Assembly (NCBI GenBank): GCA_965217895.1
Contig: CBDCJV010000002.1
Span: 1 to 64,000, forward strand
Direction: 5' to 3'
DNA: 64,000 bases
DNA from: Waterburya sp.
GTDB lineage: Bacteria; Cyanobacteriota; Cyanobacteriia; Cyanobacteriales; Xenococcaceae
The position numbers and the translations under genes were made by a program. How positions within the stretch are numbered: position 1 is the stretch's first letter; every line of letters begins with the position of its first letter. The notes beneath the pieces were generated by a model, which ran no database searches, was not told the origin of the DNA, and worked only from the letters and a program-made list of their open reading frames with translations. Shown piece after piece: positions 1 through 64,000 of this stretch.

Positions 1-218
1 GAAGAAAAAGTAAAACAAACTTAGGTTGGTCTTAATTGTCTTTGGCTTGTTAGCGGCAACTAGCAAGCCATTCATTTTTGTTATTCTACGATAACTCGTT
101 TAAAAAGCAAATTAAGGGGATACAAATGTACATTCACTAATTATTTGTCGTCTTAACAAAATAATGTCATCTAACCTGACAGTCTTAAATCCTTTTCAAC
201 AAAAGACTTTATGTCGAG

Positions 219-244
219 TGGGGGTAGGGAGACTTGAACTCCCA
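219..244 (-). repeat. att site: duplicated 3' end of tRNA-Leu
   Basis: TGGGGGTAGGGAGACTTGAACTCCCA identical to 15358-15383. Confidence 0.95.
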
Positions 245-320
245 GTAGACCGACTAACCAGCGCAATAGCGTTCTCTCAAACGCTTACTCGTTAACCATT
301 GCAAGCAAAGTGAGTAAGAA

Positions 321-1726
321 ATGAGTAAGGATTACACAGACGAGATAGGATACGAGACTTTATTATCTGACTTCAGTAGATACCAGAAGCAAACGCCTAG
401 AGGTGTAGGTATGACTCGCAAAGGTCAAAACATCTACTTGCAGTTTAAGACTCCTAATACAGCTAGAAAGCCTTATGCCTGTGGCTGTACATTTACCACG
501 GGATGGTAGAGGCTCTTAAAAAATCTAACAAAGTAGCGGAGGCGTTAAAAAACTTAGCTTCCGAAGCAGAATTCTGGCAGTGGTACGACAAAGAAATTAA
601 ACAGGAGTCTCAGTTAGCTGATGACAGGCTGACTTTTGGTGAAGCGATCAAAAAGGTAGAGGATGACTTTTGGGATAGACCTAGTAGAACAAAAAGGAAA
701 AGGGATAAAGATAATCCTAGTGACCAGTCAAGCTGGCATGATACCTACGGCAGATTTTACAAATATCTTCCAACCCATAAAACGCTTAACCTAGCTGACA
801 TTCAAAAAGTCATCGATAGACAGAAGAAAGGTACAAAAACTTTTAAAGGTGTCGTTTCTTCTATGAAGCGTTTATGTAGGCTTGCCCATAACCGAGCGTT
901 AATCGACCAATTAGACGAAATAGATGTAATGCAAGTTGAGTACAAAAAGCTTCAGAATATAACATTACAAAGCTTTTTGGAATGGAAAGACAGAGTGCTT
1001 GGAGTTAGCAGCAAGCTTCGTTCAAATGCTCGAATAGACGTAAGAAAAGCTTGGCTGTGGGTTTTTTCTACACAGATAATCTATGGACTAAGAATTCATG
1101 AAGTATTCGCAATATCTAACTTGTATACTCCTTTTGAAACAGAAGACGGCGTGATAATTCCGTCCTTATCAGATGCTACTAACACAAACAACCTAATAGT
1201 TGTATCTGGTTTCACCGCGACTAAAACTACAACTAAAACAGGCTACAGAATAGCGCGTCCTAATATTCCGCCTGCCTATCCTAACCTAATAGACTTGCTA
1301 GATATTAAAAATCCTTTGCTACCAGAAATTGGCGTACAGAATGGTAGCGATAGAGCTAAGGCAAATTATTACAACAAAAGTGCTTATAAAAAACTACTTA
1401 AGTGGAATGCTCCTTTTACCCAGACACACGCTTTACGGCACTTGGCTAATATCAACGGGATACAGGCGGGGATACCTCAAGAAGTTAGAGCGCAATCGAT
1501 GGGACATACAGTACAGATGAATGAATCCGTCTACAAGAAAAGACAATCAACGCAGACAACTATCGATTTGTTACTTAACTCCAACCAGAATGCTATTGAC
1601 TTCGTTACTGCACTAGCTTCTGTTAAGAGGCTCTGCGCTGCCTCTCCTGAAGACAAAGAGATATCAGCTAAAATACTGTCAATCGTCTACCAGAAGGACA
1701 AGGAAGGGATTCTTGCGCTACTATAG
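321..1726 (+). CDS. Tyrosine recombinase/integrase, split by an apparent -1 frameshift near 500 (ORFs 321-509 and 503-1726)
   Basis: YGLR, HALRH, SMGH and Y motifs; adjacent to att; the two ORFs overlap in different frames. Confidence 0.85.
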
Positions 1727-1769
1727 GTGCATTACTGGACTAGGTATATATTAAACCAATATGCTTATC

Positions 1770-1800
1770 AAAAAGAGGCTCTCTAACAGGAGTCTTTTTT
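1770..1800 (+). terminator. Probable intrinsic terminator after integrase
   Basis: aaaagaggctct-ctaac-aggagtc-tttttt imperfect hairpin with T tail. Confidence 0.5.
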
Positions 1801-2151
1801 ATTGTTTGTCTGCACCTTTGGGTGCAAAGAGGTGCTTACAAATCAAGGTTAGCTTTAATTTAATAAAGTACAAGATTATTCTCTTTGCAAGAATAGCATC
1901 TCAGATTAAGCGTATTGAGTCAAACCCAATCAGCAAGCGATGGCATTATACCTCTTCACCTGCGAACGTAAAGTGTTTCTCGTACCTCAAAAACCTGCGG
2001 TCAAGCACTTGACTTTCTTCGGCTTCGAGCCATTTTGTAACCATCGCTGATTAGGGTGTTTCGTGACTGTTTTTAAGAGCAATAGAAGCAGAAGGTGAAA
2101 CAGTAAACTTAGTACATAATTGCTTAACAGTAGAAGCTGAGAGACAAAGCT

Positions 2152-2637
2152 ATGGAAGAGAATAAGACGGCGATCGCGGGATACTTCGATATTACAGAAG
2201 AGGAACTGATAAGCGAGTATGCGGACAAACATAGGATGACTAGATCTGAAGCTTTAGAGGCTCTGGTTAAGAAAGGTGCTGGGATTATTGACGAGACACC
2301 AAAGAGTCTGATGGAGGATCGAGACTTCGATGCGTGGAGGCTTGTAGCAGAAGACGGCATTATGGCTGCTAATAAGCTAGCAGTACAGGTACTGGAGAGG
2401 ACAAAGGAGTTAGAAGAGCAAGTAGCGTATTTAGAGTCTGAACTAGACAAGATTAAGGCTTTACAGCAAGACGAAAATGCGAAGTATTTGAATGATGAAC
2501 GTATCGCAGCCATAACGGGACAAAGTGAATGGAAGGTCAAGCTGTGGCGACACGGTATTCAAAAACCCAGGGGGAAAATAATCAAACGGAAGTTAGAAGC
2601 TTATGCGGTAAAAGATGGTGTTTGGGTGAAGAGGTAG
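2152..2637 (+). CDS. Putative RHH-like DNA-binding protein with coiled coil
   Basis: IAGYF...EYADKHRMTRSEALEALVKKG resembles a ribbon-helix-helix; heptad-rich middle. Confidence 0.55.
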   Translation: MEENKTAIAGYFDITEEELISEYADKHRMTRSEALEALVKKGAGIIDETPKSLMEDRDFDAWRLVAEDGIMAANKLAVQVLERTKELEEQVAYLESELDKIKALQQDENAKYLNDERIAAITGQSEWKVKLWRHGIQKPRGKIIKRKLEAYAVKDGVWVKR

Positions 2638-2720
2638 GTAGGCATATCTAAAAAACGTACAACGAAGTGTACAACGCTTTCTGGAAATGCCTATAAACTC
2701 GTTGGTGTTTTTAGGTTATT

Positions 2721-4877
2721 TTAGTTGTCTTCAGCTAGAGCGGGGTCAAAGTCAATGTCGTTAACATCTGTTTTAGTCTGAACATCTTCCTTAGCCAAGT
2801 CTTTCTCTTCTTTCTTGAGATCTAAGGCGGTGTTAACCTCATTCTTTAGCACCTCTCTTTCTGACTGTAGCTCTGCAAAGCTCTCTCTGATTTCAACTAC
2901 CTCACTACTTACCTCGCCTATTCTGTCTGCCTTTTCTGTGAACTCCTCTACATTCTCAGTCAGACCCGACAGCTTACGCATTGCTCTGTTCTGAGGACTG
3001 TATTTTTCGGACATCTCTTCATAGGCATCTTCGTAAACCGCTCCAGCTTCCCTGAGAGCGTTACCTATCTTACCTGTATTAGTAGCCGAAGCCTCTGCGA
3101 TGTTTCTAGCTGAATCAAACAGACTGAAGGTTAAATCAGCTAAGTTAGCAGCTGATTGGTAGACACGACTATAAGATGCCAGTTTAGCAGTGAGTGCTTC
3201 GTAGTTTCCAGCACCTAATATTCTTTGCATCATCTGAGTTAGTTTTTCACTGACTATCTGTTGGACGTCAAACGGTTTACCTTCCGAGTCTTTAAGCCCC
3301 ATGGCTTGAAGCGTGACGGTAGCAACGTCAGCAAGACTGTTCCCCAATCCTCTAGACAGCATTACCCCGTTATGAATAACTACCGCTGTTGTAAGCGCAT
3401 TGAGGATCTTGTCTCCGTGGGTAGCCTTCCAAGCGGTACTAGCGAATTTTTGTATTTTAGACAGACCATAATCGGCATGAGAAACTATGTCTCTTGTTGT
3501 CGTAGTAGTTGTATCTATTCTTCTAAGTAGAGGATCTTGTAGTAGCAAACCATTTAATAAGCCTGTAATATTTAGCAACCCTGGTGAACCTGGTGCTAAA
3601 GCTCTATTTGCACACGAACCAGCACAGTCATCTGTCGCGGTTTGATTGGGTGGCTTGACAGGGGGGATAATTGGCGGAGGGAATGGTTTAGGGTCGTTAT
3701 CTGTAATTTTTTCTTGCTTAATCGAAGGGGGTGGAACAGGATTAGGAGTAAAAATAATAATATTGTTTTTAGGCTCGGGGTCGGGAGTCTTGGTAATTTT
3801 TACTGGTTTGGGGTCGGGAACTGGTGTAGGCGTTGGGTTTAATATTTCAGAAGGATTTACAGTAATCTTAATAATTTTTCCATCTGAATCCTTGGTCGTA
3901 ATTCTCTTGATGTATTTTTTGCCAGGAACGAGATCGGGGTATTCATTCTTTTGTCCTTGTTTTTGTTCGATTATCTCTTTAGTGCCACCATTAATTTCTG
4001 GCTTTATTTCTGGCTTTGGCTCGGGGTCGGGTATAGGAACAGGTGTAGGAGTAGGTAATATGCCTGGCTTATTACTTATTGTCGGTAGAGGAATAAAATC
4101 AATCTGAGGATACTGGTTATTACCAAAGCTAGGCAGCTTACTAAATCCTGCAAATTGCCATTCTTTAGCTCCAAGCAGATCGATTAAGGCTAATCCTGCT
4201 GCAAACTGATTATTAGCTTTGGTTTTAATATCTTCTTGTATTTCGGGCTGAGGGATATTGTCAACTGTAATAAACCTTTGTCCCCATAGACCGCTAGTAC
4301 CACCCAGGTAGATAGTTGTTATTACACCTAAAAAATCAACGACCTCAACATAATAATCAGCATTACGTTCACCTGCTGGTCTTGAATCGTATTTACCTGT
4401 GCTGGGATAGTAAACGTAGGTAAAAAATTTATTATCGGCTGGATAAGAGGCAATCCCTTTGTAGAATGCCTTTAATCGCCAAGACTGGATGCCGTTAAAC
4501 CGATCTGAGTTGACCCTTACGTAGTCATTACCCCATGTCACCACGCCGTTATTAAGATTAGCTTCTCGATAAACAAAGCGATAATAGGTGTCACGCGACT
4601 GGGGATAGCTTTTTGTGCCTATTTTTTGCTGCTCGTCAATCTGCGTAATCCATTGAGGGATCGTTCCGTCGCTCAAGGGCTTGTTATTAAAGAAAAAATC
4701 AAGAAGAACTAAAGCAGGGATTCCTAGAAGCTTACCTACCCCCTTGAGCAACACAGGTGGTTTTGGTGGTTTGGGGATAGGACTTCTAAAGCTTTCGTAA
4801 ATACTAGGGGGTTCAGTCGTGACGACAAATCTAGTTTGCCCCCCAGGTGTTTTGACAAATTTTGAATAAATGCCCAT
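2721..4877 (-). CDS. 718-aa hypothetical protein, Pro-rich linker and coiled-coil C-terminus; possible virion/adsorption protein
   Basis: Long ORF; PTPTPVPIPDPEPKPE tracts; hydrophobic N-terminal patch. Confidence 0.6.
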   Translation of the reverse strand: MGIYSKFVKTPGGQTRFVVTTEPPSIYESFRSPIPKPPKPPVLLKGVGKLLGIPALVLLDFFFNNKPLSDGTIPQWITQIDEQQKIGTKSYPQSRDTYYRFVYREANLNNGVVTWGNDYVRVNSDRFNGIQSWRLKAFYKGIASYPADNKFFTYVYYPSTGKYDSRPAGERNADYYVEVVDFLGVITTIYLGGTSGLWGQRFITVDNIPQPEIQEDIKTKANNQFAAGLALIDLLGAKEWQFAGFSKLPSFGNNQYPQIDFIPLPTISNKPGILPTPTPVPIPDPEPKPEIKPEINGGTKEIIEQKQGQKNEYPDLVPGKKYIKRITTKDSDGKIIKITVNPSEILNPTPTPVPDPKPVKITKTPDPEPKNNIIIFTPNPVPPPSIKQEKITDNDPKPFPPPIIPPVKPPNQTATDDCAGSCANRALAPGSPGLLNITGLLNGLLLQDPLLRRIDTTTTTTRDIVSHADYGLSKIQKFASTAWKATHGDKILNALTTAVVIHNGVMLSRGLGNSLADVATVTLQAMGLKDSEGKPFDVQQIVSEKLTQMMQRILGAGNYEALTAKLASYSRVYQSAANLADLTFSLFDSARNIAEASATNTGKIGNALREAGAVYEDAYEEMSEKYSPQNRAMRKLSGLTENVEEFTEKADRIGEVSSEVVEIRESFAELQSEREVLKNEVNTALDLKKEEKDLAKEDVQTKTDVNDIDFDPALAEDN

Positions 4878-5185
4878 TAGTTTGCTTTGTAGGCTGCGGG
4901 TAGCTGAGTATTGCTAAACTCCAGTGCTTTCGTCCAAAGCTTTGCCGTATTGTCTTCTGCATAATCGGCTGCTACTTCCAGGCTCAATCTGCCAATAAAC
5001 CTAATTTTTCCATCATCAGCCTGTACCAAAGCGGTTTGCGCTACCTTCTCGGCTGTCTGGTCGGCGATTTCAATGACTGCTAAAGTTGGATTTACTCTTC
5101 TCAATGCCATACACGACCACATAGCTAGGCGTTCTAAAGTATTGATTTGACTTGGAATATCGGTAGCAATGTTAATTTGAGTCAT
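4877..5185 (-). CDS. 102-aa hypothetical protein, translationally coupled to the 718-aa ORF
   Basis: Stop overlaps next start (TAATG). Confidence 0.65.
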   Translation of the reverse strand: MTQINIATDIPSQINTLERLAMWSCMALRRVNPTLAVIEIADQTAEKVAQTALVQADDGKIRFIGRLSLEVAADYAEDNTAKLWTKALEFSNTQLPAAYKAN

Positions 5186-5254
5186 TATTTAGATATCTTT
5201 TGGGTGTAACTAAGGTTAGTATTCAAACAAGTACTAATGTATCATAGACAAAAG

Positions 5255-5584
5255 GTATTTTGTTTTCAAAGCAAGGTACAGGTAAGACTAGGTTAGCTAG
5301 TAAGTTTCCAAAAGACCTTTTACTTAATTTACTACTACTAATTCTTAAATAATCAATAGTATTTTTTAATATATTATTTTTATTCTGGGAGTCTAAGGAA
5401 GAAAGTAAAAGTGACTTAAAGCTATGAGTAGAAAAGGGTGGAGTATAACGGATATCTAGCGGGGTATTACTAGGGCTATTTTGGGCAGGTGAAAACTACT
5501 GGTTGCTATTTTGATTGTTTGGATTTATCATTGTCTTTGTGTAAAGAAAGTTGGTCTTGTTTAACAGGGCTTCTTTTTTTTTGC
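5255..5584 (-). pseudogene. Truncated 5' fragment of the rep gene found at 46663-47703
   Basis: 330 bp nearly identical to 47367-47696. Confidence 0.9.
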
Positions 5585-5588
5585 CTAT

Positions 5589-6038
5589 TTATCGGAAACC
5601 GACTTTTCTTATTTTGTTTTCTACCTGATAGCAGTTATAAGCACCTTTTAAGCTGATAGCAGAGTGAATAGTGTTTTGATAGCTTCTAGCTCTTTCACCA
5701 CTAGACCAGGATTTGTTTTTTTCTAACGTGGTTAATCCTCTACCAGTAAGTTGAATTAATTGGTTAAATTCCTCTTTACTTAGCTTCTCAAAAGTAAAAC
5801 TTAACCAGTCTAAATGGTTATGAAATACGCAAAGAGATTTGTCTATAAAGTTATTATTTTGTAACTCATTACTAGCAGTAGGTACAGATGATTTGTTGGT
5901 TGTAGTAGGTGTAGTGTTTGGGATATCTAATCGGGTGTTACTAGCTAATTCTCCCAAGGGTGCTTTTAAATTGTTGCTATTTTGACTGGTATTTAAATGA
6001 TGAAAGAGTCTGGTTTGTAACCATCCTCTTGGTAGCAC
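5589..6038 (-). pseudogene. Probable N-terminal fragment of a second Rep_trans-like initiator
   Basis: HLDWLSFT and YQNTI segments parallel TIDYLRIS and YQNSI of the 346-aa Rep; ends early. Confidence 0.55.
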
Positions 6039-6275
6039 TAGAAAGCTTTTGTTATCGAACTACAGTATCTTAAGAAACAATTAGATAGACAGATAAAAAA
6101 ACAAAAGACAGATAAAAAGTTTAAAAACAAGAATCAGTAGTTATCCCTACGCGTTTTTAGAGCGTGCCTGTTTCTTATCACGTTTTTAGAGTGCGCATCT
6201 ATTGGAACAACAGAAACTAAACAAAATATTAACACCTGAAATTAAAAGTTAGTATGAATATACCAATTAGAACAG

Positions 6276-7094
6276 GTGAGGAACGAACTTGTGAGTAAAC
6301 CAGATGTTGAAATGTTTCAAAGTTACTGTAGAACTTACTTTAACAAGGCTATAAACAAGCACTTTAGAGACGTTGACGGTAGTGATGACGCTAGCCTTAG
6401 CACGGCTGCGCCAAGACAGCTAATTAAACGTATTTGTCTACATAAGGACACCGATACAATGACTCTTACGTTAGCCAGGATGTTAACCTGGTGGGTAGAA
6501 GCGGGAAACTTATTAGATGAATACGTTTACGGTATTCCTAGCACTGACTTTGAGATTTCTAATACCTACTATCCACAGGTAAAGCTTCACTTTAGAGAGG
6601 ACAAATATGAGGCTTCCGATAATGAAAGAAGACCAGCTAGGAGCGAGGTAAGTTTTAGGTGGAGAGAAGAAGATTATACGACAACAAATATTAATCGACT
6701 GGCTTTAAAAATACTAAATGATTTTGCTAGACCTGTTTTTTTCTACAGAAAAGGCAGACAGTTGTGGAGTTATGCAGACAAACAGAAAGGTTACTTTTTT
6801 AGCGTCACTACAGATGACGAAACGGACGCCAAGAAAATAATCGAGCAGGCAATTAGGATACAAGATGACAGCGAACCAGACTGGGATAATTTTCTCAGAT
6901 ACCACGAAGACAAAAAAAATTACAATGTACCTGGAACAGTACGAGTCATGGGCGATGTAGTCAGGAAGCCAAAACGAAGACCCGTAGCCACAGTTAAATT
7001 TGCTTATGCAGAATTATTTATTCCAGGATTGACTCAACCGCTTATTTTAGTAGACAGAACGGGGACAAAAGCAAGAACGATCGAGGTTGCTTAA
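6276..7094 (+). CDS. 272-aa hypothetical element protein
   Basis: Long ORF, first of the rightward gene block. Confidence 0.7.
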   Translation: MRNELVSKPDVEMFQSYCRTYFNKAINKHFRDVDGSDDASLSTAAPRQLIKRICLHKDTDTMTLTLARMLTWWVEAGNLLDEYVYGIPSTDFEISNTYYPQVKLHFREDKYEASDNERRPARSEVSFRWREEDYTTTNINRLALKILNDFARPVFFYRKGRQLWSYADKQKGYFFSVTTDDETDAKKIIEQAIRIQDDSEPDWDNFLRYHEDKKNYNVPGTVRVMGDVVRKPKRRPVATVKFAYAELFIPGLTQPLILVDRTGTKARTIEVA

Positions 7095-7211
7095 AAAAGT
7101 GTGCGCCCTTAAAGGTCGATTCTCTAATCAGTTGCCAGTCAAATCATTTTCATTCAAAGACAGATAGGTTAGAAACAAAGTGTAAATATATAAAAATAGC
7201 AATAATTAGAT

Positions 7212-7775
7212 ATGGCTAGAAGATTTAGTAGATTAAAATATGCCTTGACCACTTTGCGTACTCCCAACTCAAACGCCCCCACTCCCGATGCCCCTGCTAA
7301 TACAATTGCCAGAAACTTTCAAGACTTTGCTTCTGGGAAAACTAAGTTAGTTTATTCCAGAGACGATAATAGCAATCCTGGTGAAATTTTAAAAACAGGC
7401 ATTTTACCTTTTTTCTTCGGTGGAAACCCTGCGAATGGTGCAATCGTAGCACTTTCAAAACGAGCAGATGAGAAAGCGACTCTGGACTCTGTACAAAGTG
7501 CTTGTAATCATGTTACTTACGACCCAGAAAGTCAAACCAAGATACAGGGCTTTAAACCTGCGCAGGTAACTGTATTTGATTACGGAACAGGTTCGGCATC
7601 ACCAACTAGTCAAATTACGGGCATTAAATACAGCAAGAGAATCGGCAATTCTTTTACCTTCCCGTATGGTGCATCGGCAACAGAAAAAGCAGAAAACAAA
7701 GTTAGAGGGGATATACTTATTGCTGTCGAAGCACTTACGACTGCTTCAGCTAGTTTTCATTCTGAGAAGTATTAA
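7212..7775 (+). CDS. 187-aa hypothetical protein, candidate structural protein
   Basis: Basic N-terminus (MARRFSRLK), Gly/Ser/Thr/Ala-rich body. Confidence 0.6.
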   Translation: MARRFSRLKYALTTLRTPNSNAPTPDAPANTIARNFQDFASGKTKLVYSRDDNSNPGEILKTGILPFFFGGNPANGAIVALSKRADEKATLDSVQSACNHVTYDPESQTKIQGFKPAQVTVFDYGTGSASPTSQITGIKYSKRIGNSFTFPYGASATEKAENKVRGDILIAVEALTTASASFHSEKY

Positions 7776-7777
7776 AA

Positions 7778-8014
7778 ATGCTTGATAGGGCAATAGAGCT
7801 AATTATCCCTGGTGGTAGTACTAGGGATATGAACGACAGTGATCTAGACAGATTAATGGACACCTATGCCATAGTCGAAGTAGCCAAGGACGATTTTTTG
7901 GCTCAGAAAATTAGCTTTCAGGAGTACATCGATTTACTTGAAACCGCTCAAGTGAACATCGACGGCTATCTAGAAACTATTGAAGGCAATCTAGAAGAAA
8001 TGAAATTGGTATAG
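7778..8014 (+). CDS. 78-aa acidic hypothetical protein
   Basis: Tightly packed in operon. Confidence 0.6.
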   Translation: MLDRAIELIIPGGSTRDMNDSDLDRLMDTYAIVEVAKDDFLAQKISFQEYIDLLETAQVNIDGYLETIEGNLEEMKLV

Positions 8015-8020
8015 CCAGTT

Positions 8021-8755
8021 ATGCCAGCAGGACAAGACTTAATATTTTTTGATAACTCTGAAGATTGGAGGATTGTAGCCGATGCTAGTAGAACAGCTAC
8101 TATTATCAATGAAAATTCTCATACCCCTATACCTCCTATCGACCTTGGCGTTAGCCTTTTTTCTGACTATATTGCTGTCGTAGCTACAACAGGCTCGGGC
8201 AAACCTAGCTGGCAGTTTGCAGGAGATATCAGGCAAGTTTACAATTTTGTACCTGGTGGTAATAGCCCCGTAACGAGTGTTCTTCAAAGTCTTCCGACCC
8301 GCTTGTTTATTAACAAGCTACAGATAGTCGAAACAAACCGCATTAGTACCGATAGGTTTAGGCTTAGGTATACACCGCCGTTTTGGTTTAAAGATGTGGC
8401 TATCAGGGTTTACGAATATACAGGTGACACGCTTAACTTCGTCGAGGATGCTTTGTTCGGCATTGGTAATGTGCTAGGCATCGATCCAAATCAACCCAGT
8501 GGTTTGATTGAGGCACAACTAACGGTAATTGAGGAATTGATAACGGATAAATTTAGGGAACTAAGCGAGAGGGAAACTTCCCAGATACAGCTTGATGACT
8601 TTAGAGAAACGCAGCTTAATACTCGGATTAGTCAAACAGACGCAGGATTATATACCTTGGCTGAGGGATTAGCTGCGCTATTGCCACCAGACCAAGGACA
8701 GGCTTTAAGACAAGTGATTGGCAGCAGACTACAAATAGATTTAGGGTTTTTATAA
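8021..8755 (+). CDS. 244-aa hypothetical protein (beta-rich N-terminus, helical C-terminus)
   Basis: Operon packing; stop/start overlap with next ORF. Confidence 0.65.
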   Translation: MPAGQDLIFFDNSEDWRIVADASRTATIINENSHTPIPPIDLGVSLFSDYIAVVATTGSGKPSWQFAGDIRQVYNFVPGGNSPVTSVLQSLPTRLFINKLQIVETNRISTDRFRLRYTPPFWFKDVAIRVYEYTGDTLNFVEDALFGIGNVLGIDPNQPSGLIEAQLTVIEELITDKFRELSERETSQIQLDDFRETQLNTRISQTDAGLYTLAEGLAALLPPDQGQALRQVIGSRLQIDLGFL

Positions 8756-9288
8756 TGGAAAGTTCGATTAAAAAAGATATTATTCTCAATGGCACTGACT
8801 CGATTGCTGTATTTAAAGAAGATGGGTTGGTTTACAGAGCTAAGGAGTTGGAAAGCTATACGCCGATAGTGTTTTATGACTTGAAAGCAAACAAACAACA
8901 CCAGTTTGACTTAAAAGATATTTTGGGCAAGGAGTACTTGGTAGTAGCAGCAGGTAGCGACGTTGAATCTGATGATGACTTTATTAGTGTTTCTGATATA
9001 GACGCCAATAACGCAGGTTATGCAAGTTGTTATTTTTCAATTGTGAGGCTAGAAAAGAGAGTATTTTGTCGCTCTCTACTGCCTACTAAAGAATTTATCG
9101 ACCAAAACTTTATTACTTTAACTCCAGGGGATACGGTACTAATTTCTCCATTAGCTAACTTGAATTCGTTAACACTTTACTGTGTACCTATCTATCTAGA
9201 AAAAACAATAACAGTATCAGGAGTAATAATAAATGAACCTGTCGATCAAGGAGATGCGGGAACGGGCGATGGCAGCGATAACAAGTAG
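8755..9288 (+). CDS. 177-aa hypothetical protein
   Basis: TAATG coupling to previous ORF. Confidence 0.6.
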   Translation: MESSIKKDIILNGTDSIAVFKEDGLVYRAKELESYTPIVFYDLKANKQHQFDLKDILGKEYLVVAAGSDVESDDDFISVSDIDANNAGYASCYFSIVRLEKRVFCRSLLPTKEFIDQNFITLTPGDTVLISPLANLNSLTLYCVPIYLEKTITVSGVIINEPVDQGDAGTGDGSDNK

Positions 9289-9859
9289 AACATCTGATGA
9301 CGAATGCCTGAGTGTTGATTACCTAATCGATACCGAAGCAAGAAAAGTTTTAAACCTCCCCCCTAGACCTAAAGGAGCTTTGCCTTATGTTGGCTGGATG
9401 ACACAGCCTGATGAAAAAACGATTAAACCTAATAAGACTTCGCAGATTGGCGTAAGCCTGATCAAGAAGTGGGAAGGCTTAAGAACCAATGCTTATCTTT
9501 GTCCCGCTGGTGTCTGGACTATTGGTTATGGACACACTAAGGGAGTAAAGCAAGGACAGATGATTAGTCACCTTGAAGCTGAAAACCTTCTTATAGAGGA
9601 CTTGAGAATTTACGAACAAGCTGTACTCAGGCTTGTAGACGTGCCTTTAAATCAGAATCAGTTTGATGCCTTAGTTAGCTTTACCTTTAACGTAGGTATT
9701 GATGCGTTTAGTGAATCTACTTTGCTTAAACTACTCAATCAAAAAGACTATCAAAGAGCGTTTAATGAGTTTAGCCGTTGGACTAGAGCAGGAGGAAAAC
9801 TTTTGCCTGGTTTGGTTAACCGCAGAAAAGACGAATGCAATTTATTTATAAAGCAATGA
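9233..9859 (+). CDS. Phage lysozyme (GH24 endolysin); start uncertain
   Basis: LIKKWEGLR..AYLCPAGVWTIGYGHT, NQNQFDALVSFTFNVG, LPGLVNRR. Confidence 0.93.
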   Translation: MNLSIKEMRERAMAAITSRTSDDECLSVDYLIDTEARKVLNLPPRPKGALPYVGWMTQPDEKTIKPNKTSQIGVSLIKKWEGLRTNAYLCPAGVWTIGYGHTKGVKQGQMISHLEAENLLIEDLRIYEQAVLRLVDVPLNQNQFDALVSFTFNVGIDAFSESTLLKLLNQKDYQRAFNEFSRWTRAGGKLLPGLVNRRKDECNLFIKQ

Positions 9860-10257
9860 TTACTAAAGGTTTTACTCGACTACCTCCATTAAGCTTGAAT
9901 TTGCTTTCTGGAGGTGTTTTTGTGTTTATCGTTTGTTTAGGTATACGGGTTGCTCGTGCGCCTGAAGTCGGCTTAAAGGTAGCGAATACTCAGCTAATCA
10001 TTGGCAGCAGTGCGAACAAACTTACAGAAGTAGCAGCTAAGCTAGATAGTCAGGCTGAGATTATTAGGCAAAAAGACGAGGCTTACGAGAAGCTAAGAAA
10101 GGTTTACGAGGAGTCTTTAAAAGGACAGGAAGGGTACGGAAGATTACAGGGAGCGATAGAAGAGATTCAGGAATTGCCAGAGGTAGAAAATACAGAAGAG
10201 ATAAAAACAGAAATATCAGCTACTAAGAAAATTATTAAGCAGGTAACTAGTGAGTAG
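9856..10257 (+). CDS. Membrane-anchored coiled-coil protein, spanin-like by position and topology
   Basis: One N-terminal hydrophobic helix then coiled coil, directly after lysozyme (ATGA overlap). Confidence 0.5.
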   Translation: MITKGFTRLPPLSLNLLSGGVFVFIVCLGIRVARAPEVGLKVANTQLIIGSSANKLTEVAAKLDSQAEIIRQKDEAYEKLRKVYEESLKGQEGYGRLQGAIEEIQELPEVENTEEIKTEISATKKIIKQVTSE

Positions 10258-10376
10258 ATGTATATCTGAAAAACGTTGAACGATGTGTTGAACGCTTTTA
10301 GAAGATGTTCTTAGAAGAGAGAACAAGTAAAGTTTTTATATAAGTGATTATTTCCCTGTGGCTACGCCCACCCACC

Positions 10377-10412
10377 CCTAGTATATTTCCCTTGCCTAGT
10401 ATATTTCCCTTG
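10377..10412. repeat. Perfect 18-bp tandem repeat x2
   Basis: CCTAGTATATTTCCCTTG twice, followed by an AT-rich tract. Confidence 0.9.
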
Positions 10413-10679
10413 GAGCGAAGCGGAATAGGGTTATTAATATAATTGCTTTTAAAAACACTAACGTCAATAGTTGTGTAATTATTATTTACAATAAAAATAA
10501 TAATTTTAATTATTTAAAAAATAAGCCAATTTTTAGCTAAAATTTCCGTATTTTTCCTGATGCGAGTCAAAAAAAAAACGATAGTAGATTAAGTTTAAAA
10601 AGTCAAATCTACTTACCTTTGAATCAAAGCTCTGAGAGATTGCCTTTAAAGCTTTAGCTAACAATTCAATAGGAAAACT

Positions 10680-10991
10680 ATGCCTGAAATAGAGACTATT
10701 ACCTGGCGAGAAATGACGGGTAATAAGTTTATCAAAGCTTTGCACCCCGCTATGGTTAGCGAGGCTGGATACGAGTGTAATAAAAGTATTCGACGTATTG
10801 GCGATCCAGTACCGACCATGTTTAAAGTTATTTACGACCGTCAATATGTAATCAATTACATAGGAAAAGGAGTCTGCAAAACACTTTTTGTTTTAGGTAA
10901 AGAAGGAGTGTTAGATCTTGTTGACGAAGCTTGGGATAATTACTACGGGGTTCTAGACAACAAGAAGCGCTCTTACGAGGAATCTGCTTGA
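10680..10991 (+). CDS. 103-aa hypothetical protein
   Basis: RBS-like AGGA before ATG; first of second rightward operon. Confidence 0.6.
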   Translation: MPEIETITWREMTGNKFIKALHPAMVSEAGYECNKSIRRIGDPVPTMFKVIYDRQYVINYIGKGVCKTLFVLGKEGVLDLVDEAWDNYYGVLDNKKRSYEESA

Positions 10992-11515
10992 TGCCAGCGA
11001 GACCAAAATATAAAGCCGTGCCTGTTTTTTGGAATACAGAACTCTGTTCTGTCCTTGACTCTAGGAATTTAGAAATATATCGAGTAAAAGGCAGGCTAAA
11101 TCTCCCCGAGCATATCTGGAGGTTTGACTCCCAGCACGAGTTTAAAACATATCTAGAGCTATGCAGAATGTACGGTGAAAACAGGATAATTAGACAGCTA
11201 CCAGTATCAATACTAAAGCCTAGTTATTGTTATCCAAGAGGGAAAACATGGAAAGTCGATTTTGCCATTTCTAATAATTCTCAACCTAACAAACCTTTGT
11301 TTTTTGTAGAGGCAAAAGGTGCATTCTTAACAGAATTTGCTCTTATCTTAGGAATCTTAGAAGAACTTCGGTTTAATATTTTCCGCAGGCTTAGAATTGT
11401 CTTTCCTGAAAAGCTACCAGTTGAAAACAAGATGGTTAAAACACTGCTTCAGTCCGACTTCAAAAAAAATCTGTTGACCTTAAAAGAACTAGAAAAATTA
11501 AAAATATTACGATGA
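10988..11515 (+). CDS. PD-(D/E)XK-type nuclease, DUF1064-like
   Basis: FDSQHE...VDF...VEAKG pattern. Confidence 0.65.
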   Translation: MMPARPKYKAVPVFWNTELCSVLDSRNLEIYRVKGRLNLPEHIWRFDSQHEFKTYLELCRMYGENRIIRQLPVSILKPSYCYPRGKTWKVDFAISNNSQPNKPLFFVEAKGAFLTEFALILGILEELRFNIFRRLRIVFPEKLPVENKMVKTLLQSDFKKNLLTLKELEKLKILR

Positions 11516-11733
11516 CACCAATAGAATCACCTTACGATGTTCGACTCGTTACTTTAATCGGCTTGGCTATAAACGCGGTTGAAACACTAGCACTAGAACA
11601 GAACAAAAATCCAGAACAGCTTGTAGCCGAGCTGCTGTATGTGACAAATAAAAGGCTGCACGAAATAGGGGAAGAAGATTATTTCAAGAAGTTGTCTTCT
11701 TTCTACCCTATTCTCTCTGAGACAATCTACTAA
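11512..11733 (+). CDS. 73-aa hypothetical protein
   Basis: ATGA overlap with upstream ORF. Confidence 0.55.
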   Translation: MTPIESPYDVRLVTLIGLAINAVETLALEQNKNPEQLVAELLYVTNKRLHEIGEEDYFKKLSSFYPILSETIY

Positions 11734-11766
11734 TTATTTCAACGCAAACATATATCGAGAACAGTA

Positions 11767-12486
11767 ATGACAGTAAAGTATTTAGACCCCTACAAAGACG
11801 ACCTCTATGGCAAACTCAAAGGAGACAAAGCAGAAACATATTTCAAAGTTACCTTTGATGAAGCTAAAGTATACCCTACGAATGATGCTTACATTATCGC
11901 TGCTTTTGTCACTAGTTATTCTGGCATCGTCAGAAGCTTCAAAGCAAGTGAAGTACTCGTGCCTGGATTATGCGCCATACCTATCTACGGACAAGAATAC
12001 GAAATAAGAGAAAAAGATGCTAACGGCAATTGGCAGGGTATCAAGTATCAACCGTCGGTTTTTGAAAAGGCTTTATACGAATATATCAAAACAAACGAAG
12101 CCTTTTTTATCCCTCCTTCTGGTGGCATCAAAGGAGAACTTGCTTTTATTCCTAACGGGATATGTGCATCGATGGACCAGGCTAGCCTGGAGGCACTGGT
12201 AGCAACCAACGCCAAAACTGAGGTCATCGATCTTAGCGGTAAGTTACCGCAATATACTCCACCGTCGAACGGTGGTTTTAAGAAGAATGGTGGGGATAGC
12301 AAAGGAGCTTCGATAGAAGAGAAACTAGCTTTTCTTAAAAAGCAGATGACTGCGGATATCAAAGACACTAGCTATACCGAGGAAGATTCCTTGGCTACTC
12401 TGACAAGACGAGTTCACACAGAGAACGAAGACTGCGAAGGCTTTTCCGATATCTACTTTGAGATGTTAATGGCAATTATCAGATAA
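11767..12486 (+). CDS. 239-aa hypothetical protein, possibly ssDNA-binding/replication related
   Basis: ORF directly upstream of ATPase; Gly-rich linker. Confidence 0.55.
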   Translation: MTVKYLDPYKDDLYGKLKGDKAETYFKVTFDEAKVYPTNDAYIIAAFVTSYSGIVRSFKASEVLVPGLCAIPIYGQEYEIREKDANGNWQGIKYQPSVFEKALYEYIKTNEAFFIPPSGGIKGELAFIPNGICASMDQASLEALVATNAKTEVIDLSGKLPQYTPPSNGGFKKNGGDSKGASIEEKLAFLKKQMTADIKDTSYTEEDSLATLTRRVHTENEDCEGFSDIYFEMLMAIIR

Positions 12487-12488
12487 CT

Positions 12489-13682
12489 ATGGCTTACGAT
12501 TACTCAACCTTGTTTGTGTCTGAGGACGGCATAAGCGACACCTGGAGGGAAATTTATAGTGACAATTTGACTCTTCCTGGAAACTTGCTAAACATCCTCA
12601 AGCAAACAATATTTCTGCCTCATGACTTTTACGATATTATCGCTACTTACTTTATGCTCCCTTCTGCTTTGTGTAAGATTGTTCCTTATTTGTTCCTCAA
12701 CGGACAATCGGGAAGTGGCAAATCAACGCTTGCTAAACTGGCTAGTTGTCTACACGGTGTTCCTATTAACTCTAGTAGTGATACTTTTGCTGGCATAAGA
12801 AACAGCTTAGAAGAAAGAAGGACCGCCTGGGCAGAAGTGCCAGTAGCAGAAGGAGAAAATCAATCTCCTTACAAGACAGTCGAAAGAAATACCTGTATGG
12901 TTTGGGACGACGTTAGTGCTAACACCTTTACCAGTAGTCCAGAGCTGTACAATATGTTTAAGTTTGGGTATGACAAAAGTACAGATAAGATTGTTGTCTC
13001 GTCTAAAGAAACAGGAGTCAATATAGAGTTTAGGTGCTTTTGTCCTAAAGTGTTTTCTAGCATCTCACCTCTGCATCTAGACGATCGCTTTAAAGAACTA
13101 AGGAGGCGACTGATAGTAATCCCTTGTAGTCGCGTAGAGGAACTTTCAGACAATCGTAAGATCGAGTTAGGGATAACCGATGATAACTGGCAAAGTGCGT
13201 TACTGGATATATCTGCTTATAGCTGGAAAGGGTTCTCTAAGCTATATGATGAGTTTTGGGACATCGACGTAGCTAGTACTTTTGTTACTGCTAGGCGTAT
13301 TTTAAGCAAGTCAGTAAAAGGACTAGGTTCTCAACAAAGAACTATTAGCCTTGACATGATGGCTTGTGGGATTGCCACTGGTATCTGGTCAGACGACACG
13401 GAAGCAGTTAACAGGATGAGAGATTATTGGTTTTGGTTTAAAAGGGAAACCGAAAAGAGCGCGGGGTTAAGTAGTCTGCTTAGAGATTTTGTAGCTACTG
13501 AAACCAAGAATGCCTTGAACGCCAACATGGAACTGATACTCTATACAGCTCAAATACGCGGTCAAGTAGATATGTGGGTACAGCAAGGTTGGTTGTTTGA
13601 AGCTCCTAAGCCAAGAGACACTAAAGAGTGTTTGCTTGATTTGGGATTGAGATTGCAAAAAGGCAAATGGACTAAAGGATAA
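12489..13682 (+). CDS. P-loop ATPase (helicase/primase-associated type)
   Basis: Walker A GQSGSGKS, Walker B MVWDD, ELRRR arginine-finger-like motif. Confidence 0.8.
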   Translation: MAYDYSTLFVSEDGISDTWREIYSDNLTLPGNLLNILKQTIFLPHDFYDIIATYFMLPSALCKIVPYLFLNGQSGSGKSTLAKLASCLHGVPINSSSDTFAGIRNSLEERRTAWAEVPVAEGENQSPYKTVERNTCMVWDDVSANTFTSSPELYNMFKFGYDKSTDKIVVSSKETGVNIEFRCFCPKVFSSISPLHLDDRFKELRRRLIVIPCSRVEELSDNRKIELGITDDNWQSALLDISAYSWKGFSKLYDEFWDIDVASTFVTARRILSKSVKGLGSQQRTISLDMMACGIATGIWSDDTEAVNRMRDYWFWFKRETEKSAGLSSLLRDFVATETKNALNANMELILYTAQIRGQVDMWVQQGWLFEAPKPRDTKECLLDLGLRLQKGKWTKG

Positions 13683-13689
13683 GAAGATT

Positions 13690-14022
13690 ATGAAATTTAC
13701 ACAAGAAGAAAAATTTTTTCTATTGCTTGCTTTATCGGAAAAATCGGAAAGGAACGCCAACGCTTTGAAGAAGCTTGAAAACAATAAAGGTCGCCTGTCT
13801 TTTCGTAGTCTTCAAGAGCTAGAAGAAGGGTTAATTAGTGCTCGTGCAGCCGAATTAGGCTTTATGCTAATGCGCAAGATAATTAAAAGTCAGAAGCCAA
13901 TACCCGAAAGCTTTGAAGCTCTAAGAGAAATCGATGGAAATATTCTTACCTCTAGAGCAATAATAGCGGTTTTAGAAGCCTGTGAAGAATTTGATTGGAC
14001 AAAAGCAGCAGGGTGCAATTAA
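13690..14022 (+). CDS. 110-aa hypothetical protein
   Basis: Operon packing. Confidence 0.55.
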   Translation: MKFTQEEKFFLLLALSEKSERNANALKKLENNKGRLSFRSLQELEEGLISARAAELGFMLMRKIIKSQKPIPESFEALREIDGNILTSRAIIAVLEACEEFDWTKAAGCN

Positions 14023-14251
14023 GTTCTGGTCGCTGAAGCACGCGATAGATGACGAGGTAGCTATTTTAGGCTGGTCTACTACAGCCTGCATATCTGTCAT
14101 CAAGAAACGCTATGAGAAGCGTTCTAGGTTGCTTTTAAGCGATGAACAGCTTGAAGACCTGTTAACGTACCTACGTCTTTTAAACGCTGGTGGTGATACT
14201 CAAAAATTACTCACTAAGAAGGAAAAGCGTAAGAAGCGTAGGCGTAAGTAA
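13982..14251 (+). CDS. 89-aa basic hypothetical protein
   Basis: Lys/Arg-rich C-terminus; start uncertain. Confidence 0.5.
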   Translation: MKNLIGQKQQGAIKFWSLKHAIDDEVAILGWSTTACISVIKKRYEKRSRLLLSDEQLEDLLTYLRLLNAGGDTQKLLTKKEKRKKRRRK

Positions 14252-14308
14252 AAAACGTACAACGCAGTGTACAACGCTCTAGAAATATACAAACACTAAA
14301 GGAGGCTC

Positions 14309-14617
14309 ATGAGAAAAAGAAATAGGCTACACAAAGGGTTTTCGCTGGATATCGAAACAATAGAAGCAATAAAAATAAAGTCCATTGAAGAAAAGGACAA
14401 CGATAGTAGAGCTTTAGATGTAATCGTACGTGAGTGGAGGGAGTTTGAACAGAGACAAAAATACGCCGAGCAAAACCGCACTTTCAATGACGAGGAATTG
14501 CTCAAAAAAGTATCATCTCTTTGTAGGCGCTCTTTTGAGCTTTATGACGAGATCTCAGATCTAAGGTCAGAAATCAACACTAATGTCTGGGAGACTAAGA
14601 GGGAAGAGGCTATATAG
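14309..14617 (+). CDS. RHH-like protein
   Basis: Strong RBS AAGGAGG; KGFSLD..TIEAIK...SRALDVIVREW. Confidence 0.6.
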   Translation: MRKRNRLHKGFSLDIETIEAIKIKSIEEKDNDSRALDVIVREWREFEQRQKYAEQNRTFNDEELLKKVSSLCRRSFELYDEISDLRSEINTNVWETKREEAI

Positions 14618-14769
14618 CCTCTATTGTACATTGTTTGTCCTCAATTCAGCCGAACAGTTTTCTTGGTACTGGGAAGCAGAGAAAACAGATGCTTACATAG
14701 TCACTCAAATTAAGCGGTTTGGGACGGTTTTGAAGATTTGGTTTTTTTTACAAATACGAAAGGAATATT

Positions 14770-15033
14770 ATGAACAAAAAAGAAATACTAGAGCTTATTA
14801 CTGACTCAAGCGAAAGAGACTTGCTAAAAGTTGAAGAATTAGCAACCGAATATAATGTAAATTTTGATATTGCTACGAGGCTAGTCATAAAAAACTGGTT
14901 TGACTACCAAGAAGAAAAGCAGTTAGAAGACGGATCGAAGTTACTTCGTTTAGGAGGTTTAAAAGAAAAACTGATTTCTACAGATGGGATAGTAGATAAG
15001 ATGATAGAAAAGCTAGAAAGCGATCGAAAATAG
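14770..15033 (+). CDS. 87-aa hypothetical, RHH-like
   Basis: RBS AAGGA; VEELATEYNVNFDIATRLVIKNW. Confidence 0.5.
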   Translation: MNKKEILELITDSSERDLLKVEELATEYNVNFDIATRLVIKNWFDYQEEKQLEDGSKLLRLGGLKEKLISTDGIVDKMIEKLESDRK

Positions 15034-15157
15034 ACTAATAGAGGTAAGGGAAAATAGAAATAATCCACTACTTCCCTAACAGGATGTGCATTAAGCTTAA
15101 ATCTCATTCTCGTGCGAGTAGAGGTTAGGATAAATTTCAGATACTAGATTTGACATA

Positions 15158-15197
15158 ATGACGGAGTTGTGATATTTTGCAACCCGTCATTTTTTTG
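15158..15197 (+). terminator. Intrinsic terminator
   Basis: tgacggagttg...caacccgtca followed by T run. Confidence 0.6.
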
Positions 15198-15357
15198 TGC
15201 TTATCTAACCGCTCGATAAATTGGGGTACATAAGTACCCTATTGCTTTTTGTTTAGGAGCTTTGTATATTTAGTTTTGAGTAAGTTTTGAGTAAATCAAC
15301 GTTGACCGTAAAAGGTCGTTGCGATGAAAGTCGGTTGAGATGAGGCTTTGAGCCGAA

Positions 15358-15443
15358 TGGGGGTAGGGAGACTTGAACTCCCACGACCTTTTACGGTCAA
15401 CGGATTTTAAATCCGCAGCGTCTACCAATTCCGCCATACCCCC
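15358..15443 (-). tRNA. trnL: tRNA-Leu(UAA), intronless
   Basis: GGGGGTA/TACCCCC acceptor stem, anticodon TAA, long variable arm, GTTCAA T-loop. Confidence 0.95.
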
Positions 15444-15704
15444 TGGCATAGATTCTGTTAAAAAATAGCTTTTTTTAACAAAGACTAATATATCATACAG
15501 TGTTGAGATATTGAGCGCAATTTAGGGTTTTAAATAATTAGCTCGGCATAAAAGCCAAAGTATACTAGCGTTTTCGAGTAAATTTCAAGAATTAGCGGGT
15601 TCGGAATTTGCAAAAAAAAACAACAAGCTAGAAATATAATGTGACTAATCTAACTTATTGCTTGGTTGGTGTGAGTAAACTTATAAATCTAACTTAAATA
15701 AAAA

Positions 15705-16907
15705 TTAGTAATTAGCTCTTTGAGGCTGAGGTAATACGCCGACTTTTACCTCAATTTTTCTCTGTTTGCCGTTGCTCTGTATACTTAGAGGTAGTCGATC
15801 GCCTACTTGGGTTTTGGCAACTATCTGCTGTACTTCATCAGCTTTACTGACCTGTCGATCGCCAATCTTTTGAATTATGTCTCCCGAGCGCAATCCTGCA
15901 TTGTCCGCGGGAGAGTTAGGGACGACACCTACAATTAAAATGCCTTTGTTTGCGCTTAATTCTATGTTTTTTTGGCTTTTTAGCTGTTTTTTAAGGTCAG
16001 GGGTAATTTCTGCCATTTGAATGCCTAAAAATGGATGATCTGCTTTGCCTTTGGCAATCAATTCTTCGGCTATATCTCTGGCGGTATTAACAGGAATCGC
16101 AAAACCAATTCCCTGGGCGTTTTGAATAATAGCGGTATTGACTCCAATCACTTCACCTTGGGCATTGAGCAATGGTCCTCCAGAGTTACCAGGGTTAATG
16201 GCAGCATCAGTTTGGATAAAGCTAACCTGCTTGTCAGCAACTCCTATCTGCGCGCTGGTTCTACCTGTAGCACTAACGATACCAGTAGTAACGGTATTAT
16301 CTAAGCCTAAAGGATTACCGATCGCGATCGCCCATTCTCCAGGCTGTAACTGATCGGAATCTGCAAAAGTAACGGCGGGTAAACCTTCTGCCTCTATTTT
16401 GATTACCGCTACATCAGTCAAGGAGTCTGTCCCCATGACTCTTCCTTTGTATGTGCGACCATTTTTAAGAGTTACTTCTACTTTGTCACTACCGTCTACC
16501 ACATGAGCATTGGTAACAATCAAACCATCAGAGCTAACTACAAATCCAGAGCCAACGCCTCTTTGAACCTGTTGACTGGGTATATTGGGGATCTGCGAGC
16601 CAAAAAATTGACGGAAGACAGGATCGTTGAGCAGAGGAGAAGCATTAGTCGAAACAGTGCGAGATGCGTCGATACGGACTACCGAGTCGCCTACCTGCTG
16701 CACTACATTACTGACATAATTTTGGGGTAGAGCGATCGCTGCTTGACCAGATTCATCTTCTGTAGTGGCCGTAGAAGATTCTGCTGATTCGTTAGCAACA
16801 GTGTGGGGGGAATTGATTAAATAATTGCCACCCAGGGCTATTCCACCTCCTAACAGAAGTAGAGAAGCAGAGGCTGTTGCTTTTTGCAAAGGTGATAGTT
16901 TTGTCAT
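15705..16907 (-). CDS. HtrA/HhoA-family serine protease with PDZ domain
   Basis: TNAHV, QTDAAINPGNSGGPL. Confidence 0.93.
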   Translation of the reverse strand: MTKLSPLQKATASASLLLLGGGIALGGNYLINSPHTVANESAESSTATTEDESGQAAIALPQNYVSNVVQQVGDSVVRIDASRTVSTNASPLLNDPVFRQFFGSQIPNIPSQQVQRGVGSGFVVSSDGLIVTNAHVVDGSDKVEVTLKNGRTYKGRVMGTDSLTDVAVIKIEAEGLPAVTFADSDQLQPGEWAIAIGNPLGLDNTVTTGIVSATGRTSAQIGVADKQVSFIQTDAAINPGNSGGPLLNAQGEVIGVNTAIIQNAQGIGFAIPVNTARDIAEELIAKGKADHPFLGIQMAEITPDLKKQLKSQKNIELSANKGILIVGVVPNSPADNAGLRSGDIIQKIGDRQVSKADEVQQIVAKTQVGDRLPLSIQSNGKQRKIEVKVGVLPQPQRANY

Positions 16908-17109
16908 TAATTAATTTAGTTTTATTTTTAATATTTAATTTAGTTGATAATTAGATATAAATAAAATTAACTATTGATTTCTGATTTAAGCCAGAATGTC
17001 TATCTTTCTAATTTAGATAGATGATGTGTCTTTGGTGTGACAATATTTTGAATTTTGAATGATATTTTACGCTTAATGTGAATTAATAATCGTTTAGATT
17101 TGTTGGTTT

Positions 17110-17142
17110 TTAGCTCTTAGCTTTTAGCTTTTAGCTCTTAGC
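17110..17142. repeat. Heptamer tandem repeat (TTAGCTY)n, STRR-like
   Basis: About 4.7 units. Confidence 0.8.
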
Positions 17143-17279
17143 CACTAAGAACAAATATAAAGTCAGACTTTTTTTCCGTCTACTTTTAAAATCTTGAAGC
17201 TACCAAGCCTAAACATATGCTCAACCGAACTAGCGTTAATTAAGATATAAAAGGAGCGTAAGTTGATTGTGCTAGTTTT

Positions 17280-20200
17280 ATGTCCCACAACGATGACTAC
17301 ATTGACGCAGTGAATCCTCAAGCTAATTCTTGGTTGAGCTTAGAAATATACGTTCAAGCTAATCAGCCCAATTTATTGCAGGGTTTAGATCAATGGTTGC
17401 AGTTGGATTTGATTAGCGAAGCACAAGTTAAAAAGATATGTCGCCATCATTTAAGCTGTCCTTTACCTGAGATAGAAGTTGCCAGTAATTTAGCAGCAAC
17501 TCAATCAGATTCTTTAGTAGCTGCCAAAACTTTAGTTAAAGCTGCACCTCAACCTAATATGGTTACGCAAGTATGGCTAAGGTTTTTAGATGAATTGAGT
17601 ATTCGCTGGCTATTATTTTTGGGTATATTTTTAGTGGTTATCTCCTCTAGTGTGCTAGCAGCGAGCCAATGGAATAATTTTCCTAAGTTTGGACAATATT
17701 TAATTCTTCTAGCCTATACTCTTTGCTTTTGGGGCTTTAGTTTTTGGTCAAGTAAACAAGATGATTTGAAGTTAACTTCCCAAACCCTAAGCGCGATCGC
17801 AACTTTATTAATTCCGATTAACTTCTGGGCTATTAATCACTTTGGTTTGGGTAGTAATATCTGGGAATGGATAACTATTGCTATTGCTTTTGTTACCTTG
17901 ACAGCTACGATTTATTTTAAGTTTCAACTAAGAAAAACAGACACAAACAAGTTTTTTGCACCGTTCTTTTTAATACTTAGCTATCTACATTTAGGCTGGA
18001 AGTTGCCTATTTTGCCACTGATTGCGGTATATAGCGGTATTATTGCCATTAGTTTAATTCACTACAAATTCTTCTTACCACGACCAAAATATCCTAGAAA
18101 TAATTTATTATTTTTATTTGCTGCATGGTCATTACTATTAGCTAGAGGATTAATAGATAGCACCTATACAAACTATAACTTAGCGATCGCTTTATTCGCT
18201 TGGCTACTAGGGACAATTTATTTAACTCAAGATCGAACTAAGTTAGAAATAATAAATACTACAGCAATATTTCTAAGCCGTATCTGGCAGTTTATTAGTC
18301 TGCTTATCTTAAGCTTGGCCTGGATAATGTCGATTGTCTCAGGAGTTGCGTGGTCAAATTCCCTTTACTGGCAAACTGTTTGTATAAGTGTCTTAGCTAT
18401 TCATTTATTTAGTCAAAGGCTAACTCTTTATTGGCGCAAGCGAGATTTAACCGCCATCTTTTTGATTGGCTTGCAAACTCTATATGTCTCCAAAGAATTA
18501 ATCCCTAGTAGTTTACGCAGCCAAGCTTTAGATCTGTCTGTAGCGGTTAGCAAAACTGAATATTTTCCTGAGTCAGTATTTGGGATAACTCTTTTTCCCT
18601 ACGTCATCCTGTTTGTTTTTATTGCCAGTTGGTTGTATCGTCAGCAAAAGCTTCAGTTGGCTTTATATGCTGAATGGCTTACCTTGATTTTGGGTATAGC
18701 CCTAACCTGTCTTAGTTTATCAAATCCTACTTGGCGATCGCTAAATTTACTTTTGTCTACTGCTACTCTAGGCTATGTTGCCTATATTCGTCAGCCTTTG
18801 AGAAACACCCTGGTTTACCTAACTCACTTGTTGGGTTTAGTTACCGTAATTAACGCAATTGCCGTTAGCTTTCCTAATTTGAGTAAGTCAGCGTGGGGCG
18901 GTATTTTGGTTTTACTCATGGTTGGAGAATGGGGAATATATCTAAATCAAATAAAGCAGCCAAGAATTATTACTTTTACTTCTAGATCTCGACTACGGCA
19001 AAGCTTTTGGTATTTTGGTTTATTATTAGCTGCTGTTAGCTATACCTGTTTTTTGTCTCAAGTAGAAGGGTTAGCGACTCCTGTAACTTTTCGCTGGGGT
19101 TTAGTTTGGTTAATTATCCCTGGGATGTTGACTCTAATTACCAAATATACCCGCAATATTCAACAGCGTCGATTAGCAACTTCTCTTAGCTGCATAGCTT
19201 TAATCTTGGCTCAATTATTGGTTTTTGGGCAAGGTGAAACTAGATTTATTGCCTTGGTGATCGCGATTGGCTTGATGTACATTAATGCCTTTAACCTGCG
19301 TCGCACTACAGTTACGGCAATTCATTTAGGTTTTGGGTTAAGTCTAGCTGCCAGCTTACTAAGTAGCTTTATTAATAATTGGCATTGGTTGCCAATAGGT
19401 GCGTTAACTATCCTGGGTTTATATCAGTTTCGACTTTATCTAAAAAAAGCGATCGCCATACCCAAGTTCGACTATATCTCTCAACGCACTGCCCACGGAA
19501 TCTTGGGAGTCGGGATAGAAGCCAAAAACTATAAGCTGATGGGTAAATATATCCAGGCAGCAGACTATTGGGCGATCGCTTTAATTGCTGTTGAATTAGC
19601 TATAGTCAGCATTATCTATCTTAATTTGCAGAATTTTGGGCAATATTCCCAGTATTTGCTCACCAATATTTTACTTGTAGTGGCTATTTTTTGGCGTTAT
19701 CGTCAGCAACCTAATAATCTAGTTTTATATACTCTGGTTTGGCTAGGGGAATTATTGGCGATAGGTGTAGCTGTACTTCTGGGAGGTAATGGTTTAGTCT
19801 GGGCGATCGCTAATGTTATTCTGGGATTATTATGTTTAATTATTATCGCTTGGTTAGCTCAAACCGATTCACCCTGGGCAAGATTGAATTTAGCTTACGT
19901 GCCTTTGGTTTACGCTGCTTTAGGCATAATCTGGCGACTTACCCACTTTGACTCTTATACAGGATTATTAACTCTAGGGGCAGCCTTAACTCTAGTTAAT
20001 ACTCGCCAAAATAATAATCAAATTAATAAACTAATTAACTATCTTGGTTTGGCAGGGATTTCTGTTGGGATCTATGAATTAGTTATTTATCGGCTGTTGC
20101 AGGCATCAGCTAGAAGTACGGCAGACGGCTTAACTATCTTAGCTTTAGTAGCTGCTGCGATCGCCTTTACATATCGTTTAAGCGCTTGGTGGTATCGTCA

Positions 20201-21218
20201 ACGCCGTCAAACAACAATGTTTAATCTTAGCTTATCTAAAGTTATTCTCATTGCTCATCTGCACTGGGCAATGAGCAGCATCTTAAAAATCCTAGCTGCG
20301 GGTATTGCCATAGAAAGTGCTGCACCTAATTTGACTTTTATTAGTATTGCCACTAGCTTTTGTCTTGGTGCTTATGCCCTTATTCAGGGTAGACGCGATC
20401 GTGAAACGTCAGCAAATACGACAAACGACTGGTGGGTATATGTAGGGTTGGTAGAAATAGCCGCTACTTTAGTTTACAGTCGTCTAATTATTAGTCGCTT
20501 GAGCTTATTCGATCCTTGGCGAGTTATATTTACCTGCGCCGTTGCCCTCTTGATTTATCAAATACCCTGGCAAAACTTGGGCTGGCGCAAGACACCTTGG
20601 CAACGCATTGCTTTGATTATTCCTGCACTAATGACTCTGATTACAGCAGAGGATGTTTCCTATCTCAGCTTAGGAATTGTGGCAGCTTTTTATCTACGCA
20701 TCGCCTACCATCAAAAGAACTTGCGCTGGAGCTACATCAGTTTAGGGTTTATTAACTGTGGCATTATTAGACTGATTTGGCAATACAACGCGGAATTGAT
20801 TTGGATTGCAGGAATTATTAGTCTGTCTATTCTTTACGTTGCTCAGTTCGATCCTTATTTTAAGTCTCATCGCCGACAACGCCATTATTTACGTATAGGA
20901 GGCAGTAGCATTGTTTGTGCAACTGCCTTATTTTACCCAGATTGGGGTCTTATTCCTGGGATAATCAGCTTTATTTTAGTTTTTGTGGGTTTAGGTTTTA
21001 AAATTAGAGCCTTTTTATTTGTAGGTACAGTTACTTTAATAATGACGACTATTTATCAGTTGATTATTTTGGTTTTAACTTATTCTTTTTTAAAGTGGAT
21101 TGTGGGCTTAGTAGCAGGAATCTGCTCAATTATAATCGCTGCTGGATTTGAGCAAAAACGCGATCGCCTAAACAATCAATTAAAAAGCTATGAGGATAAA
21201 TTAAAAACTTGGCAATAA
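17280..21218 (+). CDS. Large polytopic membrane protein (DUF2157-like)
   Basis: 1312 aa, many hydrophobic helices. Confidence 0.75.
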   Translation: MSHNDDYIDAVNPQANSWLSLEIYVQANQPNLLQGLDQWLQLDLISEAQVKKICRHHLSCPLPEIEVASNLAATQSDSLVAAKTLVKAAPQPNMVTQVWLRFLDELSIRWLLFLGIFLVVISSSVLAASQWNNFPKFGQYLILLAYTLCFWGFSFWSSKQDDLKLTSQTLSAIATLLIPINFWAINHFGLGSNIWEWITIAIAFVTLTATIYFKFQLRKTDTNKFFAPFFLILSYLHLGWKLPILPLIAVYSGIIAISLIHYKFFLPRPKYPRNNLLFLFAAWSLLLARGLIDSTYTNYNLAIALFAWLLGTIYLTQDRTKLEIINTTAIFLSRIWQFISLLILSLAWIMSIVSGVAWSNSLYWQTVCISVLAIHLFSQRLTLYWRKRDLTAIFLIGLQTLYVSKELIPSSLRSQALDLSVAVSKTEYFPESVFGITLFPYVILFVFIASWLYRQQKLQLALYAEWLTLILGIALTCLSLSNPTWRSLNLLLSTATLGYVAYIRQPLRNTLVYLTHLLGLVTVINAIAVSFPNLSKSAWGGILVLLMVGEWGIYLNQIKQPRIITFTSRSRLRQSFWYFGLLLAAVSYTCFLSQVEGLATPVTFRWGLVWLIIPGMLTLITKYTRNIQQRRLATSLSCIALILAQLLVFGQGETRFIALVIAIGLMYINAFNLRRTTVTAIHLGFGLSLAASLLSSFINNWHWLPIGALTILGLYQFRLYLKKAIAIPKFDYISQRTAHGILGVGIEAKNYKLMGKYIQAADYWAIALIAVELAIVSIIYLNLQNFGQYSQYLLTNILLVVAIFWRYRQQPNNLVLYTLVWLGELLAIGVAVLLGGNGLVWAIANVILGLLCLIIIAWLAQTDSPWARLNLAYVPLVYAALGIIWRLTHFDSYTGLLTLGAALTLVNTRQNNNQINKLINYLGLAGISVGIYELVIYRLLQASARSTADGLTILALVAAAIAFTYRLSAWWYRQRRQTTMFNLSLSKVILIAHLHWAMSSILKILAAGIAIESAAPNLTFISIATSFCLGAYALIQGRRDRETSANTTNDWWVYVGLVEIAATLVYSRLIISRLSLFDPWRVIFTCAVALLIYQIPWQNLGWRKTPWQRIALIIPALMTLITAEDVSYLSLGIVAAFYLRIAYHQKNLRWSYISLGFINCGIIRLIWQYNAELIWIAGIISLSILYVAQFDPYFKSHRRQRHYLRIGGSSIVCATALFYPDWGLIPGIISFILVFVGLGFKIRAFLFVGTVTLIMTTIYQLIILVLTYSFLKWIVGLVAGICSIIIAAGFEQKRDRLNNQLKSYEDKLKTWQ

Positions 21219-21355
21219 TCAATATTTGTCCTTACCACAATTATTAGCTGGCAGAAGTGATCCGTGTCTACTAATTTCTGTGATTTGACTCAATAGGAAC
21301 TTACAGAATGCAGATTAACTTGGAATTGCAAAAACAATTTTGAGCAGAAATCACT

Positions 21356-22633
21356 ATGGCTACTTATAGCAATAATATTATATTTGGAAGTTCTGGTAAC
21401 GATATCTTATGGATTGGTTATGGAGATGACCTTATCTATGGTTATGCAGGAAACGATAAATTGGCTGGTTCTCGAGGCAATGATACCCTACTTGGAGGTG
21501 AAGGCAACGATAGTATCTATGGCGATGAAGGCAACGATAGTCTTGATGGAGGCGAGGGAAATGACTCTATCTGGGGTGGCGTAGGAGATGATTTCTCAGA
21601 TGGTGGTAACGGTAATGATTGGTTGGCTGGTTATCTGGGCAACGATACCCTCAAGGGAGGTGAAGGCAACGATAGCATCTATGGCGACGAAGGCAACGAT
21701 AGTCTTGATGGAGGCGGGGGCAACGACTCTATCTGGGGTGGCGTAGGAGATGATTTCTCAGATGGTGGTAACGGTAATGACAGTTTGACTGGTTATCTAG
21801 GCAACGATACCCTCAAGGGAGGTGAAGGCAACGATAGTATTTCTGGCGATGAAGGCAACGATAGTCTGGTTGGAGGCGGGGGCAACGACTCTATCTGGGA
21901 TGGTATTGGAGATGATGTCTTGGATGGTGGTGACGGTAATGATACGTTAGATGCCTACATAGGAAACGATACACTAATTGGTGGTAATGGCGACGACTTA
22001 CTAATGGGTGGTGAAGATGTCGCTTGGGAAGCTGGCGATTGGGGTCCAGATAGAGATGTGTTGGATGGTGGAGCTGGCAATGACAGCTTATATGGTGGAG
22101 CCGATGATGACCTGCTTTATGGTGGCTCTGGTAACGATATATTAGAGGGAACTTCAGGAAATGATACGCTATTTGGCGATACAGGTATGGACAGTCTTTA
22201 CGGTAGTGTAGGAGACGATGTTCTGTTTGGAGGCGCTGATAACGATCAGTTGTGGGGTAGCGAAGGCAACGATAGAATGTCAGGAGATGACGGTAATGAC
22301 AAGCTGCTTGGTGCAGACGGTAACGACATCCTCATTGGTGGAAATGGTCAAGACACTTTACATGGAGGTTCAGGCTCTGATATTTTTGTATTAGAGCGTA
22401 ATAGCGGTAAAGATTTTATATTGGATTTTCAAGATGGCGTAGATCTTCTGGGTTTATCCCCAGGATTAAGCTTTACTGACTTAACTTTTGCCTCTATGGG
22501 AATGGGAAGCATTAACGGAACAGAAATACTAAAAGACGGAGAGCTTTTAGCCACCTTGTATGGTGCTAAGCCTAACTTGATCGATCAAAGTGATTTCGTC
22601 ACAGGAGGGTTTGACAAAAATTCATGGAGCTAG
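21356..22633 (+). CDS. RTX/hemolysin-type Ca-binding repeat protein
   Basis: Many GGxGND nonamers; D-x-I-x-DF C-terminal motif. Confidence 0.9.
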   Translation: MATYSNNIIFGSSGNDILWIGYGDDLIYGYAGNDKLAGSRGNDTLLGGEGNDSIYGDEGNDSLDGGEGNDSIWGGVGDDFSDGGNGNDWLAGYLGNDTLKGGEGNDSIYGDEGNDSLDGGGGNDSIWGGVGDDFSDGGNGNDSLTGYLGNDTLKGGEGNDSISGDEGNDSLVGGGGNDSIWDGIGDDVLDGGDGNDTLDAYIGNDTLIGGNGDDLLMGGEDVAWEAGDWGPDRDVLDGGAGNDSLYGGADDDLLYGGSGNDILEGTSGNDTLFGDTGMDSLYGSVGDDVLFGGADNDQLWGSEGNDRMSGDDGNDKLLGADGNDILIGGNGQDTLHGGSGSDIFVLERNSGKDFILDFQDGVDLLGLSPGLSFTDLTFASMGMGSINGTEILKDGELLATLYGAKPNLIDQSDFVTGGFDKNSWS

Positions 22634-22709
22634 TATTGATTCTCGAAAGCGGCTAAAGAGATAAAGCGTTAGTAAAACATTCTTAACCTGCTAAAGAAAC
22701 AATAATATC

Positions 22710-22827
22710 TTAGGACTTACGCACTAGCCCCCTAAATCTCCCAAGGCGAGTGGGGAACTTTTAATTCTTGTTCCCCCAGATTTGGGGGGCTAGGGGGGCA
22801 AAACTCTTTAAACTGCGTAAGTCCTAA
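22710..22827. repeat. MITE-like repeat with TTAGGACTTACGCA terminal inverted repeats
   Basis: Perfect 14-bp TIR; inverted homolog at 53624-53738. Confidence 0.85.
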
Positions 22828-22983
22828 TATCTGTAGATAAAAAATCTAAAATTTCCCATACTCTTTTAATTGGACTTACTAGATGCGGACAAGTCTTTTC
22901 TGGGCAAGGACTTGCCCGCACGTACGCGCATCAAGCAACTCCTCCCAATAATAGGCTTCATTAATCCATATACAATAGTAATT

Positions 22984-23502
22984 ATGTATAACTTGCAGTT
23001 GATGAGCCAATACAATCAGTGGATGAATCAAAAGATCTATCAGGCTGCTCAACAACTAGGGAATGAGTCAAGTCAGCAAGATCAAAGAGCATTTTTTGGC
23101 TCAATTTTTGGCACGCTCAATCATATCTGGGTGGCAGATATTATTTGGCTGAGAAGATTTTCTCAACATCCTCGACAATATCCCAGTTTAGGCAGTTTAC
23201 CAAAATTATCTAGCTATACAGCGTTAGATCAGTTGGTAGCTAATGATATTGAGACGCTAAACAAATTAAGACAAGAATTGGATCGGATTATTATTCAATG
23301 GTGTGCGGAAATTGCACCAGCAGATTTGGAACATAGTCTCGAATACTTTGATACTAAAGGAAATCTATATAATAAAAACTTTGGTCTGTTGATCCAGCAT
23401 TTTTTCAACCATCAAACTCATCATAGAGGACAGGTTTCTACTTTGATCGTTCAGCAGGGAGTTGATGTGGGAGTTACGGATTTACTGAAGCTTATTCCCT
23501 GA
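22984..23502 (+). CDS. DinB family protein
   Basis: YNQWMN, GTLNH, HFFNHQTHHRGQ. Confidence 0.9.
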   Translation: MYNLQLMSQYNQWMNQKIYQAAQQLGNESSQQDQRAFFGSIFGTLNHIWVADIIWLRRFSQHPRQYPSLGSLPKLSSYTALDQLVANDIETLNKLRQELDRIIIQWCAEIAPADLEHSLEYFDTKGNLYNKNFGLLIQHFFNHQTHHRGQVSTLIVQQGVDVGVTDLLKLIP

Positions 23503-23751
23503 CAGCATTAGGTTTCTGGCTATTGAACTAACCATTGATAACCTGCTAATTTTTAAGCCAATTACCAAAAGGTTAAGAACTTTGGTAGCTGTTGATAACC
23601 TCTGAGTTGCTGTTGCCCTGTAAAATTAACTTGATATTTCCCTAATATTTGCTGCATTTTGGTAAAGCAGCAGACTATGCCTTACTCAATCGCGGTAATA
23701 CAGTTAGGAAGATGCAGTTTAAATCAATCCTTATCAAAGCCCTACTTCTGA

Positions 23752-25392
<1,641 letters not shown>

Positions 25393-25398
25393 AGATAA

Positions 25399-25561
25399 GT
25401 AGGGGCGAACGGCTCTTCGGGTTCAACACTTCTTACAAAAGTTGCTCATGGGGGAAACCTCCACTCTCGCAAAGAACGCACTTTTGCGCTTTTCTCAAGT
25501 CGAGAAAGGCTTTAGCCACATCTGACCCGCCCAACGAAAGTGTCTCACCGTTTGCCCCTAC
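25399..25561. repeat. REP-like palindrome GTAGGGGCGAACGG...CCGTTTGCCCCTAC interrupted by ~134 bp
   Basis: Terminal inverted arms; compact relative at 25957-25982. Confidence 0.7.
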
Positions 25562-25944
25562 TTCATTTCTACAAGCTCAGCCAAATCTTCTATCTGTTTA
25601 ATCTCGCTATTGCCAGCTAGATAACCAATACCACGATGAAGATGTAAAACAAACTGCTGCTTCAAAGTATCGGCATCTGTTTTCAAGCCATCTTGATGAC
25701 ATCTTTGTTTCAAGGCAATTAAAAGAATATCTGCTATTTCTCCGCCAAAAACATTCCAGGCTATTTCTACCTTACTGTCAGTTTTAATTGGCACAGGAGA
25801 AGGAACGCTCGGTTCAGCCAAAGAACGGCAAAAAGCCCAACGACAAAGGATATTCCATTGTTTTATTTTAGTATTGCGCTTAAGTTTAATTAGCTGATCT
25901 TCGGCACTAGTAGAAATGCGAACTCTCTCGATAGGATTATCCAT
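25558..25944 (-). CDS. dndE: DNA phosphorothioation protein DndE
   Basis: LIKLKR.T.I..WNILCRWAFCRSLAE, HLHRGIGYL. Confidence 0.88.
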   Translation of the reverse strand: MDNPIERVRISTSAEDQLIKLKRNTKIKQWNILCRWAFCRSLAEPSVPSPVPIKTDSKVEIAWNVFGGEIADILLIALKQRCHQDGLKTDADTLKQQFVLHLHRGIGYLAGNSEIKQIEDLAELVEMK

Positions 25945-25987
25945 TTTTGATTAATGTACGGGCAAACGGCCGTTTGCCCCTAACTGA

Positions 25988-27109
25988 TTATTTGTTTTGA
26001 TACAGGCTGCGAGGATCTAAAGCATCCCGTAAACCGTCTCCCAATAAATTAAAGGCTAAAACGGTCAAGATAATTAATAGCGCAGGAGGAATAATCAACC
26101 AGGGTTGCAATACCAAAATAGAAGCATTAGTAGCAGAAGACAATAGATTACCCCAGCTAGGATCTTTTGATTGAATACCTAAACCAATCAAGCTGAGAGT
26201 TGCTTCGGCAATGATAAAACCAGGTACAGCTAAGGTTGCAGAGATAATAATGTAGGTGGCTGTCTGGGGTAGAATATGACGCACAATAATATAAATAGGA
26301 TTAGCACCCATAGCATTTGCTGCTTGCACAAACTCTTGTTCTTTTATGGATAAAACTTGCCCTCTAATTACCCGCGCTAAACCAGACCAACTGATAAAAG
26401 AAGTAATCAGGACAATAAGTAAAAAAGTTTGCGCGCTGCTTAAACCAGGAGGCAAGACAGATGCTAAGGCAATTAACAGGTAAATTCCTGGAATAGTCAT
26501 TAAAACTTCTACCACTCGCATAGCAACTGCATCAATCCAGCCTCCGAAATAGCCTGAGATTCCACCGATTAGCATTCCTAAAGGATAAGAAATAGCAATC
26601 CCTGCAAGTCCAATAAATAAGCTAATTCTGCCCCCAAACAAAAGACGACTAAATAAATCTCTCCCCTGTTCGTCAGTGCCGAGTAGATTAATTCGAGCTT
26701 TATTAAATGTACCAAAAAGATGTCGATTCAGAGGAATGCCAGGAAATATAGTGACTGGCTCAAATTTGGGGGGTAGTGGTAAAGAAATTTCTAAGAAATT
26801 ATAGGAATTACCTTTGACCAAAAAACCTATAGGGGAAGGCTTTTTTTTGTTGATGATTAATAAGCGATCGCCTGTGTTAATATCAGTTATCCCTTGAGTT
26901 GTCGGATAAACAAAAGGAGCAGTCAGTTTTCCTGCCTGGTTGCGCCAATGTATTGCCGTAGGCGGCAAAAGTGAACCTTCAACCTGAGAATCATAAGGCG
27001 AGTAAGGTGCAATAAAATCAGCAAAGATAGCCGAAAGATAAAAGATAATTAAAATAGTTGCTCCCAAACGTGCCAAGGTATTTTTCTGAAGCTTTTGCCA
27101 CCAGTTCAT
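25988..27109 (-). CDS. Peptide ABC transporter permease (OppC/DppC-like)
   Basis: LLGTDEQGRD, EFVQAANAMGA, HILP. Confidence 0.92.
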   Translation of the reverse strand: MNWWQKLQKNTLARLGATILIIFYLSAIFADFIAPYSPYDSQVEGSLLPPTAIHWRNQAGKLTAPFVYPTTQGITDINTGDRLLIINKKKPSPIGFLVKGNSYNFLEISLPLPPKFEPVTIFPGIPLNRHLFGTFNKARINLLGTDEQGRDLFSRLLFGGRISLFIGLAGIAISYPLGMLIGGISGYFGGWIDAVAMRVVEVLMTIPGIYLLIALASVLPPGLSSAQTFLLIVLITSFISWSGLARVIRGQVLSIKEQEFVQAANAMGANPIYIIVRHILPQTATYIIISATLAVPGFIIAEATLSLIGLGIQSKDPSWGNLLSSATNASILVLQPWLIIPPALLIILTVLAFNLLGDGLRDALDPRSLYQNK

Positions 27110-27251
27110 AAGCAATACAAGTTAGTTTGTAGTTCGTCGTTTGTAGTTTGTAGTCAAAGAAATTTACCGACTAAAAGCTAAATGATAAATAAAATGAACC
27201 ATCTATCTATAAATATTTGTAAAAATTGTTTTTGTCCTCATCCTTTATCCC

Positions 27252-27926
27252 TTATTCCTCATCGCTTATTTCCACTGGACTCACTTTTGCTTTGTATAAT
27301 AATTTATCTTCTTGTTTATAGCCCACGTAACGAACTTTTACTAATTCTCCTGGTTCTGCCGTTCCTTTTAATAACTGGTGATATTGAGGATCGTAAGATA
27401 ACTCTTCTCCTACACTAGCAATAGTTTCTACATCCCACTGCTTTAATAATTGTTCTAGAGGTTTCACCAAAGTGAGCAATCTCTCTGCTGGTAGCTGGGG
27501 GTTTCTATGAACAGCAGCTACAGCCGTCGGCCACTGTAGTAACCAAGATTCTATCGTTTCTAAGCTAGCTTTTTGAAATTCTGCTGCTAAAAATTCTTGT
27601 TGCTGAAGCATTTCCTGCTGAAGTTTTTGATACTCTTGTTGACAAGCTGTTAAGGCATCACGATTTTCAGTTTTTTGTGGCTTGATGTTTTCAGTCGATT
27701 GCTCGGCAAAAGTTTCTACTAGACTGTCTATAGATACATTTAGTGCTTTGGCAATATGCGCGATCGCACCTACAGATAGATTACGAATTAGTCCTCTCTG
27801 AATTCTAATCAACTGTAATCGAGCAACATTTGCCTCTTTACTTAGCTCTTCGAGATCTGATATATTTACCTGCTGCATCAAATCCTGTAGCAGTTGCTTA
27901 TTGGTTTCGTATGAATATTGATTCAT
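27252..27926 (-). CDS. XRE-type HTH plus GrpE-like domain protein
   Basis: N-terminal HTH; YDPQYH...VRYVGY...KAKV. Confidence 0.75.
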   Translation of the reverse strand: MNQYSYETNKQLLQDLMQQVNISDLEELSKEANVARLQLIRIQRGLIRNLSVGAIAHIAKALNVSIDSLVETFAEQSTENIKPQKTENRDALTACQQEYQKLQQEMLQQQEFLAAEFQKASLETIESWLLQWPTAVAAVHRNPQLPAERLLTLVKPLEQLLKQWDVETIASVGEELSYDPQYHQLLKGTAEPGELVKVRYVGYKQEDKLLYKAKVSPVEISDEE

Positions 27927-28228
27927 TCTGTAATTTTAGTGAATAAAATAGTTAATTTAGTTTATTTTTCTAGTTTATCAAGCCTTTTTTTCAAATCTCA
28001 TCAACTTAACAGTTAAATTCCCTTGTCCAAAACGAGCCAAACCACCCTCAATTTATCTCCTTTTCCTTCTTGACATCAGCCATTTAAGCTTAACTTGTCA
28101 CCAATGGGTAATAAACGATAGGTGGTAGGTAAATTTGGATTTATACTTCATAAGGAATGAGAATCGCTATATAATTTTTAGAATATTCGTATATTCCTAG
28201 CATTTAGCAAAACTAATTAAATTGCAGA

Positions 28229-28507
28229 GTGAATAATTTACCAAGTGAAGTCTATCTAAATCATCCTACTTTCGGGCTTCTTTACAGAATATGTCTTCTT
28301 AAGGATAATCAAGAATTATTTACCACCCTCTACGCTCAACGCTTATTTTTTAAAGTGACGTTCAACAGTGATTCTTCATCATTCGATCCTATTAGTAGGA
28401 CAGACGCTCGAATGTTGGTAGAAAGTATGCTGCGACGACTATTATTAGATCGCGAAACGGAAAAACATCAGCAACTTAAAGCGATTTACGAACGCACTTT
28501 CTTTTAA
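28229..28507 (+). CDS. pipX: PII-interacting protein X
   Basis: YLNHPTFGLL, LFTTLYAQRLFF. Confidence 0.93.
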   Translation: MNNLPSEVYLNHPTFGLLYRICLLKDNQELFTTLYAQRLFFKVTFNSDSSSFDPISRTDARMLVESMLRRLLLDRETEKHQQLKAIYERTFF

Positions 28508-28531
28508 TTGCCAATTCTTGGCTTTACTTAA

Positions 28532-28811
28532 TAGATTTCTTGCACAAATAACTATTGACTACTTTGCCAAGAGGTAATAGGTAAGCGGAAATGCTCTGAG
28601 CCAAAGAGCATATTCTGAGGGCGTAATCCTGAGGGCGAGATTCGGCAATGCGGGCGGTCAACAATGTGAGGTTTCCTCACATTTACGCCCTTAGAATTTA
28701 GTTCGCCTTGAATAATCGCCCTCGTGGGGTTTTCCCAGGATGTTGACCGCCCGAATCCACGCTCGCCCGAAGGGTAATAAAGCTTCATATTTTATTTATG
28801 CAAGAGGTTTA
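28532..28811. mobile_element. Non-autonomous MITE-like element with internal long hairpins
   Basis: Imperfect TIR TAGATTTCTTGCACAAATA / TATTTATGCAAGAGGTTTA. Confidence 0.65.
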
Positions 28812-29483
28812 ATGACAAGATCTATTTCAGCAAAAATTAATTTAATTAAACAGGAAATTCCTCAAGACGTTAAGCTGATTGCCATCACGAAACAGGTAAG
28901 CATTGAGGCAATAAAAGAGGCTTATGAGACAGGAGTTAGGGATTTTGGAGAAAATCGTCTCCAAGAGGCACTAACTAAACAGCAACAGTTAAAAGATCTA
29001 AACGATGTTAATTGGCACTTTATTGGACATATTCAAAAAAATAAAGCCAAGAAAGTTATTGAAAATTTTGCCTGGATTCATTCAGTGGATAGTTTGGCTT
29101 TGGCACAGCGATTAAATAGATTAGCCGAAGAATTGAATTGTGTGCCTAAAGTTTTTCTGCAAGTTAAAGTTTTAGCAGATCCTAATAAGTATGGCTGGCA
29201 GGTTACAGAACTTTGGGAAGATTTGGAGAAACTGAATCAATTTGATCGGCTTGACATACAGGGATTAATGACAATTTTGCCATTAGGACTCTCGCCCGCG
29301 CAAACACTAAATGCTTTTCAAGCAACTAAAAAATTAGCAACAGCAATTCAAGAGAAGAATTACCCTAACTTAACGATGAAGCATTTGTCTATGGGAATGT
29401 CTGAAGATTATCCTAAGGCGATCGCAGCGGGAGCAACTATGATCCGTTTGGGCAGAACCATTTTTAGCGACGCTACTAGCTGA
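28812..29483 (+). CDS. pipY: PLP-binding protein YggS/PipY
   Basis: FGENRLQE, WHFIGHIQKNK, LSMGMSEDY; pipX-sepF-proC context. Confidence 0.93.
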   Translation: MTRSISAKINLIKQEIPQDVKLIAITKQVSIEAIKEAYETGVRDFGENRLQEALTKQQQLKDLNDVNWHFIGHIQKNKAKKVIENFAWIHSVDSLALAQRLNRLAEELNCVPKVFLQVKVLADPNKYGWQVTELWEDLEKLNQFDRLDIQGLMTILPLGLSPAQTLNAFQATKKLATAIQEKNYPNLTMKHLSMGMSEDYPKAIAAGATMIRLGRTIFSDATS

Positions 29484-29957
29484 GTTTTCTAGATTTTGAT
29501 GGGATTAGACGCATTTTATAGTTTTGAGTGCGATCGCGATCGCAGTAAACGCTCGCAACATAAAAAACTGTATAAATAACATCAAAATTTCTTTTTGATT
29601 ATTAAGATTAGAGCTTAATTGCCAAAATTATCAAGAATTGTAAAGAAAAACCAAGATAAACCAATTTAAATCAATAAATAGACTTCACTACACCTAACAT
29701 TTGTGATGATGTGGAGTAGAATTGAGTCGCCAAACAAAATATTTCTGCAAATACAGCCACTTTCTCCTAAAAACCGAGAATGAAATTGCTAGTTAGCCTA
29801 AATGTTCAAAATTGAAACTATCACAAGATAACTTACAAAAATAAGATGTCCACTAAAGATGTTCAATTTTTCATTAACTATATAACTCAGCAATAATTTA
29901 GAGAAATATTTTAATCAGCCAATTTAAAGTCGTAAATCAATTAGGAATCTAAGCAAT

Positions 29958-30521
29958 ATGTTAAATACCTTAAAAGAATTTTTTGGATTTGAAGGTGAAT
30001 ACGAAGAAGAAGGTTATGAAGAATACGATCCCAACCAAGCAGTAGATGGTCAAACCTTTATCGCTTCGACACCTAATAATCAACCAGAATTAACTACAAT
30101 TGCATCTCCCAGCAACAATACAACTAACCGCAAACAAGAAATGAAGCTAAATAATGTGATCGGTATGCCTGGATTAGCTAACGGTAATTCAGAAGTAGTA
30201 GTAATTGAACCTCATTCCTTTGAAGAAATGCCTCAGGTGATTTTGGCATTACGCGAACGTAAGTCTGTGGTTTTAAACTTAAATGTGATGAACCCCGAAG
30301 AAGCTCAAAGAGCAGTTGATTTTATCGCGGGCGGTACTTATGCCATGGATGGTCATCAAGAGCGTGTAGGCGAAAGCATCTTTTTGTTCACTCCAAGCTC
30401 AGTCAAAGTCAGCAGTCTATCAGGAATTCTTAAGGATGTACACACTCCAGAGACTCATGTAAGACGTAGTGTGCCTGCACCTGATGCTTGGGGACAACAG
30501 CCTAACGCAGCTGCTCAGTAA
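29958..30521 (+). CDS. sepF: Cell division protein SepF
   Basis: [17 protein letters not shown]. Confidence 0.93.
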
Positions 30522-30546
30522 GCTGAATAAATAGTATTATTAGATC

Positions 30547-31353
30547 ATGAAATCTAATAGTATTGGTCTTGGTATCATTGGAGGCGGGGTAATGGCAGAA
30601 GCTATCTTATCTCGCCTTCTAAAACAACAAGTTTTCGTAGCTAATAACGTATTAATTAGCGAAATTAAAGCTGAAAGACGTGAATTTCTGGTTCAAAAAT
30701 ATCAGGTTCAGGTTACGGAAGATAATCAAACGGCGATCGCCACAGCAGAAATATTATTACTGGCGATTAAGCCCCAGGTATTCGATCTAGTAGTCAAAAA
30801 CATTACTCCTAACACCAGCAGCACTGTAGTTTCAATTTTGGCAGGAGTAACTTTAGATAAGCTAGAGCAAGCCTTTCCAGACCAGCCAGTGATTCGCGTC
30901 ATGCCCAATACACCCGCTACAGTAGGGGCAGGAATGACGGCGATCGCACCAGGAACAAAAGCAACAAAAGAGCATATTGAACAGGCAAAAAAAATATTTG
31001 CTGCCGTGGGCGAAGTAGTAGAAGTTCCAGAATCTTCTATGGATGCGGTAACGGGGCTATCAGGTTCGGGGCCAGCCTTTGTGGCACTAGTAATTGAAGC
31101 ATTAGCTGATGGTGGAGTTGCTTCAGGATTGCCCAGGGCGATCGCACTTCAGTTAGCAACCCAAACAGTATTAGGTACTGCAACCTTAGTTAAAGAGACA
31201 GGAATACATCCAGGTGTATTAAAAGATCGGGTAACAAGTCCTGGGGGAACAACTATTGCAGGGGTGGCAAAGCTGGAAAGTTTAGGATTTCGTTCAGCTT
31301 TAATCGAAGCGGTCAAAACTGCTACTGAAAGATCCAAAGAACTGGGGAAGTAG
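30547..31353 (+). CDS. proC: Pyrroline-5-carboxylate reductase
   Basis: RVMPNTP, SGSGPA, VTSPGGTT. Confidence 0.96.
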   Translation: MKSNSIGLGIIGGGVMAEAILSRLLKQQVFVANNVLISEIKAERREFLVQKYQVQVTEDNQTAIATAEILLLAIKPQVFDLVVKNITPNTSSTVVSILAGVTLDKLEQAFPDQPVIRVMPNTPATVGAGMTAIAPGTKATKEHIEQAKKIFAAVGEVVEVPESSMDAVTGLSGSGPAFVALVIEALADGGVASGLPRAIALQLATQTVLGTATLVKETGIHPGVLKDRVTSPGGTTIAGVAKLESLGFRSALIEAVKTATERSKELGK

Positions 31354-31418
31354 ATAAAGTATTATCAGGTAGTTAAATTAATTACCTGCGAAAATATTGG
31401 CAACTATTTAGATTAAAC

Positions 31419-32750
31419 ATGACTACAAGCCAAAGCAAGTTCAATTCTTTACCTGAACCGCCTGGTGAGAATGGATTGCCTTTTCTGGGCGAGACGATCG
31501 CCTTTTTAAGAGATCCAGAATTTAACCAAAAACGAATTAAAAAATATGGCAAGGTATATAAAACCAATGTCTTTGGTAGCCCGACGGTGATGATGATTGG
31601 TTCTGAGGCTAATACTTTTTTGTTTCGCAACGAGAATAAATATGTGGTTTCTGCTTGGCCAAAAAGTACTAGAGTTTTGTTAGGCAAAGAGTCCTTATCT
31701 GTTAGTAGCGGTGACGTTCATACCTCCCGTCGTAAACTGTTGTATCAAGCATTTCAGCCTAGAGCTTTGGCTAGTTATATTTCCATGATGGAACAAATTA
31801 CCCAAAAATATCTCCAGCGATGGGAAAAAATGACAACCCTAACTTGGTATCCAGAGTTGCGAGACTACACTTTTGATATTGCCAGTAATCTATTTTTAAG
31901 CACTGATGGGGGTTCGCAAAGTAGAGTAGGAGAACTGTTTGAGCAATTTAGCGGTGGCTTGTTTAGCATTCCTTTGTCTCTTCCCTGGACAAAGTTTGGC
32001 AAAGCTTTACGCGCCCGTAAAGAGTTACTAGAGCATTTAGAAAAAATTGTAATTCAACGCCAGCAAGCAGATAATCCTGGAGAAGATGCTTTAGGGTTGT
32101 TGATCCAAGCTAAAGATGATGAAGGAAATAGCTTAAGCCTAGAAGAATTAAAGGATCAGGTGTTGCTACTATTATTTGCAGGACATGAAACCTTGACTAG
32201 TGCGATCGCCTCTTTTTGTCTTTTGACAGCACAGCATCCAAATGTGATGCAGCTTTTAAGAGAAGAACAAGATCGCTTAAATATATCTGATACTCCTACT
32301 TTGGAAAATATTAAGCAGATGACCTATCTCGAACAGGTATTAAAAGAGGTTATGCGTCTAATTCCTCCTGTAGGTGGTGGTTTTAGAGAAGCAGTAGCAA
32401 CTTTTGAATTTGGCGGTTATCGTATACCCAAAGGCTGGAATCTTCAATATCAAATTGCCCAAACCCATAAAGACGATGAGATGTATCCTAAAAGCGATCG
32501 CTTTGACCCAGATCGGTTTGCACCCGAACACTCGGCAGATAAGCAAGCAAGCTTTGGTTATATACCCTTTGGCGGTGGTTTAAGAGAATGTATTGGTAAA
32601 GAGTTTGCTCGTTTAGAAATGCGCTTATTTGCCTCAAAACTTTTGCAGAGTTATGAGTGGGAACTATTGCCCAATCAAAATCTTGAATTAGTTAATGTAC
32701 CTACTCCTCATCCCCGTGATGGTTTAAAAATTAACTTCCTACGCCGATAA
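31419..32750 (+). CDS. Cytochrome P450 (CYP120-like)
   Basis: AGHET, EVMR, FGGGLRECIG heme motif. Confidence 0.93.
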   Translation: MTTSQSKFNSLPEPPGENGLPFLGETIAFLRDPEFNQKRIKKYGKVYKTNVFGSPTVMMIGSEANTFLFRNENKYVVSAWPKSTRVLLGKESLSVSSGDVHTSRRKLLYQAFQPRALASYISMMEQITQKYLQRWEKMTTLTWYPELRDYTFDIASNLFLSTDGGSQSRVGELFEQFSGGLFSIPLSLPWTKFGKALRARKELLEHLEKIVIQRQQADNPGEDALGLLIQAKDDEGNSLSLEELKDQVLLLLFAGHETLTSAIASFCLLTAQHPNVMQLLREEQDRLNISDTPTLENIKQMTYLEQVLKEVMRLIPPVGGGFREAVATFEFGGYRIPKGWNLQYQIAQTHKDDEMYPKSDRFDPDRFAPEHSADKQASFGYIPFGGGLRECIGKEFARLEMRLFASKLLQSYEWELLPNQNLELVNVPTPHPRDGLKINFLRR

Positions 32751-32878
32751 ATCAGACTAAATCAAAGATATTGGTATTAATTTTAAAGGTAGCGAAGGAC
32801 TTGTTCGTTTATCCTCATGGAGAAAGAACGCGACCTCCGCATCTAAGTCAAGTTGGGAATTTTATTTTTAGAGTTCCT

Positions 32879-34216
32879 TTACCTAGGACTAGCAATAGAA
32901 GAAGGGTTTTGGCTTTTGCTAATAAACTCATTTTGTAAAATTGCTACTGCTCTTGAATATTGAGGATCGGCATCTGTACCAATCAAGCTGGGATTAATAC
33001 TTAAATCAGTTTGCTGTTGACGATTTAAGTCCACTGTAATATCTGGAGCAATACCTTTCTTATTAATGTCTACACCATTAGGAGGATAGTAGTGAGCAAT
33101 AGTTACTGCTAAACCAGAACCATCGGAAAGGGAATGAACTGACTGTACTGTACCCTTGCCATAGGTGCGACTACCTACAAGCTTGGCTCGATGATTTTGT
33201 TTTAAAGCTCCTGCTAAAATTTCGCTAGCACTGGCAGAGTAGCCATCAACTAGTACTACTAAAGGCAAATCGGTTAATGCTTTACCATTGGCTGCAAATT
33301 TATCGTTACCACCCTTGCGATCTATGGTAGAAACAATTGCTCCTTTTTCCATCCACAAACGGGCAATTTCCACACCAGAAAACAGTAAACCTCCTGGATT
33401 TCCTCGCAGATCTAAAACAAAGCCAGAGGCTTGCTTAGAACTCAAATCTTTGATTGCTTTCTGCATTTGTTCTACTGCGTGGGAGCTAAATTCATCTAGC
33501 TTGATATACCCTACCTTTGAGCCTTGTTCTTGATTGAGAGCGTAGCTAACCGAAGGAAGTTCAATTTGCGCTCTGGCAATGGCTACATCAAAAGCTGGCT
33601 TTTCTGGACGAGCTATGGTTAATTTTACTTGAGTACCGACTTTACCCTTGATTTCTGCCGAAGCCTGTTCTAACGACATTGACTTTGTTGACTTGCCATT
33701 AATGCTTTGTATATAGTCTCCTGCTTTTAATCCCGCTTTGCTTGCTGGTGAATTTGGAATAGGTTCAACCACAATTAGCTGATTAGTTTTTTTGTCCATT
33801 CCCAAACGAATACCAATACCTGATAACTCTCCTGAAGTTTGGCTAGTTAGCTCTGCGTATTCCTCTGGATCTAAAAATCTGGTGTAGGGATCTCCGAGAT
33901 CTTTGAGTGACTTACGAATAGCCTGATAGGCAGAGGCGCGATCGCTATATTTGTTTTTTAATAATTGTTGACGCTGAATTTTCCAGTTAACATGGTTAAA
34001 GTCAGGATCTACATATTCGCTATTAATAATCTGCCATACTTCATCTACAACGGTTTTAGGGCTATCTTCTAAAGCGGCGGCTACAGGTGCAGTATTTTGG
34101 GGTATTAACAAAGAAGCTGTTGTCAGAGCAACGCCTAGTTTAATAGTTCTTGAACAATTTTTTTTCAATCTTAGTGAGCTTAAAATAAAACCAAAACGCT
34201 TAGAGAAATAGTTCAT
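32879..34216 (-). CDS. C-terminal processing protease (S41, CtpB-like)
   Basis: LDLRGNPGG, SASASE, GKGTVQ; PDZ. Confidence 0.92.
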   Translation of the reverse strand: MNYFSKRFGFILSSLRLKKNCSRTIKLGVALTTASLLIPQNTAPVAAALEDSPKTVVDEVWQIINSEYVDPDFNHVNWKIQRQQLLKNKYSDRASAYQAIRKSLKDLGDPYTRFLDPEEYAELTSQTSGELSGIGIRLGMDKKTNQLIVVEPIPNSPASKAGLKAGDYIQSINGKSTKSMSLEQASAEIKGKVGTQVKLTIARPEKPAFDVAIARAQIELPSVSYALNQEQGSKVGYIKLDEFSSHAVEQMQKAIKDLSSKQASGFVLDLRGNPGGLLFSGVEIARLWMEKGAIVSTIDRKGGNDKFAANGKALTDLPLVVLVDGYSASASEILAGALKQNHRAKLVGSRTYGKGTVQSVHSLSDGSGLAVTIAHYYPPNGVDINKKGIAPDITVDLNRQQQTDLSINPSLIGTDADPQYSRAVAILQNEFISKSQNPSSIASPR

Positions 34217-34484
34217 GAGCTAGCTAAAGTAAAAAGGATGATTTTGATAAGTTACTCTGGGGTATGAGTTTCTCAACTTTCGATAAAAGATTATCTTAGT
34301 TAGTTGGCAGAAATAATAAAAGTAGTATTGGTAGATGACTAAGATTTTAAAATCAGAGTAACCTATTTTATATCAGTATAGCTAAAGTCTTTTTGCACAA
34401 TTTCAAAATTACTTCTTTTGATATGACAGGTATAGCATCTGGCTATTGTTACCCGCTGAAAATAATAGATTAGATCTGCTTAAT

Positions 34485-34928
34485 TTAAGCTTGGGCGGCA
34501 ATAAAATCAAGTATGATTTGGCGATGGAGATCTCCTAAAGCTCTAAATTCTTGATTTTTTGGGGAGTACCCAAAACCATTTTTTATCTCTGCCAAAGTCA
34601 ATAAACTAAAATCATCTCCTTCATTAAGTTCTAAATTATTTATTGTGAAAGATAGGTGACAAGAAAAAACATGACGCGCGTATCTATTGTCATTATAAGA
34701 ATTAAACTTGATTAATTGCTTAACGGGGTAGTTAATCTCTTCGATTAATTCTCTTTTTAGTCCTGCTTCTGGATTTTCTCCTGGTTCTATATGACCTCCA
34801 AATAGTCCCCATACCCCAGGGTAAATAATATTAGGGATATTATCTCGTAACTGCATCAAATACTTTCCATCTTGATGAATTATGGCGATCGCTATTGGTA
34901 TTAGGTGCTGAAAAGAGCGATCGCTCAT
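34485..34928 (-). CDS. NUDIX hydrolase
   Basis: GGHIEPGE...RELIEEI Nudix box. Confidence 0.9.
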   Translation of the reverse strand: MSDRSFQHLIPIAIAIIHQDGKYLMQLRDNIPNIIYPGVWGLFGGHIEPGENPEAGLKRELIEEINYPVKQLIKFNSYNDNRYARHVFSCHLSFTINNLELNEGDDFSLLTLAEIKNGFGYSPKNQEFRALGDLHRQIILDFIAAQA

Positions 34929-35001
34929 AAAACTAAGTTTATTGATAATTAAATTAAAAGTTTATCCAGCAATTTTACTTCATATTATGGTTATACTGTA
35001 T

Positions 35002-35391
35002 CTACTGGCGATCGCTGTTTGTCGGCTCTAACTGTTCTGACTCAACCACATAAAAGTCTCCTAATTCTTGCTTGGCGAATGGTAGACTTTGGTAATTAAT
35101 TTTTCCCTTAATGCTGATTAGCTGATTTATTTTTGGTGGTGTCTGAGAAGTAACAACCCAGATTTTACCAGTGGCATCTTCTAACTGATAAGCAGTTTGA
35201 TCGATTAAAGGAGCTAAATGCACCACTTGTCCCGTCAAAAGTACGGTTTTGCCTATTTTCTTCGCTGAAATTTTTTGAATAGAAATTAATGATGCTTGAC
35301 AACCAATTAAGCTACCTAGCAATATAATTCCAAGGCTAATTTGCTTGAACCTATCGGCAATTAATTTAGGTCTTAAATTGTGAACTAACAT
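35002..35391 (-). CDS. Hypothetical OB-fold lipoprotein
   Basis: LIGC lipobox; YQLEDATGKIWV. Confidence 0.6.
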   Translation of the reverse strand: MLVHNLRPKLIADRFKQISLGIILLGSLIGCQASLISIQKISAKKIGKTVLLTGQVVHLAPLIDQTAYQLEDATGKIWVVTSQTPPKINQLISIKGKINYQSLPFAKQELGDFYVVESEQLEPTNSDRQ

Positions 35392-35431
35392 TTTTGTTCA
35401 TCCATACAGATAATCAACATGGCGATTGGGT

Positions 35432-37610
35432 GTGCGATTCGTTCCTGACGAAAGTGAGATAAAACCCATATAAATCAGGGCTTCTAGTTTTCATTAGCTA
35501 GATGATAACTGTTCGATTAATGGAGGTGCAAGCCCTCCCCCCGAAACTCACGGGTGACTCCTTATCTGCCCACGCCGAGTAGACTCGGAATTCTACAGAG
35601 CGAAGCTGGGAACAGGGCGTAATCAGACTTCAATTGCAGAAGACACTGACGCTAATAGGGAATTCCCACGGTAAAACAGAACCTAGAAAAGAAACCTACG
35701 CCTACACGGACGCAATTCCTAGTCCGAGGTTGCCTAAGCTATGTATCCCGCCAAGTTTTATCCAAGACATTGGCAAGAGTATGGGATTTAGGCGGTTTAA
35801 TTGATTCTACCTAAAGGAAATAAACATCAATCGAATGGAACGAATAAAAACGAATCTAAGGTCTGTGGATAGGTCGCATCCACGGTAGACCAGACGAGAG
35901 GATTAATCCCTTAGATTCGGGTAGGACAGACCGTAATTGGTCTGAGGAACTTAGAACATACAAACTAGAGTAAAGCATGATTAGACACATTGACACAGTT
36001 AATAGTGAATCCTGGGAATTCTTACCTTGGAAGAAATTCCAAAAAGAGACTTTCCGCTTACAAAAGCGCGTATGGAAAGCAGTTCGAGCAGCAGATATGC
36101 AAAAAGCAAGGTCACTGCAAAAACTGATACTCCGCTCTCAAGGAGCAAGATTCTTAGCCATTAGGCAAGTAACACAGCTAAACGAGGGAAAGAAAACCGC
36201 TGGTATCGACGGAAAAGGTAACTTGAATTTTCAAGAACGCTTTGAACTCGAAAAACAAATAAAGTTGAAAGTTAATAATTGGAAACACCAAGGATTACGG
36301 GAAATACCTATCCCAAAAAAGGATGGTACTAAACGAATTTTAAAAGTTCCAACTATTAGCGACAGAGCTTGGCAATGCCTGGCAAAATACGCTTTAGAAC
36401 CAGCACACGAAGCCACTTTCCACGCCCGTAGTTACGGTTTCAGAACAGGAAGAAGCACGCATTGCGCGCAAAAGCACCTGTTCGACAACTTAAATGCGAG
36501 AGTGAAAGGTATCAATAAACGAGTACTCGAAATTGATATTAAAAAATGCTTTGATAGAATCAACCATTCCACAATTATGGAGAACCTAATTGCCCCATCA
36601 GGGTTAAAGCTTGGCATCTTCAGATGCCTCAAAGCAGGAACAAATGTAGGATTTCCAGAACAAGGAACGCCACAGGGCGGGGTTGCTTCGCCTTTATTAG
36701 CTAACATAGCACTCAACGCAATTGAGAACATTGGTGAATATAAAAGCACCAGGGGATTAAGCACATCAAAATGTATTAGATATGCAGACGATATGATTTA
36801 CATCCTAAAACCTCAAGACGATGCTAAAAAAATACTTGATGAGGTTAAAGAATTCCTTGCCAAACGAGGAATGGAAATCAGCGAAACAAAGACAAAGCTG
36901 ACAGCAACGACAGATGGATTCAACTTCCTGGGCTGGAATTTTCGAGTCCAAAAGAATGGAAAGTTCAGAAGCCGACCTTCGGTGGAAAACTTCAGAGCTT
37001 TCTATAGGAAAACAAAATCTATCATCAATAACTCCAACTATGGTGCGACGGTCAAGGCTAGTAAACTAGCCGCCGTTGTTAGAGGATGGAGAAACTACCA
37101 TTGCTACTGCAAAATGGATGGGGCTAGAAATAGCCTCTACTATATGCAGAAAAGAGCGTTTAAGGTATTTAATCGGCAAACAAAACAAGACCGTTATTCT
37201 AGCAAAAAACTTCTGGATATAGCGTTCCCAAAAGTCCCATACTCCGAAAATAAATTCATCAACGTCAAAGGAGATAAATCCCCATTTGACGGAGATATAG
37301 TTTACTGGAGTAAACGCAACAGCAAACTATACGATGGAGAAACCTCTAAAGCCCTTAGAAGGCAAAACCATTCATCTGTAGCCTGTAGATTAAAACTCAT
37401 AGGCAATGAGAAAGTAAATCTACACCATGTAGATGGAAATCACAACAACTGGAGTCATAACAATTTAGTGGCAATACACGAATCCTGTCATGACTATATA
37501 CACAACCGTAAAAGCGACAGCTAAAAGTTTCGGGAGCTTGTATGCGTCGAAAGACGCACGTACAGATCTAACAGAGAGGGGCCAGAGGTAATACTCTCCC
37601 TCAACTCTAC
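35432..37610 (+). mobile_element. Group II intron
   Basis: 5' GTGCGA; domain V GAGCTTGTATGCG-TCGAAAGA-CGCACGTACAG; 3' ...CTCTAC; RT ORF inside. Confidence 0.92.
35977..37524 (+). CDS. Group II intron reverse transcriptase/maturase with HNH domain
   Basis: TAGIDG, GTPQGG, RYADD, C-terminal HH..GN..N..H..CH. Confidence 0.95.
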   Translation: MIRHIDTVNSESWEFLPWKKFQKETFRLQKRVWKAVRAADMQKARSLQKLILRSQGARFLAIRQVTQLNEGKKTAGIDGKGNLNFQERFELEKQIKLKVNNWKHQGLREIPIPKKDGTKRILKVPTISDRAWQCLAKYALEPAHEATFHARSYGFRTGRSTHCAQKHLFDNLNARVKGINKRVLEIDIKKCFDRINHSTIMENLIAPSGLKLGIFRCLKAGTNVGFPEQGTPQGGVASPLLANIALNAIENIGEYKSTRGLSTSKCIRYADDMIYILKPQDDAKKILDEVKEFLAKRGMEISETKTKLTATTDGFNFLGWNFRVQKNGKFRSRPSVENFRAFYRKTKSIINNSNYGATVKASKLAAVVRGWRNYHCYCKMDGARNSLYYMQKRAFKVFNRQTKQDRYSSKKLLDIAFPKVPYSENKFINVKGDKSPFDGDIVYWSKRNSKLYDGETSKALRRQNHSSVACRLKLIGNEKVNLHHVDGNHNNWSHNNLVAIHESCHDYIHNRKSDS

Positions 37611-37711
37611 CATGCTTCCTAAACACGAAGGACTTGTCCGCACGTAGCACTCCTCGCCATCAAATCCCAGCTTAACTTTTTTGATTTTTATTTGATTTTA
37701 AAAATTAGCCT

Positions 37712-38596
37712 ATGCCTACTTCAAAACCTCGTCTACTAGATGGTAAAGCCTTAGCCAAAAAAATTCAGTCAGAATTAAAAATTAAAGTTGATCAGCTCAA
37801 GCCAAAAATTGGTCGCCCTCCAGGTTTAGCAGTATTGATGGTAGGAGACAATCCTGCCAGTGCTGTTTATGTTCGCAACAAAGAAAAAGCCTGTCAAAAA
37901 GTGGGAATTGCGACCATGGGTCAACATTTTCCTGGCGATGCTACTCAAGCAGAATTAGAGCAGGTAATTGCTCAGTTAAACCAAGATGAGCGAGTAGACG
38001 GTATTTTAGTACAGCTTCCCCTACCAAAGCATTTAGACTCTATTGCTTTACTGCGCTGTATAGATCCTGATAAAGATGCTGATGGTTTACATGAGGTAAA
38101 TTTGGGTAAGCTGGTGCGTTCTGAGTCTGGTTTGCGTAGCTGCACTCCTGCGGGAGTGATGAAGATTTTAAAAGAATACGATCTTAATCCTGCGGGTAAG
38201 AAAGCTGTAGTAATAGGCAGAAGTATTTTAGTCGGTAAGCCAGTGGCTTTAATGCTCTTAGAAGCAAATACCACCGTTACTATTGCTCACTCCCATACCT
38301 CTGACTTAGGTGCAGTATGTCGTGAGGCAGATATTTTGGTTGCAGCAGCAGGCAGACCAGAAATGATTACTCGCGACATGATTAAACCTGGGGCGATAGT
38401 TATTGATGTAGGTATTAACAGGGTAGAAACCACCGAAGGAAAATCAAAGTTGGTAGGTGATGTAGCTTTTGCTGAGGTTGCAGAACTAGCTAGCTATATA
38501 ACTCCTGTTCCTGGAGGAATTGGTCCAATGACGGTAGCAATGCTGCTTAGTAATACAGTGCAAAGTTATGCTAACAAGGCTAGAGATTCAGGTTGA
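37712..38596 (+). CDS. folD: Methylene-THF dehydrogenase/cyclohydrolase
   Basis: [25 protein letters not shown]. Confidence 0.96.
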
Positions 38597-38792
38597 GCAG
38601 ATTGTGCCAAATCTTTCTCTAAATCAAAAGGTTTTTTTGGTTGATAACAGTATGCAGTTAAACCACAAAAAATATTGACACCGAAATAATTTATAATTTC
38701 GCTCAAAACTAAACATAGGACGGGAGTGCTGAATCAGATATATTTTCAGCTTAGTGATCCCTTCTTTTTTTACCCCAAACTCAGGTTAAATA

Positions 38793-39449
38793 GTGATTAA
38801 AGCTGTAATTTTCGATATGGATGGCTTGCTGATTGATTCCGAGCCTTTATGGCAAGAAGCAGAAATACTTATTTTTAAACAGGTTAACATTCTTCTCACT
38901 TCTGAGCTATGTCTGCAAACAAAAGGCTTAAGAATCGATGAAGTTGTGAATTATTGGTATCAAAGACATCCCTGGACAAATCTGACTAGACAGAAAGTTG
39001 AGGAGTTGATTATCGCTAAAGTAATTGAGTTGATTTATCTTCAAGGCAAACCTCTAGCAGGAGTAAATCGCGCCATATCTTTTGTTCAGCAAAAACAAGT
39101 CAAAATTGCTCTGGCTTCTTCTTCTGCATCTAAGATTATTCAGGCTGTATTACAAAAGCTGGAATTGACAAATGTATTTGCTGAAGTTTATTCAGCAGAA
39201 TCGGAAGTTTTGGGCAAACCCCATCCAGGAGTATATTTGACTACTGCTAACAAACTAAACGTCTCACCTTCAGAATGTTTGGCTTTAGAAGATTCTCTCA
39301 ATGGAGTATTGGCTGCAAAAGCTGCACAAATGAAATGTATTGCTATTCCTGAACCATTAGAATATATTAACCCCAAATTTGCGATCGCCGATATCAGCTT
39401 GAAATCTCTCGCAGAATTTAACGACGATATTTGGTATAGCCTTAGTTAA
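38793..39449 (+). CDS. HAD-family phosphatase (HxpB/YniC-like)
   Basis: FDMDGLLIDSEP, KPHP, EDS. Confidence 0.9.
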   Translation: MIKAVIFDMDGLLIDSEPLWQEAEILIFKQVNILLTSELCLQTKGLRIDEVVNYWYQRHPWTNLTRQKVEELIIAKVIELIYLQGKPLAGVNRAISFVQQKQVKIALASSSASKIIQAVLQKLELTNVFAEVYSAESEVLGKPHPGVYLTTANKLNVSPSECLALEDSLNGVLAAKAAQMKCIAIPEPLEYINPKFAIADISLKSLAEFNDDIWYSLS

Positions 39450-39919
39450 CCCATCTGTTTCAACTCCTGCAATACTTTCTCTACATGAGCTTTAACTCGG
39501 ACTTTATCCCAGACCTGAGCGATCTTCCCATCGGGAGCAATTAGAAAGGTTGAGCGCACCACGCCCATATATTCTTTGCCCATAAATTTTTTTAACCGCC
39601 ACGCACCGTATGCTTCAATTACCTTATGCTCAGAATCGCTAAGTAGCTGAAGTGAGAGGCTGTGTTTATTGATAAACTTACAGTGAGATTTTGCTGAATC
39701 TGGACTAACGCCAATAATATCTGCGCCCAATTCCTGAAATTGAGTCTGATATTTAGTAAAGTCTTGGGCTTCGGTAGTGCAGCCTGGGGTATTGTCTTTG
39801 GGGTAGAAGTACAATATTACCCAGCGATCTTTGCGATAATTCAAACTTACGGTGTTGCCATTTTGATCTTGGGCAATAAAATCAGGTGCTGCTTGTCCAA
39901 CTTGGAGAATATCGCTCAT
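39446..39919 (-). CDS. bcp: Peroxiredoxin Q / BCP
   Basis: YFYPKDNTPGCTTEA. Confidence 0.92.
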   Translation of the reverse strand: MSDILQVGQAAPDFIAQDQNGNTVSLNYRKDRWVILYFYPKDNTPGCTTEAQDFTKYQTQFQELGADIIGVSPDSAKSHCKFINKHSLSLQLLSDSEHKVIEAYGAWRLKKFMGKEYMGVVRSTFLIAPDGKIAQVWDKVRVKAHVEKVLQELKQMG

Positions 39920-40192
39920 GGGATGAAATTACAAATAGTTTAAGACTGCTGTGTAAATATTAATCAAAACTCGTCGCTTAATTGAGACTGTTATTGGACA
40001 ACTAGCAGAGCGTTTTCATTTCGAGACTGTTCGAGCGAGGGATTACATGCGGCTTAAGCCTTTGTGGCATTTTACTAGTCGTATTAGTTTAGTCGTAAAC
40101 TTTTAGCTCATATTCAACAGCTTATTTTTAATTAAAAGTTGCACACGGCATATAAAATATATCTTAGATTTTATTTAAGTACATATGTTTAT

Positions 40193-43100
40193 ATGTTGGA
40201 TAATTTACGCTCTAAAAATAATCAAAAAGTTATCCCCAAAAATTATTCATTTAATTGTTATTTAATCGGTGAAGGAAGTTTATTAATCAAGTGTGCTGAA
40301 CTACTGCTCCAACAAAACTATCGAATCAAAGGTATTGTATCTCCAGATTTAATTGTTAAACGCTGGGCAGATACCAACAAAATTATTAACCTAAAAGATC
40401 AGCAACAGTTACTTAAACTGTTAAAAGAAGATAAGTGTGACTATCTTTTTAGCATTGTCAATCACGCTATTTTGCTTCCTGAAACTATTTCTCAAGTTGG
40501 TCAAGCAATTAATTATCACGACGCTTTGCTACCAAGCTATGCTGGAGTAAATGCAACAGCTTGGGCAATTATCAATGGCGAGGTGCAGCACGGTATCACC
40601 TGGCATGAGATTACAGCAGAAATTGATACAGGTAATATACTCAAGCAAGTCAAAATAGATTTAGAAGCTTCAGAAACTAGTTTAAGCCTTAATACTAAAT
40701 GCTATCAAGCAGCGATCGCAGCTTTTAGCGAATTAATCAAAGAACTCGTTAGCGATCGAGTAACTTACACTCCTCAAGATTTACAGCAGCGAAGCTACTA
40801 CCCTCGTCATCAAAAACCTCAGGCATTAGGCATTATTAATTTTAAACAGCCAGCAGCAGCGATCGATAATTTAGTGCGGGGATTGAGCTTTGGGAATTAT
40901 CCGAATTCTTTAACCACCGCCAAACTATTATTAAACTCCAGTGATAATTTAGACTACGTAATTATTAGTCGGGTAGCCAAACTTACAGCTAAATCTCAAT
41001 ACACACCAGGCACAATTGTCAGAATTGAAAGCGATAAATTAATTGTGACCACGGCAAGCCAAGACATTGCGCTTCAGGATGTTATGACTAAGCAGGGGGA
41101 AGCAAGCTCAATTGAGAAATTGGTTGCAGATTATCAGCTTCTGCTTGGGCAACAGTTACCTCAGATTGACTCAGAATTAAGCTCTAGAATAACCACCTTA
41201 GCAACGAAACTATCACCAGCAGAAGGCTATTGGCGCAAGCAGTTAATTAAGTGGAAACCTTTAACCCTACCTGGAATCAAAAAATCAGCAATCCTTGTCG
41301 CTGCCAATAGTTATCGACGAGTTAAGCTGCCTTTAGGCAATACAGTTATTGATTTCATTCAGCAGGCTTATGGGGCAAAAAACGCCTCAGATGTTGCTAT
41401 AGCTATCTTTGCCATTTACATTGCTCGTTTAAGCGTCAATCAACAGATTACTTTAGGATTTGAAGGATTTACTGACAAGGCGATCGCTCCTTGGTTTGCT
41501 ACTTGTGTACCTGCTAACTTAAAAATTTCCTCTAAAGATAATTTAGCTACAGTAATCGCTACAGTTACCAAAAGGCGAAAACTCAATCAAAAACATCAAA
41601 GCTATGCCACGGATTTAATCGCTAGATCTCCGCAGTTATCCAATAAACCAGATGATTTTACAGTAAGTGTAGGACAAAACGTAAAGCATCCTTCTAGCCA
41701 TTTAACTTTAAGCATCGAACCAGCAGAATGCTATTGGTTATATAACGTCAATGCTTTCTCTGAGGAATTGATTACCACTATGTTAGAGCAATGGCAGACT
41801 CTAACAGCAGGAATTGTCAGCCAAAACAATCCTAACTGCTCCATAGCCCACCTGCCTTTGATTTCTCTCTCAGAAAGAAAACGGCTGTTGGCTTGGAATC
41901 AAACTATCGTAGACTATCCAGCGGATTTATGTCTGCATCAATTATTTGAAGCTAGAGTAGCTGAAGACAGTGAAGCGATCGCCGTTGTCTATCAAGGACA
42001 GTCTTTGACTAGAGGCGAATTAAATCGGCAAGCTAACAGGCTAGCACACCGTTTGCAGCAGCTAGGAGTGCAGCCAGAAAGTTTGGTTGGTATTTGCTTA
42101 GAGCGATCTTTAGAAATGGCGATCGCTTTATTTGCTATTCTCAAAGCGGGAGGGGCATATTTACCGATAGACCCCAATTATCCTCCCGCCAGACTTAGCT
42201 ATATCCTTGAAGATGCTCGCTTAAGCGTTTTGCTAACTCAAGCCAAACAGCTAGAGCGATTACCCAAAACGGCTGCTCAAATTATCTGTCTAGATCGAGA
42301 TTGGGAAACGTCTAACCTGCATGAGACAAAACCCCTAAGCCAAGTCAACAGCCATAATCTAGCTTATGTAATCTATACTTCTGGCTCAACGGGAAATCCG
42401 AAAGGGGTAGCCATAGAACACCATAGTGCGGTTAACACCTTATGGGATATCGAGCAGCGTTTTGCAGTGCAGCCTCAAGACCGTGTATTGGCTGTCTCTT
42501 CCTTAAGCTTCGATCTGTCAGTTTATGATATCTTCGGCAGTTTGGGTTCTGGGGGAACGGCGATTTTGCCCCTTAGTACCACTCGCCCTAATCCCGAACA
42601 ATGGTTGGAATTGATAGCTCAAGAACAGGTTACAATCTGGAACTCAGCCCCCGCTCTTTTAGAGTTGCTGGTCAACTATATCGTTGGCTTTGAGCGACAA
42701 TTACCGTCATCACTACGTTTGGTTATGCTCAGTGGCGATCGCATTAATCCTAATTTAGTGATTCAACTGCAAAATCTAAACCCGCAGCTACAGATTGCAA
42801 GTTTAGGAGGAGCAACCGAAGCCTCAATCTGGTCTATTTGTTATCCTATCGCCTCAAAATGGTTTGCCAACAAAGCCATTCCTTATGGTCGTCCTCTCCA
42901 CAATCAAACGTTTTATATCTTAGACTCTCAACAACAGTTAGCACCTATTGGCGTTACGGGAGAACTCTATATCGGCGGAATTGGGTTGGCTAGAGGCTAT
43001 CTTAATCGTCCAGAATTAACCACGGCTAGATTTATTGCCGATCCTTTTAGTACCAAGCCTATTGCTCGTCTTTATAAAACAGGAGATTTAGGACGTTATC

Positions 43101-44536
43101 TTGAAGACGGTAATATTGAATTTCTGGGTCGTATTGATAATCAGGTCAAAATTCGTGGTATCAGAATTGAACTAGGAGAAATTGAAGCTGCCCTGTTACA
43201 ATGTCCAGAAATTCAAGAAACATTAGTTACCGTCAACGCTTCCAATTTAGAGCAAAAGAGTCTGCTTGCCTACTCGATTTTAAAACCTAACTCGACCCTG
43301 ACTAGCCAACAATTGCGAAACTTTTTGGCAACCCAATTACCTGAATATGCAGTTCCTGCTGATTTTATTTTTACAGATGCTTTTCCTTTAACTCCTAACG
43401 GTAAGGTGGATCTCAAGGCATTACTAACTACGCCAACCAAAAGAGCATCGATGATGAACAATTCTTTGCCGCTGCAAAGTCCTTTGGAACTCAAATTAAG
43501 CCAGATTTGGTCAGATGTTTTAAATGTTAAACCAATTGCCAGAGACGATGATTTTTTCGCTCTTGGAGGTAATTCTCTGTTAGCGTTACGTTTATTTGAA
43601 CAAATCCATAAATCTTTTGGGGCTAATTTACCTTTAGCGACTTTATTTGAAGCACCAACTATCTCTCAACTAGCCAGCATTATTCTCAACCAAAAACAAA
43701 AAGTTTTATCATCACATTCTTCCTTGGTTAATATTCAACCTTATGGCTCAAAGCCACCTTTATTCTGTATTCATGCTGTTGGCGGTAATGTGCTGAATTA
43801 TCATCCTTTAGCCAAAGCTTTAGGAAACGATCAGCCATTTTATGGTTTACAATCACGAGGCTGGGACGGCAGAGAACTATCGTTAACCTCTATAGAAGAA
43901 ATGGCTGACGAGTATCTTCAAGCGATTAAATCGGTTCAACCACAAGGACCATATTATTTAGGCGGACATTCCTTTGGCGGTTTTGTAGCTTACGAAATAG
44001 CTTGTCAACTTGAGCAGCAAGGAGAAGCTGTGGCATTTGTAGCTTTATTTGATTGTATAGGTCCTAAAACTACCGATAAAAACGCATTACAGAAAATGTA
44101 CATTCATTTTACTAATTTTACCCAGCTATCGACATTTCAAGCATTAGATTATGTTAAATCAAAAATCAAATATCGACTAAAAGCAAAAGTCCTTCGATCG
44201 GCTCAAAAAAGATACTTTAAATTTGTTGAATTATTTTTATCTCCTCAACAAAAACTTGTGTTTAAAATTAACAACCTAAATTATCAAATATTTAGAAAAC
44301 ACACTCCTCAAACTTATGGCGGTAAATTGACCTTGTTTCGTGCCAAAATCAGAGATGCAAAAGCCTATCATGATGCCGATGGTGGCTGGAAAGGTGTGGC
44401 TTTAGGGGGTGTTGATACCTATGAAATTCCAGGCGATCATAATAGCATCCTGTTACAACCAGACACAGCTCAAATAATTGCCGAGCGAATTGACAACAGC
44501 ATATCTACAGCTAAAAGAACTAGAGTTGAAAATTAA
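40193..44536 (+). CDS. Stand-alone NRPS: formyltransferase - linker/degenerate C - A - T - TE
   Basis: NYHDALLPSYAG and EIDTG; YTSGSTGNPKG, YKTGDLG, PLTPNGK; GGNSL; GHSFG. Confidence 0.9.
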   Translation: MLDNLRSKNNQKVIPKNYSFNCYLIGEGSLLIKCAELLLQQNYRIKGIVSPDLIVKRWADTNKIINLKDQQQLLKLLKEDKCDYLFSIVNHAILLPETISQVGQAINYHDALLPSYAGVNATAWAIINGEVQHGITWHEITAEIDTGNILKQVKIDLEASETSLSLNTKCYQAAIAAFSELIKELVSDRVTYTPQDLQQRSYYPRHQKPQALGIINFKQPAAAIDNLVRGLSFGNYPNSLTTAKLLLNSSDNLDYVIISRVAKLTAKSQYTPGTIVRIESDKLIVTTASQDIALQDVMTKQGEASSIEKLVADYQLLLGQQLPQIDSELSSRITTLATKLSPAEGYWRKQLIKWKPLTLPGIKKSAILVAANSYRRVKLPLGNTVIDFIQQAYGAKNASDVAIAIFAIYIARLSVNQQITLGFEGFTDKAIAPWFATCVPANLKISSKDNLATVIATVTKRRKLNQKHQSYATDLIARSPQLSNKPDDFTVSVGQNVKHPSSHLTLSIEPAECYWLYNVNAFSEELITTMLEQWQTLTAGIVSQNNPNCSIAHLPLISLSERKRLLAWNQTIVDYPADLCLHQLFEARVAEDSEAIAVVYQGQSLTRGELNRQANRLAHRLQQLGVQPESLVGICLERSLEMAIALFAILKAGGAYLPIDPNYPPARLSYILEDARLSVLLTQAKQLERLPKTAAQIICLDRDWETSNLHETKPLSQVNSHNLAYVIYTSGSTGNPKGVAIEHHSAVNTLWDIEQRFAVQPQDRVLAVSSLSFDLSVYDIFGSLGSGGTAILPLSTTRPNPEQWLELIAQEQVTIWNSAPALLELLVNYIVGFERQLPSSLRLVMLSGDRINPNLVIQLQNLNPQLQIASLGGATEASIWSICYPIASKWFANKAIPYGRPLHNQTFYILDSQQQLAPIGVTGELYIGGIGLARGYLNRPELTTARFIADPFSTKPIARLYKTGDLGRYLEDGNIEFLGRIDNQVKIRGIRIELGEIEAALLQCPEIQETLVTVNASNLEQKSLLAYSILKPNSTLTSQQLRNFLATQLPEYAVPADFIFTDAFPLTPNGKVDLKALLTTPTKRASMMNNSLPLQSPLELKLSQIWSDVLNVKPIARDDDFFALGGNSLLALRLFEQIHKSFGANLPLATLFEAPTISQLASIILNQKQKVLSSHSSLVNIQPYGSKPPLFCIHAVGGNVLNYHPLAKALGNDQPFYGLQSRGWDGRELSLTSIEEMADEYLQAIKSVQPQGPYYLGGHSFGGFVAYEIACQLEQQGEAVAFVALFDCIGPKTTDKNALQKMYIHFTNFTQLSTFQALDYVKSKIKYRLKAKVLRSAQKRYFKFVELFLSPQQKLVFKINNLNYQIFRKHTPQTYGGKLTLFRAKIRDAKAYHDADGGWKGVALGGVDTYEIPGDHNSILLQPDTAQIIAERIDNSISTAKRTRVEN

Positions 44537-44685
44537 TCTTGGCGATCGCCAATAAACAGCATCAAAAATAATGCCGCCGATTTCTAAAACTACGCTGGAA
44601 ACAGCACAACTATAGAAGCCAGACGACAAGATTTCTAGTCTAGATAAATATCGGTAAATACCGTTATTTATGATTAGATTTTATT

Positions 44686-44958
<273 letters not shown>

Positions 44959-45169
44959 TCATTAAATCGTATTCTAAATAGAATCAAGGGTTAGTTTACC
45001 CTATGCTCCTATTCTCACTTGGCAAAAGACTCGATAACTTTAAATTCTGTAACAACTAGGTTGAATTATCGATTAATTCGTTAAACAAGCTTAATATTTC
45101 TTAAGCTAACATTTTGATTTGCTGACCAAAGTTAGGTAAATAATTAAGAAAGAATCAGTTTTTGTTAGT

Positions 45170-45637
45170 ATGGTCAATCCTAATTCTCAGCACAGCCAGC
45201 CAAAATCAGCAACGCTACCGTCTCAAGCTAAGCTGATTAAAACTTACTACGATCTCATGAATTTACATCCTTCTGCTTCTACCATTGTGATTCGTCGTAC
45301 CTATCGCCAACTAAGCAAAGAATATCACCCCGATACTACCAAGCTGCCCGCCAATATTGCCACCACCAAATTTCAAAAACTTAATGAGGCTTACGCAACC
45401 TTAAGTAGCCCTGAAAAGCGATCGCTTTACGACCTCAAAATAGGCTATTCTCGCCTTAATGTAATTCAAGCACCCAGTTGGTCTGAACCCGATCGAGAAA
45501 AATGGTCCAGGACTGCCTATCTCGATCCCACCGATCGCCCTTTGTCTTCGGGAGAAATATTTGTTTTAGTTTTGTTGGGATTAACTTTTATTGGCTGTAT
45601 AATTTTAGTAATGGCGATCGCCTATTTTCGTAGGTGA
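45170..45637 (+). CDS. J-domain protein with C-terminal TM helix
   Basis: HPD motif, LNEAY. Confidence 0.88.
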   Translation: MVNPNSQHSQPKSATLPSQAKLIKTYYDLMNLHPSASTIVIRRTYRQLSKEYHPDTTKLPANIATTKFQKLNEAYATLSSPEKRSLYDLKIGYSRLNVIQAPSWSEPDREKWSRTAYLDPTDRPLSSGEIFVLVLLGLTFIGCIILVMAIAYFRR

Positions 45638-45745
45638 TCGCCATTACAGCGTAAATATGCTGCTTTGCGAGATAGTCCGCTGCACGGGTTTCCAAGGGGC
45701 TATCCATTAAAAGGGGTTCTTTGCTATTATAAGTTAGCTACGTTG

Positions 45746-45830
45746 GGAGAGGTGGCAGAGTGGTCGAACGCGCTCGACTTGAAATCGGGAAAAGTGAAAG
45801 CTTTCGTGGGTTCGAATCCCACCCTCTCCG
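45746..45830 (+). tRNA. trnS: tRNA-Ser(UGA)
   Basis: GGAGAGG/CCTCTCC stem, anticodon TGA, GTTCGAATC. Confidence 0.95.
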
Positions 45831-46662
45831 TACTTTCGGGGCTATTGTACTCAGAATGTACTCAGAGTACATTGACAATTTAAGCTTCCCTCTGTGATTA
45901 TTTTGACTGTAGGTATTGACTTGAGTACTTGAGTGTGCATTAAAGCAACAGTTCTTTTGTGCTGCAAAACTAAGCCTAGACTTGACAAAATACCCACATT
46001 AGTATCCATTTTGAGTCCTTAGTTTTTCCTTAGAAGATAATACAAATGAACCAGTCTAATTTGAGCTTAAGTAGTAGCTAGCAGAGGGAAATCAGATTTA
46101 GCTCAAATCAAGTGATTTTGAGTTACTATTTAAGCGTCTGATTTTTCTACTCTCAAACCAATTTGGGTGATTTGGGTGAAAACAATTTTTGAGTAAGAGC
46201 ATCTTCTGAAAACGTAATACGTTTTGTTATACACTTTCTAGATATACACTCACTCACTAGAAACTTGCTTAATAATTTTCTAATTGCACCTATAAAAGTT
46301 TGTAATTATCCTAGTAACCTTTCGTAGTTCTATTTAACTTTTACTCAAGCCTAAAAACAGGGTAGGTAAGTACATCTGAAAAACGTACAACGAAGTGTAT
46401 AACACTTTTCAAAGATGCCTACAGTAGCTAGGTTTTGCTTAATCTAAATCTAGGTAATCTAGGTTATTTCGTAGGTACTCAATTCGCTTTTTATCCTGTT
46501 GAGTAAACTTAGACTAATAGTGTTTAAAAGGCTCGTTTAAGCAGCAAGGAACTTGATAGGTATCAAAGGCAATTAATAGCCTATCAAGTCTCTAACTAGT
46601 GCCTTTATGTGTCGCTAAAGCTATTGTTTTGTTTAATTAGCTTTTTGAAAGTTACTGATAGC

Positions 46663-47703
46663 TTAGTTTTCAATTAGTGAGTAGATAGTGGTTTTGCAGT
46701 TCCTCCAAAAAGGCAACTGAATAGTTCTTTCTGTAGCGCAGTTTATTGGTGATTTACTGCTACTTTTGTCTCTGAAGTCTATTTGGTCTAAAGCAGCGTC
46801 AACTAAGGCTTTGTTAATGTCTTTTGTTGGTAGAGTACCGCTATCATTTTCTTTACCTAAACTAGCTAATTCTGTGAATAACCTTTGTGCTTTATTCTGC
46901 TTTAATTCTGCTTCCCATCTAATAAAATCTTTGTGTTGTGAGTAGATTCTAATGAACAGTTCAGAACGTCTTGAAGCTACTCCTAGCGTACCTGACCAAC
47001 CTTCATTAGTTAGGCGAAAATATTCTTTATCATTCTTTGTGAAACCGCAACAATCGCCTCTCTCAATAGCTAGTATCATTTGACGTACTGGGAACAACTC
47101 TTCTGAGTAATCATCGATAGCTACGTCTATACGGTGACATTTAAGCTTCCAATAGCTGTTTAGGTAGTTTATTAGCTTTATCTGTTCTACTAGGCTTAAA
47201 TTGGCAAAATAAGAGCCAGAAAAATCAATCATGATGTCGTAGGCATATCTGGTATTTCTACCTCTGTATTTGGCTCTTTTTGTGTAGCCTCCTATTATTC
47301 CTTTGTCAGATTCAATGCTGTTTTGATACTTCTTGCTTTTAGGCATCTTTGGATGAGTATGCCAAAGTATTTTGTTTTCAAAGCAAGGTACAGGTAAGAC
47401 TAGGTTAGCTAGTAAGTTTTCAAAAGACCTTTTACTTAATTTACTACTACTAATTCTTAAATAATCAATAGTAATTTTTAATATATTATTTTTATTTTGG
47501 GAGTCTAAGGAAGAAAGTAAAAGTGACTTAAAGCTATGAGTAGAAAGGGGTGGAGTATAACGGATATCTAGCGGGGTATTACTAGGGCTATTTTGGCTAG
47601 CTGAAAACTGCTGGTTGCTATTTTGATTGTTTGGTTTTATCATTGCCTTTGTGTAAAGAAAGTTAGTCTTGTTTAACAGGGCTTCTTTTTTTTTGCTTGT
47701 CAA
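46663..47703 (-). CDS. Replication initiation factor (Rep_trans-like rolling-circle initiator)
   Basis: IDYLR, HRIDVAIDD, FIRIY, RWEAELK. Confidence 0.75.
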   Translation of the reverse strand: MTSKKKEALLNKTNFLYTKAMIKPNNQNSNQQFSASQNSPSNTPLDIRYTPPLSTHSFKSLLLSSLDSQNKNNILKITIDYLRISSSKLSKRSFENLLANLVLPVPCFENKILWHTHPKMPKSKKYQNSIESDKGIIGGYTKRAKYRGRNTRYAYDIMIDFSGSYFANLSLVEQIKLINYLNSYWKLKCHRIDVAIDDYSEELFPVRQMILAIERGDCCGFTKNDKEYFRLTNEGWSGTLGVASRRSELFIRIYSQHKDFIRWEAELKQNKAQRLFTELASLGKENDSGTLPTKDINKALVDAALDQIDFRDKSSSKSPINCATERTIQLPFWRNCKTTIYSLIEN

Positions 47704-48663
47704 TACCTGTTAAGTATCTTTGTACTGTTGTACTCGAAGTTTCAAAGATGGTGCAAACAGAACATAGGCAGTTACAGGAAACTTACTCAGGCAGCAAAAT
47801 AGGCTGACTAAGCAAGGTGTACCTGAAAAGTACCTTATAGAGTGCTTAAGTCACTTCAAAAGCTTGTAGATAGGCTTTTTTGAAGTGCTAATCAAACGGA
47901 AGCTAGAAGCTTATGCGGTAAAAGATGGTGTTTGGGTGAAGAGGTAGGTAGGCATATCTAAAAAACGTACAACACTTTGTTATACACTTTCTGGAAATGC
48001 CTATAAAATCGTTGGTTTAGCCGAGTAATTTTACCGTGAAGACTGTAGAAAAGCAGTAGTAATTGCAGATATATCCTAGAGGCGGTTAACCGAGATTTTA
48101 CGCCTTTGCTTCTGAATGTCAACCGTTTTTCTGCTGGAAAAATCCTTCGGACAAGCGGTTTGACATTCTTCAGCTTCGGCTATTTTTAGTGTCTGTTCCG
48201 CCTCGAAGGGATATTCAAACTGAGTTGGGAATCGACCTATGGGGCGCGCACTGAGTAAGTAGGCTGTTAATACCCCTATAACCAGTATCCAAGCAGTTGC
48301 ATCTAGGAGCTAATTCTAGGGGGGTGTTATTGGAAGTATGGGTAAGTTTCCTAATTTGCTATTAAGTGGCTAAAATAGGCAAAATACGGTTAGGGTTAGT
48401 TTGAACCAATAAAAAACGCCTCGTGGGATACGAGACGCTTGTGAAACATGGCTAAAAGATTATGTTAGAAATCTAACTCAAATATTGACTACTAGCTAAC
48501 TATTTTTGACCTTCACTTTCTTTGTGTGTTTTGTTTAGTTGAAGCTTAGTTTCGATTGAACAATAATCATAAAGTTGTTGAAAATTACATTATTACTAGC
48601 TTTGTTAATAAATACCATTTAAGGAATAAGTGATTAAGCTAAAGCTAGTAATAATAAAACATT

Positions 48664-49653
48664 TTATATTTCAGGCAAAACTTGAATGTCTATAGCTTTT
48701 CCTAGATAGTGATTTGTAATTACCGTAGGTGAAGTTCCACAAATTATTGCTATCTCGTGTATTTTTAGATTCGACTTATTCGCCATAATTGTAATAAAGG
48801 TATGTCTTGTCTGATAAGGTGCGCGGTAATCGATATTGAGATGATTAAGAATTTTCTTGTAAATCCCACCTCGGAAAGAAGAGTGATTGATATCTGGAAA
48901 AACTAAATCTGCTGGACTGGCTGGATTTATTAGTGCTTTGCGAGTAATAAGCATATTGCTGATACGGGAGTTCATTGGGAAAACTCGTCTGCGTTGTGTC
49001 TTTAAACCTTCCTTTTGAACGCCTTTACCATAACCGCCGTTGGTTGCCATAACCCGTCCTTCTTGGAAAACAATTCTATTATTCTTGAAATCAATATGCT
49101 CCCATCTCAAGCCTAAAGTCTCACTGGTTCTAGCTCCTGTATAAAAATTGAACTCTACATAATCTGCATACTTGGTGTGGCTACCTTTGTATCTTTCGTA
49201 TTTGCCTGAACGACAAGCATCAATAATCAAGTCTCTTTCTTCAATAGTAAAAGGATTGATATCAGTATCCTCTTCGTTCTTCTTCTTAGTTTTTATTGTT
49301 TTGATTAAGTCTGGATAGGGATTGTCTTTAACTATTTTCCTTCTTCTTGCCCATTCAAAGCAAGCTGAAAACTGCTTCAAGTAACGCTTGGTTTGCTTGA
49401 TGGTAGTTGTATCCATCAAATGATTAAATAGCTCGTTCATCCCTTCAACATCCAAGGTAATTTTAGGACATTTATTTATTATTCTTGAAGCTTGCTTAAT
49501 GTCATTCTCTAGATAAGAAATCTCGCAGCTATCTTGTTTAGATTTTACGTACTCAGCCCATAGGTCTTTTAACGACTGCTTACTAAAATTTCCTTGAACA
49601 ACCTTTGGCTTCAAAGATTCCTCGTAGTTAAACGAAAGTTTTCGTGGGTTCAA
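48664..49653 (-). CDS. Tyrosine integrase, apparently lacking its N-terminal arm-binding part
   Basis: TGARTSE, YQTRHTF, GTS..HY; frame runs into att copy with no ATG. Confidence 0.85.
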   Translation of the reverse strand: MNPRKLSFNYEESLKPKVVQGNFSKQSLKDLWAEYVKSKQDSCEISYLENDIKQASRIINKCPKITLDVEGMNELFNHLMDTTTIKQTKRYLKQFSACFEWARRRKIVKDNPYPDLIKTIKTKKKNEEDTDINPFTIEERDLIIDACRSGKYERYKGSHTKYADYVEFNFYTGARTSETLGLRWEHIDFKNNRIVFQEGRVMATNGGYGKGVQKEGLKTQRRRVFPMNSRISNMLITRKALINPASPADLVFPDINHSSFRGGIYKKILNHLNIDYRAPYQTRHTFITIMANKSNLKIHEIAIICGTSPTVITNHYLGKAIDIQVLPEI

Positions 49654-49674
49654 ATCCCACCCTCTCCGTACTTT
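49634..49674 (+). repeat. att site: duplicated 3' end of tRNA-Ser(UGA)
   Basis: GAAAGTTTTCGTGGGTTCAAATCCCACCCTCTCCGTACTTT. Confidence 0.92.
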
Positions 49675-49850
49675 TAACTTTAATATACTCAGAGTACAAA
49701 AGAATAAAGTAGAGCCTTAACTCGTTATCTATATTTTGATGACTGGGAACATCTACTTAAATTTATGGCTACAGGACTCGAACTCGATTTTTTCACCGAC
49801 TCTAGCTAACTTATTCTAAATGAGAATTGCTGAGAGAATGAACCGAAACT

Positions 49851-49878
49851 TTGACAGGAATGGCGAACCATGTATAAT
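49851..49878 (+). promoter_or_regulatory. Sigma70-type promoter of tRNA-Ser(GGA)
   Basis: TTGACA-16 bp-TATAAT, 19 bp before tRNA. Confidence 0.8.
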
Positions 49879-49897
49879 GGTAAATTGTGCATCCCTT

Positions 49898-49984
49898 GGA
49901 GAGGTGGCCGAGTGGTCGAAGGCGCAGCACTGGAAATGCTGTAACGGGGTGACTTGTTCGAGGGTTCGAATCCCTCCCTCTCCG
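49898..49984 (+). tRNA. trnS: tRNA-Ser(GGA)
   Basis: Cloverleaf, anticodon GGA, long variable arm. Confidence 0.95.
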
Positions 49985-50443
49985 CTCTAAGCTAACGGGT
50001 TGGCTTTTAACGATTCTTACATTTAAAAGTCAACCTGTTAACGGCCCTTTACTCAAAAGTAAATATACACACAAGATGAGTACAATGAGTGCTTGTATAT
50101 CCCAATCATTTAATATTTGGATTTAAGCAGTTAAAAAATAAAATAGGCAATAAAAAATTTACATCACCATTTTTTAGTCATCTCAAAAGACACCTTTACT
50201 TTGACAGGGCAAACGCTACATACTCATCCACCTCGATCTATCACAAGACCAAATTGTTCTGGCTCGCCCAAACACTTAGCGTGTGAACGGAATTCCATTG
50301 GGTAGTTCTAAAAATCGGCGTTACTAATTTTAATATAATGTCAGTATCCCTTAATTATTGAGTATGCGTCTGCCTTGTAAGGTAAACGAGATTACTTAAT
50401 AACGCTGTTAAATTATGAGCTTTTTTAGTAGCAAAAGTATTTA

Positions 50444-50719
50444 CTAAATAAAGTAGTAGTTCAAATTTAGTCTGGCTTTGCTAATTTTTTCAGAAAGACG
50501 GTTAACGGTAGCTATTTTTTGCTCAATTTGCTCAGATAGCTGAGAATTTTGGCTGTATTTTTTTTGATGGCTTTGTAGTTTAGCTAAAGTTGCTTTTACG
50601 GTAGCCAATTCTTTTTCAATTTTGATTAATAAAATAATTAGTCTGGCTATTTTTACGGTTTTTTCCTCAGCCACAACTTCTTGTTGGATCGAGGTGATGT
50701 ACTTACTAATATCTTCCAT
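50444..50719 (-). CDS. Hypothetical coiled-coil protein
   Basis: 91-aa ATG ORF only. Confidence 0.5.
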   Translation of the reverse strand: MEDISKYITSIQQEVVAEEKTVKIARLIILLIKIEKELATVKATLAKLQSHQKKYSQNSQLSEQIEQKIATVNRLSEKISKARLNLNYYFI

Positions 50720-51119
50720 GGATTTACTGATATATATTATTGATATGACAGAATAACTGGCGTTTTTTGTTCCTTAAATTCAGTATATCCGTGAATATGT
50801 GGGCATGGTATAAAGTTTCCGTAATTGTTGGAGTATTTTTGTAAATAATGTATGAATTTACTTGAATATCCCTCAAAAGCAATCAATTGCAAGTGGTTTG
50901 GGTTTATGGCATTTGCACTTTTTAACGCCTTAATTAATATTTTACAGGTTTGGATACAACATTTTCATGATTATTTCGTAGACAAATATACTTAAGGAAA
51001 TATTTCAAGCTACAAACAGTAGTAATCATCAACTGATTGCACGTTTAGCTAAAAATTTCGTTATTAACCGCCAAGAATGTTAAAACATATGTCTATATGT
51101 TTATAAAGATAGATAAGGT

Positions 51120-52007
51120 ATGACTGAGATTCTTGATACTATTGTCAAAGCTCTGCTGAAATTACTAGATCAGGCGATCGCAACTTTGCCAGGTATAATG
51201 TCGGCTTTGATCGTTTTGTTTTTAACTAAATATGCAGTACAGCTAGCCCTAAAACTTGCCGACGAAACGGGTAGACGCGCGATTAAAAGTACTTCATTAC
51301 AGTTGTTACTCAGAAAAATTTGTCGTATTGGCGTGTGGACAATTGGTATTTTGGTCGCCTGCGTCTTGGCTGTCCCTGGATTTAGCTTGGGAGATATTGT
51401 TGCTACTTTGGGTATAGGTTCAGTAGCTGTTGGTTTTGCCTTTCAAGATATATTTAAAAACTTTTTAGCCGGGATTATTTTATTGGTCGAAGAGCCATTT
51501 CGGATTGGAGATGAAGTGGAGATTAATGAATACCAAGGAAAAGTGGAAAACATTAGTATTCGCACCACCAAAATTCGCACTTATACTGGAGAGAAAGTTT
51601 TGCTACCCAACTCCACCGTCTTTACTGATGCAGTGAAGGTAGTTACAGCCTATCCTTCTCGAAGAACAGATTTAGCCGTGGGAGTAGACTATAATTCTTC
51701 TTTGCCAGAGGCTGCTAGAATTTTGGAACAAACTATCAAAAGTGTGGCTGGAGTAATTGAAGACCCTGCACCTGAGATTGATGTAGTTAATTTTAATGAC
51801 AGTTCTATTGATTTTGTAGTGCGTTACTGGACAGGCTCTCCCAAAAAGCAGCTACGCAACGTGCAAACCGTAGCAATGATCGCGATTAAAAAAGCTTTAG
51901 ATGATGCTGAAATTGGTATTCCCTACCCTATTCGCACCGTCTATCATTACAATCAGGAAAAATATAATGATTATTCTCCCGATCGCAATGTCCAACAAAA
52001 TAATTAG
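51120..52007 (+). CDS. Small-conductance mechanosensitive channel family protein
   Basis: GFAFQDIFKNFLAG, PFRIGD, PNS. Confidence 0.92.
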   Translation: MTEILDTIVKALLKLLDQAIATLPGIMSALIVLFLTKYAVQLALKLADETGRRAIKSTSLQLLLRKICRIGVWTIGILVACVLAVPGFSLGDIVATLGIGSVAVGFAFQDIFKNFLAGIILLVEEPFRIGDEVEINEYQGKVENISIRTTKIRTYTGEKVLLPNSTVFTDAVKVVTAYPSRRTDLAVGVDYNSSLPEAARILEQTIKSVAGVIEDPAPEIDVVNFNDSSIDFVVRYWTGSPKKQLRNVQTVAMIAIKKALDDAEIGIPYPIRTVYHYNQEKYNDYSPDRNVQQNN

Positions 52008-52018
52008 ATTGAGAAAAG

Positions 52019-53479
52019 TTAACTTTGTCCTGGTTGAGCAATAGTAACATCTACCAGATTTACCTCTTGTTCTAGGCTGCTTAAAACTGGCTTCATTGCC
52101 TGGCGATTGCCTACTACTAAAGTAACTATTTGATTTGGTTGAAGATATTTTTGAGCCACCTTTAAAATATCTTCTTCATCTGTATTTTTCACCTTGTCCT
52201 GATATTTAAAGATAAAATCTTCTGGATAATCAAAGTATTCGTAACGAATCAAACGAGAAAGGGTCTGATTGGGATTTTCAAAGTTAAACACAAAAGAGTT
52301 GAGAATTGATTCTTTGGCATTGGCTAATTCTTTTTCTGTAACTAGACCATTACGTAGCTTTTTAATCTGACTAACAACAGCTTTAATAAAAGGAACAGTA
52401 TTATTGGTTTGGGTTTGTCCTCCTGCAATAAATAAACCGTCGTAATCATAATTAGGACTCCAGGCTCCGTATACGCTGTATGCCAAACCCTGGCGCGATC
52501 GCACTTCGTTAAATAAGCGTCCGCCAAAACCATTTAAAACGCCATTTAAAACGCTTAATGCTGGATAATCTGGACTGTTAAGCTGCCCTCCAATGTGACC
52601 CATTAAAACGTTGCTCTGAGTTGCCTGGGGGCGATCGACCACAAAAATACCCCGATCTACTTCTTGGGTTGCTGCGGGTGCTTCTAAATCTGGTAGAGAA
52701 GTATCAACCTGCCAATCACCAAAAGCAGCCTGCACTTTTTTGAGCATCCGATCGGAATCAAAGTCCCCGACTATACCTAAAATTATGCTCTGGGGACGAA
52801 CATAGTTTTGATAAAAGCCAATTACATCTGGGCGAGAAATATTTGCCAAAGTAGCATATTCTTCAGTTCGCGCATAGGGGCTAGTTGCACCATAAATTAG
52901 CTTATCAAATTCACGACTAGCAATATCTTGAGGATCGTCGTTACGGCGAGCAATTCCTCCTGCTTCTTGTTTTTTGGCGATCGCAAATTGGTCGGCAGCG
53001 AAAGCTGGCTGACGCAATACTTCGGTAAATAGAGAGAAAACTGTGTCTAAATCTTCGGTGAGAGTATCAAAGCTGGCACTACCTGACGTATCGCCAATAC
53101 TAGTTTCGACGCTAGCTGCTTTTTGTTCCAAGATTAAATTCAACTCGGCTGCGGGATGATTTTCTGTACCGCCACTACGCATTACAGTGCCTGTTAGACT
53201 GGCTAAGCCGACTTTGTTAGCAGGTTCAAAACGAGATCCAGTGCGAATCAAAGCCGTACCGCTGATTAAAGGTAAATCTCGATCTTCCATAAGATAAACC
53301 ACCATGCCATTATCTAATTCATAACGTTCATAATCGGGAATCTGAATTTCTGGCGGGGTTGAAAATTTTAATTCTGTGTAGTGTTTAGGAGTATCAGCGA
53401 TCGCAGGAAGCCGAATCGCAAATGATAAGAAAATTGTCAGTAACCCCAAACTCAACCAAGAAACTAGTCTTCTACTCAT
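52019..53479 (-). CDS. M16 (pitrilysin) family peptidase subunit
   Basis: LDNGMVV, RLFNEVRSRQGLAY; no HXXEH so probably the non-catalytic partner. Confidence 0.88.
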   Translation of the reverse strand: MSRRLVSWLSLGLLTIFLSFAIRLPAIADTPKHYTELKFSTPPEIQIPDYERYELDNGMVVYLMEDRDLPLISGTALIRTGSRFEPANKVGLASLTGTVMRSGGTENHPAAELNLILEQKAASVETSIGDTSGSASFDTLTEDLDTVFSLFTEVLRQPAFAADQFAIAKKQEAGGIARRNDDPQDIASREFDKLIYGATSPYARTEEYATLANISRPDVIGFYQNYVRPQSIILGIVGDFDSDRMLKKVQAAFGDWQVDTSLPDLEAPAATQEVDRGIFVVDRPQATQSNVLMGHIGGQLNSPDYPALSVLNGVLNGFGGRLFNEVRSRQGLAYSVYGAWSPNYDYDGLFIAGGQTQTNNTVPFIKAVVSQIKKLRNGLVTEKELANAKESILNSFVFNFENPNQTLSRLIRYEYFDYPEDFIFKYQDKVKNTDEEDILKVAQKYLQPNQIVTLVVGNRQAMKPVLSSLEQEVNLVDVTIAQPGQS

Positions 53480-53623
53480 ACATACATAATTTAATTTAAA
53501 AAGCCTTTCTATTGTATCGAGCCGGGATCGAACGCGGGGGAAGTTGCGCCGCCAAGCAGCTTGTCCAACCACCATTTATTTCTCTGTCTGCGAAATGCCC
53601 GTTAAGATTTTTTAATTTATAGA

Positions 53624-53738
53624 TTAGGACTTACGCAGTTTAACAAGTTTTGCCCCCCTAGCCCCCCAAATTTGGGGGAACAAGAATTAAAAGTCCCCCA
53701 AGCTTGGGGGATTTAGGGGGCGAGTGCGTAAGCCCTAA
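53624..53738. repeat. MITE-like repeat, inverted homolog of 22710-22827
   Basis: TTAGGACTTACGCA...TGCGTAAGCCCTAA. Confidence 0.85.
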
Positions 53739-54024
53739 TAAATATTAAATTTCTAGTTATCTTTCTATTTTACTGTCCTCAATAAGCTGTTTCAATTCAA
53801 CAAGCTTTAATGGTTTTCCTCAGTGTTTTGAGTGCTTGTAGGTCTATCTGTTAGTTTTCACTATCTATTTGGGAACTCTTAAAAATAAGACTAAGGAAGT
53901 TCTCGTATTTCAGAATCAATCAACCCTTGGTTGCTCAGTTTGCCAAAGTACAGTAGTTATATCAAGCTACTAGCCTGAAAACACAACTTCTTAAATAAGT
54001 TAACTTATATTGAACTTACATAAA

Positions 54025-55704
54025 ATGGAATCAGCTAAAGTTGTTAATAAAATTCTGCTAGCTTCCCTTGCTTTTGGTGTAACCTTTGGTGTCGGAATGT
54101 TAGTAGCAAAAAATGAAAATTTTAAAAATGCCTTGATGGGTACAGGTGCAGCAGGATCTATGGCTTGCGTAGCGATCGCTTTAGCAGCTAACGGTAAAAA
54201 AGATTCTCAAGAAATTCAAAATGATAACGTATCAAATATTCAGCTATCCGAACTTAATAGTCAAAAATCTCAACTAGAGCAATCTTTAAACGAATCTACT
54301 GCAAAAATGGAAGCGGTAGAAATTGAAATCAACTCTCTACAAACCGAACACGATCAGCTATTAAGTGTAATTTCCAATTTAAATAATCAAAAGGAACAAC
54401 TAGAAGCAGAATCAAACAATTGGAATGAGAAAATTAATTCGGAAAAACAGGAATTAGAGGCAATAAGTAATCAGCTTATAACCAGTCAAAGACTGAAAGA
54501 AGAGTTAGACAAAAATATAGCTGACCTAGAAAGTCACAAGCAAAATTTAGACTTAGAGAAAGATAGTCTGCAAGCAGAAGCAGAAAAACTTTCATCTATG
54601 CAAGGACAACTGGATAATGTAATATCCCCCATTGAAGAAACTTCTACTAGTGTAGAAATTGAACAAGAATCAGAAGCACTATTTGATTCTGATGAATTTC
54701 TCGAAGAGGAAGATGAATCAGGAGAAAGTTTGGAAACAGAGATAAATCCATTTGCTAGCTTTTCTGAGGAATCGACAACAAACATAACTGAAAATACTTC
54801 AGATCTAGAATTAGCAGATCGACTACTTGGCTCATTTGATGAATCAGAGCTTCAATCATCTGATGACGTATCATCAACAATAGAAAATGTAATTGAAGAG
54901 TCTAATTTTGAATTAGAAGAAGAAACTTCTAATTCAGATGTATATGAAAATTTTTATCAATCTGATAAAGAGGAATCTTTGGCTGAAGTTGAATCTGACG
55001 ATTTGATCGGAGAATTTGAAGACGACAACTCCACGCAAAAACTAAGCTTTGATGAATCTCCCGAAGCCGAGTCTGATGAATTGATCATGGGGTTTGAGGA
55101 TGATGACAACTCTTCAGAAGCATTTAGTCTAGAGTCCGAGTCTGAAGAATTAAGCTTTGATGAATCTCCTGAAGCCGAAGCTGATGAATTGATGATGGGG
55201 TTTGATGATGGTAGTGAATCAGAGTCACAAGCATTTAGCCTAGAGTCCGAGTCTGAAGAATTGAGCTTTGATGAATCTCCTGAAGCCGAAGCTGATGAAT
55301 TGATGATGGGGTTTGATGATGGTAGTGAATCAGAGTCACAAGTATTTAGCCTAGAGTCCGAGTCTAAAGAATTAAGCTTTGATGAATCTCCCGAAGCCGA
55401 AGCTGATGAATTAATGATGGGATTTGAAGATGATGACAACTCTTCAGAGGAAATGAGCTTTGATGAATCTCCCGAAGCTGAATCTGATGAATTAATCATG
55501 GGATTTGAAGATGATGACTTGATACAAACAGATGAAGAATTAGATGATTTAAGTTCTTTAGAGTCAGTTGAAGAACAAATTGATATGTTGACTCAAATGT
55601 CTGATGAATCATTAGGAGAATTAAACGATTTATTAGATTCTGTCAAAGTAGACGATACTGAAGAAGAAAATCAAAAACTACATGAAATATATCGAGAAGA
55701 TTAA
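54025..55704 (+). CDS. Membrane-anchored coiled-coil protein with very acidic repeats
   Basis: Two N-terminal hydrophobic segments; SFDESPEAE.DEL.MGF x5. Confidence 0.7.
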   Translation: MESAKVVNKILLASLAFGVTFGVGMLVAKNENFKNALMGTGAAGSMACVAIALAANGKKDSQEIQNDNVSNIQLSELNSQKSQLEQSLNESTAKMEAVEIEINSLQTEHDQLLSVISNLNNQKEQLEAESNNWNEKINSEKQELEAISNQLITSQRLKEELDKNIADLESHKQNLDLEKDSLQAEAEKLSSMQGQLDNVISPIEETSTSVEIEQESEALFDSDEFLEEEDESGESLETEINPFASFSEESTTNITENTSDLELADRLLGSFDESELQSSDDVSSTIENVIEESNFELEEETSNSDVYENFYQSDKEESLAEVESDDLIGEFEDDNSTQKLSFDESPEAESDELIMGFEDDDNSSEAFSLESESEELSFDESPEAEADELMMGFDDGSESESQAFSLESESEELSFDESPEAEADELMMGFDDGSESESQVFSLESESKELSFDESPEAEADELMMGFEDDDNSSEEMSFDESPEAESDELIMGFEDDDLIQTDEELDDLSSLESVEEQIDMLTQMSDESLGELNDLLDSVKVDDTEEENQKLHEIYRED

Positions 55705-55835
55705 ACCTAATTTCTAATCATGCTTTTGTTCATCAAACATTTTGTACAAAGACTCAGAAAAACCTGGGTCTTTTTTTATCGCTTTGCAATTCAAACATGA
55801 AGAATTGATAAACTGAATATTACACAGAGCAATCA

Positions 55836-56633
55836 ATGAGCATAGTAGAGACAAATATGGGAAGCGAACAAATTACTTTACTCTCTAGTCGAGAAATTGA
55901 AAAGATGCGTCGAGCAGGAGCTTTAGCCGCAGAACTACTAGATTTCTTAGCACCAATGGTTAAACCTGGAGTAACTACCATAGAAATTAATGATGCCGCC
56001 GAGAAATGGACACAGGAAAGAGGTGCAATTAGCGCACCTTTGGGATATGGTCCTACAGATAATCCTTTTACTGCTTCAGTTTGCACCAGCGTTAATGAGG
56101 TGATTTGTCATGGAATTCCTAACGCTAAACAAATACTAAAAAATGGCGACATTATTAATATTGATGTAACCCCGATTGTAGATGGCTATCATGGCGACAC
56201 TTCTAGAACTTTTTTTGTTGGTACTCCTTCGGATACAGCTAAAAAACTGGTTGAAGTCACAGAAGAATGTTTAAAAAGAGGAATCGCAGCCGTAAAACCA
56301 GGTGCCAGAATTTATGATATTGGCATAGCAATTCAACAGTATGCTGAGTCACAAGGTTTTTCTGTAGTCAGAGATTTTGTAGGGCATGGAGTTAGCCATA
56401 TTTTTCATACCGCACCTCAAATTCCCCACTATCACGATCCAAGACAGAAACGGAAATTCAAACCAGGAATGGTATTTACTATTGAACCAATGATTAACGA
56501 AGGGACTTGGGAAGCTGTGATGCTTGATGATGGTTGGACAGCAGTTACCAAAGATGGCAGGCTTTCTGCTCAATTTGAACATACCATTGCAGTTACCAAA
56601 GACGGGGTGGACATCTTAACTTTACCGAATTAA
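55836..56633 (+). CDS. map: Methionine aminopeptidase type I
   Basis: CHGIP, GHGV, FTIEPM, SAQFEHT. Confidence 0.95.
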
Positions 56634-57565
56634 TATTCTGAACGACGAATATTAAAACAGCACCAGTCTTTTCTTTTCCACAGTGCTGCAACAGTCCATC
56701 CCTGCTGTTCTACAACATCAGCGACCCGATCGGCTTGAGTTAATAAAATTCCACTTAAAATTGCCCAGCTTTTTTCGTGGGTAATGTTATTGAAATGAAT
56801 AACCAAATCGACGATGGTATCAGCAAGAATATTACAAATAATGCCATCAAATTTTTTATCTACTTCAATTAATTGTTCAATGCTACCATCGCGGACAATC
56901 AAATTATCCCGATTGACTTGGTTTAATTGACAATTACCTCGGCAAGTTTTGGTAGCTAATGCGTCAGTATCAACTGCATAAACTTGCTTTGCACCAAGCA
57001 TAATTGAACCTATAGACAAAATTCCCGATCCACAACCTATATCTGCTATGGTCTGGCTTTGGGGGTTTTCATACAGTCGCATCTCTAGAGATTCAAGACA
57101 CAATTGTGTAGTAGGATGAGTTCCTGTTCCAAAAGCTGCGCCAGGATCGAGACGCAAAACCAATTTATCAGATTTCTCTGGAGGAGTTTCCCAAGCTGGA
57201 TAAATCAAAAAGAGATCGCCAATTTCCATGGGTTGCCAGTGCTGCTTCCAGCTACTTGCCCAGTCTTCTTCATTTATTAAATGCCATTGAGCTTCTGGAA
57301 CTGATACTTCTAATAATTTGGCATCTTGCTCTAACCAAGAGGATAAAGCTGCCAAATCTAGTAGCTGAGTTGTTATTTCAGGAATATACGTCCGAATTAA
57401 GATTTGTCGATCTGTTATTAGTTCCGACTCTGAATTATTTTCGTTGTTTAAAATTTTGACTTCAGTAGCTGTTCCAGAACAACCAAACTTTTCAAGTCTC
57501 CAAAAGACTGATTCTTCCAGTATTGGTTCGCATTTTATGACGATCTCCCACCAGCGATTAGACAT
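56630..57565 (-). CDS. prmA: Ribosomal protein L11 methyltransferase
   Basis: [25 protein letters not shown]. Confidence 0.95.
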
Positions 57566-58116
57566 GAATTTTCTTAGGTTATGAGTTTTATACGGATTAT
57601 CTAACGTTGAACCTGAATGGTATTTTTTAACCAACGATCTGTAGTCATTTTCGCTATCTAAATACCGATTTAAATTTTAAATATGACAGATGATTTGTGT
57701 AGAGGCTATTCGCAAATAACCTCTACAAGGTATATGTAAGAAATACTGTTTAATTTGGTATAAGTTTGATCTTGCTCAACAGGACAGCAAAGTAATCTAT
57801 GACTATTGAGGCTTATAATGTAATTAGGCATTTTTTGACTTAGTTATTTTAGTGATCTCAGAGCCAAATAAGCAAAAGATAGTCTTTTCCTCACTACTGT
57901 ATGCCAAGATTTCAGCTTTACCCACTTTTTATGGTTCTGTTGATAGTTTTCCCAATATTGTTAAACAATTCATCAATACTAAAGAATTTAAGTCAGTAAG
58001 TTGTTTAAATCTTATTCGCCTAACAATAAAATTGGCGAAATCTACGATAACTTAAAAGTCAATAGTAGATTTCACCAATAAATATTACCTAGACATTATC
58101 TTGACGCGATGATTAA

Positions 58117-59712
58117 TTATGCAGATAACTTCACAGTATAAGCATCTCTAATCCCGTCTACCTTAGTGATTTCTTGCAAAATGCCTTCAGGTAATGGATC
58201 GTCTAAGCTTAGAACCATTACTGCTTCTCCTCTAACAATCTTACGACCAACCTGCATACTGGCAATATTGACGTTATAACTACCCAATAAAGAGCCAATT
58301 TTGCCGATAATTCCTGGCATATCTCTATGAAGAGTAAACAACATATAATCGTTAGGTGGAACGTTGATGGGAAACTCATCTAAGCTGGTAATTCGTATTT
58401 CCCCTTCACTTAACAACGCTCCTGTAACTGAATGCTTACCGTTGGCTCCTTGAGCTTCTATACGCAGAGAACCTCCAGAATAGTCACGGGTCGAGCTATC
58501 TTTAGTTTCAATAACTCTAATGCCTCTTTCTTGGGCTTCTATTGCTGCGTTGACATAATTAACCCTCTCTCTCAAAGCCTCGGATAGCAATCCTTTTAAA
58601 GCAGCAACAATTAGTGGTTGACTATCGTTGTTAGCCAATTCTCCCTGTAGACGAATATTTAACTGGTCAATTCTTCCTCCAGCTAACTGACCAGCCATTG
58701 TGCCTAAAGTCTCTGCTAATCTTAAGTATGGTCGTAGTTTTTCCATTACATCTGGGTTCAAACCAGGAATGTTAACTGCCGAACGAGCAGGAAGACCTAA
58801 CAAAACATCTCTTATCTGCTCTGCAACATCGATCGCCACATTTACCTGAGCTTCTGCTGTGGAAGCTCCTAAATGAGGGGTCAGAACTAAATTTGAACCA
58901 ACTACCGTCAACGCTGATTCTCCTAAAGGTTCATTGGCATAAACATCTAAAGCAGCACCACCAATTTTTCCTGCTTGAAGTGCTTCTGCCAAGGCAACTT
59001 CATCAATAATGCCACCACGAGCGCAGTTAATAATACGAGCATGAGGCTTCATTTTAGCTAGTGCTTCGGCATTAATCAAATTGGCAGTTTCTGGAGTTTT
59101 GGGAATGTGCAGAGTAATATAATCTGCTTCTTTAAAAAGCAAATCTAAATCTACCAGGCTACAGCCTAGTCTTTCTGCTCTTTCTGCTGAAACAAATGGA
59201 TCGTAAGCCAGTAATTTCATGTCCATTGCCCGTGCCACCTTAGCAACGTGCGCGCCAATTTTTCCTAAACCAACTACACCAAGAGTTTTCTTGTAAACTT
59301 CATTACCAACGAATTTCTTACGCTCCCATTTGCCACTTTTGACAGATTGGTTGGCATCAGGAATTTGGCGAGATAAAGCTAGCATCATTGCTAAAGCGTG
59401 TTCGGCAGCAGCAATAGTATTCCCTTCTGGAGAGTTGACCACGACAATACCATGACGCGTAGCAGCTTTAACATCAATGTTGTCTACTCCTACTCCTGCA
59501 CGCCCAATAATTTTGAGGTTTGTACCAGCTTCAATAACCTCTGCTGTAACTTTAGTACCCGATCGCAACATTAAAGCATCATATTCGGGAATTATTTTGA
59601 TTAGTTCTTCTAAAGGTAACTTGGTTTTTACGTCTACTTCGGCGACTTGAGAGATAATATCGATACCAGCTTGATCGATAGGATCGGAGACGAGAACTTT
59701 TGCCATAGTCAT
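58117..59712 (-). CDS. serA: D-3-phosphoglycerate dehydrogenase
   Basis: GRAGVGVDN, TPHLGAST, C-terminal ACT domain. Confidence 0.96.
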   Translation of the reverse strand: MTMAKVLVSDPIDQAGIDIISQVAEVDVKTKLPLEELIKIIPEYDALMLRSGTKVTAEVIEAGTNLKIIGRAGVGVDNIDVKAATRHGIVVVNSPEGNTIAAAEHALAMMLALSRQIPDANQSVKSGKWERKKFVGNEVYKKTLGVVGLGKIGAHVAKVARAMDMKLLAYDPFVSAERAERLGCSLVDLDLLFKEADYITLHIPKTPETANLINAEALAKMKPHARIINCARGGIIDEVALAEALQAGKIGGAALDVYANEPLGESALTVVGSNLVLTPHLGASTAEAQVNVAIDVAEQIRDVLLGLPARSAVNIPGLNPDVMEKLRPYLRLAETLGTMAGQLAGGRIDQLNIRLQGELANNDSQPLIVAALKGLLSEALRERVNYVNAAIEAQERGIRVIETKDSSTRDYSGGSLRIEAQGANGKHSVTGALLSEGEIRITSLDEFPINVPPNDYMLFTLHRDMPGIIGKIGSLLGSYNVNIASMQVGRKIVRGEAVMVLSLDDPLPEGILQEITKVDGIRDAYTVKLSA

Positions 59713-59986
59713 GAATTGTAGTCTAATTCCCTTGCGTCTTGTTTTTTCACCTATAAACTCAATTCTTTATGCTTGAGAGTAGCAAAACATTCGCCACTCT
59801 CACCAATATTTTCAAACCTCTTGCTCTAGGTTTTTGTTATTGCTTGAGTCAGTGCAATAGACCATTGTAAAGGTAAAAGTAGCTTGGAGTTTATTTTTGT
59901 TAAGAATATTTTGGATTTGCTGTTGCTCTCTTATATTGATTGATCTCAAAAAACTTAGACCTTTTCAGCTCAAAAATAGCTGATAG

Positions 59987-61477
59987 CTACACGGCTTGAG
60001 GCAAAAGCTTTGCTAGGGCTTCAATTTTTTGACGTAGACTCACTAATATTTTTTTGAGCCATAAGGGTGTTGACGATTTTGGCTCTGATTTTAATGTATC
60101 GGCTGATTCAGTTTCTGGAATTCTAATGGTAATCTGCTGTTGGGTTATTTCTACGGATTCAGGTTGAGGTATTTCAATTTTTGCTAATGGCTCTGATCGA
60201 TCTGAATTGGTTTCATTTTTTTTTGTTTTATCTGTGTTGACCTTCTCTATTTTTGGTTCAAGGTCTTTGTTGCCAGAAGAATAGTTAAAGTTATCTGCTT
60301 GTTTTTCTTGAGTAATTACTTGATTGTTAATGTTAGTTGTTGGCTCAATAGTTGTTTGTACCTCATCGCTGTTTTCGGGCGTTAATTTTGAATCTTCACT
60401 GTTTGGATTAGGAGTAATCATGCCGATTGAATTAGACTGGTCGCTTAATTGCTCTTCGTTTTTTATTTCTGGCTCAGGTTTAACAATGTTTGCTGAATTC
60501 TCAGCAGCATTTTCCAACTCAATTAATTCTTCTGGTGTTTGGATAGTTTCTAGTATTTTTACAGGCTGAATACTATCTTTTTCTATTATGGATTGAGCTT
60601 CGGCTAAAGATACTTGATTAGTTACTAACAGGTCTAAAGTATTTTGTTGCTGGGGATCGTAATTAATTACCCTCACCGTATTATTGAAACTATTTTCAAT
60701 GTCATTGCCAGCTTCATCAATTAATTCTAGCTGAATCCAATTTTCACCTAATTTTAATCCTGTTAAATAAACAGGCTGCCAATTTTCGAGCATAAAACTT
60801 TCTCCGTTTACTGTTGCTCTGATACGCCAATCTTTTAGATTAGGATTACTTTTGGCGATCGCGTGTAAAGGGGCATTTGTTAAATAAAAATCAATTAAGA
60901 ATGGTTCTGCACCATAAGTTCCTGTGGGATTGCTATAGGTCAGCAAAGGCAAATTAGGATCGGTACGATTGTTGTTGGTTTCTGTGATTACACTAAAGGT
61001 TACTTGAGCATAAGCACCATCATTTTTGAAGCTTTCTCCCCAGGGACGAGAGGCAAATACTCTCAAACTATGAGTTCCAGGGCTTAAATCCTTGAGAATA
61101 ATCGGTTTTTCTAAATCGTATATTGATTGAGAGGGCTGATTATCTAAAATCAAAGCTAAATGATTTCCTAGTTTTAATTTTTTGTCTTGAAAGATTGGTA
61201 AATCCTTTACCTGTAGCTGAACACTGATATCTGTTTGCTTAAACACTTTGTCGGCTTGAGGAGCAATAATCCTTACTTGAGGAGTAAATTTTTCTAGGTC
61301 TTGGTTTAACTCCTTGATGATTTTAGGCGTGGCTGTTTCAGCTAGATTACTGTTGGTAGCATTTACAAATATGGTGTTTCCCAGGCGATCGCTAAAAGAA
61401 TTATCCACATTTACTTGTCCGCAACTTATTAAACAACTCAAACAGGCTAACAATAAACAAAATCTAATAGTATTCAT
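59987..61477 (-). CDS. Hypothetical lipoprotein with low-complexity C-terminus
   Basis: LISC lipobox; PGTHSLRVFASRPWGESFKN. Confidence 0.7.
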   Translation of the reverse strand: MNTIRFCLLLACLSCLISCGQVNVDNSFSDRLGNTIFVNATNSNLAETATPKIIKELNQDLEKFTPQVRIIAPQADKVFKQTDISVQLQVKDLPIFQDKKLKLGNHLALILDNQPSQSIYDLEKPIILKDLSPGTHSLRVFASRPWGESFKNDGAYAQVTFSVITETNNNRTDPNLPLLTYSNPTGTYGAEPFLIDFYLTNAPLHAIAKSNPNLKDWRIRATVNGESFMLENWQPVYLTGLKLGENWIQLELIDEAGNDIENSFNNTVRVINYDPQQQNTLDLLVTNQVSLAEAQSIIEKDSIQPVKILETIQTPEELIELENAAENSANIVKPEPEIKNEEQLSDQSNSIGMITPNPNSEDSKLTPENSDEVQTTIEPTTNINNQVITQEKQADNFNYSSGNKDLEPKIEKVNTDKTKKNETNSDRSEPLAKIEIPQPESVEITQQQITIRIPETESADTLKSEPKSSTPLWLKKILVSLRQKIEALAKLLPQAV

Positions 61478-61906
61478 CGATCCTTATCTATAACTTATTC
61501 ATAAAAAGCTTGGGAAATCTTTTAACTGAATCCATACCAGCTTTCCCCCTATTACTAAATTACATCAGGATAGTAGCGATTTTGAGTCAGAGGGTTATAT
61601 TGTCGTTTGTAAAGATTTTTTGTTTTTTGTATACTTTTGCCTGAAAATGTCTGAGGTGCAAACCTAGTCAGATCAATAGTCGCGTCCATTTAAAATTTTG
61701 TTAAGCTTTACCTATGTTGCTGAATTCTAAGTCTTATGATCAGATACAGTAATGCCTGTAGCTCGAAACCTAAAAACTATTAGGAGAAAGCAAGCTAAGG
61801 TTATATAAAAAGCAGTGATTTTCGCTCTTTTTACATAATAAAAAACTTGTTCTTCGGAGCAAGAAAATCTAAATCTAAAATCTATTGCCCTGAGAGGAGA
61901 ATCCTC

Positions 61907-64000
61907 ATGACAATCAGTCCTCAAAAAGAAGAGGCGAAAGTCAAGGTAACAGTTGATGTAGATCCAGTTCCTACTTCTTTCGAGAAGTGGGGCAAGCCAG
62001 GTCACTTTGACCGAACTTTAGCCAGAGGTCCTAAGACTACAACCTGGATCTGGAATCTTCACGCTGATGCTCACGATTTTGACAGTCATACCAGTGACTT
62101 AGAAGATATTTCGCGAAAAATATTTAGCGCACACTTTGGTCACCTCGCGGTGGTTTTTGTCTGGTTGAGCGGAATGTATTTCCACGGAGCCCGCTTTTCT
62201 AACTATGAAGCATGGCTTCTCGATCCAACCGCTATTAAGCCTAGTGCGCAGGTAGTCTGGCCCATTGTTGGTCAGGATATTCTTAATGCCGACGTTGGCG
62301 GTGGATTCCACGGAATTCAAATCACGTCTGGCTTCTTTTACCTTTGGAGAGCTTCTGGATTCACTAATAGCTTCCAGTTATACTGCACTGCTATTGGTGG
62401 TTTAGTGATGGCAGGTCTAATGATCTTTGCTGGCTGGTTTCACTACCACAAGAGAGCTCCTAAGCTGGAATGGTTCCAAAACGTGGAATCAATGATGAAT
62501 CACCACTTGGCTGGTTTGTTAGGCTTGGGTTCTCTAGGTTGGGCTGGACACCAAATCCACGTATCTCTACCAATCAACAAACTGTTAGATGCGGGAGTTG
62601 CCCCAGCAGACATTCCTCTGCCTCATGAGTTCATCTTAAATAAAGATTTGATGACGGAATTATACCCAAGTTTTGCAGAGGGTCTAAGACCTTTCTTCAC
62701 GCTTAACTGGGGCGTATATTCTGACTTTTTGACTTTTAAAGGTGGACTGAATCCTGTGACAGGCGGTTTGTGGCTATCAGATACAGCACACCATCACTTG
62801 GCGATCGCTGTCCTGTTTATTATCGCTGGTCATATGTACCGTACCAACTTTGGTATTGGTCACAGCATGAAAGAAATTTTAGATGGACATAAAGGCGATC
62901 CCCTATTGTTTGGTGGAGAAGGTCATAGAGGTCTATATGAAATCTTGACTACTTCATGGCACGCTCAGTTGGCAGTTAACCTTGCTATGCTAGGTTCTCT
63001 AACGATTATCGTGGCGCAGCATATGTACGCGATGCCTCCCTATCCGTATATGGCGACTGACTATGCTACTCAAATATCGCTGTTTACTCACCATATGTGG
63101 ATTGGTGCCTTCTTGATTGTTGGTGCGGGAGCGCACGCAGCTATTTATATGGTGCGTGACTACGACCCAGCCAAGAATGTAAATAACGTAGTTGACCGCG
63201 TACTTCGCGTTCGCGATGCAATTATTTCTCACCTTAATTGGGTCTGTATTTTCCTTGGCTTCCACAGCTTTGGTTTATATATTCATAATGACACCATGAG
63301 AGCTTTGGGTCGTCCCCAAGATATGTTCTCAGATACGGCGATTCAGCTACAGCCAATTTTTGCCCAGTGGGTACAGAATATTCATACTCTTGCTCCTGGT
63401 AATACTGCTCCTACAGCTTTAGAGCCAGTTAGCTATGCTTTTGGCGGTGGTGTAGTTGCAGTTGGTGGCAAAGTGGCAATGATGCCGATTGCTTTGGGTA
63501 CTGCTGACTTTATGGTTCACCACATCCACGCATTTACTATCCACGTAACTGTTTTAATTCTGTTAAAAGGCGTTCTCTACGCTCGTAGTTCTCGCTTGAT
63601 TCCAGATAAAGGCAACCTTGGTTTCCGCTTCCCTTGTGACGGACCTGGTCGTGGTGGTACTTGTCAAGTATCAGCTTGGGATCATGTATTCCTAGGCTTG
63701 TTCTGGATGTACAACTCTATCTCTGTAGTAATTTTTCACTTCAGTTGGAAGATGCAGTCGGATGTATGGGGAACGGTAGCACCAGATGGTACGGTGTCTC
63801 ATATTACGGCAGGCAACTTTGCTCAAAGTGCAATTTGTATTAACGGCTGGTTACGTGATTTCTTGTGGGCGCAGGCTTCTCAAGTTATCAATAGCTATGG
63901 TTCGGCTTTATCTGCTTATGGAATTATGTTCTTAGCAGGTCACTTTGTCTTTGCTTTTAGTCTCATGTTCCTCTTTAGTGGACGTGGCTACTGGCAAGAG
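61907..64000 (+). CDS. psaA: Photosystem I P700 apoprotein A1 (runs off window end; absent from ORF track)
   Basis: MTISP...[15 protein letters not shown]...; [23 protein letters not shown]. Confidence 0.98.

Follow-up and report, generated by a model that had tools for sequence, protein, structure and literature searches.

What kind of element sits in a tRNA gene with lysis genes of its own and no recognizable part of a tailed phage? The question is raised by a 64,000-nt stretch of Waterburya sp. DNA (the window), in which an element of 15,165 bp (positions 219–15383) is flanked by exact 26-nt repeats (219–244 and 15358–15383) identical to the 3′ end of tRNA-Leu(UAA). The target gene, the only Rfam match, lies at 15358–15443 on the minus strand and contains the attR core (15358–15383), and the attL core (219–244, unstranded) copies tRNA positions 61–86. 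This exact pair confirms the two att repeats proposed in a first-pass annotation, and every ORF listed there is present in the window. The element is real: it is integrated in a tRNA gene and carries an integrase, a GH24 lysozyme and an operon with an SF3-like ATPase. Three copies of a 41-nt repeat, D1 (2638–2678, 10256–10296 and 14238–14278, unstranded), mark module boundaries and are probably operators. No short spacer-like match to the element was found elsewhere in the host genome among the matches listed, and no RNA dataset was listed as containing it.

The tyrosine integrase (321–1726, plus strand) matches phrog_1 (E 6e-8), so the predicted gene is there, but a 4-nt deletion breaks its reading frame, 469 aa in relatives, leaving pieces of 62 + 407 aa. 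The deletion is missing from a second genomic copy of the element and from public contigs X1 and X2; the frameshift is probably an assembly artefact, as is, probably, part of that second copy. Downstream, a 161-aa gene (2152–2637, plus) kept in the close clade is, from its position, a probable regulator. The replication operon comprises genes of 103, 175, 73 and 239 aa (10680–12486, plus), followed by a 397-aa P-loop ATPase with SF3-helicase-like motifs (12489–13682, plus), in whose place other members carry primase-helicases. Of the nuclease/ATPase/RHH operon first described, the ATPase stands; the nuclease and RHH labels are readings of motifs, and neither these nor the SSB-like label found a match in PHROGs or Pfam; the 10680–12486 segment may include nuclease-like and SSB-like genes. 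Five small variable genes (110, 89, 102, 73 and 87 aa; 13690–15033, plus) are probable regulators.

The GH24 endolysin (9233–9859, plus; PF00959, E 6e-52), named as a lysozyme in the first-pass annotation, is intact. The overlapping gene (9835–10257, plus) encodes a 140-aa membrane-anchored protein whose N-terminal hydrophobic segment (KD19 2.23) is in keeping with an earlier spanin-like label; the protein may be i-spanin- or holin-like. Not every family member has lysis genes; GH24 occurs in 14 of 71 loci.

Between integrase and lysis genes lie seven ORFs that had been described as one coupled block. That description does not hold: the 718- and 102-aa ORFs are on the minus strand, and a 1.1-kb gap with truncated replication-initiator pieces precedes the run from 272 to 177 aa. 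These pieces (5252–6038, minus) are two 5′-only parts of rolling-circle initiator-like genes that most relatives lack; positions 5252–5584 are 96% identical to the 5′ part of a Rep_trans gene at 46663–47703, and a 149-aa ORF is, judging by a motif, presumably rolling-circle initiator-like.

What might the block encode? L700 (718 aa; 2721–4877, minus) has a variable N-terminus, a Pro-rich linker (collagen in some relatives) and a conserved helical C-terminus; it is a candidate attachment or entry protein, and 4 of its 34 members contain repeats of collagen or fibre type. H100 (102 aa; 4877–5185, minus) is core-associated and gives way to H110 in other members; hhalign found no link between the two, and we equate them because they share a position. 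X270 (272 aa; 6276–7094, plus) is modelled as a helical N-domain and an alpha/beta C-domain and, at two loci (L101 and L102), is fused behind fibre-like collagen or coiled-coil stalks. B190 (187 aa; 7212–7775, plus), for which the model is confident, is the best candidate for a coat or nucleocapsid protein: B proteins are basic (median charge +5.5 per 100 aa) and A75 (78 aa; 7778–8014, plus), a candidate chaperone or scaffold, is acidic (−14). The B190 family falls into 734 clusters at 50% identity, and a two-copy complex prediction gave a median of 0.36 against a mark of 0.42. Some members carry tandem 115-aa basic proteins instead, again equated with B190 because of their shared position; hhalign found no link here either. 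J150 (244 aa; 8021–8755, plus) combines a domain of ~135 aa, beta-rich in the alignment, with a coiled coil and, on a jelly-roll reading made by eye, is a candidate shell or vertex protein. The last ORF (177 aa; 8755–9288, plus) is clade-specific.

A palindrome (centre TATA/TTAA) is conserved across the family 60–110 nt upstream of the B gene; 28 of 52 loci have it there, compared with 20 of 506 other genes. When only the best palindrome of each spacer was compared, most results fell short of significance, and the window's own copy (7103–7119, unstranded) is imperfect and falls below the standard of the strict test. The palindrome is probably a late-promoter activator site.

Does any of these proteins belong to a known virus machine? 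None of the 24 ORFs matched terminase (including the large subunit characteristic of Caudoviricetes), portal, capsid, tail or Zot families in PHROGs or Pfam, in agreement with the first-pass annotation. Sequence searches that included L700 returned no portal family and no HK97-fold major capsid family, and the X270 and B190 models had no significant match to the latter. For the FtsK/HerA-type packaging ATPase of Varidnaviria (PM2 and PRD1 types), Pfam gave no match, whether in the window or among the 71 cluster representatives. The element's only P-loop ORF is the 397-aa ATPase, which 12 of 71 loci have, and among the 39 of 71 loci listed with motif flags no core family has a P-loop that is conserved. 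The pI/Zot extrusion ATPase of Inoviridae and relatives was likewise absent from window ORFs and family loci, and a scan of ORFs of 50 aa and above for the short Inoviridae-type major coat protein with one membrane helix found no hydrophobic 19-mer scoring ≥1.8 in B190 (0/36), A75 (0/37) or H100 (0/13).

Confident structure models cover two of the seven ORFs, X270 and B190; both are alpha/beta and not eight-stranded sandwiches, unlike the double or paired single jelly-roll major capsid proteins of Varidnaviria (PM2, PRD1 and FLiP types). Searches of solved folds gave best Z scores of 5.7 (X270) and 3.8 (B190), neither a match, and listed no capsid, portal or tail family for these models. A 2H-phosphoesterase-like assignment of X270 (Z 5.6) was rejected as below the meaningful range. 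Profile searches of X270, B190, J150 and L700 against solved structures returned nothing meaningful, J150 had no sequence match in PDB or PHROGs, and PHROG scans of alignment members gave scattered single-member matches, collagen repeats being the exception. In the ESM Atlas, X270 had a first match at 0.88 and B190 no usable match. The top BFVD matches of the two models, A0A510E869 (E 1.1e-3) and A0A510E8A2 (E 0.11), have adjacent accessions; both are weak matches to unnamed entries, at TM 0.37 and 0.24; Aeropyrum globular virus 1 was discarded as their source, having no 443-aa ORF. In PHROGs, Pfam and profile searches, and in fold searches with the X270 and B190 models, no ORF matched ordinary tailed-phage parts.

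The block is conserved as a unit elsewhere, being kept across many cyanobacterial genera: X270 occurs in 93 of 401 genomes of the host's order and in 53 of 142 genera. Among 71 loci chosen by X270 for gene-content counts, a B-type gene is found in 55, J150 in 52, L700 in 46 and A75 in 39. The replication modules of these loci vary (primase-helicase in 13, ATP397 in 12, DnaB-like in 8, HTH-type in 4) and so do the integrases. Integrase, replication and lysis modules are exchangeable around a conserved core block. Family members span 8–19 kb, and the unit length is 14.5–16.2 kb in the five close copies that are integrated and in the three contigs that are permuted. The att-bounded form of a temperate virus is seen in this element and attP-type junctions in its relatives, 3 of 14 metagenome loci being permuted contigs of this kind (L089, L090 and L093); no attP joint of this copy appears among the matches listed in sequencing runs that contain the element. 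Relatives also reside on circular plasmids (CP019638.1, CP019637.1), plasmid forms carrying ParA/ParB, and a 15.6-kb plasmid has, by profile, L700 and X270 only. Neither scans of viral_contigs nor tblastn of phage records found a family member. The cluster representatives scanned contain no relaxase or conjugation genes; therefore, no other route of spread is evident.

We consider it reasonably likely that the element, one of a widespread and apparently undescribed cyanobacterial family, is a temperate virus that forms tailless particles and has no packaging motor. In such a cycle, the integrase would cut out a circle, which the ATPase operon would copy as dsDNA. A promoter with the palindromic activator site would drive B190, which would coat and condense the genome with acidic A75 as chaperone. 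Beta-rich J150 would form a shell or vertex, L700 and X270 an attachment and entry device, and the endolysin and the 140-aa membrane protein would free the particles. Core conservation, module exchange, the basic B and acidic A75 proteins, the palindrome, the circles, the intact endolysin, the fibre repeats and the adjacent accessions of the two BFVD matches may all be read in support of a virus. Against it, the models of the 272- and 187-aa proteins link neither to a known capsid fold, the BFVD matches are weak, GH24 is restricted to the few loci counted above, the 15.6-kb plasmid has two core genes by profile, no attP joint is listed for this copy, no particle, proteome or virome record came to light, scans of viral_contigs and phage records found no member, and the layout is satellite-like. 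The first-pass proposal of a small tailless virus or lysis-competent satellite is partly supported: neither outcome that it named as refuting came about, the block being conserved and without tailed-phage matches, and circle-type relatives exist. Almost one in four of the order's sampled genomes has the core gene, and the virus catalogues searched contain no member; if the viral reading is true, the particle architecture would lie outside known capsid lineages, and the family would contribute unseen lysis and gene flow to mats and blooms.

Several known systems resemble parts of this picture. Finnlakeviridae (FLiP) and phiCjT23 are small tailless phages with lysis genes, temperate relatives and no packaging ATPase; their capsid protein is a double jelly roll and their ssDNA replicates by the rolling-circle mode. 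The element shares the small genome, the lysis genes and the lack of a motor, but its two modelled proteins are alpha/beta and its replication genes dsDNA-type. Corticoviridae/Autolykiviridae-type (PM2-like) prophages are tailless, ~10–15 kb long and modular in replication and lysis genes, with a conserved 270-aa protein; the family is alike in all of these except that the X270 model is not an all-beta double jelly roll, and it has no conserved FtsK/HerA-type ATPase. The archaeal Portogloboviridae (Sulfolobus polyhedral virus 1), in which a basic protein condenses circular dsDNA within a small single jelly-roll shell and no motor is present, serve as our working model, although no sequence or fold link was found (models of X270 and B190). 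Phage-like plasmid P1 of Microcystis NIES-298, with contig NODE385, is a 17–18-kb circle (PMC12510456). Its integrase and primase-helicase are 42% and 33% identical to those of family members and it has a coupled block of unrecognized genes, but every core profile missed that structural block (hhalign probability 0.6%) and we do not count P1 as a member.

Could the element instead be a satellite, integrating and replicating by itself, taking its shell or motor from a helper and using the core block to remodel the helper particle or as its own adsorption fibre? Phage satellites (PICI, P4-like, tycheposons) combine a tRNA-targeting tyrosine integrase with a primase-helicase in 10–15 kb. The family fits in size, tRNA integrases and primase-helicase modules, the element has an integrase and an autonomous replication module within that range, and it lacks a packaging ATPase and a recognizable capsid; a weak Atlas lead from X270 to tail-terminator clusters (0.82) points the same way, at a value under the tool's more-than-a-lead level. 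Unlike in known satellites, neither a size-determination gene nor an HK97 capsid or terminase small subunit was detected, and the family has a conserved fibre-bearing block of 5–7 genes (~6 kb) in 53 genera that matches no phage head or tail family, along with, in this clade, its own endolysin. When the 23 element proteins were searched by tblastn, the host genome held no larger gene-sharing prophage, a search whose reach is limited to helpers with related sequences. We regard a satellite as unlikely.

Less probable still is an integrative element or plasmid of non-viral nature. Its core block would make a fibre on the cell surface or a particle that contains no DNA, serves in killing or adhesion and is freed by the lysis genes. 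Plasmid forms with ParA/ParB, the optional lysis genes and the lack of members in the viral catalogues searched would suit it, yet the elements occupy many tRNA sites and form circles, with no relaxase or conjugation genes in the cluster representatives scanned, and a small basic protein behind a dedicated promoter fits DNA coating. Decay from an ordinary tailed prophage, to which the split integrase, the Rep fragments in the window and the frequency of GH24 lysozymes in tailed phages might point, is largely refuted and highly improbable, given intact att sites, a steady unit length across integrated and permuted copies, public contigs without the integrase break and no head or tail family match.

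How does the integrase find its tRNA? Beside attL, putative arm-type repeats (284–329, unstranded) overlap the integrase start, with CTTACTC at 284–290 and TGAGTAAG at 311–318 and 322–329, a pattern also found in L009, L010, L041 and L044. On the other side, a −10-like box (TATATT, 15265–15270) and a right arm repeat pair (TTTGAGTAAGTTTTGAGTA, 15275–15293, plus) are followed by a segment of ~30 nt adjoining attR (15300–15332, plus). This "address" is an inverted copy of tRNA-Leu positions 42–74; over the 20 nt that lie host-side of the core it matches exactly, and the T-loop is replaced by TGAAAG; such an inverted copy next to attR is a new observation. In 26 loci picked by the arm motif alone, covering 11 tRNA types, the copy matched the locus's own tRNA in 24 and its own target was the best match in 25. 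Target and copy thus co-vary in 24 of the 26, as for nucleic-acid-guided (bridge-RNA-like) recombinases, which suggests address-based targeting by the integrase. In this clade, the attP arm includes a segment that duplicates the tRNA's host-side flank and differs from one target to another. Most likely, the address helps the integrase complex to engage the target tRNA, acting either at the DNA level or through a short RNA; the −10-like box, which precedes it in 27 of 30 loci, is only suggestive of transcription. The fuller proposal, new-fold particles without a motor together with an integrase steered to tRNAs by a ~30-nt address, probably a short RNA, whose exchange would redirect it, is one that we hold as speculative and doubtful.

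The homing spacers of type V-K CASTs and the bridge RNAs of IS110 elements also place a short target copy at the element end. The element differs in having neither Cas12k nor an IS110 recombinase; its enzyme is a tyrosine integrase, and the putative guide role is read from sequence. The integrase of phage mv4 targets a tRNA gene with relaxed core specificity, and the abstract of its description mentions no extra target copy (10.1101/2023.11.06.565760). With one integrase clade, one arm sequence and at least 11 tRNA genes with matched addresses, programmable site-specific integration is testable here, a case that stands apart from the particle question. In composition, the element is HIP1-poor: its 15.2 kb contain 1 site, whereas the genome averages 1.12 per kb.

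Contig C2 (CBDCJV010000002.1), which begins with the window, belongs to a 5.3-Mb cyanobacterial assembly whose close named relatives are Pleurocapsa- and Waterburya-like. ORF calling recovered every reading frame listed in the first-pass annotation, and the element it described (219–15383) is integrated in tRNA-Leu(UAA): the att repeats are an exact 26-nt repeat (219–244 and 15358–15383) corresponding to the tRNA 3′ end, and the proposed integrase and lysozyme match phrog_1 (E 6e-8) and PF00959 (E 6e-52). These were the only clear library matches among the 24 ORFs scanned, a 397-aa ORF giving weak P-loop matches. Seven ORFs had been read as one coupled block (718 aa, L700; 102 aa, H100; 272 aa, X270; 187 aa, B190; 78 aa, A75; 244 aa, J150; and 177 aa). 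All seven are present, but the 718- and 102-aa genes point the opposite way, across a gap containing truncated initiator-like pieces. Positions 5252–5584 match the 5′ portion of a Rep_trans gene (46663–47703) at 96% identity. The element has one HIP1 site in 15.2 kb, versus 1.12 per kb genome-wide. Its construction is modular, with a 41-nt repeat, D1, at three module boundaries (2638–2678, 10256–10296 and 14238–14278); the strict motif is limited genome-wide to two copies of the element and a 3.8-kb element. The latter lies in tRNA-Ser(UGA) at 45815–49668 and has an integrase and a Rep_trans gene of its own. It bears D1-like repeats, and stretches of 333 nt (96%) and 128 nt (92%) recur in the 15-kb element, so it could be a satellite or have donated these pieces.

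The second copy (C2 3,483,489–3,468,213) is identical to window 1–9735 except for 4 extra nucleotides, which restore a 469-aa integrase; the 218-nt flank is shared too, divergence sets in after 13.7 kb, and the copy terminates at tRNA-Asp(GUC), with no left repeat to match. Two public contigs from one sample, possibly the source sample, have the 4 nt at full depth. In read depth, the integrase reaches about half the level of the core (201 versus ~420; 26 versus ~79), strain mixture blurring these depths. We infer a pair of sibling prophages, one at Leu and the other at Asp; the assembler would have duplicated one of the left ends, and the integrase frameshift would be an error. No attP joint was listed in the read runs containing this element. 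A third, more distant member (C2 3,922,000–3,934,000) combines a different integrase and replication module with an identical 102-aa protein, an L700 49% identical, a divergent X270, two J150 genes and lysis genes; a search for its att repeat found none.

The firmest new observation is an inverted copy of the target tRNA beside attR, hereafter the address. Window 15300–15332 corresponds to tRNA-Leu positions 42–74, inverted, with 19/20 identities flanking the core on the host side, 8/14 within it, and the T-loop TTCAAG changed to TGAAAG. Address scores exceeded shuffles at 4 of the 41 tRNA genes of the genome, namely at the two elements and at two remnant sites, tRNA-Leu(UAG) (2,327,415) and tRNA-Arg(UCU) (3,039,613); the remnants, which have arm-like sequence and an address copy downstream and no element genes, are scars of lost elements. 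As an independent test, we searched 61 genomes of the family with the 19-nt right-arm motif alone (window 15275–15293) and obtained 34 matches in 13 genomes of a single genus (reversed control, 0), 30 of which were used as loci; only 11 of the 30 had an element gene within the examined flank. Several features emerged: (i) a tRNA 3′ end lies 62–65 nt from the arm in 26/30 loci, two of the remaining four stopping at a contig edge; (ii) the address copy scored above all 300 shuffles in 24 of these 26, and in 19/21 when five previously known places were left out; (iii) the locus's own tRNA was the best-matching type in 25/26, across 11 tRNA types; (iv) the T-loop equivalent lies 29–34 nt from the arm in 24/24 copies; and (v) 27/30 loci have a -10-like box ahead of the arm (shuffle maximum, 6). 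Whether they target Leu, Ser or Pro, integrases of the clade share 57–78% identity. The generality of the address is limited by two loci without a matching copy (L106 and L141) and a weak one (L146), and no copies were found in other clades with tRNA sites. At one locus (L131, genome G143), the arm and a tRNA-Leu address copy run directly into sequence like window 127–208, with no tRNA within 130 nt.

What might the address do? It could guide target capture as an RNA or as a DNA address, provide an additional core-type binding site, or form a hairpin silencing read-through from the tRNA. Folding z was −6.8 for attR and −1.9 to −3.3 for attP forms. Identity to the tRNA was 140/160 in anticodon stems and 89/112 in loops. 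C>T changes (36/155) exceeded G>A changes (29/243; nominal p 0.007, the sequences being related), which fits either G-U wobble when a tRNA-sense RNA pairs with the template strand or a mutational bias between strands.

What kind of entity is the element? It is genuine and out of the ordinary, a candidate virus that falls outside all the virus families against which it was tested. With moderate confidence, we consider a temperate virus most likely. The element would excise and replicate as dsDNA, the basic B protein would coat the genome without a motor, J150 would contribute a shell or vertex, L700 and X270 would form an entry device, and the cell would be lysed. Among the alternatives, a satellite is possible but unlikely, a non-viral element that builds a surface or killing fibre is distinctly unlikely, and a decayed tailed phage is highly improbable. 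The systems compared were FLiP, SPV1, PM2, PICIs, CAST homing and bridge RNAs. Circular relatives exist: the core block lies on two circular plasmids, complete on CP019637.1 and detected by profile only as L700 and X270 on CP019638.1 (15.6 kb, with ParA/ParB). Three of 14 metagenome loci are permuted contigs (L089, 14,522 bp; L090, 15,209 bp; L093, 15,210 bp). In the portion of each contig that was examined, the regulator end is joined to the integrase via a tRNA 3′ fragment that stands alone, no tRNA gene being present, which is the arrangement expected of an excised circle. L090 and L093 are near-identical, end at the same sequence and have different integrases and att cores (His, Pro).

X270 matches occurred in 93/401 genomes and 53/142 genera of the order, and its profile in 32/301 genomes sampled across the phylum; B190 formed 734 clusters at 50% identity. 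The core is conserved: in 71 loci chosen by X270, two of them near-duplicates, profiles assigned B-type genes to 55, J150 to 52, L700 to 46, H100 or H110 to 42 and A75 to 39; the order H-L700-X270-B-A75-J150 is almost invariable. Around it, replication modules vary (primase-helicase 13, the 397-aa ATPase 12, DnaB-like 8, HTH-type 4), as do three integrase groups (17, 18 and 18); GH24 lysozyme occurs in 14/71 loci and the conserved gene c19 in 10/71. Four loci (L044, L051, L058, L114) carry two or three tandem basic ~115-aa paralogues in place of B190. Att-bounded lengths are 14.5–16.2 kb in the close clade and 8–19 kb elsewhere, the 8–9-kb elements lacking most of the core block, and some loci are truncated or interrupted by IS elements.

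The X270 model (pLDDT 86, pTM 0.62) has a helical N-domain and an alpha/beta domain, its top structural match among 48,161 chains having Z 5.7 (rmsd 2.3, 48 aligned). The B190 model (pLDDT 96, pTM 0.85) is alpha/beta, with a top match of Z 3.8 (rmsd 8.4, 97 aligned) and a best Foldseek PDB E of 0.38. Neither predicted model is an all-beta jelly roll. The best BFVD matches, both unnamed, were A0A510E869 for X270 (443 aa, E 1.1e-3, probability 1.0, TM 0.37) and A0A510E8A2 for B190 (109 aa, E 0.11, TM 0.24); these adjacent accessions may come from a single virus genome. In alignment, J150 shows a beta-rich pattern over ~135 aa in which three Trp are conserved, along with a coiled coil. B proteins are basic and A75 strongly acidic. 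A palindrome (centre TATA/TTAA) lies 60–110 nt upstream of the B gene in 28/52 loci versus 20/506 other genes (shuffle maximum, 8); the motif was set after inspecting part of the loci, and 7 of 18 added later or unseen then have it. The window's imperfect copy was left out of this count. In relatives, X270 follows a collagen stalk (L102), a coiled coil (L101) or hydrophobic helical regions (L074, L099, L100), which points to a structural role. Collagen or fibre repeats occur in L700 of 4/34 members. Neither scans of viral_contigs nor tblastn searches of phage records found a family member; such scans rely on short exact word matches and overlook remote relatives.

The full-text literature searched, which includes few subscription papers, yielded no account of the family or of any attP carrying a target copy. 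PMC12510456 describes an 18-kb phage-like plasmid from Microcystis; its 17-kb RefSeq record has an integrase and primase-helicase in common with the family but no detectable core. A 15,190-bp nifD element excised in heterocysts is described in 10.1101/629832.

At C2 4,439,500–4,440,600, a lone lysozyme and membrane-protein pair adjoining a transposase is a remnant of the family. The last 6 kb of C2 (GC 0.54, zero HIP1 sites) are unlike the remaining contig and are probably foreign sequence joined onto its end. In three relatives (L048, L049, L060), TIR-domain genes (cluster c56) adjoin the core block as cargo.

Follow-up and report, generated by a model that had tools for sequence, protein, structure and literature searches.

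Two integrated elements of the cyanobacterium Waterburya sp. share a 29-bp motif, raising the question of what this motif does at the six places where it occurs. A sequence-only reading of the window (the whole 64,000-nucleotide stretch of DNA analyzed here) had proposed an operator for element-encoded ribbon-helix-helix (RHH)-like proteins or a recombination, packaging, or replication signal common to both elements. The ends of element 1 are a 41-bp repeat of the 3' end of tRNA-Leu(TAA) (204-244 and 15343-15383), and its features are as follows.

204..15383, plus strand: element 1, phage-like, ~15 kb, integrated at a tRNA gene
321..1726, plus strand: tyrosine integrase, frameshifted in the window
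2152..2637, plus strand: 161-aa gene, candidate binder with an N-terminal RHH-like segment
2652..2680: site S1, with an outer imperfect inverted repeat at about 2640-2692 and a 12-bp period
2721..5185, minus strand: inverted block containing the 718-aa and 102-aa genes
5250..6038, minus strand: two 5' fragments of Rep_trans-type genes, in the place occupied by site S2 in relatives
6276..10257, plus strand: putative virion and lysis block (272, 187, 78, 244, and 177 aa, phage lysozyme, 140 aa)
9233-9859, plus strand: phage lysozyme gene, within that block
10270..10298: site S3, 12 bp past the stop codon of the 140-aa gene, at the end of the virion/lysis block
10680..14251, plus strand: putative replication block (103, 175, 73, 239, 397, 110, and 89 aa)
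14252..14280: site S4, abutting the stop codon of the 89-aa gene, 28 bp upstream of the 102-aa RHH-like gene
14309..15033, plus strand: two small RHH-like genes (102 aa and 87 aa), by inspection, with no library match
15358..15443, minus strand: tRNA-Leu(TAA), integration target of element 1

S1 sits between the convergent 161-aa and 718-aa genes, and S3 precedes the replication block by 381 bp. By inspection, the 161-aa protein also contains a coiled coil followed by a C-terminal HTH-like segment. The 140-aa protein is a membrane/coiled-coil protein, the 175-aa protein is nuclease-like by motif, and the 397-aa protein is P-loop helicase-like. In relatives devoid of sites, the 718-aa/102-aa block is co-directional with the 272-aa gene. 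A second genomic copy of element 1 (99.4% identical; C2:3,468-3,483 kb) adjoins tRNA-Asp. The integrase gene of the window is 4 bp shorter than that of this copy near position 497, and contigs from the sequencing runs show the longer form. Element 2, bounded by a 41-bp repeat of the 3' end of tRNA-Ser(TGA), comprises the following features.

45796..49674, minus strand: element 2, a Rep_trans satellite
46209..46237: satellite site c, tRNA-proximal
46380..46408: satellite site b, downstream of the rep gene
46663-47703, minus strand: Rep_trans gene (PF02486)
47962..47990: satellite site a, inside a 128-bp block (47889-48016)
48664-49653, minus strand: integrase

The two elements share DNA at two places. 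Positions 5252-5584 of element 1 are 96% identical to satellite positions 47364-47696, and the 128-bp block is 92% identical to 2579-2706 of element 1. Comparison of satellite site a with S1 revealed 59 of 60 identical flanking positions and 13 of 21 identical core positions.

All six copies were recovered (starting at 2652, 10270, 14252, 46209, 46380, and 47962), and all fit the consensus YGT-N3-ACR-N3-YGT-N3-ACR with an A-rich left flank and a T-rich right flank. The site consists of two 9-bp pseudo-palindromes, 12 bp apart, within an imperfect inverted repeat of ~53 bp. The longer inverted repeat that had been noticed is real, information extending ~24 to 28 bp from the center. Each half-site is its own palindrome, as expected for paired dimers, and the G,T and mirrored A,C columns of each half are invariant or nearly so in 28 sites. 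The statement that the spacers vary had to be corrected: in the Waterburya genome, half-site centers are W-N-W and the middle triplet is restricted; across relatives, both are element specific.

The core pattern matched 6 times in the window and 10 times in the 5.3-Mb cyanobacterial genome. Dinucleotide shuffling of the window, repeated 300 times, left on average 0.007 core matches (maximum, 1) and none when flanks were required. Scanning the genome with a position weight matrix (PWM) gave ten sites scoring 31.5 to 39.5 bits, the next best place scoring 19.4, and the reversed-pattern control gave 0 matches in G000. The PWM gap, the shuffle counts, and the reversed-pattern control led us to reject chance occurrence and a host regulon. 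Of the four sites outside the window, three belong to the second copy of element 1, and the fourth follows tRNA-Leu(TAG) at a distance of 240 bp. The motif had been reported absent from housekeeping DNA, where we indeed found none of the 10 genomic sites, and the element 1 copies start 14, 12, and 0 bp past stop codons, as had been noticed. Confinement to mobile elements, at module borders, holds for the Waterburya genome and for relatives.

Of the 35 loci that the genome scan returned, 24 were single matches in unrelated taxa. Within the genus, the L022 match falls in a host gene; it and L016, which is near a contig end and nearly duplicates an L015 site, were excluded from the PWM. Viral contigs contained five motif matches, the three inspected all being without outer arms, and a second search pattern had 0 matches there. 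The first generic tandem-palindrome detector missed its positive controls. The second version recovered 10 of 28 loci but not the known cases element 2, G016, G106, G474, and G742, and it gave a signal in 9 of 148 host windows, 3 of these at ≥3 sites. A k-mer test did not separate the elements from background.

Related elements carry the site at the same operon ends. In every full relative examined (G023, G017, G006, G081, L085, L094, and L100), its positions are intergenic and linked to the ends of operons, and in G106, G577, and G742 sites lie between co-directional genes, adjoining the helicase gene. Elements of the genus have three or four sites, and G106 and G540 have up to six. Arrays of three units occur in G006, G577, and G742 and single units in G074 and G474, with a unit period of 12, 13, or 14 bp (13 bp in G006 and G081). 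In element 1, G023, L019, L021, L024, L026, L090, and L094, a small RHH-like gene starts 28 to 45 bp from the last site.

Sister elements retain the flanks and replace the core, which is the fastest-changing part of the site. Between element 1 and G023, flanks are identical at 52, 56, and 50 of 60 positions for the three sites and cores at 10, 11, and 15 of 21. Center triplets were common to 0.59 of pairs within elements (35 pairs) versus 0.13 between elements (785 pairs), an excess reached in 0 of 2,000 permutations, with the caveat that related elements are not independent. Mismatched sites also occur within one element (S1 versus S3/S4 in G081; S3 versus S4 in G023b). That each element has its own version of the site points to a private signal, which may serve control or gene shuffling.

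We infer, with a probability of roughly 0.45, that the site is an array for an element-encoded dimeric binder, probably an RHH protein, acting as a repressor or roadblock in a stoperator-like manner. Each 9-bp half would bind one dimer, adjacent dimers 12 to 13 bp apart binding cooperatively. Copies at operon ends and between genes would hold the prophage silent, those near starts as operators and those past stops as transcription roadblocks. The core would set an immunity-like specificity, which we propose as the reason for its fast divergence between sister elements, and satellites, by retaining the site, would share the on/off state of their helper.

Two known systems are relevant to this proposal. 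According to PMC6550527, the stoperators of Cluster A mycobacteriophages (L5 and Bxb1) are dispersed 13-bp repressor sites, mostly not linked to promoters, numbering up to about 30 per genome and oriented with transcription, and their consensus differs between related phages. Stoperator-bound repressor blocks elongation, and its divergence parallels that of the motif. The Waterburya site resembles stoperators in that its consensus differs between related elements. Unlike stoperators, it is present in only three to six copies per element, at block borders, as paired pseudo-palindromes of mixed orientation, and we found no repressor whose divergence follows the motif. The operator of YefM (PMC1802561) also consists of two palindromes 12 bp from center to center, as does our site; there and in PMC3920265, the paired palindromes of YefM-YoeB and RHH antitoxins are bound cooperatively, and operators of small autorepressors overlap one promoter, less than 80 bp from the start of the regulator gene. 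Unlike these operators, only S4 lies within 80 bp of a candidate regulator start, S1 and S3 being farther away. A simple consensus scan detected no sigma-70 match over S1, S3, or S4 and one weak match beginning within satellite site a.

The proposal of an operator for RHH-like proteins is partly supported: it fits the architecture and the location of S4 upstream of the 102-aa gene, but no candidate binder tracked the variants. Among the 6 to 11 elements available per family, no protein's variation followed that of the site. The two genomic copies of element 1 have the same sites but different 87-aa proteins. G017 and L085 have different sites, yet the RHH strand in their 161-aa family members is nearly unchanged; the genes after S4 differ between L094 and L098 with the same site, and the helicase C terminus showed no pattern with site variants. 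A covariation scan of alignment columns (15 families, 6 to 11 elements) returned near-perfect columns in four unrelated proteins. One column of the 103-aa family appeared perfect in 10 elements but failed in two further ones, G081 and G023b. No RHH family of Pfam was matched, and the 161-aa profile weakly matched PDB 2kel (E = 0.016), which we take to be an RHH protein. The location of S1 between convergent 3' ends is an odd one for an operator. A switch of specificity needs all sites to change together, and the binding-array model supplies no such copying process.

Simple sites of tyrosine recombinases, shufflons, and the borders of integron cassettes combine inverted arms with a spacer, the borders being located just past stop codons. 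The main rival, which we regard as somewhat unlikely, is that the 29-mer is such a recombination site, with 11-bp arms and a 7-bp asymmetric spacer, where functional blocks undergo inversion, deletion, or exchange. Inversion between S1 and S2 would restore the ancestral virion operon, site-to-site deletion would generate satellites, and selection would act on spacer identity between partners rather than on spacer sequence. It ranks first among the rivals because the inverted spacers match in 5 of 6 S1/S2 pairs around the inverted virion block, at 6 to 7 of 7 bases (G017, L085, L012, G008, and L155), although the five represent three spacer classes, and hence are not independent, and the G006 pair is direct. 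The outer arms of S1 and S2 in L085 match at 32 of 32 positions when inverted, a single spacer alternates over the four sites of G017, and identical seven-base spacers occur in 0.40 of within-element pairs versus 0.11 between elements; several partner sites nevertheless have nonmatching spacers. The 11-7-11 parse (11-8-11 in G006 and G081) fits inverted arms around a spacer of 6 to 8 bp, and the post-stop position is likewise shared with the known sites. Three related contigs (L103, L107, and L115) have the block after S1 in a co-directional arrangement, and in G106 sites bracket it, but 13 other elements carry it in the opposite orientation. The integrase-site-rep-site order of satellites and the absence of a covarying protein are also accounted for.

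Unlike tyrosine recombinase sites, the arrays vary in unit number (one to three) and period (12 to 14 bp), which is unfit for a fixed recombinase geometry. Integrases of three unrelated types accompany the site, two of the types being 24% identical, and we found no other, dedicated recombinase. None of the elements examined had an inverted replication block. Contigs of three sequencing runs, which drop rare forms, contained neither inverted molecules nor strand-switch or excision joints. Recent exchanges (the shared block 2579-2706 and swaps between copies 1 and 2) end off the site center. The expectation that mosaic breakpoints fall at the motif failed for sister elements, element 1-G023 alignments passing through all three sites; the recombination proposal is supported only in part.

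Lambdoid phages have short conserved intergenic boundary or linker sequences at module borders. A modular-assembly system, which we hold to be rather doubtful, would have a self-homogenizing site bordering every functional block, with inversion and satellite exchange proceeding without a dedicated recombinase; flipping of the virion block would serve as a switch, and the whole core would be rewritten at all borders together upon a change of specificity. Like the lambdoid sequences, the Waterburya site is short, conserved, intergenic, and located at borders of mosaic modules; unlike them, every border has the same site family, and the core changes fastest while the flanks stay.

We doubt more strongly that the helicase or a virion protein recognizes the site as a cis-acting signal for replication, partition, or packaging, one that satellites would carry so that their helper copies or packages them. 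The replication block and the rep cassette both have sites at their borders, distant relatives have sites next to the helicase gene, and none were found in elements with another primase-helicase or rep type (G053, G579, G495, G078, and the remnant at C2:3.93 Mb). Against this, the C-terminal domain of the helicase does not follow site variants, G308 has the helicase and no recurring sites, and the same virion block was found without sites in 19 of 20 further loci. With its Rep_trans gene and its integrase at a tRNA gene, element 2 resembles the family of Rep_trans satellites and mobilizable elements described in PMC5714925. Unlike Rep_trans origins, which go with a rep gene and combine the nick and bind sites, the motif lies away from the rep 5' end and also occurs in rep-less elements. 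A role as a Rep nick site is unlikely because a different, conserved 37-bp sequence in the rep 5' end is better suited.

Arm-type sites of integrases lie within about 200 bp of the att core, unlike the motif, for which the distance from att to the closest copy is about 370 bp to 5 kb. Other repeats with an 11-bp period are located at the att ends.

We consider it improbable that symmetry matters rather than sequence, i.e., that the site forms a single-stranded DNA stem with small ears and that flipped triplets arise from hairpin-linked copying. Within elements, some center triplets are indeed exact reverse complements of each other, both halves of G023b S3 have a switch of the second base, elsewhere invariant, together with its mirror, and within-site complementarity exceeds that between sites at offsets 5, 7, 10, and 11. 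However, it is lower than between sites at offsets 15 to 18, halves form direct repeats in 27 of 59 sites, as often as they form inverted repeats (23 of 59), and folding z-scores of eight genomic sites (-1.2 to -6.8) were weak in six. An intrinsic terminator or RNA element at operon ends is very improbable, for although sites lie right past stop codons and their outer arms can pair, neither the element 1 nor the satellite sites showed a terminator-like match, in which a T run follows a GC-rich stem, Rfam gave no match, and many sites have direct-repeat cores, which pair poorly.

The site marks the gene-block borders of an undescribed family of virus-like elements and satellites in cyanobacteria. 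The 272-aa marker protein of the family was found in 101 of 401 genomes of the order and in 633 protein clusters. It had no match in PDB sequences or among GenBank phages, its members have no PHROG family in common, and a protein atlas search returned leads all under 0.9. The same search gave nothing usable for the 187-aa protein, which had no relative among viral contigs. Models of the 187-aa (pLDDT 88.5) and 103-aa (pLDDT 82.0) proteins had no clear fold match (best Z, 3.9 and 2.3, respectively), a result that shows neither a new fold nor a difference. Neither the site nor the element family was described in the literature searched, most subscription papers and all supplements being outside its scope.

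Temperate viruses of cyanobacteria are poorly known, and the site offers a handle on the silencing or rearrangement of one branch of this family and on the coupling of its satellites. Sister elements with the same flanks and different cores provide a ready comparison of cognate and heterologous sites. If the proposals hold, the engineering of cyanobacteria would also benefit, from a set of orthogonal protein-site pairs or from a new inversion system.

All six motif copies proposed by the sequence-only reading were present, at window positions 2652 (S1), 10270 (S3), 14252 (S4), 46209, 46380, and 47962, and all fit YGT-N3-ACR-N3-YGT-N3-ACR. The core of 21 bases lies between an A-rich left flank and a T-rich right flank. 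The following elements carry these sites.

Element 1: 204-15383, phage-like element integrated at tRNA-Leu(TAA) and bounded by a 41-bp repeat.
Element 2: 45796-49674, satellite at tRNA-Ser(TGA), with a Rep_trans gene and an integrase differing from that of element 1.

The core pattern matches six times in the window and 10 times in the whole genome (5.29 Mb): three of the four additional sites belong to another copy of element 1 (copy 2), and one lies 240 bp behind tRNA-Leu(TAG). Confinement to mobile elements thus held for this genome, housekeeping DNA containing none of the sites. Shuffling the window 300 times gave a mean of 0.007 matches, and in a PWM scan of the genome the weakest real site scored 31.5 and the next place 19.4. 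Our first pattern matched in 9 of 36 same-genus genomes and in 0 of 24 genomes of other families. Of 37 metagenome loci fetched, 35 were annotated after two duplicates were left out; 17 have clear matches to element proteins. In a separate genome scan that gave 35 loci, the named records with the motif (11/35) are Pleurocapsa, Hyellaceae, Myxosarcina, or cyanobacterium, the host itself being a cyanobacterium. The literature searched held no account of the site or of the element family.

Contigs of the sequencing runs cover the sites, show no alternative letters at S1, and carry an unbroken element 1 integrase. The contig starts in repeated DNA, bases 1-204 being identical to the flank of copy 2, and both the left end of element 1 and its copy number may be products of assembly. 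Copy 2 (G000:C2:3,468,000-3,483,500) lies at tRNA-Asp, yet the repeat at its end is of the tRNA-Leu(TAA) type; its flank corresponds to the tRNA-Leu(TAG) locus of a relative (G017), and its ends reflect either rearrangement between copies or mis-assembly. At the far contig end (L030, G000:C2 end), the last kilobases are GC-rich, unlike the host, and are possibly contamination.

Library matches in element 1 identify a tyrosine integrase (PHROG 1, E 6e-8) and a phage lysozyme (PF00959, E 6e-52). A P-loop protein matches primases/helicases weakly, and the remaining proteins of the element had no library match. The search revealed neither a terminase nor a portal nor any known capsid in it, so the lysozyme, the integrase, and synteny are the grounds for the label "phage-like". 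The 272-aa protein (6276-7094) marks a wide family (633 clusters; 101 of the 401 genomes of the order), has no PDB match, shared PHROG, or GenBank phage match, and is a candidate for the major virion protein in a virus family not yet described. The predicted model of the 187-aa protein (7212-7775) is confident (pLDDT 88.5), and comparison with three libraries gave no clear match to a fold. No sites were found in 19 of 20 loci carrying the 272-aa gene on other backbones. A related virion block without sites (G000:C2:3,922,000-3,934,000) has another backbone (small integrase, HTH, 245-aa protein) and a 102-aa protein identical to that of element 1.

Two stretches are shared by the elements: 333 bp from the 5' end of rep (96% identical) and 128 bp around S1 (92% identical). 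The 5' ends of rep genes and rep fragments contain a 37-bp sequence (5437-5473, 5908-5944, 47549-47585; related remnants in G017 and L094), possibly a rolling-circle origin, which would allow the satellite Rep to act on element 1. A GC-rich hairpin-like stretch directly after S3 (~10320-10410), conserved in G023, G017, G006, and G016, may be a replication or single-strand origin, and short direct repeats of 11-bp period beside both att ends (~45846-45875 and 310-330) are probably integrase arm sites. Elsewhere, the window encodes an RTX calcium-binding repeat protein (21356-22633), DndE (25558-25944; no other dnd gene among the ORFs scanned), a group II intron reverse transcriptase with intron 3' domains (35977-37610), and a single-module NRPS-like protein with a formyltransferase domain (40139-44536).

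The full elements of four relatives (G023, G017, G006, and G081) have the gene order of element 1 and sites after the 161-aa (S1), 140-aa (S3), and 89-aa (S4) genes. In G017, L012, L085, L094, G008, and L155, the inverted block (718-aa and 102-aa genes after S1) also has a site, S2, at its far end; rep fragments occupy the place of S2 in element 1, and G006 has an additional site inside the block. Satellites (L013, L023, L088/L090, element 2) follow the order integrase, site, rep, site(s), a small RHH-like gene or none, and tRNA. In other families, analogous element-specific tandem pseudo-palindromes of one to three units with 12-14 bp periods lie at gene junctions (G540, G577, G106, G742, G474, G497), and in a relative in G346 (L132-L133) the dispersed motif, at four junctions, is a different one. 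One small element (G497, L146:11700-15100), next to an integrase, has two sites flanking a 183-aa coiled-coil protein and a 133-aa protein, the latter with the domain of the 103-aa protein. Similar tandem palindromes occur in metagenome contigs of other GC content without clear matches to these elements (L117, L093, L102, L111, L119, and L120, the last with three copies between genes, at 4836, 5032, and 5589).

Across 28 sites, each half has G,T columns and mirrored A,C columns that vary little or not at all; the A/T flanks are strong as well, and symmetry of a weaker kind reaches ~53 bp. The middle triplet usually takes either of two forms, reverse complements of each other, that repeat the flank of one half-site or of its partner, which suggests a pair of overlapping palindromic units with a 12-bp offset. 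The spacers had been described as variable between fixed triplets; they do differ between elements, but across 59 sites they are element-specific. Half-site centres were identical in 0.59 of pairs within elements (35 pairs) versus 0.13 between (785 pairs), and 7-base spacers in 0.40 versus 0.11; 0 of 2000 permutations reached either within-element value, related elements inflating the contrast. Half-site centres also occur within elements as exact reverse-complement pairs. Between element 1 and G023, 52, 56, and 50 of 60 flank positions are identical versus 10, 11, and 15 of 21 core positions. The same holds for G023 and a further element, G023b, at S3 (51/60, 9/21) and for L024 and G081 at S4 (48/60, 10/21; spacing differs); the contrast is absent in one pair, L095 and L092 (39/60, 15/21). 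Within-element matching and changed sister cores on kept flanks show that the core is homogenised inside an element and quickly replaced between elements.

The symmetry of the half-sites, the range of one to three units tolerated, the location between genes, and the fast divergence favor, tentatively (probability about 0.45), a cooperative array: an element-encoded dimer would bind the site cooperatively, serving as repressor and roadblock. Stoperators (PMC6550527) and the YefM operator (PMC1802561), in the portions of these sources consulted, offer precedents for parts of this reading. Site architecture and the position of S4, 28 bp before the 102-aa gene, likewise fit the proposed operator for RHH-like proteins, but no candidate tracked the site variants among the 161-aa strand, the genes after S4, and the 89-aa, 103-aa, and helicase proteins. 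The 161-aa profile matched PDB 2kel at E 0.016. Element 1 and copy 2 have the same sites yet differ in their 87-aa and 110-aa genes, and G081 and G023b have mismatched sites within the element. This negative covariation test is weak, since each element has two to three RHH-like paralogues and independent pairs are few.

A recombination site, on balance unlikely, is a serious rival to the array. Spacers match in inverted orientation in 5 of 6 S1/S2 pairs, the L085 arms match 32/32 when inverted, and L103, L107, and L115 have the block after S1 in the reverse orientation. Against this, site geometry varies, three integrase types go with the same site, and no strand-switch joint was found among contigs of the sequencing runs. 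Nor did the mosaic breakpoints examined fall at the motif, as had been envisaged: alignments of element 1 to G023 pass through the sites, and recent swaps in this genome end elsewhere. The array and recombination readings are compatible, and repeated near-palindromes would also attract homologous exchange and template switching, a possible source of core copying. That the sites form a module-shuffling system is improbable. Dispersed repressor sites as such are already known; a module-shuffling system, if true, would be new in kind.
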